Source of the DNA: a virus
Reading direction: 5' to 3' (one strand)
Length of the DNA stretch: 64,000 nt
IMG/VR virus record: IMGVR_UViG_3300042868_007692
Coordinates: 1 to 64,000 of that record
In this document: piece by piece, positions 1-64,000 of the stretch
How positions within the stretch are numbered: the stretch's first letter is position 1
Layout of the letters: each line of letters starts with the position of its first letter
Position numbers and translations under genes: made by a program
The notes under the pieces: generated by a model
Databases searched by the model: none
The model's input: the letters and a program-made list of their open reading frames with translations, nothing else
Told to the model about the DNA's origin: nothing

Positions 1-113
1 AAAATTATGAATGTGTGATCCTCCTTAGTTCAAAACCCCCACTAAGTTATAGGATTACAATACCCCTCCAGCATCAAAAGCTAAAGGGAAAATCCTGGCG
101 GGTAAAAAAATAT

Positions 114-140
114 CTCAACACCCACACTAATCTAGAGTAT
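114..140 (+). promoter_or_regulatory. Candidate phage early promoter, copy 1
   Basis: CTCAACACCCACACTAATCTAGAGTAT, 21 nt before the ATG; 24/27 identical to 579..605. Confidence 0.5.
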
Positions 141-161
141 AAACTTTAATAAATAAATCTT

Positions 162-437
162 ATGAACACTATCAATTCTATCAAACAACAACTTGGTTAT
201 GAAACTCTATCTTTGAACACTGTTACAACTGAAGCAGGTGAACAAACATCATGGATGAAACATTGGGATAACAATAGCCGAATTGCTGTACTAATACACA
301 AAGATACATTAGCTAAGATTAAAGCTAATCCTACTATTAGTACATTAGGAATCAAAACAGCTCTTAAACAGGGAGCACAAGGAGAGTATACAGCCCATAC
401 AATTGTAGCTTATACACCAGCAGAGGAGACACTATAG
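162..437 (+). CDS. Hypothetical early protein, paralog 1 of a tandem pair
   Basis: 91 aa ORF; 63/91 residues identical to 625..900 by manual alignment; has its own upstream motif and terminator. Confidence 0.85.
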   Translation: MNTINSIKQQLGYETLSLNTVTTEAGEQTSWMKHWDNNSRIAVLIHKDTLAKIKANPTISTLGIKTALKQGAQGEYTAHTIVAYTPAEETL

Positions 438-451
438 TCTCCTTTGTTTTT
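421..451 (+). terminator. Intrinsic terminator overlapping the stop codon
   Basis: CAGAGGAGAC-actata-GTCTCCTTTG followed by a T run. Confidence 0.75.
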
Positions 452-578
452 ATCCATAAGCCTTAATCAACACTACTAACTTTAACCAACTCTATAACCT
501 TGTGGCAACACATAGTTATAGAGTTATCTTTTTTATTTTATCTCTTTATCTTTTCTCTTTATCTTAAAATTGCCTCCT

Positions 579-605
579 CTCAACACCCTCACTAATTTAT
601 AGTAT
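579..605 (+). promoter_or_regulatory. Candidate phage early promoter, copy 2
   Basis: CTCAACACCCTCACTAATTTATAGTAT, 19 nt before ATG 625. Confidence 0.5.
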
Positions 606-624
606 TAATTTTAAATATTTAAAG

Positions 625-900
625 ATGGCAAATTTAGCTGAGATTAAAAGAGAGTTAGGTTATGATGTATTAAACCTAAATACAGTGACCACAGAGAGTG
701 GAGAAAACACTGAATGGATGAAGCAATGGGATAATGAGAATAGAATAGCTGTTCTTATCCATAAGGACACATTAGCTAAAGTAAAAGCTAAGCCTGGAAT
801 AGCTTCATTGGGAATAAATACCCAAGTAAAACAAGGGGCTAAAGGAGAATACATAGCTAAAACTATTGTTGCTTACACAGAAGCAGAAGAGACTTTATAG
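625..900 (+). CDS. Hypothetical early protein, paralog 2
   Basis: 91 aa, colinear paralog of 162..437. Confidence 0.85.
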   Translation: MANLAEIKRELGYDVLNLNTVTTESGENTEWMKQWDNENRIAVLIHKDTLAKVKAKPGIASLGINTQVKQGAKGEYIAKTIVAYTEAEETL

Positions 901-914
901 TCTCTTTTGTTTTT
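884..914 (+). terminator. Intrinsic terminator overlapping the stop codon
   Basis: CAGAAGAGAC-tttata-GTCTCTTTTG plus T run; compensatory base-pair change relative to copy 1. Confidence 0.75.
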
Positions 915-1020
915 CCTTTATTTTCCTTTATTTTTCTCTGTTTTTAGGGGATAAAAGTATGGGTTAGACCTCTCCTACCCTTTTCAATACATTTTCAAAT
1001 TACCTCAATTACATAACATA

Positions 1021-1427
1021 TATTTTAATAGCTTTTATTATTTAATCCTTAATCCAACTCACAATGAAAAAACTAACCTTTCTCCTATTAGTAGGAGTTA
1101 CTTGTTACTTAGGTGGCATTTTTTTAGGTCAATTAATTAGACCTTCATTAAATTCAAATCAACCTGTATTTATATGGAATGATGACCTTGAAGGAATTCC
1201 TGTAGATAGTACACCTATTCTTTTAGAATTTAGTTCTAAGAACCAAGATACTATTTACATAGGCTCTTTAGATGGCTATGATAAATCAGAATACCAATTC
1301 ACAATTACTGATGATTCAATTACAGTAACAGACTTTGGTAGAATAGTAGGCACAGTTAAAGTAGAAGGTCAATTAGAACAACTACTTATCAAAGACAATG
1401 AATAAGCTATTTTAATAGCTTTTATTA
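1021..1427 (+). repeat. Perfect 20-bp direct repeat flanking one gene
   Basis: TATTTTAATAGCTTTTATTA at 1021-1040 and 1408-1427. Confidence 0.8.
1064..1405 (+). CDS. Membrane-anchored or secreted hypothetical protein
   Basis: 113 aa; N-terminal MKK plus hydrophobic stretch. Confidence 0.75.
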   Translation: MKKLTFLLLVGVTCYLGGIFLGQLIRPSLNSNQPVFIWNDDLEGIPVDSTPILLEFSSKNQDTIYIGSLDGYDKSEYQFTITDDSITVTDFGRIVGTVKVEGQLEQLLIKDNE

Positions 1428-1738
1428 AACTAATGGAGATGAAGAATGCACCTAGTTAACAAGGTCCATAAAAGCAAGCTGACATTATCAGGGAGCCATT
1501 AGTTTATTTATTACACCTCTAATAATTGAGGTCAGTTAGCATAAGACGGAACAACAATGCACCTTAGTCCAGGTTTTTTGGCTCAATCATCTAATTAGGG
1601 AATTAAAGTAGGAACTAGCAACCTACCATAATTGAGCTGTTATTGTTATTTATTAAGTAAACGGAGTGCTAGGGTGGGAAGCCTTTAATAAATAACTATT
1701 TAAACCAATTATTAAATTTAATCATTTAATCCAACACA

Positions 1739-1936
1739 ATGAAAAAATCAGAAGAAACTAAACAAACTATGTGGGAAACATGGTTTGTTGCATCAGTTAT
1801 CATTTTATTTGCCTTCTTCTTTGTAGGCACATTAGATAATAGTAAAACAGAATTTCCTAATTGGCTACCATTTATGTTAGCTTCTTGTATTAACCTTATA
1901 ATCTGTATTTATTATGGATTTAAAACATCTAAATAA
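1739..1936 (+). CDS. Small membrane protein (2 TM)
   Basis: 65 aa with two hydrophobic segments; leader TAATCCAACACA like that of 1064. Confidence 0.7.
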   Translation: MKKSEETKQTMWETWFVASVIILFAFFFVGTLDNSKTEFPNWLPFMLASCINLIICIYYGFKTSK

Positions 1937-1938
1937 TT

Positions 1939-2220
1939 ATGATTGTAGAATTCACAAATTATGATAGTGATTACAGTTATGTAAGAAGTTATTACAGTGT
2001 AAACTTCCCAGATATAAACTTAAAAGCAAAAGAAGATATTTTTTTAATAGACTTTGAAAGTTTTTTAAAAGTAGGCTCTCTATTGTATTCAGAAAATAAA
2101 GAAAATTATGCAGGCCTTAAAGAAATTTATGGTATTACTTTTACAATAGTAAGTATTACTCATAAATACAATAAAGATAAAGGAGGCCACATATTATTAG
2201 TAGTAATAAAAGAATCATGA
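1939..2220 (+). CDS. Hypothetical protein
   Basis: 93 aa ORF tightly packed with neighbours. Confidence 0.65.
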   Translation: MIVEFTNYDSDYSYVRSYYSVNFPDINLKAKEDIFLIDFESFLKVGSLLYSENKENYAGLKEIYGITFTIVSITHKYNKDKGGHILLVVIKES

Positions 2221-2591
2221 GCTGGTCTAATTTTCCTGAGAACTGGGAAACAGATGCACCACACATTGAAGTACTTGATATTGATAAAGTGCCTACAGAA
2301 TTAACTGTGGGCACTAAATATCATGTAACTTGGGCATCTAAACCAGGTATGGTATGGGTTCTCAAAGGTATAAGCCAAAATAATCAGGCTATTCTTGAAA
2401 CCCCAAGATCCAAAAAGATTATACATACTCATGTACATAATCTTAGACACATTAACAAAAATGCCCTTCAACAGGCTAAGTTAAGAATTAAAAAAGAGAA
2501 GAGAAAAATAACAATTATTAGTGGTACTCAAGAGATAATATCTAGTAATGCTAATACTTGGGGAGAACTTAAAAAAGAGATAAAGATTTAA
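2217..2591 (+). CDS. Hypothetical protein ending in a fragment similar to the Ubl N-terminus
   Basis: ATGA overlap; C-terminal RKITIISGTQEIISSNANTWGELKKEI resembles REVTIYATRGGNMKKIMTSVKTWGELQPLV of 22358..23107. Confidence 0.7.
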   Translation: MSWSNFPENWETDAPHIEVLDIDKVPTELTVGTKYHVTWASKPGMVWVLKGISQNNQAILETPRSKKIIHTHVHNLRHINKNALQQAKLRIKKEKRKITIISGTQEIISSNANTWGELKKEIKI

Positions 2592-2819
2592 CTATCAATT
2601 AGTTAACCTACTTTACTTAAAGCTCTTATACCTTAAAGAAAGAAAGTACCAAAGAAAGAAAACTATACAGTTAGTCTAGTGGGACAAGAAGTTTGTCTCA
2701 TAGTCTTACTCTGTTGCACTGTAGTGCACATAGAAAACTATGTTAAGGCAAAGTTATAAAAAATAAATTTAATAATCAAGTGTTTTATATAATTTAAAAC
2801 CAATCTAAATCCAATCAAA

Positions 2820-2978
2820 ATGGCACAAAAAAGAACACACTTTAAAACAGGTGCATTAGTAGCTTCTACTAATAACCTTAGACGTATCCAAGCTAAAAGA
2901 TTTGATACTTTAGTAAGATATGTAGATGGGATATCTCCATCAATAATCAGTACAAGAATCATAGGTTTTAAATCATAA
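2820..2978 (+). CDS. Small basic hypothetical protein (52 aa, not in the ORF track)
   Basis: MAQKRTHFKTGALVASTNNLRRIQAKRF...GFKS*; preceded by AATCCAATCAAA leader like other early genes; ends 5 nt before the next ATG. Confidence 0.65.
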   Translation: MAQKRTHFKTGALVASTNNLRRIQAKRFDTLVRYVDGISPSIISTRIIGFKS

Positions 2979-2983
2979 CAATT

Positions 2984-3271
2984 ATGAAACTGAAAGAATT
3001 AAAAGCTAAAATAAAACATTTTACAAATGTTTTAAAAAGTAGATTATCTCAAATACTTGAACCACAACCTGAGATTCAAGTAGACTATGTAGATAAAGTA
3101 GTACATCTTTTAAGAAGAGATTTTAGTACTGCAAAACAGAATGAAATACTATTATCCATAGGTCAAAAACTTTCTAATTTAAGAGAAGAAGACATGAGGA
3201 GAATAGAGAAGGAATATGCCACTTTACAAGAGAACACAAATACTCTTAAAGATAAAATGGCTTTAGTTTAA
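2984..3271 (+). CDS. Hypothetical coiled-coil protein
   Basis: 95 aa ORF. Confidence 0.7.
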   Translation: MKLKELKAKIKHFTNVLKSRLSQILEPQPEIQVDYVDKVVHLLRRDFSTAKQNEILLSIGQKLSNLREEDMRRIEKEYATLQENTNTLKDKMALV

Positions 3272-3371
3272 ATTTAGGTTGGATTAGATTTAACGGTAAG
3301 ATTAAAGAGGAGTCAGACTTCTTTGAAGCATCCTCTTCTTTTCTTATTAATCCACTTATAATTAATAATAT

Positions 3372-3447
3372 AAACAGTTTGTTGAAGCCAATAGTAATAA
3401 AACCGACTATGTGATGCAATCCCTATAAAGCCGGATACAAACTGTTT
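3372..3447 (+). ncRNA. Small structured RNA motif (possibly Flavo-1-like)
   Basis: 11-bp stem AAACAGTTTGT/ACAAACTGTTT enclosing TGAAGCC..AACCGACTATGTGATGCAATCC..AAAGCCGGAT; retains two CG dinucleotides; family name is from memory and unverified. Confidence 0.5.
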
Positions 3448-3463
3448 TTAAAATAATATTAAC

Positions 3464-4474
3464 ATGAGTAAATATAGATTTAAAACTGAAGAAGAGTTTA
3501 AAAAAGAAGGACTTTGGGATAAAAATTGCCCTCAAAGATGGACTATCTCAGGAAACATGAACAAATATCTTGGTCAAGATATACCTAAAGAATATAATAG
3601 GTATTGTGATGAAGGAAAATCATTTAGCTATAATGGCTGGTCTTTTAGTAGTCAAGATTATATATTAAAAGAATCTGTCTCTCAATACACCAAAGGTAAA
3701 TGGTATAATTGTAAAAGATGGAATTCTAAAAATGATTTTGTTAGACTAACAAAAGTTGTTGATGGCCAAGCTTATTTTACAGAATGTCTTGATAAAGGAA
3801 AGTATAGCAGTGGAAAAGAAAACTGGTGGATATTTGATAATACTGAATACCCATTATTTGAAGCTGATATGTCTATTGTTAGTCCTCTTCTTCCTGATGG
3901 ACATCCTGATAAAATATTTACTAAAGAGTTTTCTTTTATTCTTCCTGAAAAATGGTGTATTAAACTTACTGGAGAGAATATTGAAACATTAGGTAAATGG
4001 AGAACTTCAGGTCCTATAACAGCTGAAAGATATATAACAGAAAGTTGGTATCTACATACACCTAAACATGGAGCTAGAGGTTATAATGAACCTAAAAAAG
4101 ATCCTGATTACACAGAGATTACATTTGAACAGTTTAAACAGTATGTATTAACACCTTCTAATGATGCAAAGATTGTTCCTGAAAAAGAAAATTATGAAGG
4201 TAGAACTATTAGAGCTTTAGTAAAAAGTCCTCAAGGTACACAGGTACAAATAGGAGAAACAATTTGTATTATTCAACTTCTTCATAGTAGCTATAAATTA
4301 GGTATGAATTCTTCAGGTACATCAGGTCTGTATATTGATTATCCTCTTAATCTTAATCAATGGGAATTAGTTTCTGAAGATGCATATCCAAGTATTAAAA
4401 AAGAAACATTTATAGATAATGTGCAGTCTGTAGATGTAATATTACGCACAAAAAAGAAAACAATTAAATTTTAA
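3464..4474 (+). CDS. Hypothetical multi-module protein
   Basis: 336 aa, several short Trp/Tyr-rich modules. Confidence 0.8.
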   Translation: MSKYRFKTEEEFKKEGLWDKNCPQRWTISGNMNKYLGQDIPKEYNRYCDEGKSFSYNGWSFSSQDYILKESVSQYTKGKWYNCKRWNSKNDFVRLTKVVDGQAYFTECLDKGKYSSGKENWWIFDNTEYPLFEADMSIVSPLLPDGHPDKIFTKEFSFILPEKWCIKLTGENIETLGKWRTSGPITAERYITESWYLHTPKHGARGYNEPKKDPDYTEITFEQFKQYVLTPSNDAKIVPEKENYEGRTIRALVKSPQGTQVQIGETICIIQLLHSSYKLGMNSSGTSGLYIDYPLNLNQWELVSEDAYPSIKKETFIDNVQSVDVILRTKKKTIKF

Positions 4475-4485
4475 TCCTTAAAAAC

Positions 4486-4839
4486 ATGAACAAAATGAAA
4501 AGTTTCGTAAAAGAAGTAGTAGCTATTATTAGTGGTGACAATGCTGAAGCAACAGGTCAAAAAATCTTAAGACAAGCAGATAGTGCTTTTAAAACACAAA
4601 TTGCTTCTCTTTCAGGTAGAACAATATCTTTAGAAGATAATGTTGAAGATGCAAAAGAAAGTTTAAGATTGGCAAAACTTAACAATGGTAAAGTTATGCC
4701 TACAGAGTTAGACAGAAACTGTTTTATAGAAGAGTTGTTAAATGCTAAAAACAAAGTTACTGATTGTGAAGAAGCTCTTGAAGTACATTTAGCAAAAATT
4801 GCTTTCTTACAAGAAATGCATGATTCTTTAGACAAGTAA
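4486..4839 (+). CDS. Hypothetical helical protein
   Basis: 117 aa, heptad-like pattern. Confidence 0.8.
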   Translation: MNKMKSFVKEVVAIISGDNAEATGQKILRQADSAFKTQIASLSGRTISLEDNVEDAKESLRLAKLNNGKVMPTELDRNCFIEELLNAKNKVTDCEEALEVHLAKIAFLQEMHDSLDK

Positions 4840-4846
4840 TAGAATT

Positions 4847-4916
4847 AAGGCATGTGATAAAATAGTTATATAACAAGGTTAATTAACTTATTTGGGAAAA
4901 TTTCACATGCCTTTTT
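4847..4916 (+). terminator. Long hairpin or terminator
   Basis: AAGGCATGTGA...TCACATGCCTT followed by a T run. Confidence 0.5.
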
Positions 4917-5011
4917 AAAACAAGGCTAAACATTGAACCTTTGTAAATAAAAGACAATATACTAGTGTAAGTACAATAGTGTGCACATTATTTACATAAA
5001 GATACTAATCC

Positions 5012-5335
5012 TAAATTGACAAGATATTAATGAGTACATATTTAATAATCAAAATCCTATTTCAATAGGTTAGTTATTAAATACCCCTTACTGAGGTGGT
5101 CTACTGCTTTTAAGGCATAGATATTAATGGAGTAATCCTAGAACGTGAGTTGCCTTGAGAAAGCAATGTCCTATAAAAAGAGAGTCATCAGGATCTCTAC
5201 TCACGTAATGAATTCTCAGCAAGTAGTGATGGTCAGAAAGTAACATCTAAAATATTAAAGACCTAATCCTACGTGACCCTACTCTTATTGCTGCTCTATT
5301 GAAACAGAATAAGAAAGAGGGTGCTAAATTATATA
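5012..5335 (+). ncRNA. Candidate structured ncRNA upstream of tmRNA
   Basis: No ORF; nested helices ACGTGAGT(5143-5150)/ACTCACGT(5199-5206), ACCCT/AGGGT, TCTTATT/AATAAGA, GGTC/GACC. Confidence 0.45.
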
Positions 5336-5339
5336 TTAT

Positions 5340-5785
5340 GGGGTAGCCGGGTATTGACCTGCCATAGTAGATTTAAAGATTCAGCCAGAGAGATAACTGT
5401 AAACTAAGATGAACATAATAAATGACAATCATTTAGAAAATGCTCAAGTACAAGCTAATATGACAGTTGTACACAATATCTTAAATGGTATTGAAGAATT
5501 GTCTTCTGCTTCAAAAGAAGTGGAGTTGGCTGTGGCTGCCTAAGCCAAAGATTAGGACCATAACTTAGGTTAAAGTTAATACTCCCTTTTGCTAGTTTGG
5601 GATAAAACTAGATGGTGGAGGCTTGCTGTTTACAGTTGGCCCTTTTCTTGCATTGCCAAAGCAGAAGTAAAAGATACATTGGCAAAACTTGAATGATACT
5701 TCAAGTATAAAACTGTATCAAAAGCTGTAATAAATCTTTATTTTGAGATGACCAGGTAACGTGGGTTCAACTCCCACCTACTCCA
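5340..5785 (+). ncRNA. ssrA: tmRNA (transfer-messenger RNA)
   Basis: Acceptor GGGGTAG/CTACTCC with G3.U pair and discriminator A; T-arm GTGGG-TTCAACT-CCCAC; helix 2 ACCTG/CAGGT and AAAGATT/AATCTTT; tag frame 5424-5543 ending LAVAA-TAA; CCA not encoded. Confidence 0.95.
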
Positions 5786-5789
5786 CTTA

Positions 5790-5884
5790 GGGAAATTCAT
5801 TTTGGAATTATGAGGGAAGTTCTCATAATCATAGGTCAAGATCCTTGAAAAATAGGTACAAGGGTTCAAACCCCTTATTTCCCT
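5790..5884 (+). tRNA. Non-canonical tRNA-like element
   Basis: 7-bp acceptor GGGAAAT/ATTTCCC stacked on T-arm AAGGG-TTCAAAC-CCCTT; no canonical D or anticodon arms. Confidence 0.5.
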
Positions 5885-6156
5885 CTACAAACATTGTCAA
5901 CACGAGGTCCTTCATTCCATTGTATCCTAAAACAATAAAACTCTTGAGTTTAAATATTGTAAGTGAGCTGGTCACAGACAAGCTGTAGTACAGAGGTTTG
6001 GGTCAGAGTAACTAACAAGTGTTTGGCTTTGCCATGATCTTAAGAATATCTCTCTGACTTTTAAACTAAAAAGGCAAAACTTAATTTAAAACAAATCTCT
6101 ATATATGGAATAGGTTATTGCCTTCCTATAAAGTATGTAGAACAACAAAACACATT

Positions 6157-6798
6157 ATGAATACACAAATTTCAAACACAGAAAATCAAGGAGTAAGAAA
6201 ATCAGTTACTAAATCTCCTTTAGAAGTAACAAGAGTGCATGCAACTGCTTATCAAAAAGAGGGAACTCTTACAGCAGAAATTAAACAGACTGTGACTACA
6301 AAGTCATTTTACCCATCAAAGTCTGTAAGCAACAATATGCAAGATAATCCTTTTGCAAATTCAGATTTTGGATTTGAAGAAAAAGAATATAGTGCAGATG
6401 AAAAAAGAGTTGCATGGGTTGATGTTCCTGCAGGTTCTACTGTAGAATCTGTAGTAGCTAAATTAGCTGCTTTACCTACAGCTACAATCCGTAAAGTATT
6501 GGCTAATAGACCAATCATTACTGATAGCCAACAATATGCTATTAGTGCAGGATTAACTTCAATGGATGCTATTGCTGATAAGCAAGTAGTTAGATATCCA
6601 GAAGGAAATCCACAAGCAGGACAACTAATCTTAAAAGATGGTAAACCTCAATATAAAGCTACATACTTTAAGAATGCAGCTATTGAAGACCAAGATTTAA
6701 GAACTGCAGATCCTGCTGATTTTTATGCTACTCCTACTATGAAAGTAGAATTAGCTGGTATTACAACTACTATCTCAGCAGAGCAAAGTGTATTGTAA
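6157..6798 (+). CDS. Hypothetical protein (possibly ssDNA-binding)
   Basis: ATG 6157 after an A-rich leader is preferred to TTG 6118; followed by a terminator; function unsupported beyond context. Confidence 0.75.
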   Translation: MNTQISNTENQGVRKSVTKSPLEVTRVHATAYQKEGTLTAEIKQTVTTKSFYPSKSVSNNMQDNPFANSDFGFEEKEYSADEKRVAWVDVPAGSTVESVVAKLAALPTATIRKVLANRPIITDSQQYAISAGLTSMDAIADKQVVRYPEGNPQAGQLILKDGKPQYKATYFKNAAIEDQDLRTADPADFYATPTMKVELAGITTTISAEQSVL

Positions 6799-6816
6799 TA
6801 AATAGACAGTAAAATT

Positions 6817-6849
6817 AGAGAGTGAGGATATTTCCTTACTCTCTTTTTT
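6817..6849 (+). terminator. Intrinsic terminator
   Basis: AGAGAGTGAGGA-tatt-TCCTTACTCTCT plus T run. Confidence 0.85.
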
Positions 6850-6868
6850 ATTTCTAAGAGTACTTACC

Positions 6869-6876
6869 TATTTTTG
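6869..6876 (+). promoter_or_regulatory. Bacteroidetes-type -7 promoter element
   Basis: TATTTTTG (TAnnTTTG) just after the terminator, at the head of the replication block. Confidence 0.55.
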
Positions 6877-6907
6877 TAAATTGTTAAATCAACCTAAATT
6901 ACTTATT

Positions 6908-7210
6908 ATGAGTCAAAAAAAAGAATTAACCTTGCTTAAAGGTTTTTATGTTAATATCTCTGAACCAATTACTTTAGTTTCTAAAGAAGGTCCAGCTAAA
7001 AAAAGAGCTGTAGTAACTATTGAAACTGCAGATGGTCAAGTAGGTTTCTTTGAAGTAAGAGATGCTATTATAAACAGAATTAATAAGCTAGGCTTATTAC
7101 AAGGAGATGAAATCACTATTGGATTTGTATTCATAGGTGTTAAGAAGAATGATAAAATTTATAACAATTTATTTATAAATCAGATAGATTATGTCAACTC
7201 AAGAGGATAG
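6908..7210 (+). CDS. OB-fold / DUF3127-like protein
   Basis: GDEITIGFVFIG..K.NDKIYNNL pattern; ATG 6908 preferred. Confidence 0.55.
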   Translation: MSQKKELTLLKGFYVNISEPITLVSKEGPAKKRAVVTIETADGQVGFFEVRDAIINRINKLGLLQGDEITIGFVFIGVKKNDKIYNNLFINQIDYVNSRG

Positions 7211-7640
7211 AAATAGAAAAATTACAGATGCTAATTTACAATTCTTAGTATTACTAAATTTAGTAATTGAAAAGATAGAATACTTAGAAACTGAAGGGTT
7301 TATTTATGGCTCTCTTAAAAACTTTCTTAAGAATGGTAAAAAACAATTTGAATCTTTTATTAGTAAAGTATTTAAAATTCAAGATACTATAGAAGAAGAC
7401 ACTGCTTTAAGTTCAAGTACTAAACTTCTTGTTATGCAAGAAAGAGTAGAAAAAGCTTTAGAAAATGATTACATTATTACTTCTGAAGAAAGAATGTTAA
7501 GAGCAAAAGCCATATTAAAAGACTATATTACTCCTGTTTATGAATTAGGAGATAGTCCAGAAAAATTAGAGCTTAAAAAAGAGCTTTTAATAGATGAAGT
7601 TTTAGAAAAAATGTATGAAAAAAATCTATTTAATTTTTAG
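7191..7640 (+). CDS. Hypothetical protein
   Basis: 149 aa ORF overlapping the previous gene. Confidence 0.75.
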   Translation: MSTQEDRNRKITDANLQFLVLLNLVIEKIEYLETEGFIYGSLKNFLKNGKKQFESFISKVFKIQDTIEEDTALSSSTKLLVMQERVEKALENDYIITSEERMLRAKAILKDYITPVYELGDSPEKLELKKELLIDEVLEKMYEKNLFNF

Positions 7641-7642
7641 TT

Positions 7643-8413
7643 ATGAAAAACATACACGTATTACCAACAGAGAAACCAAGTAATTTATTATTATGTATAA
7701 AAAGTTATACAGAACATAAAGATACACCAGCAGAAAATTCAGATAATAAAGGTAATTTTAGATTAGGTTTTGGTATATACTCTAATACCGAATTTTATCA
7801 ACATCAAAACATCTACATCACTTCTGATGAAGATATTAAAGTTGATGAATATTATTTAGGTGATGACAATCAAATTTATTGCTTAGTATCTAAAGTTAAT
7901 TGTAATGGTAAAAAAATCATCCTAACAACAGACCAAGACTTAATCAAAGATGGGATACAAGCTATTGATGATGAGTTTTTAGAATGGTTTGTAAAGAATC
8001 CAAGTTGCGAATATGTTGAGATTAAGAAAGGTAGCTATAATCTTAGTCCAATGGAAGAAAGGTTAGAAAAAGAATATGTTCCAAAGGGTACATTTGATAC
8101 TTATAAAATCATCATTCCACAAGAAGAACCTAAACAAGATAGAACTTGTACAAATAATTGTTCTGTAGTTTGCGGAGAATGTCAAATATTAGAACCTAAA
8201 CCATTGCTGTCAGTAGAATGGTTATTACGTTATATTGAAGACTTAAATAATAAAGGTTATACTTTCATACCAAGTTCTAATAAAGAAATAGTTGAACATA
8301 TTAAACAAATGGAAAAAGACAATATGATTGCCTTTTTAAAATTTGTTTTTCAACAAGATGGTTTTGATTATGAACAAGCTTATAATAATTTTTTAAAACA
8401 ACAAATATTATGA
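7643..8413 (+). CDS. Hypothetical modular phage protein
   Basis: 256 aa; C-terminal SVEWL..KQMEK module is repeated in 9023..9223. Confidence 0.8.
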   Translation: MKNIHVLPTEKPSNLLLCIKSYTEHKDTPAENSDNKGNFRLGFGIYSNTEFYQHQNIYITSDEDIKVDEYYLGDDNQIYCLVSKVNCNGKKIILTTDQDLIKDGIQAIDDEFLEWFVKNPSCEYVEIKKGSYNLSPMEERLEKEYVPKGTFDTYKIIIPQEEPKQDRTCTNNCSVVCGECQILEPKPLLSVEWLLRYIEDLNNKGYTFIPSSNKEIVEHIKQMEKDNMIAFLKFVFQQDGFDYEQAYNNFLKQQIL

Positions 8414-8859
8414 AACTAATAAAAATGACAGATTTTGTTTTAAGTTTTGGAACAGAATCAAATAGATGTAATTATGAACAAGCCTATGATAGAATTTCTT
8501 CTTACGCTATATTCTTAAAAACAAACTTAAATTTAGGTATGTTTATCCCTTGTGATGAAAAAATGAACATTTTAAAAAAACCTAAAAATAAAAGTAATTT
8601 AGGTAGCGGAAAAACTGATGCTGTTGAATTACTAAAATACGAAAATAAGTTAAGAGATTACAATTATGCATTATCAAAAGTGTTATTCAAAGATTTTCAT
8701 TTACACATAGATTATGAAGATAACTTTAAAAAATGCGTTGCTGTTCCTGGCTTTGTTTTACCATTTGAAGTATTATACACAATGAAAATTGAGGATATTG
8801 TTGATAACGATATTGAACTTACAAGGATTGGTATTAATGCAATAAATTATAAATATTAA
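8410..8859 (+). CDS. Hypothetical protein
   Basis: 149 aa, ATGA overlap. Confidence 0.75.
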   Translation: MKLIKMTDFVLSFGTESNRCNYEQAYDRISSYAIFLKTNLNLGMFIPCDEKMNILKKPKNKSNLGSGKTDAVELLKYENKLRDYNYALSKVLFKDFHLHIDYEDNFKKCVAVPGFVLPFEVLYTMKIEDIVDNDIELTRIGINAINYKY

Positions 8860-9022
8860 AAATACTAAAATACATCAAGGATTAGAAAAATCAGAATTAA
8901 GAGATTTTTTTTCAATATCATTACTTAGAAATTTAGAAAAATTAATAAATAATGAAAGAGAACAAGTTTTTAAAGATAATGAATTTATAAAAAATGGTTT
9001 GAACAATTTAAAAAGAAATAAG

Positions 9023-9223
9023 ATGACAGCAGTAGAATGGTTGATTAATGAATTGCAAAATAGTCCAGCATTTCATTCACAATTTTTTAAAGACGAATTT
9101 CAACAAGCCAAAGAAATGGAAAAGCAACAGATTATTGATGCTTATAAACAAGGATTTTCTGATTGTGATGATATAGGTATTAGTGTATATGATGAATACT
9201 ACAACAAAACATTTAACAAATAA
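9023..9223 (+). CDS. Small hypothetical protein (MTAVEWL type)
   Basis: ATG 9023 preferred; shares a module with the C-terminus of 7643..8413. Confidence 0.7.
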   Translation: MTAVEWLINELQNSPAFHSQFFKDEFQQAKEMEKQQIIDAYKQGFSDCDDIGISVYDEYYNKTFNK

Positions 9224-9227
9224 CATT

Positions 9228-11114
9228 ATGAGATACTGCGTATTTGACATTGAAACAGATGGTTTACTTGAACAACTAACTAGACTTCATTGCCTTGTAG
9301 CTCATGTTTATGAAGATAATCAATTTCTAAAAGAGTATGTTATTACAAATCCTTGGGAATTGGCTAATTTCTTAAGTACACAAAAGATTCTAGTAGGTCA
9401 TAATGTCAAAAGATATGATTTTCCTGCTATTAAAAAACTAACTGGATATGAACATAAAGGTAAAGTAATAGATACTTTAGCTTTATCTTGGTATTTATAT
9501 CCAGAAAGAAAAGAGCATGGATTAGAGTCTTGGGGAGTAGAGATAGGAGTAGCTAAACCTTTTATTTCAGATTGGGAAAACCTTAGTACTGAAGATTATG
9601 TTAACAGATGTAAGACAGATGTTATTATTAATACTATTCTCTTTGGAAATTTTATTTCTTATCTTGAAGAACTGTATTCAGAATCTTCTTATGAAGGTAT
9701 CATAGCATATTTAACTTGGAAGTTAGATTGTGCTGCAGAACAAGAAGCCAATCCTTTAACTATAGACAGAGAACATTGTATAAATACTTTAGGTATTTTG
9801 AATACTCTTGTAGAAGAAAGAAAAGCTAATCTTGCCGCAGTTATGCCTAAAATTGAGAAATATGCAGTAAAAAAGAAACCGGCTAAGATGTTTACTGTTA
9901 AGGGAGAATTGACTAAAGCAGGAATAGCTTGGTTAGAATTACTTGCAGACAATGATTTAGAAGCAGATTTTGATGGAGAATTAAGCTTACTTAAATCTAC
10001 AGAAGAACCTAATCCTACCTCAACAGCCCAATTAAAAGCTTGGCTTTTTCAATTAGGTTGGCAACCTACAGTGTTTAATTACACACCTAATAAACAAAGA
10101 GAAGTAAGACCTATTCCTCAAATCCAAACTAAAGAACAAAAATTATGTCCCAACATTTTAGTCTTAGCTGAAACTCATCCTGTTCTAAATGAACTTAAAG
10201 GATTATTCATGCTTCAACATAGAATTGGAATATTAAAAGGTTTCTTAGAATGTTCTGATGAATCAGGTAAAATGCAAGCTCAAATAGCAGGATTTACAAA
10301 TACTTTAAGATTTAAACATAAAAAGCCAGTTACTAACTTACCTTCTGTAGAGAAACCTTATGGTAAAGAAATTAGAGGAGCTATTATCTCCCCTAGTGAT
10401 AACCATTTATTTTGTGGTAGTGATATGAGTTCATTGGAAGACACTACTAAACAACACTACATGTATTTTTATGATCCTGACTATGTAACACAAATGAGAG
10501 TGCCAGGGTTTGACCCTCATCTTGATATTGCTGTGTTATCAGGTATGCTTACACCTGAACAGGTTAATGAGCATAAGCTTTATGAAGCCACAAAAGGAGA
10601 ACAAGGGACATCTTACAAGAAGGTAAGAAGTAAGGCTAAAGTAGTAAACTTTTCAGGTATTTATGGTGCAGGTCCACCTAAGATTGCTTTAACTACAGGT
10701 ATGTCTTTAGAAGAAGCTACTTTGCTACATAAGATTTATTGGCAAAGAAATAAGTCTGTAAAACAAATAGCTAAAGATTGTTTAGTAAAGACTGTTAGAA
10801 AGCAAATGTGGTTGTATAATCCTGTAAGTAGCTTTTGGTATTCTTTGAGGACAGATAAAGATAGATTTAGTACTTTGAATCAAGGTACTGGAGTTTATTG
10901 TTTTGATACTCATATTAGAAATGTAAGGAAACAAGGAATTGTTATTAACCTTCAATATCATGATGAGATTGGGTTCTCTTTACTTAAACAAGACAAAGAA
11001 GTAACTTCAGCTAAGTTACATAAAGCCATAGAGTTAACTAATCAACAATTATGTTTAAATGTTCCTTTAGGAATAAGTATTGACTATGGAGACAACTATG
11101 CAGAGTGCCATTAA
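9228..11114 (+). CDS. polA: DNA polymerase family A (T7-like) with 3'-5' exonuclease
   Basis: Exo motifs FDIETDG, GHNVKRYD, DTL; polymerase motifs A SDMSSLE, B RSKAKVVNFSGIYG, C YHDE; ATG 9228 preferred. Confidence 0.95.
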   Translation: MRYCVFDIETDGLLEQLTRLHCLVAHVYEDNQFLKEYVITNPWELANFLSTQKILVGHNVKRYDFPAIKKLTGYEHKGKVIDTLALSWYLYPERKEHGLESWGVEIGVAKPFISDWENLSTEDYVNRCKTDVIINTILFGNFISYLEELYSESSYEGIIAYLTWKLDCAAEQEANPLTIDREHCINTLGILNTLVEERKANLAAVMPKIEKYAVKKKPAKMFTVKGELTKAGIAWLELLADNDLEADFDGELSLLKSTEEPNPTSTAQLKAWLFQLGWQPTVFNYTPNKQREVRPIPQIQTKEQKLCPNILVLAETHPVLNELKGLFMLQHRIGILKGFLECSDESGKMQAQIAGFTNTLRFKHKKPVTNLPSVEKPYGKEIRGAIISPSDNHLFCGSDMSSLEDTTKQHYMYFYDPDYVTQMRVPGFDPHLDIAVLSGMLTPEQVNEHKLYEATKGEQGTSYKKVRSKAKVVNFSGIYGAGPPKIALTTGMSLEEATLLHKIYWQRNKSVKQIAKDCLVKTVRKQMWLYNPVSSFWYSLRTDKDRFSTLNQGTGVYCFDTHIRNVRKQGIVINLQYHDEIGFSLLKQDKEVTSAKLHKAIELTNQQLCLNVPLGISIDYGDNYAECH

Positions 11115-11352
11115 TTACACAAATTTTTTTCAATTCTTCTTACATATTCCTGTAGCAGTATTTGAAGATATAAGTGATGAAGAAATAATAGGAGATTGCT
11201 ATGAAATGGCAGCTTATCCTATTGTTATTATAAGAAATCCTAAACATCCTTTATTTATTCAAATAAAAACAGAATTTAAAAAGAAAGGAATAGAACAAGA
11301 ACTTAAATGTATAGTCTTAGCAATAGGCTATAATAATCCGTATTTATCATGA
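11080..11352 (+). CDS. Hypothetical protein
   Basis: ORF filling the gap between polymerase and helicase; start uncertain (ATG 11086 or 11098). Confidence 0.55.
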   Translation: MTMETTMQSAINYTNFFQFFLHIPVAVFEDISDEEIIGDCYEMAAYPIVIIRNPKHPLFIQIKTEFKKKGIEQELKCIVLAIGYNNPYLS

Positions 11353-13589
11353 GAAAGTATTTTAGAGAGTTAGAGGAACTCTTTCAAAACCCAAAGTCAA
11401 TTTTAACTTATATTGATAAAATAGAAGTTTTAAGAGAGAAAATTACAGAGCCCTTAGCTGTAGTTGAATTTGTAAATAAAGTTAGGGAAAAGGTACAGGT
11501 TGAAGCCATACAAGCTGTTGTAGATAATAATGGTGGCATGGTAGCTATGGCTACAGGTTCAGGTAAGTCTAGAGTAGCAGTTGAACTAGCTAAATTTTAT
11601 TGTAAACCTTCTTCTAAATTTAAAGAAATTGCAGTTGTAGTTCCCACAGAAAAACTTAGAGATGAAAACTGGAAAGAAGAGTTTTATAAATGGGATGCTG
11701 CTGTAGAATGGAGTGCTGTAACAGGATTGTGTTATGCTTCTGGCTCTAAGATAGTCAATAAGAATTTTGAATTAGCTATTCTTGATGAAGGACATAATAT
11801 TACAGAACTTTCTTCAGAGTTTTTCTTAAACAATGAAGTAGAAAGAGCTGTATTACTTACTGCAACTCCTCCTTCAGATCCTATTAAGAAACAAATCTTA
11901 TCTGATTTAGGTATTGAGCTTGTTTATGAACTTACTTTAGATCAAGCTGTAAGATTAGGTTTTGTAGCACCATATAAGATTACTGTTATTACAGTACCTT
12001 TAGATGCTACAACTAAAAATATTCCTGGAGGAAATAAGTTGAGACCTTTTATGACTACTGAAGCAGCATGCTATGCTTATTGGAATAAAAGAGTTCAAGC
12101 TTGTTTTGGAGATACTACTGCTCAAGGTAAAGCTAAAATGAAGTTTGCTATTTTAGGTAGAATGCAATTTATTTATAAAATACCTTCTAAAACTCAAGTA
12201 ATCAAGTATTTACTTGACAAAGTGATTCCTAAAGATGATAGAACCATAGTCTTTTGTGGTAACATAGAACAAGCTGAAGAAGTTTGTCCTACTTATTATC
12301 ACTCTAAGTCTGGTAATCAGTTCTATGATGCTTTCAAAGCAGAAAAGATTAATAGATTATCTTGTGTAAAAGCTGTGAATTAACCTTAGTTCACATTAAA
12401 CCTCTTTAATTGCTGGAAACCCCTAAAGCCTTGTAAACTACAAAGTAAGATGAAAATCTAAGCTTGAATGTTTAAAAATTACAAGGATGGCTAATGGGCA
12501 ATCAGCAGCTAAGCCCCTGTAAAATGGGGAAAGTTCAACGACTATCAAAACCACATGAGCTTTCATGGAAGGGAGTAGAGTACAAATAATATAAATTATT
12601 TGGAAAAGGGAGGTATTTTATCTATATTTGTGTCCTAAAGCTAAGGACACAATGGTTAAAATTTATGTATTAAAAGACCCAAGGACTAACATAGTCAGAT
12701 ATGTTGGTGCAACTACTCAAACTCTTAATAGAAGATTAGTAGGGCATGTATGGGATGCTAAAAATCTTTCAGGAACAAGAAAAATAAACTGGATTAAACA
12801 ATTACTAGAATTAGGATTAAAACCTATTATAGAATTAATTGAAGAAACAGAAGAGTGGATTGAAAGAGAAAAACATTGGTATAATTACTATAAAACAATT
12901 ACAGAATTAGTAAATACCAATAATGGAGGGCAAGGAGTATTTAAAAAAGATGCAGATTCTATTAAAAGAACTACAGAAGCTAAATACACCCCTATAATCC
13001 AATATAGTTTAGCAGGAGAAGTAATACAAGAGTGGCTTTGTATAAAAGATGCTACAATAGCATTAGGATTAGCAAGAAACTCAATAAAAAATAACCTTAG
13101 AGGAAGATCTGCAAGTTGTGGAGGTTTTATTTGGAAATATAAAAACAAAGAAACTCCAGAATCAGGTAGAAAACCTTCTTCTAAACATAAAAAATGGATA
13201 AAATAATGATATAGTCTAATCTTTATGGAAACATAAAGTTAATAAAAATGGAAGGGCATAACTTCCCTGGAGTTGACTCAGGCATTATAGGTCAATTAAA
13301 TTCTAAAGAGAAAGACTTGGTTCAAAGAATTGGTAGATTAATTAGGTTTAGACCTGGGCATGAAGCACACCTTTATATAGTAATCTCTGAGTCTACTCAA
13401 GATGAAAAATGGTTAGAAAATGCTACTGAAAATCTTAATCAATCTAAGATTGAGTATGTAAGATTTCCTAATTTTAAACAAAGAATAGACACTTTTAAAG
13501 ACATGCCAAAAGCTGATGAAAACTTAGATATGTTTAAAAAAGCTGGAGTAGAAAGTATTCAAATAGGTAAAACTAATTATAAAATCTGA
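11349..13589 (+). CDS. SF2 (DExH) helicase, spliced: exon 1 11349-12380, exon 2 13251-13589; 456 aa
   Basis: Walker A ATGSGKS, DEGH, TAT; splicing restores KAVN|EGHNFPGVD (motif V) and adds QRIGRLIR (motif VI). Confidence 0.92.
12381..13250 (+). mobile_element. Group I intron in the SF2 helicase
   Basis: P1 GTGAAT/GTTCAC with U.G at the splice site; P10 CCTT/AAGG; core TTGCTGGAAA..AATCAGCAG; P7 GACTA/TAGTC; terminal G at 13250. Confidence 0.93.
12652..13206 (+). CDS. Intron-encoded GIY-YIG homing endonuclease with NUMOD-type tail
   Basis: KIYVLKDP...RYVG, R and E catalytic pattern, N..GG, C-terminal GGFIWKY; TATATTTG at 12623-12630. Confidence 0.88.
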   Translation: MVKIYVLKDPRTNIVRYVGATTQTLNRRLVGHVWDAKNLSGTRKINWIKQLLELGLKPIIELIEETEEWIEREKHWYNYYKTITELVNTNNGGQGVFKKDADSIKRTTEAKYTPIIQYSLAGEVIQEWLCIKDATIALGLARNSIKNNLRGRSASCGGFIWKYKNKETPESGRKPSSKHKKWIK

Positions 13590-13593
13590 TTTC

Positions 13594-13824
13594 ATGAGTC
13601 TAATTGCTTATTACAGACACTTAGGAAAAGGTAAGTTTAAGCAAATTACAGCAGAAGATGTTAAAAAGCTTAAAGAGATAAATTTAACTAGTGCAGTATT
13701 AACTATTGATAAGATTATGTTTATCAATAACTTTAATACTGCATTTAGTGTGACAGAATGTAAACAAATATTAGAATTTGTAGAATCCTTAAAACAAAAA
13801 GATGACAGTAAATCCACAAATTAA
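13594..13824 (+). CDS. Hypothetical protein
   Basis: 76 aa ORF in the operon. Confidence 0.65.
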   Translation: MSLIAYYRHLGKGKFKQITAEDVKKLKEINLTSAVLTIDKIMFINNFNTAFSVTECKQILEFVESLKQKDDSKSTN

Positions 13825-14353
13825 ATCAGTTCTACAGCAATTTAATATTCCTGTAGAAGATGGCTTAGCTTATCTTTTGTCTATTTATTTTGATTGTAGA
13901 CCCTCTTATACACCCACACTCTTAGTACAAAGAATGAATGTAACTAATATTCTTGGCATTGATGCTAATAGGCAAGTTATATGGCATATCCCTTTATTTG
14001 AAAAGGGAGATTCTGAAGACAAATGGCAATGGGTATTTGAGTGGAATGCAAATTTCAAAGCAATAAATAAACTAAGAAAAGCTAGTGACAAAGATGTTCT
14101 TATTAGAATGAAAGCTTTCTTTGCTGATAACCCTGATGTAAGAAAAGAAGAAGTGATTGGAGCTACTAAGCTCTATTTTAATTCTTTGACTAGTGCTGAG
14201 TATCTTATTACTTCTCACTATTTTATATCTAAAGGAGTAGGCAGAGATAGGACTTCTGCTTTATATGAATGGGTTGAAAAGTATAGAGATGCAATGACTG
14301 AAACAAAATCAGACAGTGCTTTTCCTACTGATTTAGCCACAACAATGCAATAA
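13802..14353 (+). CDS. Hypothetical replication-associated protein
   Basis: 183 aa, TAATG-coupled to the DnaB-like helicase. Confidence 0.75.
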   Translation: MTVNPQIKSVLQQFNIPVEDGLAYLLSIYFDCRPSYTPTLLVQRMNVTNILGIDANRQVIWHIPLFEKGDSEDKWQWVFEWNANFKAINKLRKASDKDVLIRMKAFFADNPDVRKEEVIGATKLYFNSLTSAEYLITSHYFISKGVGRDRTSALYEWVEKYRDAMTETKSDSAFPTDLATTMQ

Positions 14354-15615
14354 TGAATTTTAGAGCAGCATTTGAAGCAGGTCAGAAAGGTAGTAATAAA
14401 GGTCTTCCTATGGGGGAGGGCCTTAAAACTATATCTCAAGCAGTGAATGATATACAAAGAGGAAGAATCTTTACAATAGCAGCAAGTCCCAAAGGAGGGA
14501 AGTCAACCCTAGTGGATGTTGGATTTTGTATAGAGCCTGCAATTTATGTATTGAGTTTTAATGCTAAATTAAAAGCTTCTATGGAAGCTATTGTTTCTAA
14601 GTTAGAGACAGAAATTGACTTTACAAAAAGAACAGCTCTTAATGAAGAGTATGAAAAATTGAATGGTCAATTAATAGATTTAGAGTTTATCTACAACTCT
14701 TATGAGATTGACAGAGTAAGTAAAGAGTTTGATTTTGTTGCCCATTTCTTACACAGAGATTTTGGCATTTATCAAATATTTTTACCTGCTGGAAAGCTTT
14801 ACAAAGGGAATAATTTTGTATATTTGTCTTCTGCTTTTCTGAAGGGAGAATTACATTATGATTCTCTAAATCCTAATGATCCAAAAGAAATTATTACAGT
14901 CCCTACAGACATTACTGATAAAGTAAAAATTGTCTATAAGACTAGAATAGTGCCTTTATTTGGAGAATTTAATGAGAAAGGAGAGAAGCTTTCTAAGGGT
15001 CTTATCAGATTTCTTGATAACAAAGACAATCCTACAGGAGTAAGAAATTATCTTATAGCTTATGCTAAAGAAAATGGAGAGTTTCTTTATAAAGAAACAA
15101 CTAAAGATGGTCAAACTTTTAAAAGGATGATAGGCTATAGACCTAATAATCCTGCTAAATACACCATAGTTATTACAGACCATTTAAGAAAATTGATTCC
15201 TGAAAGAGGTTTTTCAATGAAAGAAACTGTAGATAAGTTTTCAGACTATTGTGTAGAGCTTAGAAACACTTGTCAATTTACTTTTGTTCATATTATCCAC
15301 CTTAATAGAGCAGTAAGTGATATTGGAAGAAGAAAACTGGATGATGATAATATTTATCCTTCTTCTGATGACATTAAAGACACAGGTAACCTTAGTGAAG
15401 ATAGTAACTATATTTTTACCATGTTTAATCCTAATGATGATAAGTTTAACTTAAACAAGCATTTTGGAAAAGTCATTAGAAGACCAGATAGGTCATTATT
15501 ATATCCTTACATGAAAACTGTACATTTAGTAGAGTCTAGACATTGCTTTTGTCCTCAGCATTTTAGAGTCAATATGTATGGTGATGTGAAGAAATTTGAA
15601 CCCTTAACAATCTAA
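14353..15615 (+). CDS. DnaB-like (SF4) replicative helicase
   Basis: Walker A ASPKGGKST, SYE, ITDHL, HLNR, DIKDTGNLSEDS, ESRH. Confidence 0.85.
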   Translation: MNFRAAFEAGQKGSNKGLPMGEGLKTISQAVNDIQRGRIFTIAASPKGGKSTLVDVGFCIEPAIYVLSFNAKLKASMEAIVSKLETEIDFTKRTALNEEYEKLNGQLIDLEFIYNSYEIDRVSKEFDFVAHFLHRDFGIYQIFLPAGKLYKGNNFVYLSSAFLKGELHYDSLNPNDPKEIITVPTDITDKVKIVYKTRIVPLFGEFNEKGEKLSKGLIRFLDNKDNPTGVRNYLIAYAKENGEFLYKETTKDGQTFKRMIGYRPNNPAKYTIVITDHLRKLIPERGFSMKETVDKFSDYCVELRNTCQFTFVHIIHLNRAVSDIGRRKLDDDNIYPSSDDIKDTGNLSEDSNYIFTMFNPNDDKFNLNKHFGKVIRRPDRSLLYPYMKTVHLVESRHCFCPQHFRVNMYGDVKKFEPLTI

Positions 15616-15618
15616 AAA

Positions 15619-15972
15619 ATGGCAAAATTAAATAAAATGGAGCTTCAAGCTGTAGCCGGATCTATACTGAAAGAAGTAAAGGCAGTAAAACTTCCTCAAC
15701 TTATTCAAGAATGGGAGCAGAAAAAACTTGAAGTAGAGTCCACAGAAGTTTACAAAGAACTTCAAGCTTGGTTAAAGAAATATTCTTTAGAAGAAAAACT
15801 AGTAATCAATGCTTATCAGTTAAATAGGGTTTTAGGTCTTAATCCAAAACCTACTTCAGTAAATTTACCTTCAGTTCAAAGTATTGTTGATAAATTAATA
15901 ATAGGTCAGATTACAGATTCTAATATTACCTCTTTAGCAGAAAGTATTGCCCAAGAATTATTAAATGATTAA
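15619..15972 (+). CDS. Hypothetical protein
   Basis: 117 aa ORF. Confidence 0.7.
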   Translation: MAKLNKMELQAVAGSILKEVKAVKLPQLIQEWEQKKLEVESTEVYKELQAWLKKYSLEEKLVINAYQLNRVLGLNPKPTSVNLPSVQSIVDKLIIGQITDSNITSLAESIAQELLND

Positions 15973-15982
15973 TTAAAAAAGA

Positions 15983-16015
15983 ATGGCTAAAATTTTAGTG
16001 CTTGCCCCTAGTGGG
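15983..16015 (+). pseudogene. Orphaned 5' end of the AAA ATPase gene
   Basis: Encodes MAKILVLAPSG, identical to the first 11 aa at 16622 but with different synonymous codons. Confidence 0.85.
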
Positions 16016-16046
16016 TTATTTTCTAAAAATTGTGTATCTTTGTTCT

Positions 16047-16598
16047 ATGAAAATAGACACACAATTAAAAACTCTAGTAGGTATTTACTGTATTGAAAAT
16101 ACAGTAAATGGTAAAAAATACATAGGCAGTTCAACTAATATTTACCAAAGAGGTCTTAAACATAGATCTCAATTAAGAAGTATTAGTCACCCTAATAAAA
16201 AGTTACAAAATTCTTATAATAAACATGAAGAAAAAAATTTTATTTTTTATGTAGTAGAACTTTGTTTAAAAAAAGACTTGATTAGATTAGAGCAGCACTA
16301 TATAGATTTTTACCTTCCTTTTTATAATCTTATGTTACAAGTAGAAAGAAAAGATTTTTCAGCAGAAACAAAACTTCAAATATCTAATTCTTTAAAAAAA
16401 AGATATAGAGAAGGTTTGAGTAATAATTGTGAAAGAAAAGTTAATCTTTATACAGTAACAGGAGAATATATAAGAACTTATGATAGCATTACAAAATGTT
16501 CAAAAGATATTAAAGCAGATTTATCTAATGTAAAAAGAGTACTAAGAGGAAGACTAAAAACTTGTAAAGGTTTTAAAATTACTTATCACAATTCGTAA
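16047..16598 (+). CDS. Free-standing GIY-YIG homing endonuclease
   Basis: GIYCIENTVNGKKYIGSS..R..H, E, YN; NUMOD-like tail; ATG 16047 is 4 nt after TATCTTTG. Confidence 0.9.
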   Translation: MKIDTQLKTLVGIYCIENTVNGKKYIGSSTNIYQRGLKHRSQLRSISHPNKKLQNSYNKHEEKNFIFYVVELCLKKDLIRLEQHYIDFYLPFYNLMLQVERKDFSAETKLQISNSLKKRYREGLSNNCERKVNLYTVTGEYIRTYDSITKCSKDIKADLSNVKRVLRGRLKTCKGFKITYHNS

Positions 16599-16621
16599 AA
16601 TCACTAATTAAAAATTAAATT

Positions 16622-19342
16622 ATGGCTAAAATTTTGGTGTTAGCACCGTCAGGTTTCGGTAAGTCCACCAGTATAGGACAGATTCCAGAATTAGGAATTA
16701 AAGGGTTAACTCCTGAAGAGACTTTTCTTATTTCAGTAACTTCTAAACCTCTTCCATTTAAAGGGAGTGGTGCAGCATATCCAATATGCCAACCTGGAGA
16801 TTTAAAATCAGGTAGAAGAATTATTACTGATGATGCAAAAGCTATATCAGAAATCTTCTTAGCTTTAGTTGCAAGTCCTTACAAGAATATTGTATGGGAT
16901 GACAGTAACTATGTTATGCAGAATTGGTATATGGCTAATGCTTTAGCTAAAGGTTGGGATAGAATGGTGTCCTCTTTCTAAGAAATTAGAAAGTAATTAA
17001 ATTGGGCAAAAACGGTGAAAAGATTATAGATTTTTCATAAAAAATGTTTATATTTGTACAAAATAAAATTGTATGAAAATAAATAATTATAATAAAGACT
17101 TCTTTAAAGAAATTGACACAGAACTCAAGGCTTACATTTTAGGTTATATTGTAGCAGATGGTTGTATAACTATTGAACACAGACCTTTAAAACCCAATAA
17201 TCCTATAAAAAGAGTTCAGTTTCAACCTTCTATAGATGATTTACAAGTAATTACTTTGATCAGAGATGTTATTGCACCTACAAATAAGTTGACTATTGTC
17301 ACTAATAAAAGAGAAGGTAACAGAAAAGATACAGTAAAACTTAGACTTGCGTGTACTGAAATAGTTAAAGACTTAATGACCCTTTACAATGTAAAACCTA
17401 GAAAAACTTATGATACAACTTTTAGATTTCCTAATATTAGAGAAGATTTAAAAAGACATTTTATAAGAGGTTTTATAGATGGAGATGGTAGTATAGGTAC
17501 AAGACATTTTTCTATGATTTGCAACTCAAAATTATTTGCAGAAGATATTTTAAAAGAATTTTTAAAAGCTATACCTAATTTGAAATACTATATTTATGAT
17601 GAAAATAGAAGTCAAACTACTTATTATTCTTTACACTTTAGTGTAAATAAAAAATCAAGAGTTGATTTATTTAATTTTATCTACAAAAACTGTAATTTCA
17701 GGTTAAATAGAAAGTATGAAAAAGCTCTCAATGCCGTGTTAAACAGTAACAGTAAAGAGTTATTGTCAATGTAACGCATAGGAACTGAAACTCTTAATAA
17801 GAGAATATAATGTTCCCAAGAGTGTCCAATACCTGACCAAATAAAGTTGAAGGTAAAAATGTATGCTGACCTTACAGGAGATATAAGTACTGTAAGAACT
17901 AGAGGATAAAAAGCCTTTAGGATAACAAGGGTGGCCCCTAAACAAATTGGTTTTATGATGGGTAGAATCTTTGATGCTATTGAGAAGTTAGATGCTGCAG
18001 GTAAAAATGTAATCATCTTAGCTCATGGTGACAGTGTTCCTGGACCTGATGGTAGAATCTATATGAAGTACAAATCTACAGGTAAGATGGTTGCTTAACA
18101 TCAGCCATTATCTATCTAACTGCTGGGATACCCTAAAGCTCTATAAGCTACAACATAATTTGAAAAAGTAAGTGTGAATGCTAAAAATTATAGAGATGGC
18201 TAATGGGCAATCAGCAGCCAAGACCCTAAGACTTAAGATGTTATGGGTAAGGTTCACAGACTATCCTCTGTTGTGGAGGAGTACAGAGAAAAGTGATTAT
18301 TTTCTTTGGAAATGGTAGACATAAGTTTTGCATATAACCAGATGTTTTGTATATTTGTACTATGAAAACAGTGAAAATATATAAGCTTATAGACCCTACT
18401 TCATTAGAAGTAAGGTATGTAGGCAAGACAGAAAAAACACTAAAGCATAGACTATCTATGCATGTTACTACTTCAATCAAAAACAAAAATAAAACTCATA
18501 AAGAAGCTTGGATAACCGGGTTATCTTTTATGGGTTTTAGACCCTTAATTGAACTTATAGAGGAAGTTAATTTTGAAGATTGGCAAGAAAAAGAGATTTA
18601 TTGGATAACTCAATTTGAAAACTTAACTAACACTTGTAGTGGAGGCATAGGAGGAACAGGTAGAGTATATTCAGAATCAGAAAGATTGCAAAGGTCAATT
18701 ACTATGAAAAAGCTTATTGGTGAAGGTAAAATAGATTATACAGAAAGGGCACTAAAAATTTCTCAATCTCATAAAGGTAAAATATTATCTGAAATGACTA
18801 AAGAAAAATTAAGACAGTGCAATTTAGGTAAAAAACAATCTAGGGAACAAAAATTAAAAACAGCTAGAAAAGTAATAAGAATTGATAAAGAAAATAACAA
18901 AGTAGTGTTTGACAGTCTTGCAGAAGCAAGTATAGCTTTAGGTGCAAATACACAAAAACAAATAAGTATTTTTAGAGGAAATATTTGTACTGTGTGTAAA
19001 GGCAATTTAAAAAGCTATAAAGGTTATAAATGGCAATATTATGAAGATATAGTCGATTCCTTATAGAAATATAAGGGTATGTTGTGTTAAGGATAATCTC
19101 TTAACTGAATAGCAACTTACAAACAAAGTGATGAGTATTTGACTGTAGAGGGTAAAGTAGACGTAACTCTTATTGGTATTAGTAGATATGATGCTACTGA
19201 TAAAAAAGCAGTAAAAGAGTTCTTAACCAATGAAAATGAGCAATATTCTTCAGCTAAATCTCCTATTGGAATGTTTGATAAACAATTCATTCCTAATGAT
19301 TTAGGACATGTAGTAGAAAAAATTGCTGAGTATTATGGCTAG
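16622..19342 (+). CDS. AAA-family (Sak4-like) P-loop ATPase, spliced: exons 16622-16960, 17934-18091, 19129-19342; 236 aa
   Basis: Walker A APSGFGKST, Walker B IVWDD; junctions KGWD|APKQIG and STGKMV|DEYLTVEG; IILAH; AKSPIGMF. Confidence 0.9.
16961..17933 (+). mobile_element. Group I intron 1 of the AAA ATPase
   Basis: P1 GGGAT/GTCCT with U.G; P7 GCATA/TATGC; TTGGGCA/TGTCCAA pairing; terminal G 17933; removal restores the frame. Confidence 0.88.
17073..17774 (+). CDS. Intron-encoded double-motif LAGLIDADG endonuclease
   Basis: AYILGYIVADGCI and HFIRGFIDGDGSI; TATATTTG at 17049-17056. Confidence 0.92.
   Translation: MKINNYNKDFFKEIDTELKAYILGYIVADGCITIEHRPLKPNNPIKRVQFQPSIDDLQVITLIRDVIAPTNKLTIVTNKREGNRKDTVKLRLACTEIVKDLMTLYNVKPRKTYDTTFRFPNIREDLKRHFIRGFIDGDGSIGTRHFSMICNSKLFAEDILKEFLKAIPNLKYYIYDENRSQTTYYSLHFSVNKKSRVDLFNFIYKNCNFRLNRKYEKALNAVLNSNSKELLSM
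18327..18357 (+). promoter_or_regulatory. Bacteroidetes sigma70-type promoter for the intron endonuclease
   Basis: TTTG-N19-TATATTTG, ATG 4 nt downstream. Confidence 0.75.
18362..19066 (+). CDS. Intron-encoded GIY-YIG homing endonuclease (NUMOD3/NUMOD1-like tail)
   Basis: KIYKLIDP...RYVGKT, LTN..GG, KISQSHKG, YKGYKWQY; paralog of 12652..13206. Confidence 0.9.
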   Translation: MKTVKIYKLIDPTSLEVRYVGKTEKTLKHRLSMHVTTSIKNKNKTHKEAWITGLSFMGFRPLIELIEEVNFEDWQEKEIYWITQFENLTNTCSGGIGGTGRVYSESERLQRSITMKKLIGEGKIDYTERALKISQSHKGKILSEMTKEKLRQCNLGKKQSREQKLKTARKVIRIDKENNKVVFDSLAEASIALGANTQKQISIFRGNICTVCKGNLKSYKGYKWQYYEDIVDSL

Positions 19343-19529
19343 TTTTCCTTGGATTGCAACCCTATTAATAGGCTTTGTTGTTGGAGCTGTAATAGGAGTA
19401 GGTTTAGTAGCTTTAGTTTTTGATAAAAAACCTACTGAAAATCTTTGTCCAAGATGTGAAAATGAAACTGAAGAAGAAAGACAGTTGAAACAAGATTGGG
19501 CAGATCAACAAAAAGGATATATAAATTAA
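19335..19529 (+). CDS. Small membrane protein with CxxC
   Basis: N-terminal TM helix, LCPRC; ATG 19335 preferred. Confidence 0.65.
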   Translation: MASFPWIATLLIGFVVGAVIGVGLVALVFDKKPTENLCPRCENETEEERQLKQDWADQQKGYIN

Positions 19530-19547
19530 TTTAAAACAGATATTATT

Positions 19548-19937
19548 ATGTCACAAAATGCAGAGCAACAAGCTCCATTGAGAATCACTATTAGTGAAGT
19601 AAAAGGTCTTTTAGACTTAGGTAAAAGCAGAAAAGAAATTGCTGACCATTATGGTAAAAGTATGGCAGAAATGCAAAGAACTGTTTGGAGTCATCCAAAA
19701 TTGAAAAATCTTAAAGCTAAGAAACAATACACAGGTATTGAGCTTGAAGATGATACAGAAGATGCTCCTGTAGCTGAAGTGAGTGACCAAATTACTGATG
19801 CAGTAACTCAAGAAGTGGCTCATGTTCCTGGACCAGAGGCTAACCATGCTTTTGAAAACCAAGAAGAAATGGGAACTCAAGCTGTAGAAGAAAATGCTCC
19901 TGTAGCTACTGAGACAGTAGAAGAAACTTGGAGATAA
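19548..19937 (+). CDS. HTH-like protein with acidic tail
   Basis: GKSRKEIADHYGKS helix-turn-helix pattern; Glu-rich C-terminus. Confidence 0.6.
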   Translation: MSQNAEQQAPLRITISEVKGLLDLGKSRKEIADHYGKSMAEMQRTVWSHPKLKNLKAKKQYTGIELEDDTEDAPVAEVSDQITDAVTQEVAHVPGPEANHAFENQEEMGTQAVEENAPVATETVEETWR

Positions 19938-19967
19938 GAATTGTTTAATTAATAAAAATAGGCTAAT

Positions 19968-20741
19968 ATGTCACAATTACAAGGATACGGATTTGTATCA
20001 GATTCAGATGAATCATTGAAAACTAAAACAGGTGCTAAATTTGGTGGTAACTTTGGTGTTGCTTTCTTAACTAAATTTGCTTACAGTGCAAATGTAGCTA
20101 AAGCAGGCCAAGAAGCTAGAGAAGCTATTGAGTTAGAAGTAACTGTAGGAGAAAGAGGTTACAAAGAATGGATTAACCCTGTAGATCAAGTAAAGGATAA
20201 GAATAATGTAGTAATTACAGACAAAAACTCTCCTGAGTACATTGCTGGGTTTAATGCTCTTATTGTTCAACAAAATGCTACAGTGACTCACTACTTGAAA
20301 GCAGTAGGTGTAACTGAAGAGGCTTTGAGAGCAGCATTTACAACGGCTCCAGTAAGTTTTGCAGATTATGCACAAAGAATTTGTTCACTTTTACCTATTG
20401 GTTATGATAAAAAACCACTAGATTTGTTCCTTGAATATCAATGGAATTTTGGTAAGAAACAAGATGGGTCTTTAAATGATAAGACTTATCCAACTTTACC
20501 AAAAAACATGAAAGGTGGTTACTTTATTGTTCCTGCTCAACCTGGAGTTTGGGTAGAAGCTAAAAGTGAAGATGGAAGATTAAGTTACAACAATTCTAAT
20601 GGACAAAAACATCCATTTGAAAGAGATGCTAACTTTATGTCTTCTCACAAAGGTACTCAACAAGTAATGGGAGCTTCAGTAGCTGCAGCTTCTCCAATGG
20701 GAGCTATGACAGCAGCAGCTCCTGGTAATGGTTGGTCATAA
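19968..20741 (+). CDS. Hypothetical protein (candidate SSB or annealing partner)
   Basis: 257 aa; flexible Ala-rich tail ending in W-S; lies between the AAA ATPase and primase. Confidence 0.7.
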   Translation: MSQLQGYGFVSDSDESLKTKTGAKFGGNFGVAFLTKFAYSANVAKAGQEAREAIELEVTVGERGYKEWINPVDQVKDKNNVVITDKNSPEYIAGFNALIVQQNATVTHYLKAVGVTEEALRAAFTTAPVSFADYAQRICSLLPIGYDKKPLDLFLEYQWNFGKKQDGSLNDKTYPTLPKNMKGGYFIVPAQPGVWVEAKSEDGRLSYNNSNGQKHPFERDANFMSSHKGTQQVMGASVAAASPMGAMTAAAPGNGWS

Positions 20742-20773
20742 TTTAACATAACTTAAAAAATCCTCTTCTAAAT

Positions 20774-21802
20774 ATGAGCTTATTTCAATACAATTCAGAT
20801 AAACTTGATAGAAGAGGATATATAAGTAAGGAAAGTATTTTGTCTTTAGTTACTCAAGAAGATGTATTTGAGTTAGTGTTCAAATTTAAACCTGAAGAAT
20901 TTGAGTATGTAGTATCTCCTTTAAGAAATGATGATGTACCAGGATGTTGGTTTTCTTATCATGATAATGGTACTCTCTATTTTGTAGACTTTGGTAATTC
21001 TAGGACTCATAGTGATTGTTTTAATATAGTCCAGGACTATTACAAATTTCCAAACTTCTATTTGACTTTAGAATTTATTCATAACTCTTTAATTAGAGGT
21101 AAGACTGAATTAAAGGAAATAGAACCTAAAAAAATAATCCAAAAAGTATCCAAAGAAGGAGTCAAACTCTTAATAGAAGCAAGACCATTTAGTGAGCAAG
21201 ATGGTTATTTCTGGTCTAAGTATGGTATTAGTAAAGCCAATCTAAAAGAAGACAGAGTTTTTCCTATTCATAGATTATATGCTTTGAATACTAAAACAGG
21301 AAGTCATGCTATTGAATGCAAAGATTTAGCATACAGTTACACTGATTTTCCTGAAGCTAGAAAGAAAATCTATTTTCCTTTAAGACAAGGAAAGAATAGG
21401 TTCATTACTAATTGTAATAAAGATGATGTAGGTGGCATCAACTCTCTGTCTCAATATAGTAAGCAACTTATTATTTCTAAAAGCTACAAGGATTATAGAG
21501 TACTTAAAAATAATGGAAAAAATGTAGTTTGGTTTCAAAATGAAGGTATGATACCCAATAATGAAATTATAAACAAATTGGTTAAACTTTATTCAGAAAT
21601 TATTGTATGGTTTGACAATGATCAGCCTGGAATTATAGCTTCAGAAAAAGTCAAACAACATATAAATTCCATTATTCCAAGTAGAGCTAAAAATCTATGG
21701 CTACCTGAGAGAGGGTTAGAAATAGGGGTTAAAGACCCTTCAGATTGTATAGCTAAAGACCCTATTTATTTTCAACAATTCTTAAAAGACTTTACAAAAT
21801 GA
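20774..21802 (+). CDS. DNA primase (TOPRIM)
   Basis: SPLRNDDVPGC N-domain, KSYKD, QNEG, WFDNDQPG, KDPSD. Confidence 0.85.
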   Translation: MSLFQYNSDKLDRRGYISKESILSLVTQEDVFELVFKFKPEEFEYVVSPLRNDDVPGCWFSYHDNGTLYFVDFGNSRTHSDCFNIVQDYYKFPNFYLTLEFIHNSLIRGKTELKEIEPKKIIQKVSKEGVKLLIEARPFSEQDGYFWSKYGISKANLKEDRVFPIHRLYALNTKTGSHAIECKDLAYSYTDFPEARKKIYFPLRQGKNRFITNCNKDDVGGINSLSQYSKQLIISKSYKDYRVLKNNGKNVVWFQNEGMIPNNEIINKLVKLYSEIIVWFDNDQPGIIASEKVKQHINSIIPSRAKNLWLPERGLEIGVKDPSDCIAKDPIYFQQFLKDFTK

Positions 21803-22338
21803 ATTTCAATCATATTCATTATTCTTGGAAACCCCTTCTAAGAGAATTTAATACAGATGCTTTTCTTTACTTTAAAAATGAAGTCCTTCCAAAAGAAAAA
21901 TATTACCCTGAAGCTGATAAAGTTTTCAGGGTTTTTTCTATGCCTGTGTCAGCTATTAAAATAGTAGTTATTGGCTCATGGAAACACCCTAATATCAGAG
22001 AAATAGAAAAGCAAGGCTTATTCTGGCTACCTATTTCCTTAACACAAGGTGTAGATGTGGACCACACAGAATATTGGGAGCCCTTCATTAAAAAGGTAGT
22101 GTATTTTATATCCAAGAGTAACCCTACTATTTGGATAATGCCTACAACAGAAGCACAAAGATTTACAGCTAATCTACCTGTCAAATCTATATTTAATGTG
22201 CTAAGATATGATGATAGCCTTATTAATCAGATTCCCATCAATGTAGATTACAATTATGTGTTTAAAGGTATTTATGTAAATACTGAACACATAAACATCC
22301 TCCTAAAGAGATTAGGTAGGGAAACAATTAATTGGTAA
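21799..22338 (+). CDS. Degenerate uracil-DNA glycosylase-like protein
   Basis: IHYSW..LL, YYP...VFRVF..P...IKIVVIG, LT.G...H..YWEPF match the family-1 UNG scaffold; GQDPY and HPSP motifs absent. Confidence 0.7.
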   Translation: MNFNHIHYSWKPLLREFNTDAFLYFKNEVLPKEKYYPEADKVFRVFSMPVSAIKIVVIGSWKHPNIREIEKQGLFWLPISLTQGVDVDHTEYWEPFIKKVVYFISKSNPTIWIMPTTEAQRFTANLPVKSIFNVLRYDDSLINQIPINVDYNYVFKGIYVNTEHINILLKRLGRETINW

Positions 22339-22357
22339 TTTAATCTAGAAAAAAATC

Positions 22358-23107
22358 ATGAGTGAAGTACAAGCTCCGGTTACTACTGAAAGAGAAGTAA
22401 CAATTTATGCCACTAGAGGTGGTAACATGAAAAAAATCATGACATCTGTTAAAACTTGGGGAGAATTACAACCCTTAGTTAGAGGAGAAGGTTTTGATTT
22501 AGGTTCATTATTAGCTGCTGAGAACATCAACAAGACAGACCTTGTTAATGATTTAGCAATATTACCTGAAGGAAACTTCAGATTATTCTTAAGACCAAAA
22601 CAAACTAAGTCTGGTGCAACTCCTGATAGAAAAGAATGTTTTGCTATTATCAAAGCTCATTTAGCTGTTTACCCTAATGATAAACAAAAGTTTATCATTG
22701 ATGGTAAAAACATGACTCAGTTATCTACTCCTGTAGTACAGGATTTAGTGGCTAAGTATTGTAAAGGTACTGATATTGCATCTGCTGTTGCTGAAGCTCC
22801 AGTTAAAGAGAAAGCTCCAAAAGCTGAAGTTGTAAAAAAAGTAGAAGATGTTGTAGAGTCTGTAAAAGAATCTAAAACTGAAAATACTCCAGCTACACCT
22901 CTTACAGATGCTGTGAGAGTTGAAGAAGCTTTAAAACTTATTGCTCCTTTATCAGGTTATGACTCTTATGCTAAAGTAGAAAAGCATTTGAATAGACTTT
23001 CTGATGAAATAGCTATTGCAAATGCTCCTGCTCCAGAAATGAAAGAAGAAACTGAAGAAGAGGCTTTAGCTAGAGAAGCTAGAGAACTGTCTGCAGGTTA
23101 CAGATAA
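22358..23107 (+). CDS. Putative ubiquitin-like (beta-grasp) protein precursor with C-terminal extension
   Basis: Residues ~12-86: strand-strand-helix (TWGEL) ... final strand FRLFLRP then KQTKSG(86); first gene of the E2/JAB/E1 cluster. Confidence 0.65.
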   Translation: MSEVQAPVTTEREVTIYATRGGNMKKIMTSVKTWGELQPLVRGEGFDLGSLLAAENINKTDLVNDLAILPEGNFRLFLRPKQTKSGATPDRKECFAIIKAHLAVYPNDKQKFIIDGKNMTQLSTPVVQDLVAKYCKGTDIASAVAEAPVKEKAPKAEVVKKVEDVVESVKESKTENTPATPLTDAVRVEEALKLIAPLSGYDSYAKVEKHLNRLSDEIAIANAPAPEMKEETEEEALAREARELSAGYR

Positions 23108-23114
23108 TATTAAT

Positions 23115-23150
23115 AAAGGGCTTATGTAATGTAAGCCCTTTTAATTTTTT
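23115..23150 (+). terminator. Intrinsic terminator between the Ubl and E2-like genes
   Basis: AAAGGGCTTAT-gtaat-GTAAGCCCTTT plus T-rich tail. Confidence 0.8.
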
Positions 23151-23155
23151 ATATT

Positions 23156-24349
23156 ATGTATATAGATGATCATCAATTACCATTTTATGAAGAAGTAGGT
23201 CAAATACTTCATAATGCTTTATTAATGAATACTCATAAAAACAAAGAATTTTTACAGTTTTTGTTTGATAAAGGTAAACTACAATTACATGGCTACCCTA
23301 ATCCTAATCAAAAAGCTATCAATGAATTTTTTAGACTTTTAGATTTATTTGAAGCTAAATACAAAAGTTTTTATGACCTAGGTTTTCATACTAAAGATGG
23401 ATACTTACAACCTTACTTTAAAGTCTTATATCCCAAGTTTACTATTGAAAATAGTGCAGGAGAAAGCCATCAAATAAGAGATTTAATAGTAGTTCATAGA
23501 ATAGCTTATAATACAAATGAAGAAGGTCATATCTATACTAGAAAACCTTTAGGAGGCAGACTAAGTAAATTTAAACTAGAAGTAGTAGGAGGTTATCAAC
23601 AAAGTCATTTAGGTTCTCATTCAAATTGGAAAAATGACCCTTTTTATACTTCAGAATTTTGTGTAGGTGGAGATACTGATGTAAGTAGAATGATAGCTGA
23701 ATTTAAAGTAGAGATGGATTGGGACAGATATGAATTATACTTATTTTGTGTTGATTCTATGGTTACTTGGGAGTCTTTAGAAGGTGTTCCTTATACAAAA
23801 ATAAGAAATATTAAGAATGCTCTTAATAACCAGGTTACTTCTGTAGATGCATCTTATGTAAGAAGAGTTGTTGATAAAATTACAAAAAATGAAATTGCTT
23901 TAGATTTAGACTTTTACATAGAGAATGGTTTATACAGAATTAGACCTAATGAAAAAGCTAATGAGTTTATTAAAAATATAGTTTTACAAACTCTTACTTT
24001 TGAGCAATACAAAGAAATCTTAGTTAGTAGAGTACCTAATACTTTCAATGAATTTCTTCAAATGAAAGCTGAGCAAGATGCTCAACAAAACTATAAAATA
24101 AGTTATCCTACTAGATACACTATTTTTAGAGGCAAAAAAGTCTTTGCCAAAATACTTAAAGAAGACACAAGAAATGAACCTGTTGTCTCTTTAGAAAACC
24201 TTATTGTTTATCCTAATTTTTTAAAAGATGTCCTTAGTCAACTTGAGTCAAGAATCTATAGCAAAGCAGTTACCCAGAGTGGAATTAAAATCTACAATTC
24301 CCTTGGTAATGCCAATAGAAGTATTACATCAGATTCAGTATCTGTGTAA
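23156..24349 (+). CDS. Putative prokaryotic E2-like (UBC-fold) protein
   Basis: YQQSHL...EFC(169)VG resembles the E2 HPN...ICL active-site flap; followed by a helix and WESLEGVPY; context supports it. Confidence 0.55.
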   Translation: MYIDDHQLPFYEEVGQILHNALLMNTHKNKEFLQFLFDKGKLQLHGYPNPNQKAINEFFRLLDLFEAKYKSFYDLGFHTKDGYLQPYFKVLYPKFTIENSAGESHQIRDLIVVHRIAYNTNEEGHIYTRKPLGGRLSKFKLEVVGGYQQSHLGSHSNWKNDPFYTSEFCVGGDTDVSRMIAEFKVEMDWDRYELYLFCVDSMVTWESLEGVPYTKIRNIKNALNNQVTSVDASYVRRVVDKITKNEIALDLDFYIENGLYRIRPNEKANEFIKNIVLQTLTFEQYKEILVSRVPNTFNEFLQMKAEQDAQQNYKISYPTRYTIFRGKKVFAKILKEDTRNEPVVSLENLIVYPNFLKDVLSQLESRIYSKAVTQSGIKIYNSLGNANRSITSDSVSV

Positions 24350-25475
24350 AAATATACCAAAAGTAGAGTGGTCAGGTGCTCTATTTTATACTACAGAAGG
24401 TAGTATTGAAAAACCTGGAACATTCAAAATTACTTTAAAGACAATTCTTCCATTAGATATGGGTAGTTCAGCTTATACTGAATACAATCTTGATGAAAGA
24501 TTTATGGATTTTATTGAAGAAGATTTTGAAGAAAGATGTACTTGGAAATTAGGTCATATTCATAGTCATAATGTAATGAGTGTTTTCTTCTCAGGTACAG
24601 ATATGGCAGAGCTTAATGACAATGCTCCAGCACATAATTTTTATCTTTCTTTGATAGTAAATAACTATATGGACTTTATTGCCAAAGTTGCTTTTATTGG
24701 AGAAGCTAAAAAAGATATTAAACAGGTTCCTTATACAGCTAAGAATGCTGAAGGCCATAATTATATCATTGAAAGACAAGACTTTGAAGTTAAGACTAAA
24801 AAGTTGTTTATTTATGATTGTGACATTGATACTCCTAAGAATACAATCTTAGTGACAGATCAATTTTCTGCTCAAGTAGCTAAAATTATGGAGCCTAAAC
24901 CTGTAAAAAAAGTAGAATCTAAATGGCCTGCTACTACTACTACTACTACTACAGGAAAGGGATGGCAAAGAAAGGATAATACCAGGCAATTCAAATCACA
25001 AGAAGACAGGGAAATGGAAAGTTGGAACAAAAGCTTTCAGAAAGAAACTAAAAAACCTTTCAATAATTGGGAAGATTGGGAATTACCTATTTCTACTTTA
25101 CTGGCTGAAGATTTAGAAGAAGAAGATTTAAAAGCAATGTATATTTATAATTTTGCTAAAGAATTATTTGATTTTACAGGAGGTTCTACACAAGAAGAAA
25201 CTTTAGAAGATGTTTTAGATATGTTAGTAGAGTTTAACTTAACTCCTTCTGAATTAGCTAAATCCGTAATTACAGAGTATGCTAAAGATTTTAATAAACA
25301 TTTTCCTAAAGCTAATGCTACTGAATTTGTTCAGTATACCCATGAAACTTTAGATTTATTAGAAGATGTGAAACAACTTTATCCTGAAATTGGATTAACT
25401 ATTAGAACTATTAGTTCTATGATTACTAAATTTATAGAAAATGAGACAGACAAGAGACACAACCCAGCAGTCTAG
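24228..25475 (+). CDS. JAB/JAMM (MPN+) metalloprotease with acidic C-terminal domain
   Basis: KVEWSG catalytic Glu and HSHNVMSVFFSGTD = HxHx7Sx2D; start uncertain (24228 or 24309). Confidence 0.9.
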   Translation: MSLVNLSQESIAKQLPRVELKSTIPLVMPIEVLHQIQYLCKNIPKVEWSGALFYTTEGSIEKPGTFKITLKTILPLDMGSSAYTEYNLDERFMDFIEEDFEERCTWKLGHIHSHNVMSVFFSGTDMAELNDNAPAHNFYLSLIVNNYMDFIAKVAFIGEAKKDIKQVPYTAKNAEGHNYIIERQDFEVKTKKLFIYDCDIDTPKNTILVTDQFSAQVAKIMEPKPVKKVESKWPATTTTTTTGKGWQRKDNTRQFKSQEDREMESWNKSFQKETKKPFNNWEDWELPISTLLAEDLEEEDLKAMYIYNFAKELFDFTGGSTQEETLEDVLDMLVEFNLTPSELAKSVITEYAKDFNKHFPKANATEFVQYTHETLDLLEDVKQLYPEIGLTIRTISSMITKFIENETDKRHNPAV

Positions 25476-26142
25476 ATTTAAAGATGCTCCATGGTTTCCT
25501 AAAAACAATGAAGTGTGCATGGTAGGTGGAGCAGGTGGTATTGGTTCTTGGTTATGTTATTTCTTAACTAAGATTGGTTTTAGAGTTAACCTCTATGACT
25601 TTGATACTGTAGAAGACCATAATCTAGGTGGTCAATTATTTATGCAATCTGACTTAGGTCAACCTAAAGTAACAGCAGTAGCAAGAGTTGTAAACTCTTT
25701 TTGTAATACTCCTATAGCTACATTCAATGAAAGAATTGATATGAATACAATGACACATTACTTTATGTTTTCTGCTTTTGATAATATGGAAGCAAGAAAT
25801 GCATTGTTTCATGTCTGGAAAAAGTCCTGGGGCTCAGTTCCTTTAGCGGTGACTCCAATCTTCATAGATGGTAGATTAGAGATAGAGCAATTACAGATAT
25901 TTTGTGTTACTCCAGAGAATGCTGACAGGTATGAAAGAGACCATTTGTTTCATGATTCAGTAGTAGAAGAAGCACCTTGTACTATGAAACAAAGTTCTCA
26001 TACAGCAGCTATGATAGGAACTCTTATGACTTCCTATTTTACTAATCATATTGCTAACATTTATAGTGGAGAGACTATCAGAGAAGTCCCTTTCTACTAT
26101 GAATTTGTAGTTCCTATGAACTACTCAGCTTCTGAACTATGA
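25441..26142 (+). CDS. ThiF/MoeB-family E1-like adenylyltransferase
   Basis: VGGAGGIGS, YDFDTVEDHNLGGQ, K, AFDNMEAR, IDGR, candidate thioester Cys in APC(180)T; no Zn-binding CxxC pairs. Confidence 0.92.
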   Translation: MRQTRDTTQQSRFKDAPWFPKNNEVCMVGGAGGIGSWLCYFLTKIGFRVNLYDFDTVEDHNLGGQLFMQSDLGQPKVTAVARVVNSFCNTPIATFNERIDMNTMTHYFMFSAFDNMEARNALFHVWKKSWGSVPLAVTPIFIDGRLEIEQLQIFCVTPENADRYERDHLFHDSVVEEAPCTMKQSSHTAAMIGTLMTSYFTNHIANIYSGETIREVPFYYEFVVPMNYSASEL

Positions 26143-27152
26143 GAGTAATATCCTCTACATTAGGAAGCTTAACCAATGATCCTTTTAAAATTACTGTATT
26201 AGCAGCTAATACCTACATTCCTATCTATGCTTTTCACACATATTATCAGGAAGAAGGTGTTAAATTCTATAAAAGACCTTCTTTAGAGAAAGGTACTCTT
26301 AGAAAACCTAATACTTTAAAGCACATAAAGGATGCTCTAGAAATGGCTATTGCCCCAAGAAGAATTCTTATAGGTAATAAAAATTATTACTTTATAAAAG
26401 GTGCAATGTACACTGAGGATGGGAATCCTCTTATGGTGTTAGGTATGTCTAAAGAAGCTTTTAAAAATCCTGATATTCCTAATTTCTCTGATAATTATGG
26501 AGAATCAGCTAGTCTTTTTGACTATAAAAATTTTGTTATGTTTTACTCCACATCTTTCTTTACTGAGCCTAGTCTTGCTCCTTTAAACAGAAGATTTCAA
26601 AAAGAAATATTAATGTCTTGCTATGAAAAAGGTATAGAGGTAAGAGTGATTACCTCATCAGAAATTGAAAAGAATACCTTTGCAAACATTTTTGAAATCC
26701 CTAAAGCTAACTCTGTTAGTCAATTAGAGGAGTACATGAACAAAGTACTACCAACAATTTTATACACAAAAGAAGAGGACACTTTTGTATTTGAAGAGTT
26801 GACAGTACCTGAAGTTGTTCAAAACCATGAATTATCTGTGGAAGAAGAAGCTCTACTATTTGATTCTGAAACTAGTCAGGAGTTGCCTGGAGTTAATCCT
26901 ACAACTTTTGATATTACTCTTAATACAGAAGAAGTAGTTGAATTACTTCCTATTTTTAGAGACCCTGAAATAGAAGAATTAGAAAGAGAAGCTGCAACTT
27001 GGGATTCTGCCCATACAGAACCTGCTTATGTAGCTCCTGAGTATCCTATAGTTCCAGAAGAAAGTATTATTCTAACACCTATAGGAGAAAGGGTAACTAA
27101 TGTTTCTTTTAGAACCACTAGACCAATAGAGCTTATTGATGACACAGAATAA
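26139..27152 (+). CDS. Hypothetical protein coupled to E1, with acidic disordered C-terminus
   Basis: 337 aa, ATGA overlap with the ThiF gene. Confidence 0.8.
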   Translation: MRVISSTLGSLTNDPFKITVLAANTYIPIYAFHTYYQEEGVKFYKRPSLEKGTLRKPNTLKHIKDALEMAIAPRRILIGNKNYYFIKGAMYTEDGNPLMVLGMSKEAFKNPDIPNFSDNYGESASLFDYKNFVMFYSTSFFTEPSLAPLNRRFQKEILMSCYEKGIEVRVITSSEIEKNTFANIFEIPKANSVSQLEEYMNKVLPTILYTKEEDTFVFEELTVPEVVQNHELSVEEEALLFDSETSQELPGVNPTTFDITLNTEEVVELLPIFRDPEIEELEREAATWDSAHTEPAYVAPEYPIVPEESIILTPIGERVTNVSFRTTRPIELIDDTE

Positions 27153-27199
27153 TTCCCAAAGGTATTTAAGTTTTTTAGTTATAACCTTAAAAATCTTAT

Positions 27200-27712
27200 A
27201 TGGGATTAGGAGCCACAAACAAAAGAAAGGGTAGTACAGCAGAAAGGTATTATGCCAAATTCTTTAGAGAATTAGGCTTTGCATTCTGTGAGACTGCCAG
27301 ATTTGGAAGTAAAAAACATGACAATGCAAAGATTGATCTATTGTATATTCCTTTTAATGTGCAAATTAAAGCAGGTATCCAAAAAAATATGAATCCTGGG
27401 AAGGAATTATTTATGATGGCTACCTCTATTGTTGCAATGTTTCCCCCTGAAGATGAAGTTTCTAAAAGACCTTGTGTATTGTTTCATTACAAACAAGGTA
27501 AACCTGGAGCCAGAAGAACTCCAGATATGGAAATGGTGTATATGTCTATGATACAGTTTGATGTATTCAAAAGTAAAAGTCCTAGTTTAGAGTATTCTAT
27601 GCTTAAGGAATTTAAGTTTGATTTACAATCTGAATTTAAAAGTATTGTAGGTATGACACTTGACCATTTTAAAGAAGAAGTAATCTTAAAACAATATGTA
27701 ACATGCCAGTAA
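27200..27712 (+). CDS. PD-(D/E)XK nuclease, Holliday junction resolvase-like
   Basis: NKRKGSTAER, KIDL, NVQIK. Confidence 0.7.
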   Translation: MGLGATNKRKGSTAERYYAKFFRELGFAFCETARFGSKKHDNAKIDLLYIPFNVQIKAGIQKNMNPGKELFMMATSIVAMFPPEDEVSKRPCVLFHYKQGKPGARRTPDMEMVYMSMIQFDVFKSKSPSLEYSMLKEFKFDLQSEFKSIVGMTLDHFKEEVILKQYVTCQ

Positions 27713-28872
27713 TAGTAGCCACAAAAGAGGAAGTAAGAGAATACTATGAGTCAAGTGCTCTAGGTCAGTCAAAATTAAAAAAATTGTTAGGAGATTTAGG
27801 GTCTTTTAACAAAGAGGAAGATTCCTCAGCAGAACACTTTGTAATAGGCTCTGCAGTAGACTGCATTTTAACTAATTCAAGAGAAGTCTTCAATGAAGAG
27901 TATTACATTTCAGAAGTTGAAAAATTACCTTCTGAAACTGTAGTAGGTATCTTGCAATCAGTTCATAATGATTTACTGCAGGACTATGCAGAACATTTAG
28001 AAGTCATTTTAGGTCAGGGAGAGCCTGTACCTGTGACACCTTTTATAGAATTTGTAGGTGATTTAAAAGATCATGCTACTTATATTTTAGATGCTTGTGA
28101 AAGAGCAGAGTGGCAACCTAGATGGGGTGTTGATGCCAAGCTAAAAAATATCCTTGAGCCTGGAACTGAGTATTTTATGGATTTATGTAAAGCCTTTGGG
28201 AAGAGGGTTATTAGCAAATCTCAAGCTAATATCATTAATGCTATTGTAGCATCTTTAGAAAATAATCCAAGAACTGCAAGTTACTTTAATAGAGTATTCT
28301 TTGAATCATTACCAAACATAACAATTTACTATCAATTTCCTATTTACTTTGAGTACAGAGGAGTGCAATGTAAAGGATTGTTAGATATGGTTATTGTAGA
28401 AAGAGATGAAGAAGGAAAAATACTTTCTATTACAGGTATAGACTTAAAAACTATGAATGGAAATACTTATTATTTCCCTAGTAGTATTAAGGCTAGAAGA
28501 TATGATATTCAAGCTGCTTGGTATACTCTTGCTTTAAGACAACATTTTGCAGTTCCAGAAGAATCAGATGTAATTAGACCTTTCCAATTTGTAGTAGAAT
28601 CTACTTCATATCAAGGAAAGCCTTTAGTTTATACTGTTGATACTTCCCTTTTAAACATAGGAAGATTTGGTAGAAGAGCTATTTCTCTACATGATACAGA
28701 TATGTTTAATGGAGAAACTATGGCAAGTGCCATTATTCAGTATGAAATCAAAGGTTTTGAACAACTCTTAGATCTTTATATTTATCATTCAGAGAATGGT
28801 TTTAATGAAGAAAGAGAAATTCAAGAAGCAGGTTTAACTACATTATTGGTTAACTGGGATGGCATTGTCTAA
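27703..28872 (+). CDS. PD-(D/E)XK exonuclease (RecE/ExoVIII-like)
   Basis: YY...ALGQSKLK, GSAVD, KGLLD, IDLKT, YDIQAAWY. Confidence 0.85.
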   Translation: MPVIVATKEEVREYYESSALGQSKLKKLLGDLGSFNKEEDSSAEHFVIGSAVDCILTNSREVFNEEYYISEVEKLPSETVVGILQSVHNDLLQDYAEHLEVILGQGEPVPVTPFIEFVGDLKDHATYILDACERAEWQPRWGVDAKLKNILEPGTEYFMDLCKAFGKRVISKSQANIINAIVASLENNPRTASYFNRVFFESLPNITIYYQFPIYFEYRGVQCKGLLDMVIVERDEEGKILSITGIDLKTMNGNTYYFPSSIKARRYDIQAAWYTLALRQHFAVPEESDVIRPFQFVVESTSYQGKPLVYTVDTSLLNIGRFGRRAISLHDTDMFNGETMASAIIQYEIKGFEQLLDLYIYHSENGFNEEREIQEAGLTTLLVNWDGIV

Positions 28873-29476
28873 TGTAGCAGAAACCGGTATGCAAATTGAG
28901 ATAGGAAAGTTATATGTTAACAGAACTGTTAAATATCTAATTCCTGCTCTTAGTTACTATGGATCCACTTTAAAGACTAAGTTAAACTTGGTCTTTAAAT
29001 TGGCTTTTGGTGTACATGATTGTCTTATAGAAGGTACTCATTTAGAAGGTCAAAAGAATATTTTTATTCTTATAGATAAACTTGTGAGACCTGATTTATA
29101 TCAAAACTTTATTGATTGGATAAAACATCAGGAATACTATGTTACAGACTATGCTTATGATTCAATTCTTGAACACAATAGTAGAAAACAGATGTTAGTA
29201 TTGGCATTTCCACCTGAATTAGCTGATGCTTATGACAAATTTTTACTGGGCAAGTATAGTCTAATGTACACTAAAAATGAAGTAGAAACTTTCTTTGGAG
29301 AGGAAAACAAAGCTATTGCAAGACATGTACTAAGAAAAACTTATCATGCTAAATTAGAATTTAAAAGACTTGTAAAAGAAGCTTTTGGAACTGTTTTAGA
29401 AGAACAAGATTTTTTAGTAGGCTCTTGGGAATATGATTTACCTCCTAATAAAGAAGAAGAATTTTTTAACACTTGA
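28859..29476 (+). CDS. Hypothetical protein
   Basis: 205 aa ORF; start may be ATG 28889. Confidence 0.75.
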   Translation: MALSNVAETGMQIEIGKLYVNRTVKYLIPALSYYGSTLKTKLNLVFKLAFGVHDCLIEGTHLEGQKNIFILIDKLVRPDLYQNFIDWIKHQEYYVTDYAYDSILEHNSRKQMLVLAFPPELADAYDKFLLGKYSLMYTKNEVETFFGEENKAIARHVLRKTYHAKLEFKRLVKEAFGTVLEEQDFLVGSWEYDLPPNKEEEFFNT

Positions 29477-29477
29477 A

Positions 29478-29509
29478 AACCTTTGGGGAGTTAATCTCCC
29501 CTAAGTTTT
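29478..29509 (+). terminator. Intrinsic terminator
   Basis: GGGGAG-ttaat-CTCCCC hairpin with downstream T run. Confidence 0.6.
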
Positions 29510-29529
29510 CATTAATACTTATAGAATAA

Positions 29530-29754
29530 ATGGCACACACATTAATTATTACAGCTTTTCAGCCTAACCTTAGTTTTTCTTTAAAGGGCAAGATACAAAA
29601 ATACATTTCTCCTTCTATGGTAAGTTGTGATGATGAGAATGAAAAAGCCTATTTTTTAGATGCTATAATATCTGAAATTGAAGATATTTCTTCTGAAGAT
29701 CAGATTATTATTGCTGAATTACAATCTCAAAAAGTAGAATATGTCGAATTTTAG
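29530..29754 (+). CDS. Hypothetical acidic protein
   Basis: 74 aa ORF. Confidence 0.65.
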   Translation: MAHTLIITAFQPNLSFSLKGKIQKYISPSMVSCDDENEKAYFLDAIISEIEDISSEDQIIIAELQSQKVEYVEF

Positions 29755-30091
29755 AACTTTAGGACCTGATGAAAAAGTTTATGTAAATTACAAAAACTAT
29801 AATCCAGCTAGAGTAGTGGCTGTTGAAAAAAGAGGAAGAAAACATTATCTACTTTTAAGATGGGAAAATTTTCCTGGATACAAAGGAAGGTATTTTGAAA
29901 AATGGGTTAGAGATACTTTTTGTGTAGAGTATAAACCTACAGGTAAGGGTACAACTTTAGCTGAGCTTAAAAGAAATGCTTTAAGTGTTTTTCCTACTTA
30001 TAGAGCTAATAGAAAAGGAAAAGTTACTTTAGCCTGGTGGCAAAAATTAATTATTAAATTACAAAATTGGTGGTATGGAATCAAAAACTAA
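29741..30091 (+). CDS. Hypothetical protein with chromo-barrel/Tudor-knot-like pattern
   Basis: DEKVYV..Y.PARVVAVE....HYLLLRWENF.....FEKWV. Confidence 0.5.
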   Translation: MSNFRTLGPDEKVYVNYKNYNPARVVAVEKRGRKHYLLLRWENFPGYKGRYFEKWVRDTFCVEYKPTGKGTTLAELKRNALSVFPTYRANRKGKVTLAWWQKLIIKLQNWWYGIKN

Positions 30092-30425
30092 AGCTTTTAT
30101 AACAGAAACACAATTTGACACTGTTGTAGATACAAGATGTCAACAAATTAAAAGAACTTTATTAGTAAAAGCTAAAGAGTACAGAAGAAACAATGACCCT
30201 TTACATAATTTTAGAGTAGCTGCTAAGGTGCAAAACACTACAGAAGAAAAAGCTCTTTGGGGTTTTGCAGTTAAACATTATGTATCTTTTTTAGATATTT
30301 TAAATGATATAGAAAAAGGTTTTCTTCCTAAAGAAGAAGTTATAGATGAAAAAATAGGAGATTTAATTAACTACTTGATTCTTTGTGAAGCAAGCATAAA
30401 AGAAAAAATAACAAATGAACAATAA
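30075..30425 (+). CDS. All-alpha nucleotide-modification-associated (DUF1599-like) protein
   Basis: K..EY....DPLHNF, KH, EKIGDLINYLIL. Confidence 0.6.
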   Translation: MESKTKAFITETQFDTVVDTRCQQIKRTLLVKAKEYRRNNDPLHNFRVAAKVQNTTEEKALWGFAVKHYVSFLDILNDIEKGFLPKEEVIDEKIGDLINYLILCEASIKEKITNEQ

Positions 30426-31044
30426 AATAGAATTTTTGACTAAACATTGTACTACTTCTAAAGATGGAGTTATAGCATTGTCTAATACTTTAGTAGAGTT
30501 AGCTATTAAAGTTCATAATTGTCCAATTAAAGTTTCTTGTCCAGATTTTCCTGGAGAAGTCTCTACTTATACTGTAGAAGAGTTACTAACTCCTAAGTTT
30601 ACAGCAGGCCCTTACCCTAATAGATATGAAGAAGGTACTTATTACAGTCTTTGTATGTATACTTGGAAAGGAGTAAAAGCTACTGCTAAAGAATTAGAAG
30701 AAATTTGGACTGAAGCTCCTGGGATAAAACCTGAATTAGCTACAGAAGAAATTATTATTGAAAAAAGAGGTAAAAGTTATATTATTAAAACTCCTGTAGT
30801 AGTAACTACTTTTGAAGAAAAAGAAGTAAATCTTGTACAATATGTAGGAATGATTATTCATCAAACAAGAGAAGCTAGAGGGTTGAATAAAACTGCTTTA
30901 GCTAATTTGACAGATAATAAAGTTTCTTCAACTTCTATTGGACAAATTGAAGCAGGTACAACAAATCCTATTTTAAGTTCTCTAGAAGCTATTTGTGAAG
31001 CTTTGGGCTTACATATTACTGATTTATTTCCTCCTAAAAACTAG
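30415..31044 (+). CDS. Protein with C-terminal XRE-family HTH
   Basis: REARGLNKTALA...VSSTSIGQIEAGTTNPILSSLEAICEALG. Confidence 0.85.
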   Translation: MNNKIEFLTKHCTTSKDGVIALSNTLVELAIKVHNCPIKVSCPDFPGEVSTYTVEELLTPKFTAGPYPNRYEEGTYYSLCMYTWKGVKATAKELEEIWTEAPGIKPELATEEIIIEKRGKSYIIKTPVVVTTFEEKEVNLVQYVGMIIHQTREARGLNKTALANLTDNKVSSTSIGQIEAGTTNPILSSLEAICEALGLHITDLFPPKN

Positions 31045-31049
31045 AAATT

Positions 31050-31286
31050 ATGACTCAAAGGATTAAAATGGGAACTCTTACTGTTGAAGTATTTTTCAAT
31101 GAGTATGACAAAAATCTAAAAACTAGAAAACAAATTCCAGGGCATGAGATTACAAGACAAGATAGATTAGCTATTGATAGAGGTCTTGATGATACTGATT
31201 TTGGAGAGTTTTATAGATATGAAGATAAAGACAAAGAAATCACTGGGATGTTCAATGTGGTAGAATCTACAGAAGGAGATGAATAG
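31050..31286 (+). CDS. Hypothetical protein
   Basis: 78 aa ORF in a packed operon. Confidence 0.65.
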   Translation: MTQRIKMGTLTVEVFFNEYDKNLKTRKQIPGHEITRQDRLAIDRGLDDTDFGEFYRYEDKDKEITGMFNVVESTEGDE

Positions 31287-31473
31287 CTGGAAATTAAATG
31301 GAATGGCAGGCCACTTAACAAGGTCTGCTATTTGTAAGAGTTTAAATATACATCATACTGAAATTTATAAAGTTGTAAAATATGTTCATGGAGATGTTAT
31401 TGAAACTCAAGATGGCAAAAAGTATGAATTAATTTTAAAAGAAATTAAAGATGATACAAGTAAAATTAGATAG
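31279..31473 (+). CDS. Hypothetical protein
   Basis: 64 aa ORF overlapping its neighbours. Confidence 0.6.
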   Translation: MNSWKLNGMAGHLTRSAICKSLNIHHTEIYKVVKYVHGDVIETQDGKKYELILKEIKDDTSKIR

Positions 31474-31693
31474 AAAACCTTATGCTAAGCATACTTTCTA
31501 CAAAGGAATTTATATTCATAAAAAAACAGAATATGATTTTGAATTAACTGTAGAAGAGTCTGAAAACAGTGCACAACCTGCTGTTTTAGTAGAATTTGGA
31601 GTAGACCATAAGTTTTTACCTTTTGATTATGGTAAAGCTTGTAAAGAAATTTTAGCAATTTATTTACCTGAAAAAAATGAAGACAAAAATTAA
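31451..31693 (+). CDS. Hypothetical protein
   Basis: 80 aa ORF overlapping its neighbours. Confidence 0.6.
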   Translation: MIQVKLDRKPYAKHTFYKGIYIHKKTEYDFELTVEESENSAQPAVLVEFGVDHKFLPFDYGKACKEILAIYLPEKNEDKN

Positions 31694-32774
31694 TGCTCAA
31701 ATAGTAGCACACTCAAAAAATGAGCAAGGAGATGAGTTAATCTCAGTCCTTGCTACATTTCCTAGAATTATCCTTGCTGAGGTAAACACCCACAGGATGC
31801 TTTCTAAGAACACTTCTAGCTCAAGAGCCATACCTTTTAATAAAATGGTAGAAACTATCCAGAATGACCCTTTTATTCCTATTGCTTGGCAAAAAGAACA
31901 TAAAGGTATGCAAGGAAGTGAGTATTTTGAAAACACAATGTTGCAACAAGCATTGTGGTTAGAAGCAAGAAATTCTGCTGTAGATTTAGCTGACAGACTT
32001 AATTCAGGCTGTGGAGTTACTAAACAGCTTTGTAACAGATTGTTAGAACCTTTTATGTGGACTACAATGTTAATCACAGGGCCTAAATCAGGTTGGGATA
32101 ATTTCTTTAATTTAAGATGTCCTCAATATGAGTATATTACAAAAGAAGATATAACATATTTCAAAAGTAAAAAAGACTGGACAAAGAAGTTTTATGAGAG
32201 TAAAGTTGTATCAAATACTTCTGCTACAATTGAAGATATTAATACTTATTCTTGGTTTAATAAAAATAAAGGTCAAGCTGAAATTCATATAATGGCTCTT
32301 GCTGAGTGTATATGGGATGCTTACAATGAAAGTACTCCTAAAATACTGATACCTGGAGAATGGCATATTCCTTTCTTAGACAAAATTGAGACTGATTTTG
32401 AAGAAATTGCTGTTAAAGTATCTACTGCAATGGCAGCTAGAACTTCTTACACTGTGGTAGGTAATGAAAAAGAAATTGACATTGATGCTATGGTTGTTTT
32501 ACATGACAGACTTCTTGCTCAAGATCCTCCTCATAGTTCTCCTTTAGAGCATTGTGCTAGAGCTATGAGTGAAGATGAATATAGAGGCAATATTAAAGGA
32601 AAAATTAATCTTATAAATGATAGAGAATTCCAGACTGAGTTTGCTGCAATGACTGGCTATACTCCTTTAAGTGGAGCTTGTGAAGAAAAAGCTTTAGGCT
32701 GGTGTAATAACTTGAAAGGGTTTATTCCTTATAGATACATGGTTGACAATGGAAATCAAACATCAAAAGACTAA
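31677..32774 (+). CDS. thyX: Flavin-dependent thymidylate synthase (phage type)
   Basis: PRIILAEVNTHRMLSKNTSSSRA (xHRx7S variant), NRLLEP, NFFNLR, HSSPLEH. Confidence 0.85.
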   Translation: MKTKINAQIVAHSKNEQGDELISVLATFPRIILAEVNTHRMLSKNTSSSRAIPFNKMVETIQNDPFIPIAWQKEHKGMQGSEYFENTMLQQALWLEARNSAVDLADRLNSGCGVTKQLCNRLLEPFMWTTMLITGPKSGWDNFFNLRCPQYEYITKEDITYFKSKKDWTKKFYESKVVSNTSATIEDINTYSWFNKNKGQAEIHIMALAECIWDAYNESTPKILIPGEWHIPFLDKIETDFEEIAVKVSTAMAARTSYTVVGNEKEIDIDAMVVLHDRLLAQDPPHSSPLEHCARAMSEDEYRGNIKGKINLINDREFQTEFAAMTGYTPLSGACEEKALGWCNNLKGFIPYRYMVDNGNQTSKD

Positions 32775-33594
32775 AACTTTAACAACAAGAGATAATAGTA
32801 GGAGCAGTGATGCCATTGCTCCTAATTTCATTTATGGCTGTCTTGGTGGATGTATGAAATCATATTGCTATGTAGGTAGATATAATGCTGACAAAGTTTA
32901 TATCAATGATAATACAGAGCAAATACTGGCTTCTGTTTATGCTTGGGTTGATAAACAAGTGTGGCCTAAAGTTCCCAACCAAGTTGATGACACTTACTAT
33001 TGTGTAGACATAGGATGTAGTACTGATGTGCCCTTACATAGTAAACACTATAATTGGCAACAAGTATTTGATTTCTTCAATACACAATACAAACTGAAGA
33101 CAACTTTTGCTACTAAGTACCCTACAAAGTTTAAAGTACAAGAGTATAACTTGGCTCCAGGTAAGCATAGAATAAGAATTAGTCTTATGCCTCAGAAAAT
33201 CTCTGATATTCTAGAGCCTAAGACAGATAGTATTGCAGATAGAATTGCTATGATTCCTATTCTTCAACAGAAAATGGAAGTTCATCTCAATTTTAGTCCT
33301 ATTGTGTACTATCCAGGTTGGCTAGAAGATTACAGAGAGTTGTTTGAAATGTTGAAAGGTATTGAGTTTAAGTCAGAATGTATTTTTTTAACTTACAATA
33401 ATATTCAACTTCAAAGAAATACTCCTGAAGTAAATAAAATGCTTAGCTTTCCTGCTTTTCAAGAAGCAAAAGACTCTCAATATGCTGCTGATAACATTAG
33501 GTATGAAAGATATTTTAAGAATGGATTAATATTAGAATTTAAAGATTTATATTCTCAATATTTTCCTCTTGAAACTATTAGATACATTTTTTAA
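32749..33594 (+). CDS. Spore photoproduct lyase-like radical SAM protein
   Basis: GCLGGCMKSYCYV cluster motif, DIGCSTD, FATK, RIRISLMP...LEPKT....RI, NFSPIV. Confidence 0.75.
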   Translation: MEIKHQKTKTLTTRDNSRSSDAIAPNFIYGCLGGCMKSYCYVGRYNADKVYINDNTEQILASVYAWVDKQVWPKVPNQVDDTYYCVDIGCSTDVPLHSKHYNWQQVFDFFNTQYKLKTTFATKYPTKFKVQEYNLAPGKHRIRISLMPQKISDILEPKTDSIADRIAMIPILQQKMEVHLNFSPIVYYPGWLEDYRELFEMLKGIEFKSECIFLTYNNIQLQRNTPEVNKMLSFPAFQEAKDSQYAADNIRYERYFKNGLILEFKDLYSQYFPLETIRYIF

Positions 33595-33637
33595 AGTAAA
33601 GATTTATCTTTATATTTGTAAACAAATTAATTTAATT

Positions 33638-33940
33638 ATGAAAATTATTGGTAAAAGAGTTCTAGTAGAACAAGTTAGTGTTAAGAAAGACACTAAAATC
33701 ATAATGACTGAAAAGAATAAGAATGAAGGTATTTCTGTTTCTTTTAAAGTTCTTCAATTAGGAAATGAATGTCCTGTAGGAGAAGGTCATGTACAAGTAG
33801 GAGATGTACCTGTATTTAGTGAAAATGTAACCTTTGATGGTTTCAAGATGATTAAAGCAGACAAAGCTCCTAATGGAGAAATTCTTAAAGCTGTAGCTCA
33901 CACTATAGTTTGGTATGATGACATTATTGCTACTGATTAA
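33638..33940 (+). CDS. Co-chaperonin GroES-like protein
   Basis: MKIIGKRVLVE...IIM...VLQLG...VQVGD.PVF...DDIIA; TATATTTG at 33611-33618. Confidence 0.75.
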   Translation: MKIIGKRVLVEQVSVKKDTKIIMTEKNKNEGISVSFKVLQLGNECPVGEGHVQVGDVPVFSENVTFDGFKMIKADKAPNGEILKAVAHTIVWYDDIIATD

Positions 33941-34146
33941 TGGATGATCAAAAGATTATAATTATGGACTTTGCTACTAGTGAAGTCCATATTTTTTCCT
34001 ATGACCCTAATATTTGGATAAGTGGAGAAGATTTCTTAACTGAACACTTCTCAGAACATGGTCAGACTTTTAAAGAAAGTCAATGTCAATGGATGATAGT
34101 AGACTTAGAAAAAACAGAGGGAAGACTTCCTCTTTATATTCATTAA
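33940..34146 (+). CDS. Hypothetical protein
   Basis: 68 aa, TAATG coupling. Confidence 0.65.
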   Translation: MDDQKIIIMDFATSEVHIFSYDPNIWISGEDFLTEHFSEHGQTFKESQCQWMIVDLEKTEGRLPLYIH

Positions 34147-34147
34147 T

Positions 34148-34366
34148 ATGGCAGATACAGTAAAAGAGCTAAAAGCTCAAGCTAAAGAACTTATTAATTG
34201 TGGTAATTCTAAAGAGCAAGCTGAAGGTCATGGTATGATGAGAGTTCTTGATGAAATAGGTAAATATTATTATGGATTTCAAGAATATGATTGTTACTTT
34301 GATAGTATTAGTGATGAAGAAAAACCTAAGTTAAACAAGAAACTTAAAAAACTTAAAATTTACTAA
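34148..34366 (+). CDS. Hypothetical protein
   Basis: 72 aa ORF. Confidence 0.65.
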   Translation: MADTVKELKAQAKELINCGNSKEQAEGHGMMRVLDEIGKYYYGFQEYDCYFDSISDEEKPKLNKKLKKLKIY

Positions 34367-35466
34367 TGGCAATACTTTGTAAAAGAATCTACAAAAAAGA
34401 TTCATCAGGAAAAATTAGATACTTAGAGATAAGTAATGATGGGCACTTTGTAGTGCAAGAATCAGGGGTAATTGGTACTAATAACCCAGTGATTAACAGA
34501 AGTGCTTGTGAAGCAAAGAATGTAGGTAAAAGCAATGCTACTACACCTGAGTCACAAGCTTTAATTGAAGCTCAAGCTAAACTTACTGAAAAGATGAGAT
34601 TAGGTTACTTCAATAGTATAGAAGAAGCTCAAGAAAAAGGAGGTAAGGATTTCTTGCTACCAATGCTAGCCAAAGACTTTAAGAAAGAAATGAAGAAAGT
34701 TTCATTTCCTTGTTATGTACAACCTAAGCTAGATGGTATGAGATCTTTAGGTTCTGAAGATGATGGGTTTATGTCAAGAACAGGAAAGGTTATAGATACT
34801 CTTGGTCATATAGTGTTGGCAGATCTTGAAGATGTGGTTTTAGATGGGGAGTTATATGCCCATGGCATTTCATTTCAGGAGAACATGAAACTAATCAAGA
34901 AATACAGACCAGGACAAACAGAACAGGTTAAGTACCATGTTTATGATATAGTTATGAATGCTCCTTTTAACCAAAGACTTGCAACTTTGCAAGAGTTGGT
35001 AGCTAAGATGAATAGTCCTCATATTGAAATAGTTCCTACTTACTTTGTACAGTCTAAATCTGAGATTGATGTATTTCATCAACAGTTTATAGCTGCAGGT
35101 TATGAGGGCACTATGGTGAGACACTCTGAAGAAGGGTATGCTGTAAACAAGAGAAGTTCTCAACTACTTAAATACAAAGATTTCTTAGATGAAACTTATG
35201 TAGTAGTTGATGTAGTCCCTTCTGAAAGCAGACCTGAGCAAGGTGTTGTAGTTTGTTCTAAGAAAATGGAACAAGCAGGAGATAATGTTTGGGTTCAAAA
35301 CTTTAACTGTGGTATGAAATTTAGCCATGCTGACAGAGAAGAAATCTTAGCCAACAAGCAGAATTACATTGGTAAAATGGCTAATATAAGATTTTTTGAA
35401 TACACAGACTCGGGGTTACCTAGATTTCCTGTATGTTATGGTTTTTATCATCCTTTGGATAGATAA
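34366..35466 (+). CDS. lig: ATP-dependent DNA ligase
   Basis: PMLAK, QPKLDGMR, LDGELY, YHVYD, EGTMVR, KRS..LLKYK, PRFP. Confidence 0.95.
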   Translation: MAILCKRIYKKDSSGKIRYLEISNDGHFVVQESGVIGTNNPVINRSACEAKNVGKSNATTPESQALIEAQAKLTEKMRLGYFNSIEEAQEKGGKDFLLPMLAKDFKKEMKKVSFPCYVQPKLDGMRSLGSEDDGFMSRTGKVIDTLGHIVLADLEDVVLDGELYAHGISFQENMKLIKKYRPGQTEQVKYHVYDIVMNAPFNQRLATLQELVAKMNSPHIEIVPTYFVQSKSEIDVFHQQFIAAGYEGTMVRHSEEGYAVNKRSSQLLKYKDFLDETYVVVDVVPSESRPEQGVVVCSKKMEQAGDNVWVQNFNCGMKFSHADREEILANKQNYIGKMANIRFFEYTDSGLPRFPVCYGFYHPLDR

Positions 35467-35524
35467 AAAGCAGAGAACAGATTTTTGTAATAATATTTTA
35501 TGTATTTTTGTATAAAATATTTTT

Positions 35525-36157
35525 ATGAAAATCGTAGAAGAGTTTAAAGTAAAAGGTAGAAAATATCTTATAGTAAAGACTGAATTTGGTTTATGTAGGA
35601 TTTACAAGCAAGATTTTAAAAGAGGAGTTGTTCCTAGTATTCAATCTGCTTTAGATAAAAGATTATATTTTGAAAGACAAGCTAAAAAAGTACATGGTAA
35701 TAAATACTCTTATGAGTTAGTTGATTACTTAGGATTTGAAAAAAAGATTAAAATTTTATGTAAAATACATGGAATATTTGAACAAACTCCTCATAATCAT
35801 TTGAAAGGTAATAATTGTACTCAATGTGCAAGAATAGCTTCTTCTAATACAAGAATAACTTATAATAATGGAGTAGGAAATGCTATTGTATATTGTCTTA
35901 GAATAAAAGACTTAGATGGAAAATATTTTTATAAGATAGGTTTTACAAAACACTCTATAAAATATAGATATTCTAGATTTTATCAGTCTAAAATGCCTTA
36001 TGAGTCTTTTGAAATTTTATGGGAAAAAGTTTATGATCAAACACAAGCTTCAATTATAGAAAATAAGTACCACAAAATTCTAGGTAAATACCATTATTTA
36101 CCTAAACTACCTTTTGCAGGTTCTAAAAGTGAATGTTTTAGAATCTTAGATAAATAA
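35525..36157 (+). CDS. Free-standing putative homing endonuclease (Zn module plus GIY-YIG/T5orf172-like domain)
   Basis: KVHGNKYSY..VDY...KIKILCKIHGIFEQTP..HL.G..CTQC, then VYCL...YKIGFT....R...E...H; own TATTTTTG element at 35503-35510. Confidence 0.75.
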   Translation: MKIVEEFKVKGRKYLIVKTEFGLCRIYKQDFKRGVVPSIQSALDKRLYFERQAKKVHGNKYSYELVDYLGFEKKIKILCKIHGIFEQTPHNHLKGNNCTQCARIASSNTRITYNNGVGNAIVYCLRIKDLDGKYFYKIGFTKHSIKYRYSRFYQSKMPYESFEILWEKVYDQTQASIIENKYHKILGKYHYLPKLPFAGSKSECFRILDK

Positions 36158-36178
36158 TTAACTTTGTAAAAAACTAAA

Positions 36179-36760
36179 ATGAGTAAAATTCAAACTATCC
36201 CTGAGTATCAGGGACTGGCAGCCAGAACCTGCCCAAATTTACCCGGAGAACATGAGAATGAAAGACACATGAATCTTGGTGTTATTACTGAAATTGGAGA
36301 AGTCCTTGACATCTTTAAGAAAAACTTAGCTTATGGTAAAGCTATTGATGTAGTTAACCTTGGAGAAGAGTTAGCAGATATCTCTTGGTACATTGTAAAC
36401 AAATGTAGATTTCAAGAAATTTCTTTAGAAGATGCTTTTAATACAGTTAAAGCTGAAGTAAAAGATTTACTAGATACTCAGATGTTTAGTGAAGAAGGAT
36501 TATCTAAAGAGCTTAAAACTAAAGCTTTAATGCACCCTTTACTTCAAGCTTATTGTGGACCTACTAATTCTATTTTTAGTGCTCCTATTGTACAATTAGC
36601 TATCTTAGCTAATATTGCAGAGTGGTTTGAATTAGACTTTTTCCAGTGCCTTACTAATAACATTGACAAGTTAAAGGTAAGATATCCTGAAAAATTTACT
36701 GAAGAAGCTGCTTTAAACAGAAATCTTGAAGCTGAAAGAACAGAATTAGAAAAAGAGTAA
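36179..36760 (+). CDS. MazG-like NTP pyrophosphohydrolase
   Basis: EIGEVLD..KK, EELADISWY, NIDKLKVRYPEKF; TAACTTTG upstream. Confidence 0.85.
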   Translation: MSKIQTIPEYQGLAARTCPNLPGEHENERHMNLGVITEIGEVLDIFKKNLAYGKAIDVVNLGEELADISWYIVNKCRFQEISLEDAFNTVKAEVKDLLDTQMFSEEGLSKELKTKALMHPLLQAYCGPTNSIFSAPIVQLAILANIAEWFELDFFQCLTNNIDKLKVRYPEKFTEEAALNRNLEAERTELEKE

Positions 36761-36810
36761 CTAAATTTGTGAGGCTTATAATGAGTCTCACAAATTTTAA
36801 TTTAATCCTT

Positions 36811-37560
36811 ATGGAAACAAATGTAATTTTCTCTAAAAAATCAGATGCAAATTTAATCAAGATTTGCCTAGTAGTAATTGGAATACTGTTATTTTTATTG
36901 TTTAGGAGTTGCAATGCAAATGGAGAACTTCAGATAAACAAGGATGCCTATAAAGCTTTAAATGATAGCTTAAAAACTTGGCAGGACAGCCAGGGGCTAT
37001 CCCACTCTGAAAAACAAATTATTGAAACTTCCAATCCTAAATCTTTTCTAGAAATACAGACTAAAGACAAGGAAATCTTAAGGTTACAAAAAGTAGTTTC
37101 TCAGTATAAAAAAGAATTAGGTAAAAAAGGTTCTATAAGTTATGTAGAAGGAGAGACTGTAATAGATACAGTTTATACTAAACCTGTAGTAGTTTATTTA
37201 GATAGGTCTTTTTATAAGGACTCTTTAAGCAATAAATGGGTAGATTGGAAATACTCAGTAAAGAGAGATACTCTTACAAATAAAGACCAAGTAGACTTTA
37301 AGTTAAAAATGCATTATGAATATGCCATTATTAATAAAGAGAAATCTAATGGATGGTTTAAGAAACCTACTCCTTATGCAGAAGTGGTTAATTATAATCC
37401 ATATTCTAAAACTTTGTCTTTAACTACCTATAGAGTTATTAATGATGTAAGACCTAAGAAAATAGGAATAGGCCCTGTATTATCTTATGGGATAGGTACA
37501 GAATTTATTCCTCAAGTTTTTGTTGGAGTTGGAGTAAGTTATAATTTAATAAGATTTTAA
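36811..37560 (+). CDS. Membrane-anchored envelope protein (candidate lysis/spanin-like)
   Basis: TM helix ending FRSC, coiled segment, C-terminal amphipathic beta-hairpin ending YNLIRF. Confidence 0.6.
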   Translation: METNVIFSKKSDANLIKICLVVIGILLFLLFRSCNANGELQINKDAYKALNDSLKTWQDSQGLSHSEKQIIETSNPKSFLEIQTKDKEILRLQKVVSQYKKELGKKGSISYVEGETVIDTVYTKPVVVYLDRSFYKDSLSNKWVDWKYSVKRDTLTNKDQVDFKLKMHYEYAIINKEKSNGWFKKPTPYAEVVNYNPYSKTLSLTTYRVINDVRPKKIGIGPVLSYGIGTEFIPQVFVGVGVSYNLIRF

Positions 37561-37561
37561 A

Positions 37562-37711
37562 ATGAGTTATAAAATTAATAAAATCCTTTGTTTTCTTTTT
37601 GGACATAAGACTAAGTATAGTGTTTTTAACAGAAGGTATAAAAAATGTACTATATGTAACACTAAATGGAATAAAGTTCAAAAGAAATGGGTCAAAATAA
37701 AAAATGAATAA
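37562..37711 (+). CDS. Small Cys/His protein (DUF1660-like, 49 aa, not in the ORF track)
   Basis: ILCFLFGHK...KCTICN. Confidence 0.6.
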   Translation: MSYKINKILCFLFGHKTKYSVFNRRYKKCTICNTKWNKVQKKWVKIKNE

Positions 37712-38018
37712 TATACCTTTATTCCCAGAATTTGTAGTAGAAAAAGAAAATGAAATCTATACTTTTAAAAGTAACTTTCATGTTCATAAAGACTTAGAAG
37801 ATACAGTTAGAGTATATCTTTACCCAGTTACAAATCAATTTATCATAAAGAATAAGACTGCAGAAAAACAAGCTTCTTTAGTACACCTTAAAGAATGTTT
37901 TAGATTAAGCAAGTACATTAATGCTGATAAATTAGACTTTATGCCTTTAGAATTTGTAATATCTTTAAATAAAGATGCTGAAGACTTCCTTGAAAAAATC
38001 CACTATCAATACCCATAG
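37704..38018 (+). CDS. Hypothetical protein
   Basis: 104 aa, last gene of the + strand block. Confidence 0.7.
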   Translation: MNNIPLFPEFVVEKENEIYTFKSNFHVHKDLEDTVRVYLYPVTNQFIIKNKTAEKQASLVHLKECFRLSKYINADKLDFMPLEFVISLNKDAEDFLEKIHYQYP

Positions 38019-38054
38019 AGTGAAGCTGAAAAGCCTCACTCTATTTTTATTTTT
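38015..38054 (+). terminator. Terminator at the convergence of the two gene blocks
   Basis: ATAGAGTGA-agctgaaaagcc-TCACTCTAT plus T runs. Confidence 0.75.
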
Positions 38055-38170
38055 ACTTAAATTTTTTAAGTTGCCCTGAACTAGGCTTTTTAGGTTTAGC
38101 TCCTAAACTTCCTTTTTCAGGTCTAACTCCTTTTTCAAGAGTTTTTTGTTTAGGTAGTTTACTTTTCATA

Positions 38171-41100
38171 CTATTCTTGTTGTTGAGCACTGTTATAAAG
38201 ACTTCTATTTGGATAAGGCATTCTAGCTGCAGCTTCTTCTTGAGAAAGGCTTTTTATGTGATCTTCAATTTCTTTTAAAACTGAAGGATTATCTTCATAT
38301 TTTTTTAAAACTTTTTGAAAATGTTTTTCCCAATATTTAATTCTACTCTCTTTATATTCTTTTCTTGCTTGTTTAGATTTTTTTAAGTCTGCTTTATAAT
38401 CAGACACATACCAAGTGTCTATTAATTCTTTTTTATCATATTCTTGTCTCATTGAATTGCCAAAACCAAAAGCATAAGGTTGTAATTCTTCATCTCCAGA
38501 ATGTAAAGCCCACTCTCCTACAATACCTGGCAAGAAAGCTTTAGCAGCAACTACTCCTATTCTATTTTTACCTTTATCTGGACCAGAACTTAAATTTGGA
38601 CCTACTGTAAAAGTTTTAATACTGGCTTCTGTTAATTTGCTTACAGTATTAAACCAACTCTCTAAAGATGCAGGATTAGTAAACAAATCCCAACTAGTGA
38701 TAGGATTAAGATACTGAATACCACTTTGAATAAGTTCTGTAGTAGTATTTTCTATATAATTAGTAAAACCTGTTTTTTCATTTTCTTTGCCAAACTTAGG
38801 ATTTAACTTAGCTTGACCTGTTTTAGGATCAATAAGGTACTGAGGTTCTTTTTCTTCATCATCTCCTGCCAAACTTTTAAATAATACCTTGATTAGTAAG
38901 ATGTAACTTAGATTAGTTATTTCATTAATGATAAATTTTAGATTTTGTTTTTCTTGTTCTGACAGATTCAATTCATCAAAAGTGTGAGCTTTTACTATAT
39001 TTTTTCCTGAAACAAGATTAACAGGTAGACCAATACCTCTTTTTAAGATAGCCTTACCTGTTGCAGCTAATTGAGCCATAGCTTGAGATTCTTCTTCAAC
39101 TGCTTTATTATGAGCATAAGCTTTCTTAATACCATAACCTACCATACCTACAGCAAAAGCAGCCCCCAAAACAGGACCAAAAGTACTACTAGCTATAAAT
39201 CCTATTGTGCCTACACCTATACCTATAGCTGTTCCTCCTGCTATTGCAGTCTTACCTTTTAAAGCTCCTGTGTAAGCACCATCAAAATCTTTAACTCCTA
39301 GATTAATATTAGTAGTGTTTTTAGCATATCTCACATAGTAATTCATAGCTGCCCAGCTTTTAAAAGTAAGCATAGATCTTCCTAAAGAACCTTTTTTAGC
39401 AAAAATAGCTGCATCTTTTCTATAATCTCCATTCATCTCTGTTAAAGCAGTGTCTATTTTATTATAGACTTGTTTACCTTGTAGAGAAGAAAAAGTTTTC
39501 CAAGTTTTTTCATTTTCTTCATTTAAAAACTCATCTTTTAAAATAAGGTTACCATCTTCAATGTTATAAGCTGGAAAACCTTGTTCTACAGTATAAATAG
39601 AACCATCTTGTAACTTAATAGTATAATCATGAGGATTAAAGATAGGTATTTCAATAGCTTCTCCTTTATCATCTAAAAGAGTTTCACTTTTTATTTTTTG
39701 GTCAGAAAGCATAGCTAACACCATTGGAGTTTGATTATGCCATTCAGTATATTCTGTTAAATAATAAGGATTTAATTTTTTAGTAGCTCCTGTAAGACCT
39801 GAACTATTTTTAGCTCTGTCTAACTCATTTGTAGCATCTTGAAGAATACCTAGCATTTCTATAAACAATCTAGTTTTTTTAATCTCTTGTTTATAAGAAT
39901 TCATTCCTGGCACTCTTCTTAATCCTTTTCTATTTATAAAAGCCATAGCTGGATATATAGCTCCTTCTGTCCAGTATTTTCCAGTATCATGTAACATAGC
40001 TGAATAAATTCCTTGAAATCTATTCATAATTTGAGCTTTAACATTCCAAGCTAATCCCTTAAAGATAGTAAGTTTACTTGCCACAGTATCATAGACAGCA
40101 GAAATAGCATAATAATGCCCAGAGTTATCTATAATATCTTGGATAACAATTTTTTCATTTATAAGAGTATTTTTAATTTCTTCTAGCTCAGCCAAAGTTT
40201 CTATGTTAACATTAGGGTCAAAATTATCAATATCTTGTTGAGTAGCATCTATTCTATTAGATAGGGAGTTTAAATATTCTTGAGCCTGTTTTATAAAATC
40301 TTTTTCTTCTACAGTATAAGTTCTACCTAATTTTCCCCAATAGTAACTTAACTCAGACATATCATCTTCTCCTCTATTTTTTACAGCTTTGTTAACCCAA
40401 TAATTCATTCTTTCTTCTGCATTAATTCTTCTGTCAGAAATATCATTGGACTTAGTTTTCTTACCAGTGTATTTAAGAACCTTAGAAGTTAAAGTAGAAC
40501 CTTGTTTTTTCTCTTTCTTAATAGTTTCATATAAATCTTTAAGAATACTAATTTTAGGTAAAGATTTTTTTTGTGCCTTATAAGTCCCTGTTGCATCTAA
40601 ATAAGCTCTCAACATTACAGGTAAGTTAAAAGTCTGTTCTTCCATTACTTGATTAGTTAATACTTCTCTTAAGGCACTTACAGGAAAATCTTTTCCAAAA
40701 GTTTGAATTAAATCATTAATAGGAACTTCTGTAATTTTTTGAATTAAATCTACTGTTTCAGAATTTAATAAAGTTAAATCTACAGTGCTATTTTCTTTTA
40801 CCCCTCTTTTTTCAGCATTAGCTATAGCAAAAAGAAGAGTCTTAAATCTTTTATTAACTGTATCTTGAATAGTCTGAACATTAGTTAAAGCTACTTTATC
40901 ACTTTCAGAAATATTTCTGACTGGTTTTGTAAACCAACTTTTTAAAACTTTAGCTGTTGATTTTTTTAAAAAGACTGCCTTGTTAGTTAAACTATTATTT
41001 TTACTTAAAAGAATATCTAAAACAGATTTCTCCATTCTTAAAATTGAGTTATGACTCAAAGGAGTATTAGAATCATTTAAAGTGTTATTCATCCACTCTG

Positions 41101-43228
41101 TAGCTTCACTAATAGTTTCCCAAAATTTTAAGAGAGTGGGGTTATTTTCAATAGTACTAAAATTTTTATCATAATAACCAGACTCTGAAATGTTAGTATC
41201 TCCTGTCAAAGTATTATAAGTTTCAACATCTTTTTTAGGTATAAAAGTATTAAATCTTAATAAAGATTGATACTGATTACCTTGAGATCCAATTTGATAG
41301 TCTACTCTACCTTGTTGTCCTGAATTATGGGCTTTAATAAACTCAAAAGGATTTCTTCTTCTAGCTCCTATATTATAACTATGTAAAACATCTAAAGGTA
41401 ATTCTGAAGGAAGGTTAACTTTATAATCTAGTAGAAGTTCATTTAAGTCTTGGTTTAAGTTGTACATATAAGTTTCTAATAAACTAGTTTGATTTTCTAC
41501 TAGTTTATTATACTCATACTCTCCTATATTTTTCTTTAGTTCTTCTCTGTAAACTTGAGATTCTGCAAGGTCAAAATACTGAGAAAATACTGCAAATTCT
41601 GGATTGTCTATTATTTCAGGTAATTTTTGAAGTTGAATAAAATCTGTTTTTTCATTTAACCAATTGTATTTTTCAACTAAGGTTTCATTGGCTTCTATAA
41701 AATTTTCTTGAGCTATAGCTGTATCTAATTTTGCAGAGTTTTTTGACATAAAAGAAGATACCTCATGAAACCATTTATGAGAAAACTTACCTATTAACCT
41801 TCCTGTCTTATTATCTTTAGAAGTTTTTTGATAAAAAAGGTCATAAGAAACTTCAGATATATGTTTACCTAAAAGAGGAAGTTTATTAAAATAAGTAATG
41901 CCAAAATTTAATTTAAGTAATTCTTCTTTTACTTTTTCTTCTATTTCAGATATAGATTGTATAAAAGTATTAGCCTCTACTCTAGAGGTAGCTTTTTTCT
42001 CTTTTAAGACATTAACTATTAATTGCCCTAATAAATCTTGGGTTGTAAAACTAAAGTCTGCAGAAAGAAGATATTTACTTAACTTATCTAAATCTTGTTG
42101 ACTTTGTTCTTTACTGGTAGAATCTATAGCTAAGATGATATCTCTAATATCTTCAGAACTGTTACCAAACATTGTTTTTAAAACGTCAGAATCTCCTATT
42201 ATTTCTAATAGATACTCTTTTTTAGCTTTCATGATAGCTCCTTCAGCATTTTGAACTACTACAGTTAATTCATCTAGTTTTTTCTTAATATCCGGGTCAA
42301 TTAAATTAGGGTCTGAGATGTCTACTAAAGTATTAGTAATATTTGTTCCAGAGTAATTAGAAATACTCTTAAAGTAATTAATATAGCTCTCTGCTAAATG
42401 GAGATTTTCTAAAGTAGGTTTCTCAATAAGACTTTGCATAAAAGCTATATCATTATTAAAAATAGACATAGTTTTACTAAAAATATCTGGGTCATTAATA
42501 AGACTATTAATATCTTTATTAAGTTTAGCTTTTAAATCAGTTAGTTCTCTAAGTTCTTGTTTAACCTCTACAGACTTATCTGTTCTAGTTTTTTGTTGAG
42601 CATCTTTTAATTTTTTTTCTGTTTCTTTTAGAATATTCTTTTTAAATTCAATTACAGAATTGTAGTTAGTAGGAGAATATACAAGACCTGAAGGCATAAA
42701 TAAAGTAAGTTGCTCTCCTTCTGCAGTGTCATCTTTTTTAATTTCTTTAATTTCTATAGGGGATACAGGACCTCTATACTTATAACTAGCATCAGCATTT
42801 CTATTAGCTATTTCTTGTTGTTGTCTTTTAAACCCTGTAACAGCTAAAGGAGATACACTATATTTGTATACATACTCTCCAGTATTTTCATTAAATAATG
42901 TAGCTTTATATTCAATTTTATGGTCAGTTTGTTTTTTATTGTACCTAATAAGAGCATAAGCTTGTTCTTTACTTAAAATGTTTCCCCTTTTAGTTGAAGG
43001 CATATTTTGTTCTAATAAAGCAGAAACTTTATTTTTAGAAATAGGTCCAATCTTAATCTCTTCAGGTAAAAAATTTACATTTTGAATTTCTTGCACAGTA
43101 GGAAATTTATCTAAACCATTAGATTCTTGCCACAAAGAAACCTTTGCAGCAAGAACTATAGGATTAATATTAGATTGTTCAGCTAAAGCTTTAAATTCTT
43201 TTGAATTTTTATTTACACAATTTGCCAT
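38171..43228 (-). CDS. Large virion cargo/ejection protein
   Basis: 1685 aa helical protein next to the virion RNAP; Gly-rich hydrophobic hairpin (GGTAIGIGVG...AVGMVGYG); only one Cys seen. Confidence 0.75.
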   Translation of the reverse strand: MANCVNKNSKEFKALAEQSNINPIVLAAKVSLWQESNGLDKFPTVQEIQNVNFLPEEIKIGPISKNKVSALLEQNMPSTKRGNILSKEQAYALIRYNKKQTDHKIEYKATLFNENTGEYVYKYSVSPLAVTGFKRQQQEIANRNADASYKYRGPVSPIEIKEIKKDDTAEGEQLTLFMPSGLVYSPTNYNSVIEFKKNILKETEKKLKDAQQKTRTDKSVEVKQELRELTDLKAKLNKDINSLINDPDIFSKTMSIFNNDIAFMQSLIEKPTLENLHLAESYINYFKSISNYSGTNITNTLVDISDPNLIDPDIKKKLDELTVVVQNAEGAIMKAKKEYLLEIIGDSDVLKTMFGNSSEDIRDIILAIDSTSKEQSQQDLDKLSKYLLSADFSFTTQDLLGQLIVNVLKEKKATSRVEANTFIQSISEIEEKVKEELLKLNFGITYFNKLPLLGKHISEVSYDLFYQKTSKDNKTGRLIGKFSHKWFHEVSSFMSKNSAKLDTAIAQENFIEANETLVEKYNWLNEKTDFIQLQKLPEIIDNPEFAVFSQYFDLAESQVYREELKKNIGEYEYNKLVENQTSLLETYMYNLNQDLNELLLDYKVNLPSELPLDVLHSYNIGARRRNPFEFIKAHNSGQQGRVDYQIGSQGNQYQSLLRFNTFIPKKDVETYNTLTGDTNISESGYYDKNFSTIENNPTLLKFWETISEATEWMNNTLNDSNTPLSHNSILRMEKSVLDILLSKNNSLTNKAVFLKKSTAKVLKSWFTKPVRNISESDKVALTNVQTIQDTVNKRFKTLLFAIANAEKRGVKENSTVDLTLLNSETVDLIQKITEVPINDLIQTFGKDFPVSALREVLTNQVMEEQTFNLPVMLRAYLDATGTYKAQKKSLPKISILKDLYETIKKEKKQGSTLTSKVLKYTGKKTKSNDISDRRINAEERMNYWVNKAVKNRGEDDMSELSYYWGKLGRTYTVEEKDFIKQAQEYLNSLSNRIDATQQDIDNFDPNVNIETLAELEEIKNTLINEKIVIQDIIDNSGHYYAISAVYDTVASKLTIFKGLAWNVKAQIMNRFQGIYSAMLHDTGKYWTEGAIYPAMAFINRKGLRRVPGMNSYKQEIKKTRLFIEMLGILQDATNELDRAKNSSGLTGATKKLNPYYLTEYTEWHNQTPMVLAMLSDQKIKSETLLDDKGEAIEIPIFNPHDYTIKLQDGSIYTVEQGFPAYNIEDGNLILKDEFLNEENEKTWKTFSSLQGKQVYNKIDTALTEMNGDYRKDAAIFAKKGSLGRSMLTFKSWAAMNYYVRYAKNTTNINLGVKDFDGAYTGALKGKTAIAGGTAIGIGVGTIGFIASSTFGPVLGAAFAVGMVGYGIKKAYAHNKAVEEESQAMAQLAATGKAILKRGIGLPVNLVSGKNIVKAHTFDELNLSEQEKQNLKFIINEITNLSYILLIKVLFKSLAGDDEEKEPQYLIDPKTGQAKLNPKFGKENEKTGFTNYIENTTTELIQSGIQYLNPITSWDLFTNPASLESWFNTVSKLTEASIKTFTVGPNLSSGPDKGKNRIGVVAAKAFLPGIVGEWALHSGDEELQPYAFGFGNSMRQEYDKKELIDTWYVSDYKADLKKSKQARKEYKESRIKYWEKHFQKVLKKYEDNPSVLKEIEDHIKSLSQEEAAARMPYPNRSLYNSAQQQE

Positions 43229-43229
43229 A

Positions 43230-46200
43230 CTAATTACATTCTTTAATTTTTTGTTTTTCTTCAGATGTCAAACTATTCCACTCTTCTTCTGAAATATTTA
43301 AACTAGCTATTTTAGCAGAATAAGGTAAAAGATTTACTTCAGGAGTTAACTCAGAATCTGTACTATAATCCTGACTAGGAGCATTTTCAGTATCTTCTTG
43401 TTCTATTAAAGCTCTATCTGCTATCTCTTGCTCTAATGCAGATACATCTACATCTGTTGTAGCAAAGATATCATTTTGTTTTTTAATTTCAGTTTCACTT
43501 TCAATAAAATTCAGAACATTGTTTAAAGAAGTTTCAGCTAAAGTGCCAGCTTTAATCTCAATACCTAATTGAGCTAAAGTATTCTTAATAGCTTCTACAA
43601 ACTTATCTAATAAATTAACTCCAGAGTCTGTTTTAAGAGTACTCAAATATTTTTGAAAACTCTCTGATTCAAAAGCTACAGCTACAAACTCAAGAATATC
43701 TACAGCAGGGTATCCAATCTCTAATTCTTCTGAAGTCATTAAAGTAGGTATCTTAGCTCTTAAATCTAAAGTTTTTTGTTTAGCTTTTTCTATTAAACTA
43801 GCATCTGTTTTTGAAATAAAATCTTGCCAAACTTCATGTAAAGCAACAACATGTCCAGGAGCTGAAGGAGAAAGAACAGAGTAAAATCCATCTTTATCTT
43901 TACTGTAGTACTTTAATAAATCTCTATGTGTTAAAGCATGCATTACTTCATGCATAAACACTCTTTCTCTTTTATCTAAAGGTGTGTTTTGATCAATATA
44001 AATAACTCCTTCCAGGTAAGCTCCAGAAGTAGTTACTCCAAAGATAGATTTAGTATCTACTATTTTTACTTGAGTATTACTGGCAAAAGGAATTAGAACT
44101 TCAGCTAAAACTTTATGTCTTTTAGAGCTTTCTTTTCCTGAGTTAGCTATCCTTTTCAAAGTATCTGAAACACTAGAATCATTTTGGACTGTCCCTAATT
44201 TTGGATCAAAAACAGTATCAAACTCTGTTTTAACTCCTGTAACTGCAGGTTGATTTTCCACAGTTTTAGAAGGAGCATTTTCAATAATAGATTTTGCACT
44301 TTTGACTAGTGCTTGATATTCATTCATACCATGAACTCCTAAGACATTAATTCTTTGATAAGTATTATTTCCTATATGTTCATAAAGTTGATATTTGTTT
44401 TGTTTTAATTTGCCTTGTTTACCTTTACTGGATTTTCTAATAGTAATAAATTTAGGAGATTCTGGCTCATTTAAAATGAAAGTATCTGCATTATTTTTAT
44501 TTACATCATCAGGAAAAACTTTAGCTTCTTGAGGATTGTGTTGGAAATATTGTTTTATAAAAATACTTTTCTCAACACTGTTTTCTCCAGGAGCCCCTAG
44601 TAATTGTGTAAAAATAGCAGGATTTCTCTTTACATTTATTCTTTGCATAATAGTAGCTGCAGATACAAAACCATCTTTAGTTTTAACTCCTACTTGTGAA
44701 AGATATTCTACAGGAATGTATTTAATAAACTGAATAGCTTCTTGAACTCCTCCCTCTAAATAAGCATAAGTAATTAACTCTTGAGCCAATTGTTTTGTAG
44801 AAAAAGGTTGCCCATTCCAATTTGGAAGAGGTTTATCCTGAATAATCAATTCTGCTAAAGAATTGTAGAGATATTTTTCTTCTAAGTTATCACTAATAGT
44901 GTTATTGTATTTTACAAAAGAAGGACTTACTCCATCTACTTCTACTTCATAAGTAAACCTGTTTAAAAGTTTGTTGTTTACAATAGCTTCTTCATTAGTG
45001 TTTTTACTTAAATACTCTGCTAAAGAAGTATTAGATGCACTACTAATGAATAATCTCTTTCTTTCTACTGCAGTATCTTCTGTATATAGACCCAACCCTT
45101 TCCAAGAATAGATATACTTTTTAACTTCTTTAATAATACTTAAAGTTTTTTCTATGTTTTTAAATTTGTTGGTAGCATCTACTTCAGAGATATTTAAAAT
45201 TTCACTAATTACAGCTTGTAATCCTGGATCATTATAAGGAAAAAAGTCTGACCATAATGTTTGAGAAGTGTATACACCTTGCACTACAATTTGTCCTTGA
45301 GGTGTCTGAGGCTTTACATAATAGTCTCCTATTCTAACATAACCTGTTACATCTGATAAGGTATTTATAGGTAAAAAATCTCCTATAAGACTAGACACAT
45401 TAGCTACTTTACTATTTTCAGAAAATTGAGACAAAGAAGTGTGAACAATATTAGACTCTACTATAGACTTTCCTAAATTACCTGTAAACAATACAGATTG
45501 TACTTTTGCTAAGTTTTTAGAGTAGTCATTTAATTCTAAGAATAATTTTAAAGAAGCTAACTGCACAGCAGGAGAAGAACCATTAGTTGTTAAGCCTTCC
45601 ATTAAAGCATCTCCTGTTAATATAGAGCTGTCTATTTTTAAATCTTCTTGAGTTGAGTCTGTCTTATATTTGTTTTCTAAAGCTTCAATTACTTCTTGTT
45701 CTAAGTTAGGGTTATATTTAGCAGTTAAACCTTTCCCTTTTTGCATCATTTCTACATAATCTTTAAGGATAGGTTGAGACAATAAAGCATAGGCTACAGA
45801 TAAATTTTTAGTAGTTCCATTTTCTGTATAGGTAGTTTTATCAAAACCTAACAAAGTAAGTAAAGAATCTACTCCAATAGTTAATCCATTCACATTTACT
45901 CTACCTAAGATTTGTTCTTTTTCATTATCAGTAGCTGTATTTTGTCTTTCAGCAAAAACTTCAGCAATACTCCTAAAACCATCAAGAGTTCTTTCTTTTC
46001 CTAAAACTCCCTCAGAAGATAACTTTCCTATTGTTATAGAATAATTTTCTGGCCCTTCTTCAGTGCTTTTTAGTAGCCTTAAAGGAGCTGAAGTTTGTTG
46101 AGTTAAAGCATGAAATGTTACATAGTTAGAATAGATTCCAATAGCCATTTTACCTACAGAACCTAATCCCATTTTCTTTTTTTGATATTCATCAGATAAA

Positions 46201-49200
46201 ATAGTGAAAGTAGGAACTATAGATTTTAAAGCTTTCTCAGTTTCTTTAATGCTTTCTCCTTCTTGAGCTAACATTTGAGTTTCTTTAAAAGTTTTACCTG
46301 TGCCTATAGATTCTTGAATTAAGTCAGCTTGTTGTCTAGCAAAATCCATAGAAAGAACTTTGTTAATTTTACCTTGAACTTTTTTAGAAGGGTTATTAAA
46401 TACAGCAGTATGAATTTTTATAAACTCATTCTCTAAAAGTTTTTGATCTAATTTACTTGTTACAATTTCTATTTGTTTTTCAATGTTACTTCCTTGGTCT
46501 TGTAACTCTTTAATTGTGTCTTCATCTAATTGAGAGCCTAATAAAGTAAAAAAGTCTTCCATAGAAGCTAAACCAAATTCAGACTTAAAAATATTATTCT
46601 CTTCTTCTAAGAGTTTTTTTAATCTAGCTAAAGCTTTTTGTTTATGTTTTTCATTCAATACCTCTATTTTACCAGTTTTGAAATCTACAATGTGATTTAA
46701 TTGATAGACATTTTCTTTATCCACATCAAAGTCAAGACCTTTTTGTTTAGTAAAGTTTTTAGGCACTATCATTAAATCTCCAACTTCAGGAGGTAAAATT
46801 CCAACTATCTCAATGCTAGAAGCAGATACATGAGAAGATGTAGGAGTTCTAAAACTAAATTGGTTTAACAACTCTGGAGAAATCATACCTTCTTTTAATT
46901 TCCAAGTTCCATTCTCTCTTTTTTCAATGTAAATAAAATCTCCTTCAGATTTAGCAAATAAATCTACTAATTTACCTTCTTTATTTTTAAATTTAGAAGG
47001 GGCTAAAACTTGAGCTTTTCTAAAACTTCCATCAGTATTTACTCCTGCTCCTTGAAGTTCTACTCCATTATAATTATCTAGATAAATAACTCTAGATTCT
47101 TGTACTCCAGATAAATTTTCTTGAAAACCAAAACCATTTTCAGAACCGGCTACAAAAGAGTTTCCAGGAATCTTATGATTCATTAATCTATTAGTTACAA
47201 TAGCATTTAACAAAGACTCAAATCTATCACTGTTTGTAGTTAACCATAAAGGAATTTTAAAATCAAAATACTCATTTCCTTCTTTATCTACTTGAGTTTC
47301 TAGACCTAAGCTTTTAATGTCTTGGATTGGATAATTTCTATTTATAGCTTCTTTTTGTAAAAGATTTTGTAACTTCTGCATAGTGACTTTTTCACTCACA
47401 GGAACTCCATTAGAGTTCAATCCTAGTTCTTTAAAAAGACTTTGTTTTTTATTTTCAACTAAGTTTGTAAAGACTTCATTGTATTTTTCATACAACTCTT
47501 TACCTGTCATAGATTTATCCTCATAATTAAATCCAGATAAATTTAACATACCGTCTCCAAATAACAGTTTAAAAATTTGAGTTCCCATTGCAACTTTATC
47601 TTCTTTTTTTAAGTCAGATTTAAAAGGTACATCTTGTTGAATTCTAAAGTCTTTTCTATTAAGAGTTAACATAGCAGTCTCTATACCTTTTAGACTTTCT
47701 ACATCTAAAGGATCTATTGTTTGACTGTCTATTTTAGCTCCCACTTTATTTGCAGTTTGATAAGAAGCTCTTACAGTTGTATCATATTTAGCCTCTAAAG
47801 CTTCTAAAGAAACTCTTAAGTTTTCTAATTTAGTTCCTGCAGTAAGTTCAGGAATTAAAGGAAAAGAAGAAGATTTAATATAAACTGTTCTAGCTACATC
47901 ATTTTTAATATTTCCTTGCTCATCTTTATCAAATAATTGACCTGTGTATACAGGTTTAATAGGTTGTAAAACAATGCCTAACTCTTCTTTAGTTAAGGTA
48001 ATACCTTTAATGGCTTTTTCTGTTAAGTCTTTATATTTACTTTCAGAAAGTTTACCATCATGAAATAAAATATATAAATGCTCTTTTAAAGTAGTGTACT
48101 CTTGAGCATCAGTAGATTCAATATCAAAGTAATCACCTAACTTTTCAATGTCTTTAAATTTATCTTTTAAAGCTTTTCTAATAACAGTCTGTCTTGTTTT
48201 GTTAGCTGTTTTATACTCTGTCAAAGCTTCTTTTATTGTTTGAGAAGCATTTTCAAATAAAGTTCCATTTAAAGCTTCTTCTCCTTCAAATAAAGAAATA
48301 AGGTATTCTGCATTTTCTGTAATATCTACAGAATCTTTTAAAAAGATTTGTTTATAAGTTTTATTTGCAGATTCAGCTAAAGTTCTACCTGGAGCAATTA
48401 ATAAAGCTAATCTTTTTCCTATGTTAATACCTTGTTTTTCAGATAAGGTAGTATAGAAAGTATCATTAGTAGCAAAATAAGGTTTGTCTACTTCTTTAAA
48501 TAATTTATCTTGAGAGTATAAAGCTGGGTCCCCTGCAATTACAGTAAACATATCTGCATTGTTAAGAACAGAATTTAATACATAATCATAAACAGCTATC
48601 TCAAATTTTTCATCAAGATTACCTTTACCAGAGTTTAAATATTTACTATCAAAAACATTAATTTTTATAGTCTGTCCTGATTTATCTTTTTGTTTAAATT
48701 CTTCCCAAACTTCAGATTTTTCTGTTACTAAATTGTGCATAGTAGTTTCTACAGCATCTATTAAAGCCTCTTTAAAAAGAATTTCTGTAGCTTTAATATC
48801 TCCAGTAACTAAATGCTGTACAACTCTGTCTCCATTCTCATCTACTAAAGTATTTAAGACAGGAAAGAAATTAAATAGTTGAGCCGCATTATCATAGTCT
48901 TTAATATCAGTAGCTTTTACATTTTTATGAAAATTAGCTATTCTTTTCATTTCAGGAAGGATTAACTTTTGATATAAAAGCTCTCTTAAATCTTCAGTAA
49001 AAGTTACTCCATCTTCTTGTCTGTTAAAAGCTATAGCACTTTCTGCCATAAAATTAAAAGCTCCTGTTGCTACAGTAAGCATTTGAGATTTATCTGACAT
49101 AGTAGGTAAAAACATTCTTGCTACTCTCATAGTAAAATCTCCTACTTTATGAGCAATTGTACCTTGTTGGGTATCTTGAAACATACCTAATTTAGTGATA

Positions 49201-52200
49201 TCATGATCTAAATTATTCAAGTCTGTGATACCAGCAAAGTTACTTGAAGCTTTTCCAAATTCTTTTAAAGCCTCTAAGCTTAAATAATTAGCCTCTAATT
49301 TTTTATAAAAGTTAGGGTCATTTTCTAGTAATTCTAGCAAAGTAGAATTAGAACTTATAGAAATAGACTTTAAGTTTTTTATAAGTTCTCTATCTCCTGA
49401 AGAAATACTTTTAATTAAGTCATCAACTCTATCTGTAACAAAAGTAGGATTAGTGATACCTGAAATATTTTTTCCAGCTACTCTAAAATTTTTAGATAGG
49501 ATTTTACCTGAATATTTACTATCAGCTTTAGCTAAAGTTTTTATAACAGTCTGCATATCATTAAAAGGATGGGCTTTACTGTTCTCTTCAAAATTTAAGT
49601 TTTTTTGATTTTGAACTTTTCTTAAGTACTCTGCAAGTAATCCTATAGGAGTATTATTACCTTCAAAGCTTAATGCATAAGGTATAAATGTATTTTGATA
49701 ACTAAATCCTATAGATTTTAATTCATTCCAATATCCTTTAGATAAGGTAATCCCAAAATTTTCTAACCAAGCCTGAACAGCTTCATCTGTTACATCAAAG
49801 TTTTTATCTTTCCAAGAAGAATATTCTCTAAGTAATTCCTCTGCTTTTTCTTTATTAATTAAGTATTCTCCAGCTTCTACATTTACTAAAGGAGATGCTT
49901 TAAAATTATTTTTCCAAGAGTTCATAATTACTCTAGAAACTTCATTAGCATTAGTATCATAAACTTGAAGTTTACTACCTTCAGGAGTAGAAATATACAT
50001 TGTAAACTTCATATTCACAGCATGTTTTCTGTAGTTTACAACTAACTCATTTCTTAATTGAGCATCAGCTTTATCAAATCTTTCCATTAACTCTACAACC
50101 CAAGGTTGAGCTTGTTTCATTTCAAGAATTTTAGCTTTCATCATTTCATAGTTAGAGTCTATATAAACTCCAGAACCTAATAATTGATATAAAGTATCAT
50201 AAACTTCATTGTAGTTAACATAAGTAGGAAGACCTAAGAATCCTTTAATTACATTTCCTTCTAAGTCTAATTTTTTAACACCTGACATAAATCTTCTTAA
50301 TCTATAAGAAGTTTTATTTTTTCCACTTTCAGTTAAAGAAGCATTATCTTCAAAAGATTTGACTTTCATAGTCACATCTTCCTCTTCCTCTTCTTCTTCA
50401 AGATTATCTTTCTTTTCTTTGATATCTGAAGTTTGAGTAACTTCTTGCATAGCTTTTTCAATAATCCCTGCTTGACCAGTATAAGCTTCTCCAGAAGCTT
50501 CTAGTACAGTTTTTATACTATCTGCATTCCAATGATTTTCAATATTAGTTAATACTCTTAGAATATTAATAAGATTCTCTTTTTGTGCAGTCACCTCTTC
50601 TGAGGCTTCTTGTATTTCAGCAAACTTTTCTAAAATAGCCTGTACTTTTTGTTTTGAAGGCTCTACAATATCTTTATAAGAGTTGCTAATACTAGTTAAA
50701 AGCTGCTCTTTATTAATTTTAGTTTCTGGATTTAGATCAATAGCTGTATTGATGTAATTATAAATGAAATCAATTAAATGAGCTTCTTGAGAAATGTCTA
50801 ATCCTGGTACTAAGTTAAACAAATCTTTTAGAGCTTCAACATCTTCTAAAGTAGCAGGTAAAGCAGAAAAAGATACTCCAGGTTTAAAGCCTAACTCTTG
50901 TTGAATTTTTAAAGCTTCTTGTAAAAGTTGTTCTACATTAAAATTCTTATTTTTAATTTCTTCTGTTTCTGCTTTAACTACATCATTAATTTCAGCTATG
51001 GCAGTAATAGGAGTAACAACTTCTACTTCAGAAGTGTACTCAAAAACAATAGTAGGCTGTATAGAAGTTACAAATTTTGGATTATTTTCTGTTCCAATAT
51101 TAAAAGACCTCACACCTGTAGTAAGCTTTTCTTTTAAAAAGTCTTGATAAGTTTTATTTGTATTTACTACTGTACCATTCTCAATAAGAGGTACTTGCAT
51201 ATTCTTATCTAAACCATCTCTTGAAACATTTAGATAAAAATCTTTTTCAGAAGCAATATACAATTGTCTACCAAACTCAGCTCTAGAGTTTCCTGTTTTA
51301 GGATGAAAGAAAAGACTAAAGAAAGCATCTGCATCTTGATATCTCATAAGGTTATACCCTGTAATATCTTTAATGTCTTTAATAATTTTTTTAGCTTGAG
51401 CTTCTGTCACATCATAATCTCCTCCTACTACAAACTTATTTCTAATTTCTTGGATAACCTGTTTATTTTCTTTATCAACTTGAGTATCAAACATAGAATA
51501 AGCTGCCCAGGCCCACTTAACTGTTTCCAATTCTTGAGCTGGAGTTTTACCTATTTCTTTTATGTTTTTATAATTTGAAGTAAGAAAAGCTTGCCAAGTT
51601 TGTCTACCTTCAGAGTCAGTACCTATTCTTCTTAAATGCCATACTTTTCCTCTAGCTCCTTTTGCATTAATCATTTCTTTATTAATGACAACTCTTGTAC
51701 TATCTTCAAAGTACTTATTCATACCTACTTCTAACATATTCTGGTTACCTTGAACCACTATGACAGATTGAGGATTTGCTTCTTTAATAGATAACAATTC
51801 TATAAAATTACCCTCTGCATCTTTTATTTTTTCAATTGTATAAAAAGCACCATTATTTTTTTCTTTAATAGTAACCTTATTTACTCCTTGATTAATAACA
51901 GCTTTTCTAAAACTAGAAATAGTATTTTGAGATTCCTCAATAGCTTGTCTGTGACTAGAACTAATACTACTAGGGTTCACACTATTATCTTTTCTATTAG
52001 GGTCAGCTACATTCCAAGGATTGTACCAAGAAGTTTCATGAATATAAGCTACAGGTTGCCCCTCATTATTATAAGCAACTACAGGCACTGAATTAATAAA
52101 ATCTTCTGAGTTTCTGTAATCAGGATTTGCATTTAACTTCTCTTGAAAAATTTCAGAATAGGGTTTAGTAATAGGTTTATTTTCAGAATCTCTTCCTACA

Positions 52201-55200
52201 TAAACTCTAATATTACTCCACTCAGCTTCTGGAACCATACCTACATTAACTTTAGAGCCAGGTAAATACTTGTCCCAATCTAATAATTCTCTATAATCTA
52301 TAGCCCCTTCTTCATAATTTAAGGTGTCTGTTAAAACAGGTTGTCTAACAAAAGTACCTGTCTTTTTACCTTGAGCATCTAATATTTCTATTTCTTCATA
52401 TTTAATTGCATTAAAGCCAAACCTTAAAGCTAGACTAGTAATTCTTCTATCATTTAAAGATTTAACAGGAACATTTTCATCATTAAAAGTCACAGTTTTA
52501 ACTTGAGCTTTTTCAGTAATTTTTAATTGTTCATTACCATCTGCAACAACTTCTTCTGCAGTACTTACTTTAGTAGCTACATTTTTAAAAATGGCATCAA
52601 TATGAGCTTGAGCTTCTTGAACTGTATTTTTTAAAGGTTCAAAAACCTCATCATAAATCTCTTCAAAATTAGTTTCTGCTAATCCAGCTACTTTCCAGCC
52701 TAATACATAAGCATCAAAAGACTCTTCTGCTTTTTCTTTAGTAGTAAACCTAATAAAATAATTAAGAAGATCTTTAAAAGTAGGTTCTTGCCCTGAAACT
52801 TTTTTCATATCTCCATAAACTTTTTTAACTACTGCTCCTACAATTTTAACTTGCTCTTCATTAAAAGCTCCAGTATCTGCAGGCATTAAAGATAGTGGAT
52901 CTAAAAAATCATCTTGAGAAACTACAACAGCTTCTGCACTAATTTTAGTTACTTCAGGGGTTCCTTCTTTTTTAACTTCATTAGGTTTAGTAACAGCTTC
53001 AATTTGTTGTTGAGCTTCATTGATAGATTGAGAAATAGCTCCCATAGTCACTGGCAACTCTTCTTCAACAGCATCTTCTCTTAAAGAATTTTCTATAAAC
53101 TTGCTTAGAGTTTCTGCAGTAATATCTGACTCAATATTAAATAATTCTTTAATAGTCTCAGGATTAACTTTTTGATTAGCATTAAACTCTTCTAATAAAA
53201 CAGGAGCTGCAATTTCTAAGGTATCAAAATACTCATCCTGAATCTCTTCATTATCCAAAATAATAGGATGTAATAAGCTTTGTTTAACAGTCTCTAATTG
53301 AGTTTGATGTTTTGTAATATCTTCTGCTGTAGCTTCTTGTACATTTTCATTTTCTATTGCATTTTCAGTGGCATTAATAAGTTTTACTTTTTCTTCTGAC
53401 ACTTTTTTAGCAGTCTCTTGAAGCAAAGCAATTCTATCAAAAGAACCAGTTTGTTTTTGTTTAGCTTGTAGTTTTGCTATTTTTTTATACTTCTGTTTGA
53501 TTTCTTCAACTTTTTGAGCTGATAAACCTAGAGTATCTAATCTTACAAAAGCTTGGTCTATAAATTTATCATTTAAAATAACTTCCCCTGTAGAATCAAA
53601 TTCTAATCCGGCATCTGTTAAATTATTTTCTTGAATGTATCTGACAGAGTCAGAAAATTGAATCTGAACATTTTTAATTTTTTGTAAGGTTTCCTCATAC
53701 TTAGGACTGACTTGCTCATTAAAAGCTTTAACAGTCATTTTTCTAGCTGAGTCTATATTATTTCTTGCAGCTTTTAAGCTTACATAAGTCTGTACAGCAG
53801 GTAATTCAGCTTTATCTAAAGCTTGTTTAAACTTTTCTAACTTTTCTGCTTCTTCTGCATCTACAGGTTCTATTTCTAATAAAGTATCTGGGTTACTTAC
53901 TACAGGCATTAAAGAGGCCTCTACATTAATTGTAGATAAGTAATCTTGGTATTCTTGATTTGCAAGTTCTCTTTGAGTCAAAATCTCTTTATCTAATTGC
54001 TCTAAAGATTGTCCAAGGTTAAGTTTAGAAGCTGCTAAATCTACAATTTTATCTATGTTACTTCTAGTCCCATATTTTTTATAAGTTTTATTTAAATCTG
54101 AAATCTTACCTTTAGCTAAAAGAATATTCAATGCAGTTTCTTCACTAAACTTAGTGTTTTTATTTTCAATAACTTTATCTAAAGTTTTTTCAAATTCATC
54201 TAAAGTATTAGTTTTAATTGCTTTTATGGCTAAATTAAAAAACTTCTTTTGTTCAATAGTATCTGCAGCCTCAAGAGATTCTGGAGTACCCTCTTCTCTT
54301 AAAGCTTGAATTTTATGATCATAGTCTACTTGACTAAAAATAGTTCCTCCTGAAGCCATTAAAACAGTTTCAGCTAAGTCTTCATCAGTCATAGAATTAT
54401 CAATAGCTTTATACATATCTCTAATAGCAGCTCTCTCTTCATAAAACTCTTGTCTTTTTTTATAATTAGCTACATTTCCAACAGCCCCTAAAGCTGTAGT
54501 GTGACCACTCATTAATAAAGTTTGTCCAGCTACATCTGCATAAAAATCAGGATTAGCTAATTCTTCAAGTTGAGTTAAGTACTGAGAAGTAAAGTTTTCA
54601 AATCTAAGAGTTGGAGTAGCTTGTACTACAAGCTCTTCAATAAATTCTCCAGGTAAACCATCATAAATTTTATTAGCTCCTGTGTGGTATAAAGCTTTAC
54701 TACTAAGTTTACCTATTCCTAAGTTGTTTACATAGTTCTGGCCTTGTTTAGGTATCTCAGAAAGAAATTTTCTAGTCTTTTGAAAAGGTAATTTAGATAT
54801 CCAACCTTTTGTAGTTTTATTATTTAATAATCTATTACCTAATTTTCCTACATACATTTCAGAACCAAACTCTTTTACAGTCTCTGTATAACCATACAAA
54901 TAAGATTCTTCCCAAGACTTAGGTCTTAACATTTCTTTTTCTCCTTCTAAAGAAGATAGGTAATTGTTTAATTCTTCTAATTGAGTCTTATCTTGATTTG
55001 ATAAGTTAGTCTTATTTTCTAGTTTAGAAATTGCATATTCTAGATTACTTTTTTTAAGGTCATACTCTTTCATAAATTGAGTATAAGCTGCATCATTAGT
55101 TACAACTTTTTTAGACCCATCTTTATCTACAACTAATCTCACATCTCCTACTTGCTGTCTTAACATTGAAGCATAAGTAGTAGGAGAAACTGCAGCTTGA

Positions 55201-56522
55201 GTTCCTAAGCCTACTGCTCCAGGAATAACTTTTTCTATTAAACCAATCTTTAATCTTTTTTTAAGGCTATTCTTTAAAGTTTTTTTAATGACATTTTTAG
55301 TAACTTGTTGCATTCCTGTTTTTGCTAAACTCCCTGCTCCTCCTGTTAAAAAAGTAGACCCTATAAAAATTAAAGAAGACCCTGTACCTTCTCCAGTTTT
55401 ATACCAAAAGGCATCTCTCTTACCTGTTTTTTCAACTACATCATTGAATTCAGCATAAGACCTTAAAAAGTCATTTTCTTCAGGAGTTCTCTCTTGCTCT
55501 TTTTTATCAATGACTTTTAATAAAGACATATCTGTAAGCATTCCTTGTACTCCTAGAGTTCCTATGTTTCTCCAATCATTTTGAAGCCCTGACCAAGCAT
55601 TTCTTTTATTTGCATTGTAGTCTTCAAGTAACTCTAAAGATTTATTATGTTGAGTTAAAGTAGCTCTTTTTAAATCTCTTTTATACCTAACTTCTTTAGC
55701 CTGAGTTAATTTATTTTGTTGATCTATTTGTTCTGGAGTAAACTCATTTCCAAGTAGACTTGTTTTTTCTTTTTTAGGAGAAATTAAATCTGCAAAACTT
55801 TCTAATAAGTCATAACTAAATTTTTGAGAGGGAGTCAAATCATCAGAAGCATCTATACCAATAAGAGAATCATGCTCTTTACTTAAAGCATCAATCTCTT
55901 CTTTGCTTTTTAATACTAGCCCAGCTTTATACTCTTCATACCTTTTAAGAGAAGGAGCTTGAGTTTTGTTAACAACCTCTTTTAAATCTTTAATTTGAGA
56001 ATCTATTGCTGCAATTTGTTTTTGAGGAGAAGTTAACTCCTGTCCCATAATATTTTGTACTACAGGAGAAACAAAATCAGTTATATTAGAAACTATATCT
56101 GATATAAGTCCAGAAGCATACTTGTTTTTATTTAAGTTTGCTTTTTCTTTTTCTAATTGTAGTAACTTCTCTTCTTTAAATTTAAAGTCAAGAAACTTTT
56201 TATCATCTTTTACATCTAACTTAATAACTTCATCTAAAGAACCTTTTTCAGGATTAAGATAAAACTCTTCTTTTTGTTTTTTAAGTTCTAAAGCTGCATT
56301 TCTGGCAACAACTAATTTATCTAATTGTAAACTAGATTCAGACTGTTCATTTAAAACTTTATCAAATTGACCTGCAGGGGCTGAAGCAGCTTTACCTACT
56401 TGCTTCATAGAAGTAGTTGTACCTGGTTGAAACTTAGTCAACTCATTAGTCTTATACTCTTTTTGACTGTCAACTAACTTTGTAAATCTTTCTAAAGGAG
56501 TTAAATTTTTTTTTCCAGACAT
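43230..56522 (-). CDS. Giant virion-packaged DNA-dependent RNA polymerase (crAss-like), multidomain
   Basis: 4430 aa; catalytic loop KQKGLDFDVDK (DFDVD at 46719-46733), FRTPTS, STDAQ, PTMSDKS, TATDNEK; C-terminal HEVMH zincin-like motif. Confidence 0.88.
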   Translation of the reverse strand: MSGKKNLTPLERFTKLVDSQKEYKTNELTKFQPGTTTSMKQVGKAASAPAGQFDKVLNEQSESSLQLDKLVVARNAALELKKQKEEFYLNPEKGSLDEVIKLDVKDDKKFLDFKFKEEKLLQLEKEKANLNKNKYASGLISDIVSNITDFVSPVVQNIMGQELTSPQKQIAAIDSQIKDLKEVVNKTQAPSLKRYEEYKAGLVLKSKEEIDALSKEHDSLIGIDASDDLTPSQKFSYDLLESFADLISPKKEKTSLLGNEFTPEQIDQQNKLTQAKEVRYKRDLKRATLTQHNKSLELLEDYNANKRNAWSGLQNDWRNIGTLGVQGMLTDMSLLKVIDKKEQERTPEENDFLRSYAEFNDVVEKTGKRDAFWYKTGEGTGSSLIFIGSTFLTGGAGSLAKTGMQQVTKNVIKKTLKNSLKKRLKIGLIEKVIPGAVGLGTQAAVSPTTYASMLRQQVGDVRLVVDKDGSKKVVTNDAAYTQFMKEYDLKKSNLEYAISKLENKTNLSNQDKTQLEELNNYLSSLEGEKEMLRPKSWEESYLYGYTETVKEFGSEMYVGKLGNRLLNNKTTKGWISKLPFQKTRKFLSEIPKQGQNYVNNLGIGKLSSKALYHTGANKIYDGLPGEFIEELVVQATPTLRFENFTSQYLTQLEELANPDFYADVAGQTLLMSGHTTALGAVGNVANYKKRQEFYEERAAIRDMYKAIDNSMTDEDLAETVLMASGGTIFSQVDYDHKIQALREEGTPESLEAADTIEQKKFFNLAIKAIKTNTLDEFEKTLDKVIENKNTKFSEETALNILLAKGKISDLNKTYKKYGTRSNIDKIVDLAASKLNLGQSLEQLDKEILTQRELANQEYQDYLSTINVEASLMPVVSNPDTLLEIEPVDAEEAEKLEKFKQALDKAELPAVQTYVSLKAARNNIDSARKMTVKAFNEQVSPKYEETLQKIKNVQIQFSDSVRYIQENNLTDAGLEFDSTGEVILNDKFIDQAFVRLDTLGLSAQKVEEIKQKYKKIAKLQAKQKQTGSFDRIALLQETAKKVSEEKVKLINATENAIENENVQEATAEDITKHQTQLETVKQSLLHPIILDNEEIQDEYFDTLEIAAPVLLEEFNANQKVNPETIKELFNIESDITAETLSKFIENSLREDAVEEELPVTMGAISQSINEAQQQIEAVTKPNEVKKEGTPEVTKISAEAVVVSQDDFLDPLSLMPADTGAFNEEQVKIVGAVVKKVYGDMKKVSGQEPTFKDLLNYFIRFTTKEKAEESFDAYVLGWKVAGLAETNFEEIYDEVFEPLKNTVQEAQAHIDAIFKNVATKVSTAEEVVADGNEQLKITEKAQVKTVTFNDENVPVKSLNDRRITSLALRFGFNAIKYEEIEILDAQGKKTGTFVRQPVLTDTLNYEEGAIDYRELLDWDKYLPGSKVNVGMVPEAEWSNIRVYVGRDSENKPITKPYSEIFQEKLNANPDYRNSEDFINSVPVVAYNNEGQPVAYIHETSWYNPWNVADPNRKDNSVNPSSISSSHRQAIEESQNTISSFRKAVINQGVNKVTIKEKNNGAFYTIEKIKDAEGNFIELLSIKEANPQSVIVVQGNQNMLEVGMNKYFEDSTRVVINKEMINAKGARGKVWHLRRIGTDSEGRQTWQAFLTSNYKNIKEIGKTPAQELETVKWAWAAYSMFDTQVDKENKQVIQEIRNKFVVGGDYDVTEAQAKKIIKDIKDITGYNLMRYQDADAFFSLFFHPKTGNSRAEFGRQLYIASEKDFYLNVSRDGLDKNMQVPLIENGTVVNTNKTYQDFLKEKLTTGVRSFNIGTENNPKFVTSIQPTIVFEYTSEVEVVTPITAIAEINDVVKAETEEIKNKNFNVEQLLQEALKIQQELGFKPGVSFSALPATLEDVEALKDLFNLVPGLDISQEAHLIDFIYNYINTAIDLNPETKINKEQLLTSISNSYKDIVEPSKQKVQAILEKFAEIQEASEEVTAQKENLINILRVLTNIENHWNADSIKTVLEASGEAYTGQAGIIEKAMQEVTQTSDIKEKKDNLEEEEEEEDVTMKVKSFEDNASLTESGKNKTSYRLRRFMSGVKKLDLEGNVIKGFLGLPTYVNYNEVYDTLYQLLGSGVYIDSNYEMMKAKILEMKQAQPWVVELMERFDKADAQLRNELVVNYRKHAVNMKFTMYISTPEGSKLQVYDTNANEVSRVIMNSWKNNFKASPLVNVEAGEYLINKEKAEELLREYSSWKDKNFDVTDEAVQAWLENFGITLSKGYWNELKSIGFSYQNTFIPYALSFEGNNTPIGLLAEYLRKVQNQKNLNFEENSKAHPFNDMQTVIKTLAKADSKYSGKILSKNFRVAGKNISGITNPTFVTDRVDDLIKSISSGDRELIKNLKSISISSNSTLLELLENDPNFYKKLEANYLSLEALKEFGKASSNFAGITDLNNLDHDITKLGMFQDTQQGTIAHKVGDFTMRVARMFLPTMSDKSQMLTVATGAFNFMAESAIAFNRQEDGVTFTEDLRELLYQKLILPEMKRIANFHKNVKATDIKDYDNAAQLFNFFPVLNTLVDENGDRVVQHLVTGDIKATEILFKEALIDAVETTMHNLVTEKSEVWEEFKQKDKSGQTIKINVFDSKYLNSGKGNLDEKFEIAVYDYVLNSVLNNADMFTVIAGDPALYSQDKLFKEVDKPYFATNDTFYTTLSEKQGINIGKRLALLIAPGRTLAESANKTYKQIFLKDSVDITENAEYLISLFEGEEALNGTLFENASQTIKEALTEYKTANKTRQTVIRKALKDKFKDIEKLGDYFDIESTDAQEYTTLKEHLYILFHDGKLSESKYKDLTEKAIKGITLTKEELGIVLQPIKPVYTGQLFDKDEQGNIKNDVARTVYIKSSSFPLIPELTAGTKLENLRVSLEALEAKYDTTVRASYQTANKVGAKIDSQTIDPLDVESLKGIETAMLTLNRKDFRIQQDVPFKSDLKKEDKVAMGTQIFKLLFGDGMLNLSGFNYEDKSMTGKELYEKYNEVFTNLVENKKQSLFKELGLNSNGVPVSEKVTMQKLQNLLQKEAINRNYPIQDIKSLGLETQVDKEGNEYFDFKIPLWLTTNSDRFESLLNAIVTNRLMNHKIPGNSFVAGSENGFGFQENLSGVQESRVIYLDNYNGVELQGAGVNTDGSFRKAQVLAPSKFKNKEGKLVDLFAKSEGDFIYIEKRENGTWKLKEGMISPELLNQFSFRTPTSSHVSASSIEIVGILPPEVGDLMIVPKNFTKQKGLDFDVDKENVYQLNHIVDFKTGKIEVLNEKHKQKALARLKKLLEEENNIFKSEFGLASMEDFFTLLGSQLDEDTIKELQDQGSNIEKQIEIVTSKLDQKLLENEFIKIHTAVFNNPSKKVQGKINKVLSMDFARQQADLIQESIGTGKTFKETQMLAQEGESIKETEKALKSIVPTFTILSDEYQKKKMGLGSVGKMAIGIYSNYVTFHALTQQTSAPLRLLKSTEEGPENYSITIGKLSSEGVLGKERTLDGFRSIAEVFAERQNTATDNEKEQILGRVNVNGLTIGVDSLLTLLGFDKTTYTENGTTKNLSVAYALLSQPILKDYVEMMQKGKGLTAKYNPNLEQEVIEALENKYKTDSTQEDLKIDSSILTGDALMEGLTTNGSSPAVQLASLKLFLELNDYSKNLAKVQSVLFTGNLGKSIVESNIVHTSLSQFSENSKVANVSSLIGDFLPINTLSDVTGYVRIGDYYVKPQTPQGQIVVQGVYTSQTLWSDFFPYNDPGLQAVISEILNISEVDATNKFKNIEKTLSIIKEVKKYIYSWKGLGLYTEDTAVERKRLFISSASNTSLAEYLSKNTNEEAIVNNKLLNRFTYEVEVDGVSPSFVKYNNTISDNLEEKYLYNSLAELIIQDKPLPNWNGQPFSTKQLAQELITYAYLEGGVQEAIQFIKYIPVEYLSQVGVKTKDGFVSAATIMQRINVKRNPAIFTQLLGAPGENSVEKSIFIKQYFQHNPQEAKVFPDDVNKNNADTFILNEPESPKFITIRKSSKGKQGKLKQNKYQLYEHIGNNTYQRINVLGVHGMNEYQALVKSAKSIIENAPSKTVENQPAVTGVKTEFDTVFDPKLGTVQNDSSVSDTLKRIANSGKESSKRHKVLAEVLIPFASNTQVKIVDTKSIFGVTTSGAYLEGVIYIDQNTPLDKRERVFMHEVMHALTHRDLLKYYSKDKDGFYSVLSPSAPGHVVALHEVWQDFISKTDASLIEKAKQKTLDLRAKIPTLMTSEELEIGYPAVDILEFVAVAFESESFQKYLSTLKTDSGVNLLDKFVEAIKNTLAQLGIEIKAGTLAETSLNNVLNFIESETEIKKQNDIFATTDVDVSALEQEIADRALIEQEDTENAPSQDYSTDSELTPEVNLLPYSAKIASLNISEEEWNSLTSEEKQKIKECN

Positions 56523-56556
56523 GATAATTAATTTAGAATTGTAAAATTAGTAAAAT

Positions 56557-58578
56557 TTATTCAGAAAGTATCAGATCAGAAATAATATCTAAAGTATTTA
56601 CATCTTTTATATTAGAAGTTCTTCCATTTCCAACTACATCTCCTTTTTTATGTAAAAGAGTTTTTTTACCATTAATAGTTTGATAGTAGTCTTTACCATA
56701 ATAAGTAAGACCATTGCCTAGTGGAATAACAGCATTACTTTTACTTAACTTTCTTTCTGTTCTCATTCTTCTACCCTCTTGACTATTTAGAATTTCATTA
56801 ACAGGACCTGTTTCAATATTACTAATTCTTCCTATTACTTCTTTACCTTGTACATTAATTTTAATGCCATAATCCATTTTGTCTGAATCATTCATTGCCC
56901 AAATAGGAGTAACTCCTGATTTATCCGTATTAAAATTAACTATGTTAGTACCATCTGTATATACAAAAGTTTGCTTTCCTAATTCCCCTGTTTGAGAGCC
57001 TCCTGTTACAGGAGTCTTTTTATAAAAACCATATTTGACTAAATCATTCATAGATACCTGAGTTCCTCCTATGTCTCTAAAAGAAGTAACTCCATTTTGA
57101 ACTACTTTAATTTTAAAACCTGAAGGTAGTGTCATTTTTACATTCATGTGTAAACCATTATTAAAAACATGGTCAGCAACTTTTTGTTGTTGTTTAGTAG
57201 TTAACCCTGTTTTTTCCCAAGACATATTAGTATCTCTAGTGGTAATATAGTTAGAATCTAAATGTAAATTCCAAGCCTCTTGAGCTTTAGGGTCAGTACT
57301 ATTAGCATCAAAACCAGTCTCTCTTTTAAAGTCAGCTTTTGTAGCTTGTAACACTTTATTTTTATAAGAAGCATCTTGGTACTGTTGATAAATTTCTTTA
57401 CCTGCTGCAGTATTTTTTACTGCACTAAAGTCTCCTTTTTCAATAGCTTTTATAAGAGAAGCATTATCAGGATTTTTTATAAACTCACTGTAACTAGAAG
57501 CTCCACTTTGGTCTACAAGTAATTGAATAGCTTGAACTTTAGATTGTTTAATACCTGCATAAGCTTTTTCTAAATTTGCATTGAAAGTTTTAGAATCTTT
57601 ACCTGCATAAGCAGTGTAAGTTGCTCCCTCTTTTCCTCCTTCTAAGGTAGCTCCTACATATACAGTCTCCATTTTATCCATTTCTTTAGCAGCTCCAACT
57701 GTGTTCATTATCTTTCCTCCTCCAATAGAAGTTTCTTTTCCTCCATATTTTTGTTGAAGTAAATTTAAACTGCTACCAAAAAATGAACCTGCCTCAGTAT
57801 TTAATCCTTCAGGAGTAATACTATTTTCATAACCATACATATCATATTTTTGTCTTTGAGCTATCCCTTGTAAGTAATTTGGAGTAGTCTCTAAAAAGTT
57901 TTTATACATTGATTGAAGTTGGTCAGGAGTAAAGAATTTTTCACTACTATTACTTTTTACTCTCCATCCTCCTCTATCATTATCCCAACTCGTAGAATGA
58001 TTAACTCCTGGAACTGCTCCTTTCATTATATCTTCTAAAACTATTAATGTGTCTTTAACTCCAATAGTTTCTTCTGTTTGAAAAGTATTAAAAACCCCAG
58101 GAGACTTATAATCTACTCCTGAGTATTCTTGCATCTTAGTTGCTTTTATTTTATCAAACAAACCTGGAGCATAAAGATTAGGATCTTTTTTAATTTTTTC
58201 TTCTTCTGCTGTTACCCAATCATCATAAAGTTTTTTATTATGTTGCATGCTAGCTACTTTACCTAAAGACCAATCTTCATTAATTCTTTTCTTTAAACTG
58301 TAAAGAGTAGTCTTATCATAACTCATAACATTATTTAAAATAGAGTTTACACTAGTATCTATTTCATCTTCATATTGTTTAATAAGTTTTTGTAATTCTG
58401 GTTTGTCAGGATCTAAAACTTGAGCTTTAAGAGTTTCTCCTAAAGCTGTTCTTGCATCTATATCTCCTTGAATTTCTTGGTCTTTTTTTGCTATAGCTCC
58501 AGCCATTAATTCATAGGGAGCTTGGTACATTGCATTGTCTAAAAAAGTGGCTTCTGTACCTTTGTAAAATTGTCCCAT
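56557..58578 (-). CDS. Virion cargo/ejection protein
   Basis: 673 aa, no Cys seen, directly upstream of the RNAP gene. Confidence 0.65.
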   Translation of the reverse strand: MGQFYKGTEATFLDNAMYQAPYELMAGAIAKKDQEIQGDIDARTALGETLKAQVLDPDKPELQKLIKQYEDEIDTSVNSILNNVMSYDKTTLYSLKKRINEDWSLGKVASMQHNKKLYDDWVTAEEEKIKKDPNLYAPGLFDKIKATKMQEYSGVDYKSPGVFNTFQTEETIGVKDTLIVLEDIMKGAVPGVNHSTSWDNDRGGWRVKSNSSEKFFTPDQLQSMYKNFLETTPNYLQGIAQRQKYDMYGYENSITPEGLNTEAGSFFGSSLNLLQQKYGGKETSIGGGKIMNTVGAAKEMDKMETVYVGATLEGGKEGATYTAYAGKDSKTFNANLEKAYAGIKQSKVQAIQLLVDQSGASSYSEFIKNPDNASLIKAIEKGDFSAVKNTAAGKEIYQQYQDASYKNKVLQATKADFKRETGFDANSTDPKAQEAWNLHLDSNYITTRDTNMSWEKTGLTTKQQQKVADHVFNNGLHMNVKMTLPSGFKIKVVQNGVTSFRDIGGTQVSMNDLVKYGFYKKTPVTGGSQTGELGKQTFVYTDGTNIVNFNTDKSGVTPIWAMNDSDKMDYGIKINVQGKEVIGRISNIETGPVNEILNSQEGRRMRTERKLSKSNAVIPLGNGLTYYGKDYYQTINGKKTLLHKKGDVVGNGRTSNIKDVNTLDIISDLILSE

Positions 58579-58580
58579 GA

Positions 58581-61205
58581 TTATTGCTTATTAGTTTTTA
58601 ATTGTTTTAATAACTCATTGATTTGTCCTTGAGTTAACTTCATTTTTTTACCTGTTGCAGGGTCTGTAAAATCTATGGTCTTAGCTGAAAGATCTCCATT
58701 ATTTTCTCCTTGTACATAAGTACCAGAGTTTTTAACTAAATTCCATTTAGCTTTATTAGATTTCATATCATTAAAATCTGCTCCAGCCTGCATAAGACCT
58801 TCAGCAAATTGATTTCTTCCTAATCCTAAAGCAGTGTAGTAAGCATCCTTAGCAGCTTCATTAGCAATAGCAGCATCATACTCTCCTTTACCTTTAAGTT
58901 GGTCTGCATTCATAGCCACTCCTGATTTTTGTACATCTATCTGAGATAGTTGTCCTGCAGCATTAGCACTGATTTCTGCAATCTGTTGATTTAAAGCTGT
59001 ATCATAAAGCCAATCCATAGCTCTCATTTGGTTTACTCCTCTAGCACTTCCTCTAGCACCTTTCTTACCTCCTCTACTTGTAGTAGAAGCTTTAATAATA
59101 GCTTGAGCTTTTTGACCTTCTATAGAAGCTTTAGCATTATCAAGTAATTTTTGAGACTCTTTTCCAGCATTTTTATAAACATTAGTATGAGTTACATCAG
59201 TACTTCTCTGTTCAGCAGCATTCTTCATACCTGCTGTCATCCCTAGATAATTACCAATAAGTTTAGTCATATCTCCTGTAGTAGGCATATTATCTCCTAA
59301 TGCTTTCATAAACTTATTTTCTCCTGGAGTTTTCATCTCACCTGTAAAATGTTCAGGAGTATCTCCTTTAAATTTACCAAATTGTCTAGGAGAAGTTTGA
59401 GTGTTGCCAGTATTTTCTAAAGGAACAAAAGTTGAAATAAAATCTCCAGCTCCATAATCTTTAGCTATCTCTGGTTTTTCTCCAAAGTTATTTGCCATAC
59501 TCAGTACTGGAGAAGGCTCTAGATTTTTCATATAATCAGGAGCTGTAGGCTTTGGAGTAGCCATTGCATATTTTTTATTTATACTTTTACTAGTTCCTAT
59601 TACTCCTGGAGTTTGTAGCATAGAAGCTATATCTACAATAGGGTTTCCAAATTCATCATATTGAATTTCTCCTACTGTACCACCATTAGCCATTTTTTGA
59701 ATACCTTCTACACCTGTACCAAAAGCTTTAACCATAGTATCAGCCATAGCTTGCATATTATTTACTTGCTCTTGGAATTGTAAGTCACTAGCTTCTTCTT
59801 TTTGAACAGCTTCCATTCTTCTTTTCAAAGCATTCTTAGTAGCAACATCTACTAACTTATCAGAAGCAGCTTTTTCAAGATTAGCTATTTTTCTTTCTCT
59901 GGCTTCTTTTCTTTCAGCTAAAGTTTTACCTCCTACTTTTAATCTGTCTGAATATACTTTAGTCCCCTCTTCTACATCTTGTCCTACTTCTAATGGAATA
60001 CCTCCTTGTTCATGGCTAGGGCCTTCAAATTCTCCTACTTCTCCTTGTGGAGTTTCATACATTTCTCCTCCTTCTACTTCTACATCTTCTTGAACATCAT
60101 TCATTCCCATAGCTGCAGTAGCTCCTGCCATAACTCCTTTAGCACCTGAAGGATTTGGAGTAGTCCCTCCTCCTTTTCCTCCTCCTGTAAAGCTACCTGC
60201 CATGCCTATACCTTGTTGCATAAGTCCTCCAACCATAGCTGTAATAGGTAACCAAGGATTTGACAAAGCTTCAGATTCAGCTTTAGCTAACATGATATTG
60301 TAATCATTCATAGCTTCAGCAGGAGAGATTATATAGTTATTAGGATCCATGCCATTAGAGTTAGTTCCATTAGCATATTTTTTTCTAGGGTTCATTTTTG
60401 ATTTCATAATTCCTTGGGAGTTAGTGCCATAAGCTAATTGTTGTTCTTTCCACTTTTTAAGTTGGATAGAGTTAGTTATAGGAGTGTAAGAAGTGTTAGA
60501 CTCTGTACCTGGTTTTTCTACTTTACCATGTTTAGGATTTGTGTTATAGTAAATTACTTTTTTAGGTACAGGTTGATATTCTTTTTCTTCTTGTTTCTGT
60601 AAGATAGGATCTATTACTTGATTTTGTGTAGCTCCTGCTACATCACTTAAAGTATTGATAGTATTTAAAGTTGCTGCTGTTGTATTAATAGCATCTTGTT
60701 TTGCAGGAGCTTTTGCTGTAATTTTTTCAACTATTTTAGCAGTACCTTTTTCAACTCCTTTAATCCCTTTTTCAAAAGTTTTTGCTCCTTCTCCAACAAC
60801 AATAGAAGCTGCTGCTATAGGATTAGCTTTACCTCCTTTACTTACTTTTTGAGCTGCTTTACCAAAAGTAGTCCCTTCTTTTAAAATTGTAGGTACTACT
60901 TTTTCAGTTTTTGCTACAACTTTGTTTACTTTATTTAAAGCTTTAATATACTTATTTGCTGTTCTTACCCCTTTAATAGCTTTACCTGCTTTTCCTATAA
61001 TAGGTAAAGCTCCTAAAACTTCTAACCCAGTTTCTAAAGAAAGTAATCCATTCTTTTTGTAACTTCTATAAACATCATCATAAGATGAGATTCCTGTAGG
61101 ATCAAAGATTTCAAAAATATCTTCAGCCAAAGAATCTTTTGAAGAAGTCTTTTTATACTTCTTAGCAGGGTTAGGTTTCTTATTAGATTTTTTAGGTGGT
61201 AACAT
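58581..61205 (-). CDS. Virion structural/cargo protein
   Basis: 874 aa; VEVEGGE..GPSHEQGGIP..YSDRLK motif, recurrent A-x-G-[GT] motifs, Ala/Gln-rich helical C-terminus. Confidence 0.7.
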   Translation of the reverse strand: MLPPKKSNKKPNPAKKYKKTSSKDSLAEDIFEIFDPTGISSYDDVYRSYKKNGLLSLETGLEVLGALPIIGKAGKAIKGVRTANKYIKALNKVNKVVAKTEKVVPTILKEGTTFGKAAQKVSKGGKANPIAAASIVVGEGAKTFEKGIKGVEKGTAKIVEKITAKAPAKQDAINTTAATLNTINTLSDVAGATQNQVIDPILQKQEEKEYQPVPKKVIYYNTNPKHGKVEKPGTESNTSYTPITNSIQLKKWKEQQLAYGTNSQGIMKSKMNPRKKYANGTNSNGMDPNNYIISPAEAMNDYNIMLAKAESEALSNPWLPITAMVGGLMQQGIGMAGSFTGGGKGGGTTPNPSGAKGVMAGATAAMGMNDVQEDVEVEGGEMYETPQGEVGEFEGPSHEQGGIPLEVGQDVEEGTKVYSDRLKVGGKTLAERKEARERKIANLEKAASDKLVDVATKNALKRRMEAVQKEEASDLQFQEQVNNMQAMADTMVKAFGTGVEGIQKMANGGTVGEIQYDEFGNPIVDIASMLQTPGVIGTSKSINKKYAMATPKPTAPDYMKNLEPSPVLSMANNFGEKPEIAKDYGAGDFISTFVPLENTGNTQTSPRQFGKFKGDTPEHFTGEMKTPGENKFMKALGDNMPTTGDMTKLIGNYLGMTAGMKNAAEQRSTDVTHTNVYKNAGKESQKLLDNAKASIEGQKAQAIIKASTTSRGGKKGARGSARGVNQMRAMDWLYDTALNQQIAEISANAAGQLSQIDVQKSGVAMNADQLKGKGEYDAAIANEAAKDAYYTALGLGRNQFAEGLMQAGADFNDMKSNKAKWNLVKNSGTYVQGENNGDLSAKTIDFTDPATGKKMKLTQGQINELLKQLKTNKQ

Positions 61206-61232
61206 CTTGCTTTAATTTATTAAAGGTTAAAC

Positions 61233-64000
61233 TTATCTTTCTGATATATTTTTATTTAAACTAGAATAGTAGAAAGTCAGCCTTTTATTGGTATCAAAAG
61301 TATCAAAAATTAATCTGACTACCAAGAACTTGTCTCTGAAACTTTCTAATTCATTCCAACTCTTAGTATAAGAAAGACATGCCGGGTTTACAATTTTGTC
61401 TATGTAATAGTTAGATTGTAATGCATTCAATTCTTTAATAAACATAGGAACTGCTACAGTAGTTCTAATATCTCTCATATCATTTAAAGTCCAATCTCTT
61501 TCATTTCTATCAGCTAGAATAGAGCCTGAGCCTAAAGTATTTTGAGTTTGTTGTAATAAATAGTTACTAGAGTCATTAGACTTAGTTGTAATATTTAAGA
61601 TACCACTTATTTGTTCTGTATTATAAAATAAAACTTTATTGAAAGTAGTATTTCTAATATCATTATACTCTTGAGTAGTTGCATCAAATTGTTTAGCTTC
61701 AGTTTGAAACATCATATAATTCCAAAGTTTAGTTGATAACAACTGAGGGTTATCTACATACTCCACAATAAAAGGATAAGTAGTTCCATAAAAAGTTCTG
61801 TAGTGGCCTTGTCTATTATGTCTCCATAAAGAATTAGATCCTTGAGGCCATGAATAAAACTTCTCTTGATTATGTAAATAGAAACTAGGTAAATAAGGAT
61901 GCCAACTTCTCCACTCTTGTCTTTTTAAAGAGTAACTCATAGTCCAACTATTATTAACTAAGTTAGCAGCTAAGTTATAAGGAGTTCCAGAGATGTAATC
62001 ATACTCTACAGTTTCAATTTCTACTTCTTCTGTCACTGTAGTTGTTTCATAGTATCCAGGTATATCTACAGCAGGAGCACAGTTTTGACTTAAATCATAA
62101 GTGTAATTTGCAGTAGTAATTTCAAAAGTGTAACCAGCTTCAATCATAATTAAAAAGACTCCAGCAGTACAGTCATTTACATCTAATAATAATTCTACAT
62201 AACCTACAACAGGAATTACTCCAGTGTATAATACTACAGTGTTTCCTTCACAGTTTATGTAACCTACTACATAAAAACCTGAACCAGGAGGAACATACTC
62301 AGACTCTGTAGATTGTATTATGATAGCAGCTTTTTTAATAAAAGAGTAAGGTGAAACACACTCATCACCTCCAGGCACAGGAGGAACCCAAGTTTGAATT
62401 TCTCTTGTTATAGTTTCTGTAGTAATAACTTTTCTTTGAAAAGCTAACTCACAATCTTGTATACCTATGTAATCCCAACCATCAGCTACTTTATCTGCAA
62501 TAGTTTCAGAAATGTTTTCAAAAATTACAGGTGTAGAAGACCCTAAACATAATTGATAATCTTGAGCAGGAAGATTTAATAATTTAAAATCTTTCTTAGT
62601 TACAATTAACCTCTCCTTATTAGTATCATAAGTGGATATAAAACCTACTCCTAAAGGATTAGAAGGGTTATTAGAATAAGGATATTGCTCTCTGTTAGCA
62701 TTATAGTAATCTTGCTCAACTAGGAAATCCATGTGAGTTTTAAACCAAGAAGAATTACCATTATCACTAATAGGCTGTAACTGCTCTCCATTAAATAAGT
62801 ACCATTTCTTTTCTTTTACAGAAGGAAATAATACTCCATACTTAGTTTTAGTTCTACCCCATTTGTGTTTATTACCAGCAGAAGAGTTATTGTCATCTAC
62901 CATTTTTCTTGGGGGAATAGAAAAGTAATCTCCAGTCCCAATGAAAGAAATGACATCTCCTGTAACTCTTTCTTGAAAACTCTGAGGACAATGCCAAAGA
63001 CCTTCTTCAGTGTGAATGTAAAGATTATTTTGTATTCTAAAGATATCAGTTATTTTTCCTGTTTCAGCTTCAAGGTCTTTGTAGTTGTTAGGTAAAAACA
63101 TTCTAAAGTTATCTGTAATTTCTTCTTGAAAAGCTTGCTCTGACCAATGCCATCTATGAGGAAACTTTTCAGTACAATCTGAACAGCAATCATATTCTAA
63201 AGCTAAATGGTTAAAGAACTTTTGTTTATTTCTTCTAGTATAATCTGGATTTAAAAGATACATTTCTGCAGCAGCTAATCCAATATAACTTTTATATCCT
63301 TTTCTTTTAGCATCAAAGAAGGTAAGTTTATTTACCATGTGACTATCTAAAGAAGTGGTAGGTTTAATATTTTCTGTAGTAACAGAGTAGATATCAAAGT
63401 ATTCCCAACTTCCTTCAGGGACATTAGTGCCTTCTTCTCTATTCTTAGGGGCCCCTAAAAAATCAGGAGTACTGTCTGTAGCTCCATGTCTTAAATTCAT
63501 ATTAATTGAAGATTCAAACCATAAGTTAGCACATTCTCCTAACCATTGAATTTCATCATCAGATGGATTTTTTCTAAAACCTCTTTCTTCTCCAGATACA
63601 GGATCTTTATCTACTAACACATAGTGGTCAGTTACAGTGTCCCTAAGACCTGCGTTATACAATTCATTGTAAGCTTTGTTCCAAGCATCTTGTTTAATTC
63701 CTGACATAACTAAAGAAGTAGCTACACCTACTGCTGCTGCTGAAGCAGCTAAACCTGCAGAAGCAACTATTAAAGGAGTTCCTGCACCAAGACTAAAGAT
63801 AGTCACTACAATAGCAGCTACTACAAGAACTGCAGCTATAATAAAATTCCAAGCATTAGTTTTACCTGCTCTTTTTCTCATTCTAGTATCATGATAAATA
63901 CTATTTACATATCTCATAGGACATATATAACTATCTCCATTAAAGATTTCACAAGTACTTGTAGTAAAAGATTCAGGATTTCTACTTTCTTTATAGTAAG
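61233..64000 (-). CDS. Tail stabilisation/muzzle-type protein (5' truncated by the window edge)
   Basis: Frame is open to the window end (..EIFNGDSYICPMRY..); beta-propeller-like segments, YDTNKERLIVTKKD, WTMSYS...WRSWH.YLP, FRDKFLVVRL. Confidence 0.7.
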   Translation of the reverse strand, partial: YYKESRNPESFTTSTCEIFNGDSYICPMRYVNSIYHDTRMRKRAGKTNAWNFIIAAVLVVAAIVVTIFSLGAGTPLIVASAGLAASAAAVGVATSLVMSGIKQDAWNKAYNELYNAGLRDTVTDHYVLVDKDPVSGEERGFRKNPSDDEIQWLGECANLWFESSINMNLRHGATDSTPDFLGAPKNREEGTNVPEGSWEYFDIYSVTTENIKPTTSLDSHMVNKLTFFDAKRKGYKSYIGLAAAEMYLLNPDYTRRNKQKFFNHLALEYDCCSDCTEKFPHRWHWSEQAFQEEITDNFRMFLPNNYKDLEAETGKITDIFRIQNNLYIHTEEGLWHCPQSFQERVTGDVISFIGTGDYFSIPPRKMVDDNNSSAGNKHKWGRTKTKYGVLFPSVKEKKWYLFNGEQLQPISDNGNSSWFKTHMDFLVEQDYYNANREQYPYSNNPSNPLGVGFISTYDTNKERLIVTKKDFKLLNLPAQDYQLCLGSSTPVIFENISETIADKVADGWDYIGIQDCELAFQRKVITTETITREIQTWVPPVPGGDECVSPYSFIKKAAIIIQSTESEYVPPGSGFYVVGYINCEGNTVVLYTGVIPVVGYVELLLDVNDCTAGVFLIMIEAGYTFEITTANYTYDLSQNCAPAVDIPGYYETTTVTEEVEIETVEYDYISGTPYNLAANLVNNSWTMSYSLKRQEWRSWHPYLPSFYLHNQEKFYSWPQGSNSLWRHNRQGHYRTFYGTTYPFIVEYVDNPQLLSTKLWNYMMFQTEAKQFDATTQEYNDIRNTTFNKVLFYNTEQISGILNITTKSNDSSNYLLQQTQNTLGSGSILADRNERDWTLNDMRDIRTTVAVPMFIKELNALQSNYYIDKIVNPACLSYTKSWNELESFRDKFLVVRLIFDTFDTNKRLTFYYSSLNKNISER

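Follow-up and report, generated by a model that had tools for sequence, protein, structure and literature searches.

The first 64,000 nt of a 73,164-nt IMG/VR contig, which form the window analysed here, raise the question of what has removed almost every CG dinucleotide from this DNA. The window carries 64 CG steps against about 1,497 expected from its 9,623 C and 9,958 G (observed/expected ratio, o/e, 0.043), GpC is normal (1,693 copies, o/e 1.13), and the whole contig, with 74 CG, has the same CG o/e of 0.043. About 96% of the CG steps are gone from the DNA of the window through natural selection. A 25- to 35-fold loss of a single dinucleotide implies strong pressure on CG in DNA.

By the homology of its replication and virion genes to those of recognised crAss-like phages, we assign the contig to a crAss-like phage. 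The primase (PHROG 12622, E 3e-91), which served as the marker for collecting relatives, has 49.6% identity to Flavobacterium psychrophilum phages FpV4/Fpv3, recovers 51 related IMG/VR loci, and matches more weakly crAss001, phi14:2 and gut crAss records that are classed in Crassvirales; a virion protein matches PHROG 15100 with an E-value of 0. A search of 185,579 species genomes for a primase relative, as prophage or contaminant, found none.

Extent of the deficit and codon controls

An earlier note on this DNA had estimated by eye about ten CG between 38 and 64 kb, had described arginine as nearly always AGA or AGG, and had proposed strong selection against CG; counting bore out the first two. 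Positions 38,001-64,000 hold 10 CG where the windows sum to about 584 expected, and by module the o/e is 0.138 (1-9182), 0.038 (9183-38018) and 0.025 (38019-73164). In a control set that covered the whole contig (80 ORFs, 23,189 codons, 200 synonymous shuffles), arginine is written 730 times as AGR (AGA 664, AGG 66) and five times as CGN, for which 297 were expected, making CGN the most depleted codon class, and NCG codons number 24 against 429±19 in a composition redraw. C followed by G across a codon junction occurs 35 times against 454.6±16.1 (lowest of the 200 shuffles, 406), and G followed by C is normal at such junctions (288 vs 272±11). Given these junction, NCG and CGN losses, the deficit is not one of codon usage. 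The 3,862 nt of non-coding DNA contain 11 CG against 83 expected (o/e 0.13), so that depletion is deeper in coding DNA (about 0.035). Selection against CG is therefore supported by the junction control, the loss of CGN, and the depletion of coding and non-coding DNA alike.

Table 1. Features of the window discussed in the text, with coordinates and supporting matches.
Feature	Coordinates	Strand	Evidence and remarks
Window-wide CG purge	1..64000	.	Counts, profile per 2 kb, codon controls
Twelve CCGG sites	3431..61385	.	CG step at 3432, 5348, 9880, 15657, 18517, 22377, 28885, 36244, 42293, 47147, 53609, 61383
Probable phage-encoded tmRNA	5340..5788	+	ARAGORN, with tag peptide; Rfam RF00023 39.8 bits, E 5.5e-14, under the gathering score of 47
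ATCCGTA, five copies	6487..56929		At 6487, 11336, 19986 (-), 25262, 56923; recurring CG-bearing word among the survivors
Two accessory ORFs, function unassigned	7643..8859	+	Least purged coding DNA; core of the 7.6-9.2 kb island
Family A DNA polymerase	9183..11114	+	Pfam DNA_pol_A
Group I intron	12398..13236	+	Rfam Intron_gpI E 1.2e-10 and 2.1e-4; lies between the two parts of a helicase gene (11349-12383 and 13248-13589); 1 CG vs 20 expected in 12384-13247
GIY-YIG homing endonuclease ORF	12628-13206	+	Pfam; inside the group I intron 12398..13236
Free-standing GIY-YIG homing endonuclease	16002..16598	+	Pfam GIY-YIG, NUMOD; 1 CG vs 8.9 expected
Two insertions in a conserved gene	16982..19138	+	Gene pieces 16622-16981, 17931-18098, 19139-19342, with 81-85% identity to relative G001; 4 CG (o/e 0.24) and 2 CG (o/e 0.08) in the insertions
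LAGLIDADG ORF	17073-17774	+	Pfam; carried by one of the two insertions
Group I intron	18110-19076	+	Rfam Intron_gpI E 5.4e-8; contains ORF 18347-19066
DNA primase	20774..21802	+	PHROG match (see text)
Four-gene cassette	22358..26142	+	Inferred ubiquitin-like protein, 397-aa protein with no assigned function, JAB/JAMM metalloprotease, ThiF/E1-like enzyme

Surviving CG steps and the form of the target

The CG steps that remain show a clear bias of context, as the earlier note had claimed (NCG o/e per strand view: A 0.049, C 0.102, G 0.029, T 0.017; chi-square P 1e-14). Twelve of the 64 in the window lie in CCGG (binomial P 1.6e-7 against the flank-based share); the ten places that had been named are all present, and those at 3432 and 5348 are added here. 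CCGG stands at an o/e of 0.30-0.35 versus 0.005-0.10 in the other NCGN classes, and within ORFs it occurs 12 times where synonymous shuffles give 13.4±3.0, against 60 vs 462 for all CG. The suggestion that this tolerance hints at specificity stood in its first part and fell in its second, since among ten purged relatives CCGG flips from 0 against 75 expected (relative G061) to 187 against 77 expected (G001): the sparing is real in this genome, yet it marks no fixed specificity. The word ATCCGTA was found five times against 0.12 expected, a number reached by 0 of 100 dinucleotide-preserving shuffles, and its copy at 19988 is kept in G061 and G001. Surviving CG steps are mostly transient, 2 of 30 aligned ones being common to G061 and 5 of 31 to G001.

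Survivors had also been placed in RNAs, mobile DNA and the 7.6-9.2 kb island. Jointly these 6,141 nt do hold 25 of the 74 CG (o/e 0.20 vs 0.031 elsewhere), but of 94 segments tested only the two island ORFs pass Bonferroni (7643-8413, o/e 0.36, P 3.0e-5; 8410-8859, o/e 0.75, P 9.1e-7; both against the contig background), the RNA region 4840-5828 falls narrowly short of that threshold, and no intron or homing-endonuclease gene is individually significant for CG enrichment in this test. ORF 8410-8859 has no counterpart in the 10 genomes compared and ORF 7643-8413 has one in G001 only; homologues of island ORFs (e.g., 8410-8859) exist elsewhere, all without a name. The purge is weaker in accessory and imported DNA than in the core genes, which is expected if incoming DNA is cleaned gradually. 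The probable tmRNA gene holds 2 CG against 15.4 expected alongside 19 GpC, and would thus itself have been rewritten to avoid CG.

The strand and flank comparisons define what is being recognised. NCG survival is alike on the sense and antisense strands (A 0.034/0.042, C 0.093/0.098, G 0.032/0.021, T 0.020/0.017), a likeness that recurs in 12 pooled close relatives, crAss001, G001 and another relative, G002, the strands being alike in all seven gene sets. Palindromic NCGN words (ACGT, TCGA, GCGC) survive at 0.026 and non-palindromic ones at 0.039 in this contig; the two kinds are depleted to an equal degree in 10 of 10 purged genomes, and in the pooled purged genomes every NCGN class but CCGG lies at 0.037-0.077. 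Because the strands are symmetric and palindromes fare no differently from other words, the target is the CG step of double-stranded DNA, and the action takes place at that level, independently of flanking bases except in CCGG. The loss is not confined to the mostly palindromic sites of orthodox Type II avoidance. A need for two nearby sites was considered and rejected, as close CG pairs remain (35411/35533 and 42184/42293, by inspection only).

Lineage, hosts and candidate genes

The CG purge is restricted to one crAss-like lineage. Ten purged relatives, including the cultured phages crAss001 (0.028), Kolpuevirus 'frurule' (0.055) and Fpv3 (0.066), have a CG o/e of 0.03-0.14, against 0.46-0.88 in six other crAss-like genomes, and crAss001 and uncultured IMG/VR relatives share both genes and CG loss with this contig. 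Within the lineage, depletion is graded from 0.00 to 0.48. Phages recorded for one host species lie more than tenfold apart in CG o/e: both Kolpuevirus 'frurule' and Rudgehvirus jaberico (0.579) belong to Bacteroides cellulosilyticus, and Fpv3 and 6H (1.07, first 20 kb) to Flavobacterium psychrophilum. The purge thus follows a phage lineage, and this would fit a phage-intrinsic cause about as well as one imposed by the host. At the level of titles and abstract openings, we found no report in the literature of a CG purge in crAss-like phages.

According to PMC11282364, phages tend towards the CpG content of their hosts, but the CG loss observed here is no copy of a host signature. Across thirty Flavobacteriales/Bacteroidota genome samples of 20 kb each, which represent the candidate host order, the CG o/e has a median of 0.80 and a minimum of 0.31 (some Flavobacteriales, 0.31-0.41) against 0.043 in the phage, and the CGN share of arginine codons has a median of 0.46 against 0.004 in the contig. 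No purge is seen in other phages that infect the same genera or species (11b, 0.72; 6H; B40-8, 1.19).

Genes that follow the purge were sought by tblastn, and within its sensitivity the only genes that every purged genome has and the five unpurged crAss-like genomes lack are those of the ubiquitin-like/JAB/E1 cassette. All 8 purged genomes compared, as well as G002, have its JAB and ThiF genes, and none of the 5 unpurged ones does; ThiF occurs in Kolpuevirus and is absent from Rudgehvirus, and phi14:2 (0.46), although in the same ICTV subfamily as crAss001, lacks the cassette. The ThiF assignment comes from Pfam, PADLOC (E1-E2) and NCBIfam (PRTRC ThiF), and the E...HSH...S..D columns are invariant in 17 sequences; PDB sequence searches with three cassette proteins gave no match. 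As a cause of the purge the cassette was rejected, being also found in relatives L039 (0.48), L049 (0.40) and L052 (0.39) and resembling protein-conjugation machinery, and we read it as a marker of the lineage. DNA polymerase type was likewise rejected. Nine of the 10 genomes with family A polymerase (PolA) are purged and six of the seven with family B (PolB) are not, where the PolA call for crAss001 is by Pfam plus annotation, the Kolpuevirus match is weak, and cr126_1, with neither type by tblastn, is counted as PolA only through kinship with Kolpuevirus; Fpv3 is PolB yet stands at 0.066, and G002 is PolA yet stands at 0.41. A PF00136 search is uninformative here, as it misses even the annotated PolB of phi14:2. 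Among genes exclusive to unpurged crAss-like genomes, PolB is the sole consistent one.

Explanations and comparison with known systems

The earlier note had named methylation-driven decay, in which a host or phage enzyme methylates CG and 5-methylcytosine deaminates to T, as one possible source of the deficit, and this now appears very unlikely. A CpG methylase does accompany CpG shortage in Mycoplasma penetrans, as outlined in PMC11282364, several purged relatives show a slight rise in TG/CA (1.04-1.19), and CG o/e correlates negatively with TG/CA over 19 phage genomes (rho -0.55, P 0.014, kinship ignored). In the window, however, TG is 0.992 and CA 0.996 (TG/CA 0.99; host median 1.04), and CG is not kept in CGN arginine codons, where transitions alter the protein: no silent transition can remove these codons, and still theirs is the most depleted class. 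Coding DNA, moreover, is depleted more deeply than non-coding DNA, none of the sampled host genomes lies under 0.31, and the note's remark that no methyltransferase is visible was upheld. PF00145, PF01555 and PF02086 have no match in this contig (77% complete by CheckV; the missing part may still carry such a gene), nor did Pfam scans of 40 ORFs reveal a methylase. PF00145 and PF01555 have none in G000-G004, crAss001, phi14:2, Fpv3, G061 and G066, PF02086 none in G000, crAss001, phi14:2, Fpv3 and G061, and PF00145 none in five further gut crAss genomes. In total, no cytosine or N4/N6 methyltransferase family was detected in the contig or in 14 other crAss-like records, each searched for at least one of the three families, which shows methylase genes to be absent, as judged by these profiles, from the purged lineage; the unpurged non-crAss controls B40-8 and 11b are annotated with methylases in their two full annotation tables. 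Selection at the level of RNA or translation, by a CG-reading RNase, a sensor of the type of ZAP in vertebrates or a codon-pair effect, would profit from the fact that called ORFs make up more than 90% of the contig, so that most CG would be transcribed, but the equal survival of trinucleotides on sense and antisense strands and the depletion of non-coding DNA and of a structural RNA gene make it extremely improbable. A passive effect of low G+C, DNA mechanics or a copied host dinucleotide signature could draw on the tendency of phage CpG toward the host's (PMC11282364) and on the low Flavobacteriales values, but it is scarcely credible when Flavobacterium phage 11b, with the same G+C (0.306), stands at 0.72, the hosts remain well above the phage, and GpC is normal.

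Another candidate is the summed avoidance of many CG-containing restriction sites (ACGT, TCGA, GCGC, CCGG, CGCG and longer ones), accumulated over many hosts. The purged-lineage genomes also avoid GATC, GGCC, CCGG and CCWGG in lineage-specific sets, so that site avoidance is their habit, they carry no detected methylase, and Rusinov et al. 2018 (PMC6286503) report such avoidance to be most marked in non-temperate dsDNA phages. Against it, non-palindromic contexts outside any 4-bp site are equally depleted in all ten purged genomes, ACGA/TCGT in this contig numbers 10 against 378 expected, and the classical site CCGG is here the least depleted context. A site-by-site restriction model seems to fail on the equal depletion of the sixteen NCGN contexts, and we regard summed avoidance as distinctly unlikely. 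A cause intrinsic to the phage, whether a CG-directed function made by the lineage (e.g., a nuclease that breaks down host or competitor DNA but spares the CG-poor phage genome) or a replication, transcription or packaging process that performs poorly on CG, also appears unlikely, if less so. Nucleases with very short sites are encoded by chloroviruses and degrade host DNA, and the purge does follow the phage lineage rather than the host, with phi14:2 lacking the cassette of its subfamily relative crAss001. On the other hand, the sole lineage-specific shared genes are those of a conjugation-like cassette that is also present in relatives at 0.39-0.48, polymerase type is not decisive, the graded depletion within the lineage is unlike the effect of a single phage gene, and no candidate nuclease was identified.

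We favour, with a probability of roughly one half, purifying selection against CG, most likely exerted by a DNA-targeting activity that reads CG itself and is probably a host defence function; the existence, nature and host rather than phage origin of such an agent are what we infer. Each CG would be a small cost, and continuing purifying selection would keep CG out of the double-stranded phage DNA as new ones enter through mutation or imported genes. Removal would proceed by silent rewriting, with AGR for arginine, NCT or NCA in place of NCG, and T or A where C would precede a codon starting with G. The agent would probably be a nuclease or another defence function met in Bacteroidota hosts, and the lineage, having no DNA methyltransferase and hence no escape by modification, would evade it through the near-absence of targets. 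As 74 CG remain, the agent must be unable to kill on a single site. The contrasts between phages of the same host mean that a pressure arising solely from the host needs an extra assumption, namely that phages without the purge have some other protection. In none of the hosts or phages examined was a CG-reading enzyme identified, and we know of no restriction enzyme that recognises CG alone. More tentatively, and with less than even confidence, we propose that Bacteroidota, or this crAss-like branch, may possess a DNA-targeting activity that recognises just CG and would distinguish self from non-self by two bases, that the lineage, with the cultured gut phages crAss001 and Kolpuevirus among its members, may have responded by clearing some 100 kb of DNA of CG instead of modifying it, and that CCGG may escape via a host CCGG methylase or a flank preference of the agent.

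Since one host species can have both purged and unpurged crAss-like phages on record, the question is directly testable with existing phage-host pairs. Once identified, the agent could turn out to represent a new form of immunity in bacteria or a new way for phages to take over their host, and the trait bears on k-mer-based host prediction, which assumes that a phage resembles its host, and on the design of DNA for these phages and hosts.

Among known systems, T4, with its modified cytosine and C-specific nucleases, and the chloroviruses, with nucleases of 2-4 bp sites, tell their own DNA from that of the host before host DNA breakdown. Discrimination of this kind would explain a trait shared by a phage lineage and not by a host range; unlike those viruses, which rely on base modification or methylation, this lineage has deleted the target word, and no such nuclease was found. 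A close parallel is restriction-site avoidance as described by Rusinov et al. 2018 (PMC6286503), in which a phage without protective methylation selects a short DNA word away. It differs in that the word here is a dinucleotide lost alike in palindromic and non-palindromic contexts, with about 96% of some 1,500 sites gone and not a few dozen. In the Mollicutes (M.MpeI of Mycoplasma penetrans; PMC11282364) CG is likewise strongly under-represented in a prokaryotic genome, but in this phage no methyltransferase was found, TG/CA shows no excess, CGN is lost, and CG lies far below the sampled hosts. Temperate phage 6H (1.07) and phage 11b (0.72) fall inside or near the sampled host range, in keeping with the host resemblance described in the same source, unlike the present lineage, which is 7- to 25-fold under the sampled hosts and tenfold from phages of the same host species. 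Finally, vertebrate RNA viruses under ZAP (PMC11282364) purge CG because a host factor reads it, which is the logic favoured here, although in these phages of bacterial hosts the signal is the same on either DNA strand and includes non-coding DNA.

Extent of the CG loss

The window holds 64 CG dinucleotides against about 1,497 expected from base composition (observed/expected ratio, o/e, 0.043), far below GpC (1.13) in the comparison that an earlier note had proposed, with TG at 0.99, CA at 1.00 and AG and CT at about 1.4. That note's by-eye impression of about ten CG between 38 and 64 kb was borne out by a count of 10 against about 584 expected, and its view that arginine is almost always AGA or AGG held across the 80 ORFs of the whole contig (AGA 664, AGG 66, CGN 5). 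Codon controls over these ORFs (23,189 codons) found 24 NCG codons where 429±19 were expected and, relative to 200 synonymous shuffles, 35 C|G at codon junctions against 454.6±16.1, with G|C junctions normal (288 vs 272±11 in synonymous shuffles); non-coding DNA of the contig contained 11 CG against 83 expected. Because junction C|G lies beyond the reach of codon usage, these controls together establish a depletion that is real and extreme and that codon choice does not explain.

Surviving CG and their flanking context

The o/e falls from 0.138 in 1-9182, where small ORFs and RNAs lie, to 0.038 in the module for replication and 0.025 in that for the virion. Among 94 segments, only the two core ORFs of the 7.6-9.2 kb island, both accessory, were significant after Bonferroni correction, the RNA region narrowly missing significance; in ten compared genomes, one of these ORFs has a counterpart in G001 only and the other in none. 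Pooling the probable tmRNA region, the island, a free-standing GIY-YIG gene and three insertions with their endonuclease ORFs, of which two are group I introns (6,141 nt in all), captured 25 of 74 CG at an o/e of 0.20, against 0.031 elsewhere; the proposed concentration of survivors in RNAs, mobile DNA and the island is thus only partly borne out, and the pooled elements are themselves strongly depleted. The probable tmRNA gene, whose Rfam score of 39.8 bits (E 5.5e-14) does not reach the gathering score of 47, retains 2 CG against 15.4 expected. Survivors in core genes are mostly unconserved (2 of 30 common to genome G061, 5 of 31 to G001), with a few conserved. The word ATCCGTA, for which dinucleotide-preserving shuffles give an expectation of 0.12, is present in 5 copies. 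Four of them share the reading AATCCGTA, the one at 19988 is also preserved in both G061 and G001, and the word may be a functional site retaining its CG.

Features of the window and their coordinates
Feature	Position	Strand	Remarks
RNA region	4840-5828		
Probable phage-encoded tmRNA	5340-5788	+	ARAGORN, tag peptide ending AVAA; Rfam tmRNA
Weak tRNA-like match	5814-5884		3' of probable tmRNA
Island core ORF	7643-8413		
Island core ORF	8410-8859		
Split helicase gene	11349-13589	+	Group I intron with GIY-YIG ORF
Conserved gene in three pieces	16622-19342	+	Split by LAGLIDADG-bearing insertion and group I intron with ORF 18347-19066
ATCCGTA	6487, 11336, 19986(-), 25262, 56923		
Four-gene cassette	22358-26142	+	Just downstream of primase and UDG-like ORF
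Giant ORF, 4,430 aa	43230-56522	-	Weak tblastn matches in every compared crAss-like genome

Viewed per strand, NCG survival by 5' base was 0.102 for C, 0.049 for A, 0.029 for G and 0.017 for T. CCGG was found 14 times in the contig against 47 expected (0.30), versus about 0.00-0.09 for the remaining nine NCGN classes, and an independent half-site preference predicts 11.4, close to the observed count. Inside ORFs, CCGG stood at its synonymous-shuffle expectation (12 vs 13.4±3.0) while all CG collapsed (60 vs 462±17.5), so that CCGG is effectively exempt in this genome; the tolerance suggested earlier is real here but not general among relatives sharing the near-complete CG loss (the purge). CCGG is absent or nearly so in G061 (0 observed/75 expected), Kolpuevirus (0/76), Fpv3 (0/37) and cr126_1 (1/93), and present in crAss001 (18/127), G068 (36/78) and G001 (187/77), the last being the 94,664-nt record of primase-related locus L023. 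In G001, CCGG exceeds the synonymous-shuffle expectation (185 vs 63.7±6) and CCWGG is nearly gone (3 vs 56.3±3.9). This excess extends to codon pairs unable to form CCWGG, such as Pro-Glu and Ala-Gly, and a CCGG excess also occurs in G002 and in B40-8, an unrelated Bacteroides phage; DNA repair biased toward CCGG might be behind it. In our reading, CCGG forms a restriction-modification layer of its own on top of the CG purge, and the pattern may also reflect a flank preference of the putative CG-reading agent. The most under-represented CG-free words of the whole contig, both strands, were CTAG (340 vs 638) and GATC (122 vs 347) under a maximal-order Markov model, in which CTCC and GTA were over-represented.

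Distribution of the purge and its possible causes

In 47 of 51 primase-related IMG/VR loci the CG o/e does not exceed 0.20, and two of the loci lack CG entirely across about 13 kb. Whole-genome values are 0.028 in crAss001, 0.032 in G061, 0.038 in cr126_1, 0.053 in G069, 0.055 in Kolpuevirus 'frurule', 0.066 in Fpv3, 0.094 in G066, 0.117 in G001 and 0.137 in G068, with G002 intermediate (0.41), whereas other crAss-like phages are unpurged (phi14:2 0.46, cr10_1 0.53, Rudgehvirus jaberico 0.58, cr1_1 0.64, crAss002 0.73, cr130_1 0.88); the purge thus characterises a single branch and not crAss-like phages at large. In 30 genome samples of Flavobacteriales/Bacteroidota, taken as candidate hosts, the median is 0.80 and the lowest value 0.31, and no purge is seen in non-crAss phages that infect the same host genera or species (B40-8 1.19, 11b 0.72, 6H 1.07 over its first 20 kb), including 11b, whose G+C equals that of the window. 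PMC11282364 describes host-like CpG content as a tendency of phages and the reasons for bacterial CpG bias as unknown, and the abstract of PMC6286503 describes site avoidance for Type II enzymes. No paper listed by full-text literature searches concerned a CG purge in crAss-like phages.

The purge, which removes CG from phage DNA in its double-stranded form, is genuine, extreme, lineage-wide and maintained by selection. Sense and antisense NCG survive equally in this genome and six other gene sets, evidence against selection at the level of mRNA or of translation. In all ten purged genomes, depletion of the palindromes ACGT, TCGA and GCGC does not exceed that of non-palindromic classes (0.026 vs 0.039 in this contig), which favours CG itself as the target over the combined avoidance of many ordinary restriction sites. 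Deamination of methylated CG, the C-to-T decay raised in the earlier note, predicts a TG/CA excess, retained CGN codons and losses that are greatest where DNA is unconstrained; with TG/CA at 0.99 in the window, CGN the most depleted codon class and coding DNA more depleted than non-coding, it is very improbable. In a set of 19 phage genomes, CG o/e tracks AG/CT excess (rho -0.78) more closely than TG/CA (rho -0.55), which is weak support given the kinship of these genomes and the AG/CT excess also present in unpurged crAss-like phages. A hypothetical CG-specific transversion mutator appears less likely, since it does not follow polymerase type (Fpv3, PolB, 0.066; G002, PolA, 0.41).

We put at about one in two the reading that the cause is a putative CG-directed DNA-targeting activity met in hosts, which a methylase-free lineage would evade by shedding its CG targets. 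The main rival, a cause intrinsic to the phage, is unlikely but draws on the trait following phage lineage over recorded host: two crAss-like phages recorded on Bacteroides cellulosilyticus differ tenfold (0.055 vs 0.579).

Gene content and the conserved cassette

The window makes up the first 64,000 nt of an IMG/VR virus contig. This 73,164-nt contig, 77% complete by CheckV, has a crAss-like gene set and a primase 49.6% identical to those of Flavobacterium psychrophilum phages FpV4/Fpv3, and no near-identical record was found in the phage collection searched. It also encodes a family A DNA polymerase, helicases, an exonuclease, a ThyX-like protein and an ATP-dependent ligase, and its virion genes are very large and on the minus strand; the giant ORF among them probably corresponds to a gene that relatives' annotations name as a giant virion RNA polymerase. 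No methyltransferase gene was found in the crAss-like genomes tested, each searched for one or more of three Pfam families, and none of the three was detected in the contig, in line with the absence noted earlier.

At tblastn sensitivity, the only genes common to all purged genomes and missing from the five unpurged crAss-like genomes compared belong to the cassette, and PolB alone is consistently common to unpurged genomes and rare among purged ones. As relatives at o/e 0.39-0.48 also carry the cassette, it was rejected as the cause and treated as a lineage marker. One or two in-frame stops (TAA, TGA) near the ends of cassette-protein tblastn matches in three primase-related loci (L040:12555-13712, L035:11856-13169, L024:11021-11629) are probably ORF-boundary effects. 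The cassette, whose conservation extends from phages of Flavobacterium to gp76-gp79 of crAss001, comprises a ThiF/E1-like enzyme, a JAMM/JAB protease with an invariant JAMM motif, an invariant-Cys protein and a small protein that we infer to be ubiquitin-like, with a short N-terminal domain that has a conserved K-S-G at its end. It looks like a protein-conjugation system of the ubiquitin-like type, and by family matches only it resembles the bacterial PRTRC and Bil/Cap2-Cap3 type systems.

What the first reader, a model, noticed from the sequence alone, without database searches (positions are those of the whole stretch)
22358..26142. Phage-encoded ubiquitin-like conjugation operon (Ubl precursor, E2-like, JAB protease, E1)
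Seen: four consecutive genes. (1) A protein whose first 86 aa have a beta-grasp-like pattern ending FRLFLRPKQTKSG, followed by a 163-aa extension. (2) A protein with an E2-like YQQSHL...FC169VG motif. (3) An intact JAMM protease (E...HxHx7Sx2D). (4) A ThiF/E1 with nucleotide-binding motifs and a free Cys180. The last three genes overlap each other. Known: Ubl+E1+E2+JAB is the gene set of prokaryotic ubiquitin-like systems such as the bacterial Bil antiphage system, and E1/E2/JAB occur in CBASS Cap2/Cap3; JAB proteases expose the C-terminal Gly. Inference: the phage matures its own Ubl at G86|A87 and conjugates it to phage or host proteins, for host takeover, counter-defence or replisome control. 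ThiF/MPN-type genes have been annotated individually in crAss-like phages; I know of no demonstration of them as a conjugation pathway.
Basis: partly seen in the sequence, partly recalled or inferred. Interest (0 to 1): 0.93.

Follow-up and report, generated by a model that had tools for sequence, protein, structure and literature searches.

The report
Phage ubiquitin-like tagging gene cassette
A freshwater crAss-like phage carries, among its DNA-replication genes, a ubiquitin-shaped protein made as a precursor plus a trimming protease, an activating enzyme and a probable transfer enzyme, a kit studied so far only in cells and in bacterial anti-phage defence, and nobody has yet shown what it tags.

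Summary
All four ORFs and all the named motifs are at the stated coordinates.

- **Ubl:** residues 1-86 of the first protein model as a ubiquitin-like beta-grasp (FAT10 Z 9.2; all top 50 rows are beta-grasp). RPKQTKSG is unchanged in 120 of 120 close relatives. KSG is kept in crAss001 gp79 and Fpv1 gp58.
- **E2-like protein:** the 397-aa protein has no sequence match to any library. It models as a UBC/UEV/RWD-type fold at moderate scores (Tsg101 UEV Z 6.3; all 50 rows are of that superfamily). S150, H151, C169, E206, S207 and P212 are unchanged in 142 of 142 diverse relatives.
- **JAB and E1:** the JAMM motif and the E1 adenylation residues are invariant.
- **Co-occurrence:** the four genes keep the same order in 24 of 24 crAss-type loci that have enough upstream DNA.
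- **New here:** a terminator-like hairpin follows the Ubl gene in every lineage tested. A fast-evolving fifth gene overlaps the end of E1.

Cleavage, thioester formation and conjugation are inferred, not shown. It fails the membership tests for Bil, Bub, CBASS and PRTRC. I class it as a new variant of a known kind.

This scan had already noted the same cassette on other DNA (e1-6110627, e1-6052272). I found no paper describing it.

The parts
22358..22615 (+). Ubiquitin-like beta-grasp domain (aa 1-86) of the 249-aa precursor. It ends in the invariant K84-S85-G86 (nt 22607-22615).
   Evidence: Model pLDDT is about 88-94 over strands/helix 12-80. VIA-align gives FAT10 Z 9.2 with 78 residues aligned at rmsd 2.6, and 33 chains reach Z>=8. 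Foldseek finds UBX/SUMO/ISG15 at TMt 0.6-0.69. P80, K84, S85 and G86 are invariant in 18 of 18 sequences. RPKQTKSG is present in 120 of 120.
22616..23107 (+). C-terminal extension of the Ubl precursor (aa 87-249). It has helical segments, a K/A/E/P-rich linker and a conserved ...REAREL/M..GY(R) end.
   Evidence: Helices 91-134 and 184-221 have pLDDT about 90, and the linker 141-178 is below 50-56. Mean identity to relatives is 0.60, against 0.89 for aa 1-86. Extension length is 64-173 aa in the 120 relatives. No family match.
23115..23151 (+). Terminator-like hairpin (12-bp stem, then a T run) in the 48-nt spacer between the Ubl gene and the E2-like gene.
   Evidence: One search shows it as the strongest such site on the + strand in 19-29 kb. 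Its fold is z -3.16. A hairpin of different sequence stands at the same place in 21 of 22 spacers folded. All 9 of 9 tested lineages have z -3.0 to -6.3.
23156..24349 (+). E2-like protein (397 aa). It has a UBC/UEV/RWD-type core at about aa 48-222 (nt 23297-23821), with S150-H151-L152 (nt 23603-23611) and C169 (nt 23660-23662), plus a C-terminal alpha/beta half of unknown fold.
   Evidence: Model pLDDT is 84.7 and pTM 0.73. Tsg101 UEV scores Z 6.0-6.3 with 129 of 140 residues aligned. All 50 rows and most rows are UBC, UEV or RWD folds. S150, H151, C169, E206, S207 and P212 are invariant in 142 of 142. The family has 3002 clusters at E<=1e-3.
24228..25475 (+). JAB/JAMM metalloprotease (415 aa). 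The JAMM domain spans about aa 20-160, with E47 (nt 24366-24368) and H112-x-H114-x7-S122-x2-D125 (nt 24561-24602). The C-terminal half is helical and of unknown function.
   Evidence: E47, W48, S49, G50, H112, S113, H114, S122, G123 and D125 are invariant in 14 of 14. There are weak hits to Pfam Prok-JAB (0.087 here, 4.9e-4 for crAss001 gp77, 4.1e-5 for L027) and to PADLOC JAB (0.013). crAss001 gp77 is annotated as a metalloprotease.
25441..26142 (+). Minimal ThiF-type E1 (233 aa, a single adenylation domain). The nucleotide loop is aa 28-36 (nt 25522-25548), with D114/R119 and C180 (nt 25978-25980).
   Evidence: Pfam ThiF gives 8.8e-16 at 58.2 bits, over the 28.1 cut-off. The profile hits UBA5 at 1.7e-14, then UBA6/UBA1, MccB, ThiF, MoeB, Cap2 and BubCD. 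G30, G32, G35, S36, D53, D55, N61, K76, D114 and R145 are invariant in 17 of 17. A Cys is kept at or near position 180 in all 29 E1 rows that cover that stretch, out of the 30 rows aligned.
26139..27152 (+). Possible fifth member: a fast-evolving 337-aa protein whose start overlaps the E1 stop by 4 nt, with an acidic C-terminal tail.
   Evidence: A gene abuts or overlaps the E1 end in the window, in the 16 loci that hit the p337 profile strongly, and in L002, L018, L019-L021, L022 and L026. The profile of close relatives reaches L019-L021 only weakly (2e-5). No family or Atlas lead.

Best explanation
This is a phage-borne ubiquitin-like protein activation and conjugation module, conserved across a large part of the crAss-like phages and embedded in the replication gene block.

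Proposed mechanism (each step is inferred from the gene set and conserved residues; none has been shown):
1. The 249-aa protein is a precursor. The JAMM protease cuts after the invariant G86 and releases an 86-residue ubiquitin-like tag and a 163-residue C-terminal fragment that may have a job of its own.
2. The minimal ThiF-type E1, presumably a homodimer, adenylates G86.
3. The tag passes to the invariant Cys169 of the large E2-like protein. H151, S150 and E206/S207 are candidate helper residues.
4. The E2-like protein passes the tag to lysines of phage or host proteins. Its extra C-terminal half, and perhaps the fast-evolving gene after E1, may choose the targets.
5. The JAMM protease may also reverse the tagging.

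A terminator-like hairpin directly after the tag gene would give more tag message than enzyme message.
For: **Shown here (computed)**
- The tag domain has a beta-grasp fold.
- K-S-G is invariant at the domain boundary. It holds in 18 of 18 relatives down to 28% identity, in 120 of 120 close relatives, and in crAss001 gp79 and Fpv1 gp58.
- The residue after G86 and the whole extension vary.
- The tag domain is far more conserved than anything around it. Its mean identity is 0.89 against 0.60 for the extension. E2-like proteins of relatives are only 39-73% identical, apart from one near-identical hit at 96%.
- The JAMM motif is intact and invariant.
- The E1 passes Pfam's ThiF cut-off. As a profile it matches true Ubl-activating E1s best, and its adenylation residues are invariant.
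- The E2-like protein has a UBC/UEV/RWD-type model. Its Cys and His are invariant in 142 of 142, and they lie in the loop between the beta-meander and the next helix, where E2s carry theirs (secondary structure).
- The four genes stand in the same order in 24 of 24 crAss-type loci with upstream DNA.
- A JAB+E1 pair 20-24% identical to these sits in a different phage backbone, behind a 79-aa protein ending QESG plus 9 residues and a 691-731-aa protein with a YHPH..AC.G motif.
- The hairpin after the tag gene is conserved.

**From the literature**
- A JAB peptidase pre-processes the Ubl in Bil (10.1101/2023.09.26.559546, passages).
- A JAB peptidase cuts a Ubl fusion precursor in type I Bub (PMC11601596, sections 5 and 12).
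- E1s in E2/JAB neighbourhoods lack rhodanese domains (PMC1779556, passages). This E1 also lacks one.
Against: - No biochemical step has been shown.
- The E2 call is fold-level only, with Z no higher than 6.3. The tool's own note says Z under 8 can reflect a common arrangement.
- The best structural matches are catalytically dead UEV domains.
- The E2 HPN motif is replaced by (H/Q)-S-H-L, and His to Cys is 18 residues rather than about 10 (the canonical spacing is recalled).
- No sequence or profile link was found to any E2 family or to the E2-like proteins of the other phage cassettes.
- The E1 has no catalytic-cysteine domain or long crossover loop. Its only conserved Cys is in a P-C-T context.
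- The tag ends in S-G, not G-G.
- No relative encodes the tag without an extension: 609 hits of 136-436 aa were found, and the 2 shorter hits look truncated. Cleavage is therefore not supported by a natural 'mature' gene.
- The whole replication block is syntenic in these phages, so co-occurrence within crAss-type loci is weak evidence on its own.
Confidence: 0.6

Rival explanations
1. E2-independent tagging, as I recall it from archaeal SAMP/UbaA/JAMM. The tag, E1 and JAB form a working conjugation system, but the 397-aa protein is not a thioester carrier. It is a UEV-like, non-catalytic tag-binding adaptor or target receptor.
For: The best structural matches are UEV domains (Tsg101 Z 6.0-6.3, Vps23) and RWD domains. 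No HPN motif is present. NCBIfam gives a weak hit of the E1 to the SAMP-activating E1 (1.9e-6, far below its cut-off).
Against: Cys169 is invariant in 142 of 142, together with H151, S150, E206 and S207. That pattern is typical of an active site, not of a binding surface. UEV and RWD domains lack the Cys (Iyer 2006, passages).
Confidence: 0.13
2. Sulfur-carrier or other C-terminal chemistry. The beta-grasp protein is a ThiS/MoaD-like carrier that E1 activates after JAB trimming. Its thiocarboxylate (or adenylate) feeds a small-molecule, tRNA or DNA modification, with the 397-aa protein as the enzyme that uses it.
For: The best NCBIfam hits of the E1 are ThiF models (2.5e-14). MoaD chains appear among the fold matches of the tag (Z 7.9-8.3). 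JAB plus ThiS/MoaD plus E1 neighbourhoods for sulfur assimilation are described in Iyer 2006 (passages). The cassette lies among DNA-metabolism genes.
Against: No rhodanese, cysteine desulfurase or other sulfur donor is present in the E1 or in the neighbouring genes scanned. All ThiF/MoeB model scores are far below their cut-offs. Ubiquitin, FAT10, SUMO and UBX rank above MoaD. The profile matches UBA5, UBA6 and UBA1 first. The neighbouring protein has a UBC-type fold.
Confidence: 0.1
3. Processing module only. The beta-grasp acts as a removable N-terminal chaperone or timer, like ubiquitin-ribosomal protein fusions or lambda TAPI. JAB frees the C-terminal fragment, which is the real effector (a replication-associated or DNA-binding protein). 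E1 and the 397-aa protein serve another purpose.
For: Every relative keeps an extension of 64-173 aa, with folded helices and a conserved ...REARE.GY end. In one lineage (L019) the extension is lysine/alanine-rich. Phage Ubl+JAB pairs without E1/E2 are known for tail assembly (Iyer 2006, passages).
Against: This does not explain why an intact E1 and a Cys-bearing UBC-like protein always accompany the pair. It also does not explain why the tag is much more conserved than the extension.
Confidence: 0.1

Closest known systems
Bil systems (BilA Ubl, BilB E2, BilC JAB, BilD E1), bacterial anti-phage ubiquitination operons
   Same: Four separate genes for a Ubl, an E2 with Cys, a JAB peptidase and an E1. 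The JAB pre-processes the Ubl to expose a C-terminal Gly (10.1101/2023.09.26.559546, passages). No E3 is present, and the E2 is thought to pick the targets (PMC11601596 section 5).
   Different: - The carrier here is a phage, inside its replication genes, not a bacterial defence locus.
- The E1 is 233 aa with one adenylation domain, whereas BilD has IAD-AAD-CYS domains.
- PADLOC BilD scores only 15.4 bits on 76 residues, and no Bil model hits the tag or the E2-like protein.
- The tag carries a 163-aa extension.
- The E2-like protein is 397 aa with an extra half.
Type I Bub (BubAB precursor, BubCD JAB-E1, BubE)
   Same: The Ubl is made as the front of a longer protein and cut out by a JAB domain. 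The E1 lacks a catalytic-cysteine domain (PMC11601596, section headings, and section 12). The E2 chain of a Citrobacter Bub complex (9eav_D) is among the fold matches (Z 4.2). BubCD is hit by the E1 profile at 2.1e-7.
   Different: - Bub works through Ser/Tyr oxyesters and has no catalytic Cys. Here Cys169 is invariant, and S150 is also invariant.
- In Bub the extension is the E2 itself and JAB is fused to E1.
- BubE (DUF6527) is absent from the genes scanned.
CBASS type II Cap2 (E2-E1 fusion) and Cap3 (JAB)
   Same: The best PADLOC hits of the E1 are 20 Cap2-type 'E1-E2' models (best 8.6e-8). Cap2 chains are hit by the E1 profile (5.9e-8). A JAB partner is present.
   Different: There is no CD-NTase substrate and no E2-E1 fusion. 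A dedicated Ubl is present. The hits cover only the nucleotide-binding part of the E1.
PRTRC cassette / operon type 6d of Iyer, Burroughs and Aravind 2006
   Same: A small Ubl with a conserved C-terminal Gly, a JAB, an E1-like protein, an E2-like protein with Cys and a rapidly diverging extra protein, all on mobile DNA (PMC1779556, passages). NCBIfam PRTRC_ThiF is the second-best hit of the E1.
   Different: - The score is 44 bits against a cut-off of 144.75, and no other PRTRC model hits.
- The 6d E2 has its conserved His downstream of the Cys. Here the His is upstream.
- The 6d JAB has an N-terminal domain with a conserved Arg/Trp that I did not see.
- No ParB is present.
Lambda/T1 tail assembly TAPI (Ubl) with TAPK (JAB + NlpC/P60)
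   Same: A phage-encoded beta-grasp with a conserved Gly, followed by a C-terminal domain and predicted to be cut by a JAB peptidase (PMC1779556, passages).
   Different: That system has no E1 or E2 and lies in the tail gene cluster. It serves assembly, not conjugation.

Membership tests
Ubiquitin-like beta-grasp modifiers | beta-grasp (bbabb) fold | tested here: met
   The model shows strands 12-18, 24-29, 51-55 and 74-80 and helix 34-43. FAT10 scores Z 9.2, all top 50 rows are beta-grasp, and 33 chains reach Z>=8.
Ubiquitin-like beta-grasp modifiers | Conserved Gly at the end of the domain, exposed or exposable as the C-terminus | tested here: inconclusive
   G86 is invariant but internal. 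It is S-G, not G-G. Cleavage is untested, and no relative ends at G86.
E2 / UBC superfamily | UBC fold: N-terminal helix, four-strand meander, then helices | tested here: inconclusive
   The secondary structure is congruent. All 50 rows are UBC/UEV/RWD, but Z is at most 6.3. Foldseek gives nothing at E<=0.001. There are no Pfam, PADLOC, NCBIfam or PDB sequence hits.
E2 / UBC superfamily | Catalytic Cys in the loop after the meander | tested here: met
   C169 is invariant in 142 of 142. It lies between strand 137-139 and helix 175-185. Its position in the 3-D active site could not be checked because no coordinates were available.
E2 / UBC superfamily | HPN motif about 10 residues before the Cys (recalled) | tested here: not met
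   The motif is (H/Q)149-S150-H151-L152, 18 residues before C169.
JAB/JAMM metallopeptidases | E ... H-x-H-x7-S-x2-D metal site | tested here: met
   E47, H112, H114, S122 and D125 are invariant in 14 of 14. Pfam Prok-JAB is below its cut-off (13.2 bits against 25).
E1 / ThiF adenylating enzymes | ThiF-type Rossmann domain with nucleotide loop and catalytic Asp | tested here: met
   Pfam ThiF scores 58.2 bits against a cut-off of 28.1. G30, G32, G35, D53, D55, K76, D114 and R145 are invariant.
E1 / ThiF adenylating enzymes | Catalytic Cys on a crossover loop or CYS domain (canonical Ubl E1s) | tested here: inconclusive
   The only conserved Cys is C180 in A-P-C-T, about 6 residues before the next helix-like stretch. 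PDB alignments stop at residue 125, so no equivalence could be read.
Bil (BilABCD) | BilD E1 with IAD-AAD-CYS architecture; matches to the Bil models | tested here: not met
   The E1 is 233 aa with a single domain. PADLOC BilD scores 15.4 bits at E 0.0014. No Bil model hits the tag or the E2-like protein. The architecture comes from PMC11601596 section 5.
Bub (types I and II) | Cys-less E1/E2 working through oxyesters; BubE (DUF6527) present | tested here: not met
   C169 is invariant. No DUF6527 was found in the 11 neighbouring proteins scanned.
CBASS type II Cap2/Cap3 | E2-E1 fusion next to a CD-NTase | tested here: not met
   The genes are separate, and no CD-NTase is among the neighbours.
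PRTRC | NCBIfam PRTRC models over their cut-offs (ThiF, A, B, C, ...) and a ParB | tested here: not met
   PRTRC_ThiF scores 44 bits against a cut-off of 144.75. No other PRTRC model hits any of the 5 proteins.

The most novel reading that the evidence does not exclude
A large part of the crAss-like phages, including cultured crAss001 and the Flavobacterium Fpv phages, run their own ubiquitin-like protein conjugation pathway during infection. They would tag replication-associated or host proteins. This would be the first offensive, virus-encoded counterpart in bacteria of the Bil, Bub and CBASS conjugation systems that hosts use against phages. It would use a new, very large E2 family (over 3000 sequence clusters) and a tag made as a fusion precursor whose second half is itself functional.
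Probability: 0.45. Interest if true: 0.9.

Novelty: new variant of a known kind. Interest (0 to 1): 0.7.

Why it matters
Ubiquitin-like conjugation in bacteria has recently been established as an anti-phage weapon (Bil, CBASS Cap2, probably Bub). A complete-looking kit carried by phages themselves would open the other side of that conflict. Here the kit is conserved from freshwater Flavobacterium phages to the gut phage crAss001 and placed among the replication genes.

The work has practical value in three ways:
- It assigns a testable function to four 'hypothetical' or misnamed genes. 'Thiamine biosynthesis protein' and 'metalloprotease' are the current labels in crAss001 and the Fpv phages.
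- It defines a very large unannotated protein family with a clear candidate active site.
- Cultured phage-host pairs are available for direct tests.

Tried and rejected
**Complex prediction.** I sent E1 x2 + tag 1-86 + the E2-like protein as partner. The verdict was 'no answer' (score 0.00 in both runs, controls not run). It says nothing either way.

**Sequence links for the E2-like protein.** All of these were negative:
- Pfam, PADLOC and NCBIfam gave 0 families.
- The profile against PDB gave 0 hits at E<=10.
- hhalign against the two other phage E2-like groups gave probabilities of 0.1 and 0.6.
- The ESM Atlas gave no usable hit.

**Sequence links for the tag.**
- The profile against PDB gave only noise (E>=0.098).
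- hhalign against the 79-aa tag of the L027 group was negative.
- That 79-aa profile against PDB gave only ribosomal L24 at 0.057.

So the L027-L030 and L033/L036 cassettes are parallels by gene order and motif only.

**Other negative or limited searches.**
- The JAB profile against PDB had its best relevant hit, an Rpn11-like protein, at E 0.17.
- The Atlas gave nothing for the gene after E1.
- Megablast of the cassette against phage records gave no match.
- Foldseek against viral models found only uncharacterised crAss-like proteins (5 at E<=0.001).

**A stand-alone mature tag.** The search for shorter proteins gave 2 hits (122 aa and 78 aa). Both look cut or frameshifted.

**Expression.** Three RNA-library runs hold contigs about 90-93% identical to parts of the stretch, covering the tag, JAB and E1 genes. 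These are contigs and may derive from DNA in the library, so they show neither transcription nor termination. One contig stops 14 nt before the tag gene's stop codon, while a contig of another study runs on. That is no finding.

**Rfam.** There was no match at gathering score in 19-29 kb.

**Literature.** Five searches found no paper on a ubiquitin-like system in crAss-like phages: crAss-like + ThiF; crAss + ubiquitin-like + JAB; crAss + ubiquitin + phage + beta-grasp; crAssphage + ThiF; phage-encoded + ubiquitin-like + JAB + adenylation. One search on PRTRC + ubiquitin was too loose to be of use. Subscription papers and supplements of crAss-like phage genomics papers were not seen and may annotate these genes.

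Full report
**What is there**

The window is the first 64 kb of a 73,164-base linear virus record that CheckV estimates to be about 77% complete. Its GC content is about 30%.

- 22358-23107 (249 aa)
- 23156-24349 (397 aa)
- 24228-25475 (415 aa)
- 25441-26142 (233 aa)

- F74-RLFLRPKQTKSG86|A87 in the first protein.
- Y147-QQ-S150-H151-L152 and F168-C169-V-G171 in the second.
- E47 and H112-S-H114-x7-S122-x2-D125 in the third.
- The G-x-G-G-x-G-S loop, D114-N-x3-R119 and C180 in the fourth.

Using the first start codon of each ORF, the second and third genes overlap by 122 nt, the third and fourth by 35 nt, and the fourth and the next gene by 4 nt. The first gene does not overlap the second.

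**Setting**

The cassette lies inside the replication and recombination block.
- Upstream is a DnaG-type primase (phrog_12622, 3.3e-91) and a protein that matches the gene annotated as uracil-DNA glycosylase in Fpv1.
- Downstream are a RusA-like resolvase family, a PD-(D/E)XK exonuclease VIII family and others.

The nearest cultured relatives are the Flavobacterium psychrophilum phages Fpv1, FpV4 and kin, whose E1 is 59% identical. More distant relatives are crAss001, the PhiCrAssBcn phages, DAC15/17 and uncultured gut crAss-like phages, whose E1 is 32-40% identical.

Of the 79 phage records with an E1 match, 74 are these crAss-type phages, and the same 74 hold the JAB gene. In those records the E1 is labelled 'thiamine biosynthesis protein', the JAB gene 'metalloprotease domain containing protein' or hypothetical, and the other two genes hypothetical. 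All four proteins fall in PHROG families of unknown function.

**The tag**

An alignment of 18 relatives down to 28% identity leaves P80, K84, S85 and G86 invariant. crAss001 gp79 and Fpv1 gp58 also keep K-S-G at the same place.

A wider search gave 609 proteins at E<=0.001 among 675 candidates. In the best 120 of these:
- RPKQTKSG is unchanged in 120 of 120.
- The next residue varies (A, V, S, T, L, I).
- Mean identity to the window is 0.89 for residues 1-86 but 0.60 for residues 87-249.
- The extension ranges from 64 to 173 residues.

The AlphaFold2 model has strands 12-18, 24-29, 51-55 and 74-80 around helix 34-43, with pLDDT about 88-94, and a less confident tail at 81-90. Foldseek finds UBX, SUMO, ISG15 and ubiquitin chains over about 78 columns (TMt 0.6-0.69, rmsd 2.3-2.7). 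None reaches E<=0.001, as expected for so small a domain. The independent VIA-align scan of 48,161 chains gives FAT10 at Z 9.2 (78 aligned, rmsd 2.6), puts 33 chains at Z>=8, and fills all top 50 rows with beta-grasp proteins, including ubiquitin, SUMO, ISG15, UBX and MoaD.

The extension has confident helices (91-134, 184-221), a low-confidence K/A/E/P-rich linker and a conserved ...REARE(L/M)..GY(R) end. No relative encodes the tag alone. The two short hits look truncated.

**The E2-like protein**

No library recognises this protein: Pfam, PADLOC, NCBIfam and a PDB profile search all gave nothing.

The family is very large. A profile search of 1.84 billion representatives found 3002 clusters at E<=0.001, 2333 at E<=1e-10 and 380 at E<=1e-30. 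In 142 diverse members (the window plus 141 of those representatives that were at least 340 aa long), S150, H151, C169, E206, S207 and P212 are unchanged in 142 of 142. F168 and G171 are unchanged in 141. Position 149 is His in 131 and Gln in 10, including the window. The family signature is therefore Y-x-(H/Q)-S-H-L ... F-C-x-G ... W-E-S-x-E-G-x-P.

The model (pLDDT 84.7, pTM 0.73) has these elements in order:
- a long helix at 52-72;
- a four-strand meander at 73-139;
- a loop that carries S-H-L and C169;
- helices at 175-185 and 189-203.

This is the order of elements in a UBC fold.

Foldseek gives nothing significant, although UEV, E2 and RWD chains are scattered through its list. VIA-align over all representatives puts the Tsg101 UEV domain first (Z 6.0, 129 aligned, rmsd 3.6). 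By my reading, most of the top 50 rows are UBC, UEV or RWD folds, including chain D of a Citrobacter Bub complex at Z 4.2. The second look at Foldseek's best 1000 chains gives Tsg101 at Z 6.3 with 129 of 140 residues aligned, and all 50 rows belong to that superfamily.

These Z values are below the level at which the tool's own calibration treats a match as safe. I therefore rate the fold assignment as moderately supported and the catalytic role of C169 as inferred. The C-terminal half (about 225-397) matches nothing informative.

**JAB and E1**

In 14 JAB sequences down to 20% identity, the residues E47-W-S-G50, H112-S-H114 and S122-G-x-D125 are invariant. Library hits are weak but consistent.

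The E1 passes Pfam's ThiF cut-off. As a 17-sequence profile it matches 67 PDB sequences at E<=0.001. UBA5 is best (1.7e-14), followed by UBA6, UBA1, MccB, ThiF, MoeB, TcdA, NAE, SAE, Cap2 and BubCD, all over the nucleotide-binding half only. The residues G30, G32, G35, S36, D53, D55, N61, K76, D114 and R145 are invariant.

The E1 is a single 233-residue domain with no rhodanese domain, no CxxC pairs and no inserted cysteine domain. A Cys at or next to position 180 (E-E-A-P-C-T-M-K) is kept in all 29 rows that cover that stretch, out of the 30 rows aligned. It is followed after about six residues by what looks like the next helix. From memory, this resembles the structural P-x-C-T motif of canonical E1s and the first zinc ligand of MoeB/ThiF rather than a catalytic loop. 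I could not test that equivalence. The tag may therefore pass from the adenylate directly to the E2-like Cys, or C180 may serve as the E1 cysteine.

**Co-occurrence**

Of the 26 crAss-type loci (Fpv1, crAss001 and 24 IMG/VR contigs), two start at the E1 gene and have no upstream DNA. In the other 24, JAB and E1 are found by phmmer in 24, the tag in 23 and the E2-like protein in 22. Profiles of A1 and A2 add crAss001 gp79 (1e-14), crAss001 gp78 (1.9e-12) and the L018 E2-like protein (1.6e-32). So 24 of 24 hold all four genes in the same order. Several of these loci are duplicates of one another, and the whole replication block is syntenic, so this alone is weak evidence for a functional unit.

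Two other groups of viral contigs are more telling, but they are linked only by gene order and motif.
- **L027-L032.** The JAB and E1 proteins are 20-24% identical to the window's. In the three loci I read (L027, L029, L030) they follow a 79-aa protein ending ...K-Q-E-S-G plus nine residues and a 691-731-aa protein with Y-H-P-H-I-D-x4-A-C-x-G. The backbone is different, with a P-loop protein and a primase-polymerase-like protein downstream.
- **L033 and L036.** A 410-455-aa protein with N-P-H-L-x4-C-x-G precedes a JAMM protein and an E1. A reverse transcriptase follows.

Profile comparisons between these groups and the window's proteins were negative.

**Two additions to the anatomy**

First, the 48-nt spacer after the tag gene holds the strongest terminator-like site on the + strand in 19-29 kb. 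It has a 12-bp stem at 23115-23141 followed by a T run. The region as a whole has 10 such sites against 4.0 +/- 2.1 in shuffles. A hairpin stands at the same place in 21 of the 22 spacers folded. One further locus could not be folded because my ORF calls overlapped. The stems differ in sequence between the window group, Fpv1, crAss001, L015, L018, L019, L026, L027 and L029. All 9 of 9 tested spacers fold better than their shuffles (z -3.0 to -6.3, at most 1 of 200 shuffles as good). The simplest reading is partial termination, giving more tag message than enzyme message. This is inferred.

Second, a gene always abuts or overlaps the end of E1. It evolves much faster than its neighbours. The profile of close relatives reaches L019-L021 only at 2e-5 and does not reach crAss001. 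By eye, a short G-x-G-x2-L-D-like motif recurs. It may be a fifth component, for example a target receptor. This is a lead only.

**Comparison with known systems**

The gene set is that of Bil operons, where the JAB enzyme pre-processes the Ubl (10.1101/2023.09.26.559546, passages). The fusion-precursor logic and the cysteine-poor minimal E1 recall type I Bub (PMC11601596: abstract, section headings and sections 5 and 12). The E1's best defence-library hits are CBASS Cap2 models. Among NCBIfam models, PRTRC_ThiF ranks second. Iyer, Burroughs and Aravind (PMC1779556, passages) described Ubl-JAB-E1-E2 operons on mobile elements (types 6a-6e) and the phage TAPI/TAPK pair.

Every membership test I could run failed:
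- BilD architecture and models.
- Bub's Cys-less chemistry and BubE.
- The Cap2 fusion and CD-NTase.
- The PRTRC cut-offs.

The cassette therefore works like these systems but belongs to none of them.

**Prior notes and papers**

Two earlier notes of this scan describe the same cassette on other DNA:
- e1-6110627: an 85-kb freshwater crAss-like phage with Ubl precursor, JAB, E1 and a probable E2 next to the primase.
- e1-6052272: the ...TKSG|A precursor.

Other notes describe PRTRC-like cassettes in other phages. Five paper searches found nothing on a ubiquitin-like system in crAss-like phages. Subscription papers and supplements were not seen.

**Occurrence**

Near-identical DNA is held by lake-water, wastewater and other aquatic metagenome runs from several studies. 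One of these runs is marked as the possible source of the window. When laid on the window, run X2 of another study gave 6 of its 8 contig pieces at 99% identity or more.

**Verdict**

The reading as a phage ubiquitin-like activation and conjugation cassette is the best explanation. I put confidence at about 0.6 for protein conjugation through the E2-like Cys, and higher for tag processing and activation. The rivals are E2-independent tagging, sulfur-carrier chemistry, and a pure processing role. I class it as a new variant of a known kind. It is biologically interesting because of its carrier, its breadth and its testability in cultured phage-host pairs.

Noticed in passing
L001 (Flavobacterium phage Fpv1, NC_031914.1) 3722-6014; intron hit 4039-4284: In Fpv1 and several sister phages the JAB gene is in two pieces (117 aa and 314 aa). 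The split falls just before the H-x-H motif, and an endonuclease gene lies on the opposite strand between the pieces. FpV4 and Fpv3 have the gene in one piece. Rfam finds a group I intron at the split (43.4 bits, E 2.6e-9, below the gathering score of 50). This also explains why PHROGs has two families for this one protein.
   Followed up: partly
L033 4759-8719 and L036 5264-9110 (IMG/VR contigs): This is a different cassette: a 410-455-aa protein with an N-P-H-L-x4-C-x-G motif, a JAMM protein and a ThiF-type E1 (Pfam 1.5e-20). A reverse transcriptase follows directly (RVT_1, 1.1e-13).
   Followed up: partly
L027 1604-5480, L029 3787-7759, L030 890-4938 (IMG/VR contigs): The gene order is the same (79-aa protein ending QESG plus 9 residues, 691-731-aa protein with YHPHID..AC.G, JAB, E1) in a different phage backbone with a P-loop protein and a primase-polymerase-like gene. 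The hairpin after the small gene is also present. There is no detectable sequence link of the small or large protein to the window's.
   Followed up: partly
window 24228-24349: The 122-nt overlap of the E2-like and JAB reading frames (first-start calls) recurs in relatives at nearly the same length: 122 nt in most, 134 nt in L019 and 62 nt as annotated in crAss001. Both frames are conserved as protein. The true JAB start, and whether the overlap serves translational coupling, are open.
   Followed up: no
window 18347-19066 (+): This 239-aa ORF has an N-terminal I-Y-K-L-I-D ... Y-V-G-K-T pattern that, from memory, looks like a GIY-YIG homing endonuclease. It stands alone upstream of the replication genes.
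   Followed up: no
window about 38000: GC skew and AT skew change sign at about 38 kb. This fits two divergently or convergently transcribed genome arms, as in other crAss-like phages.
   Followed up: no
L019 4000-4557: In this lineage the extension behind the tag is a lysine/alanine/proline-rich stretch (KAAKPIKKAPTKAEKK...) instead of the helical domain. It is reminiscent of basic nucleic-acid-binding tails.
   Followed up: no
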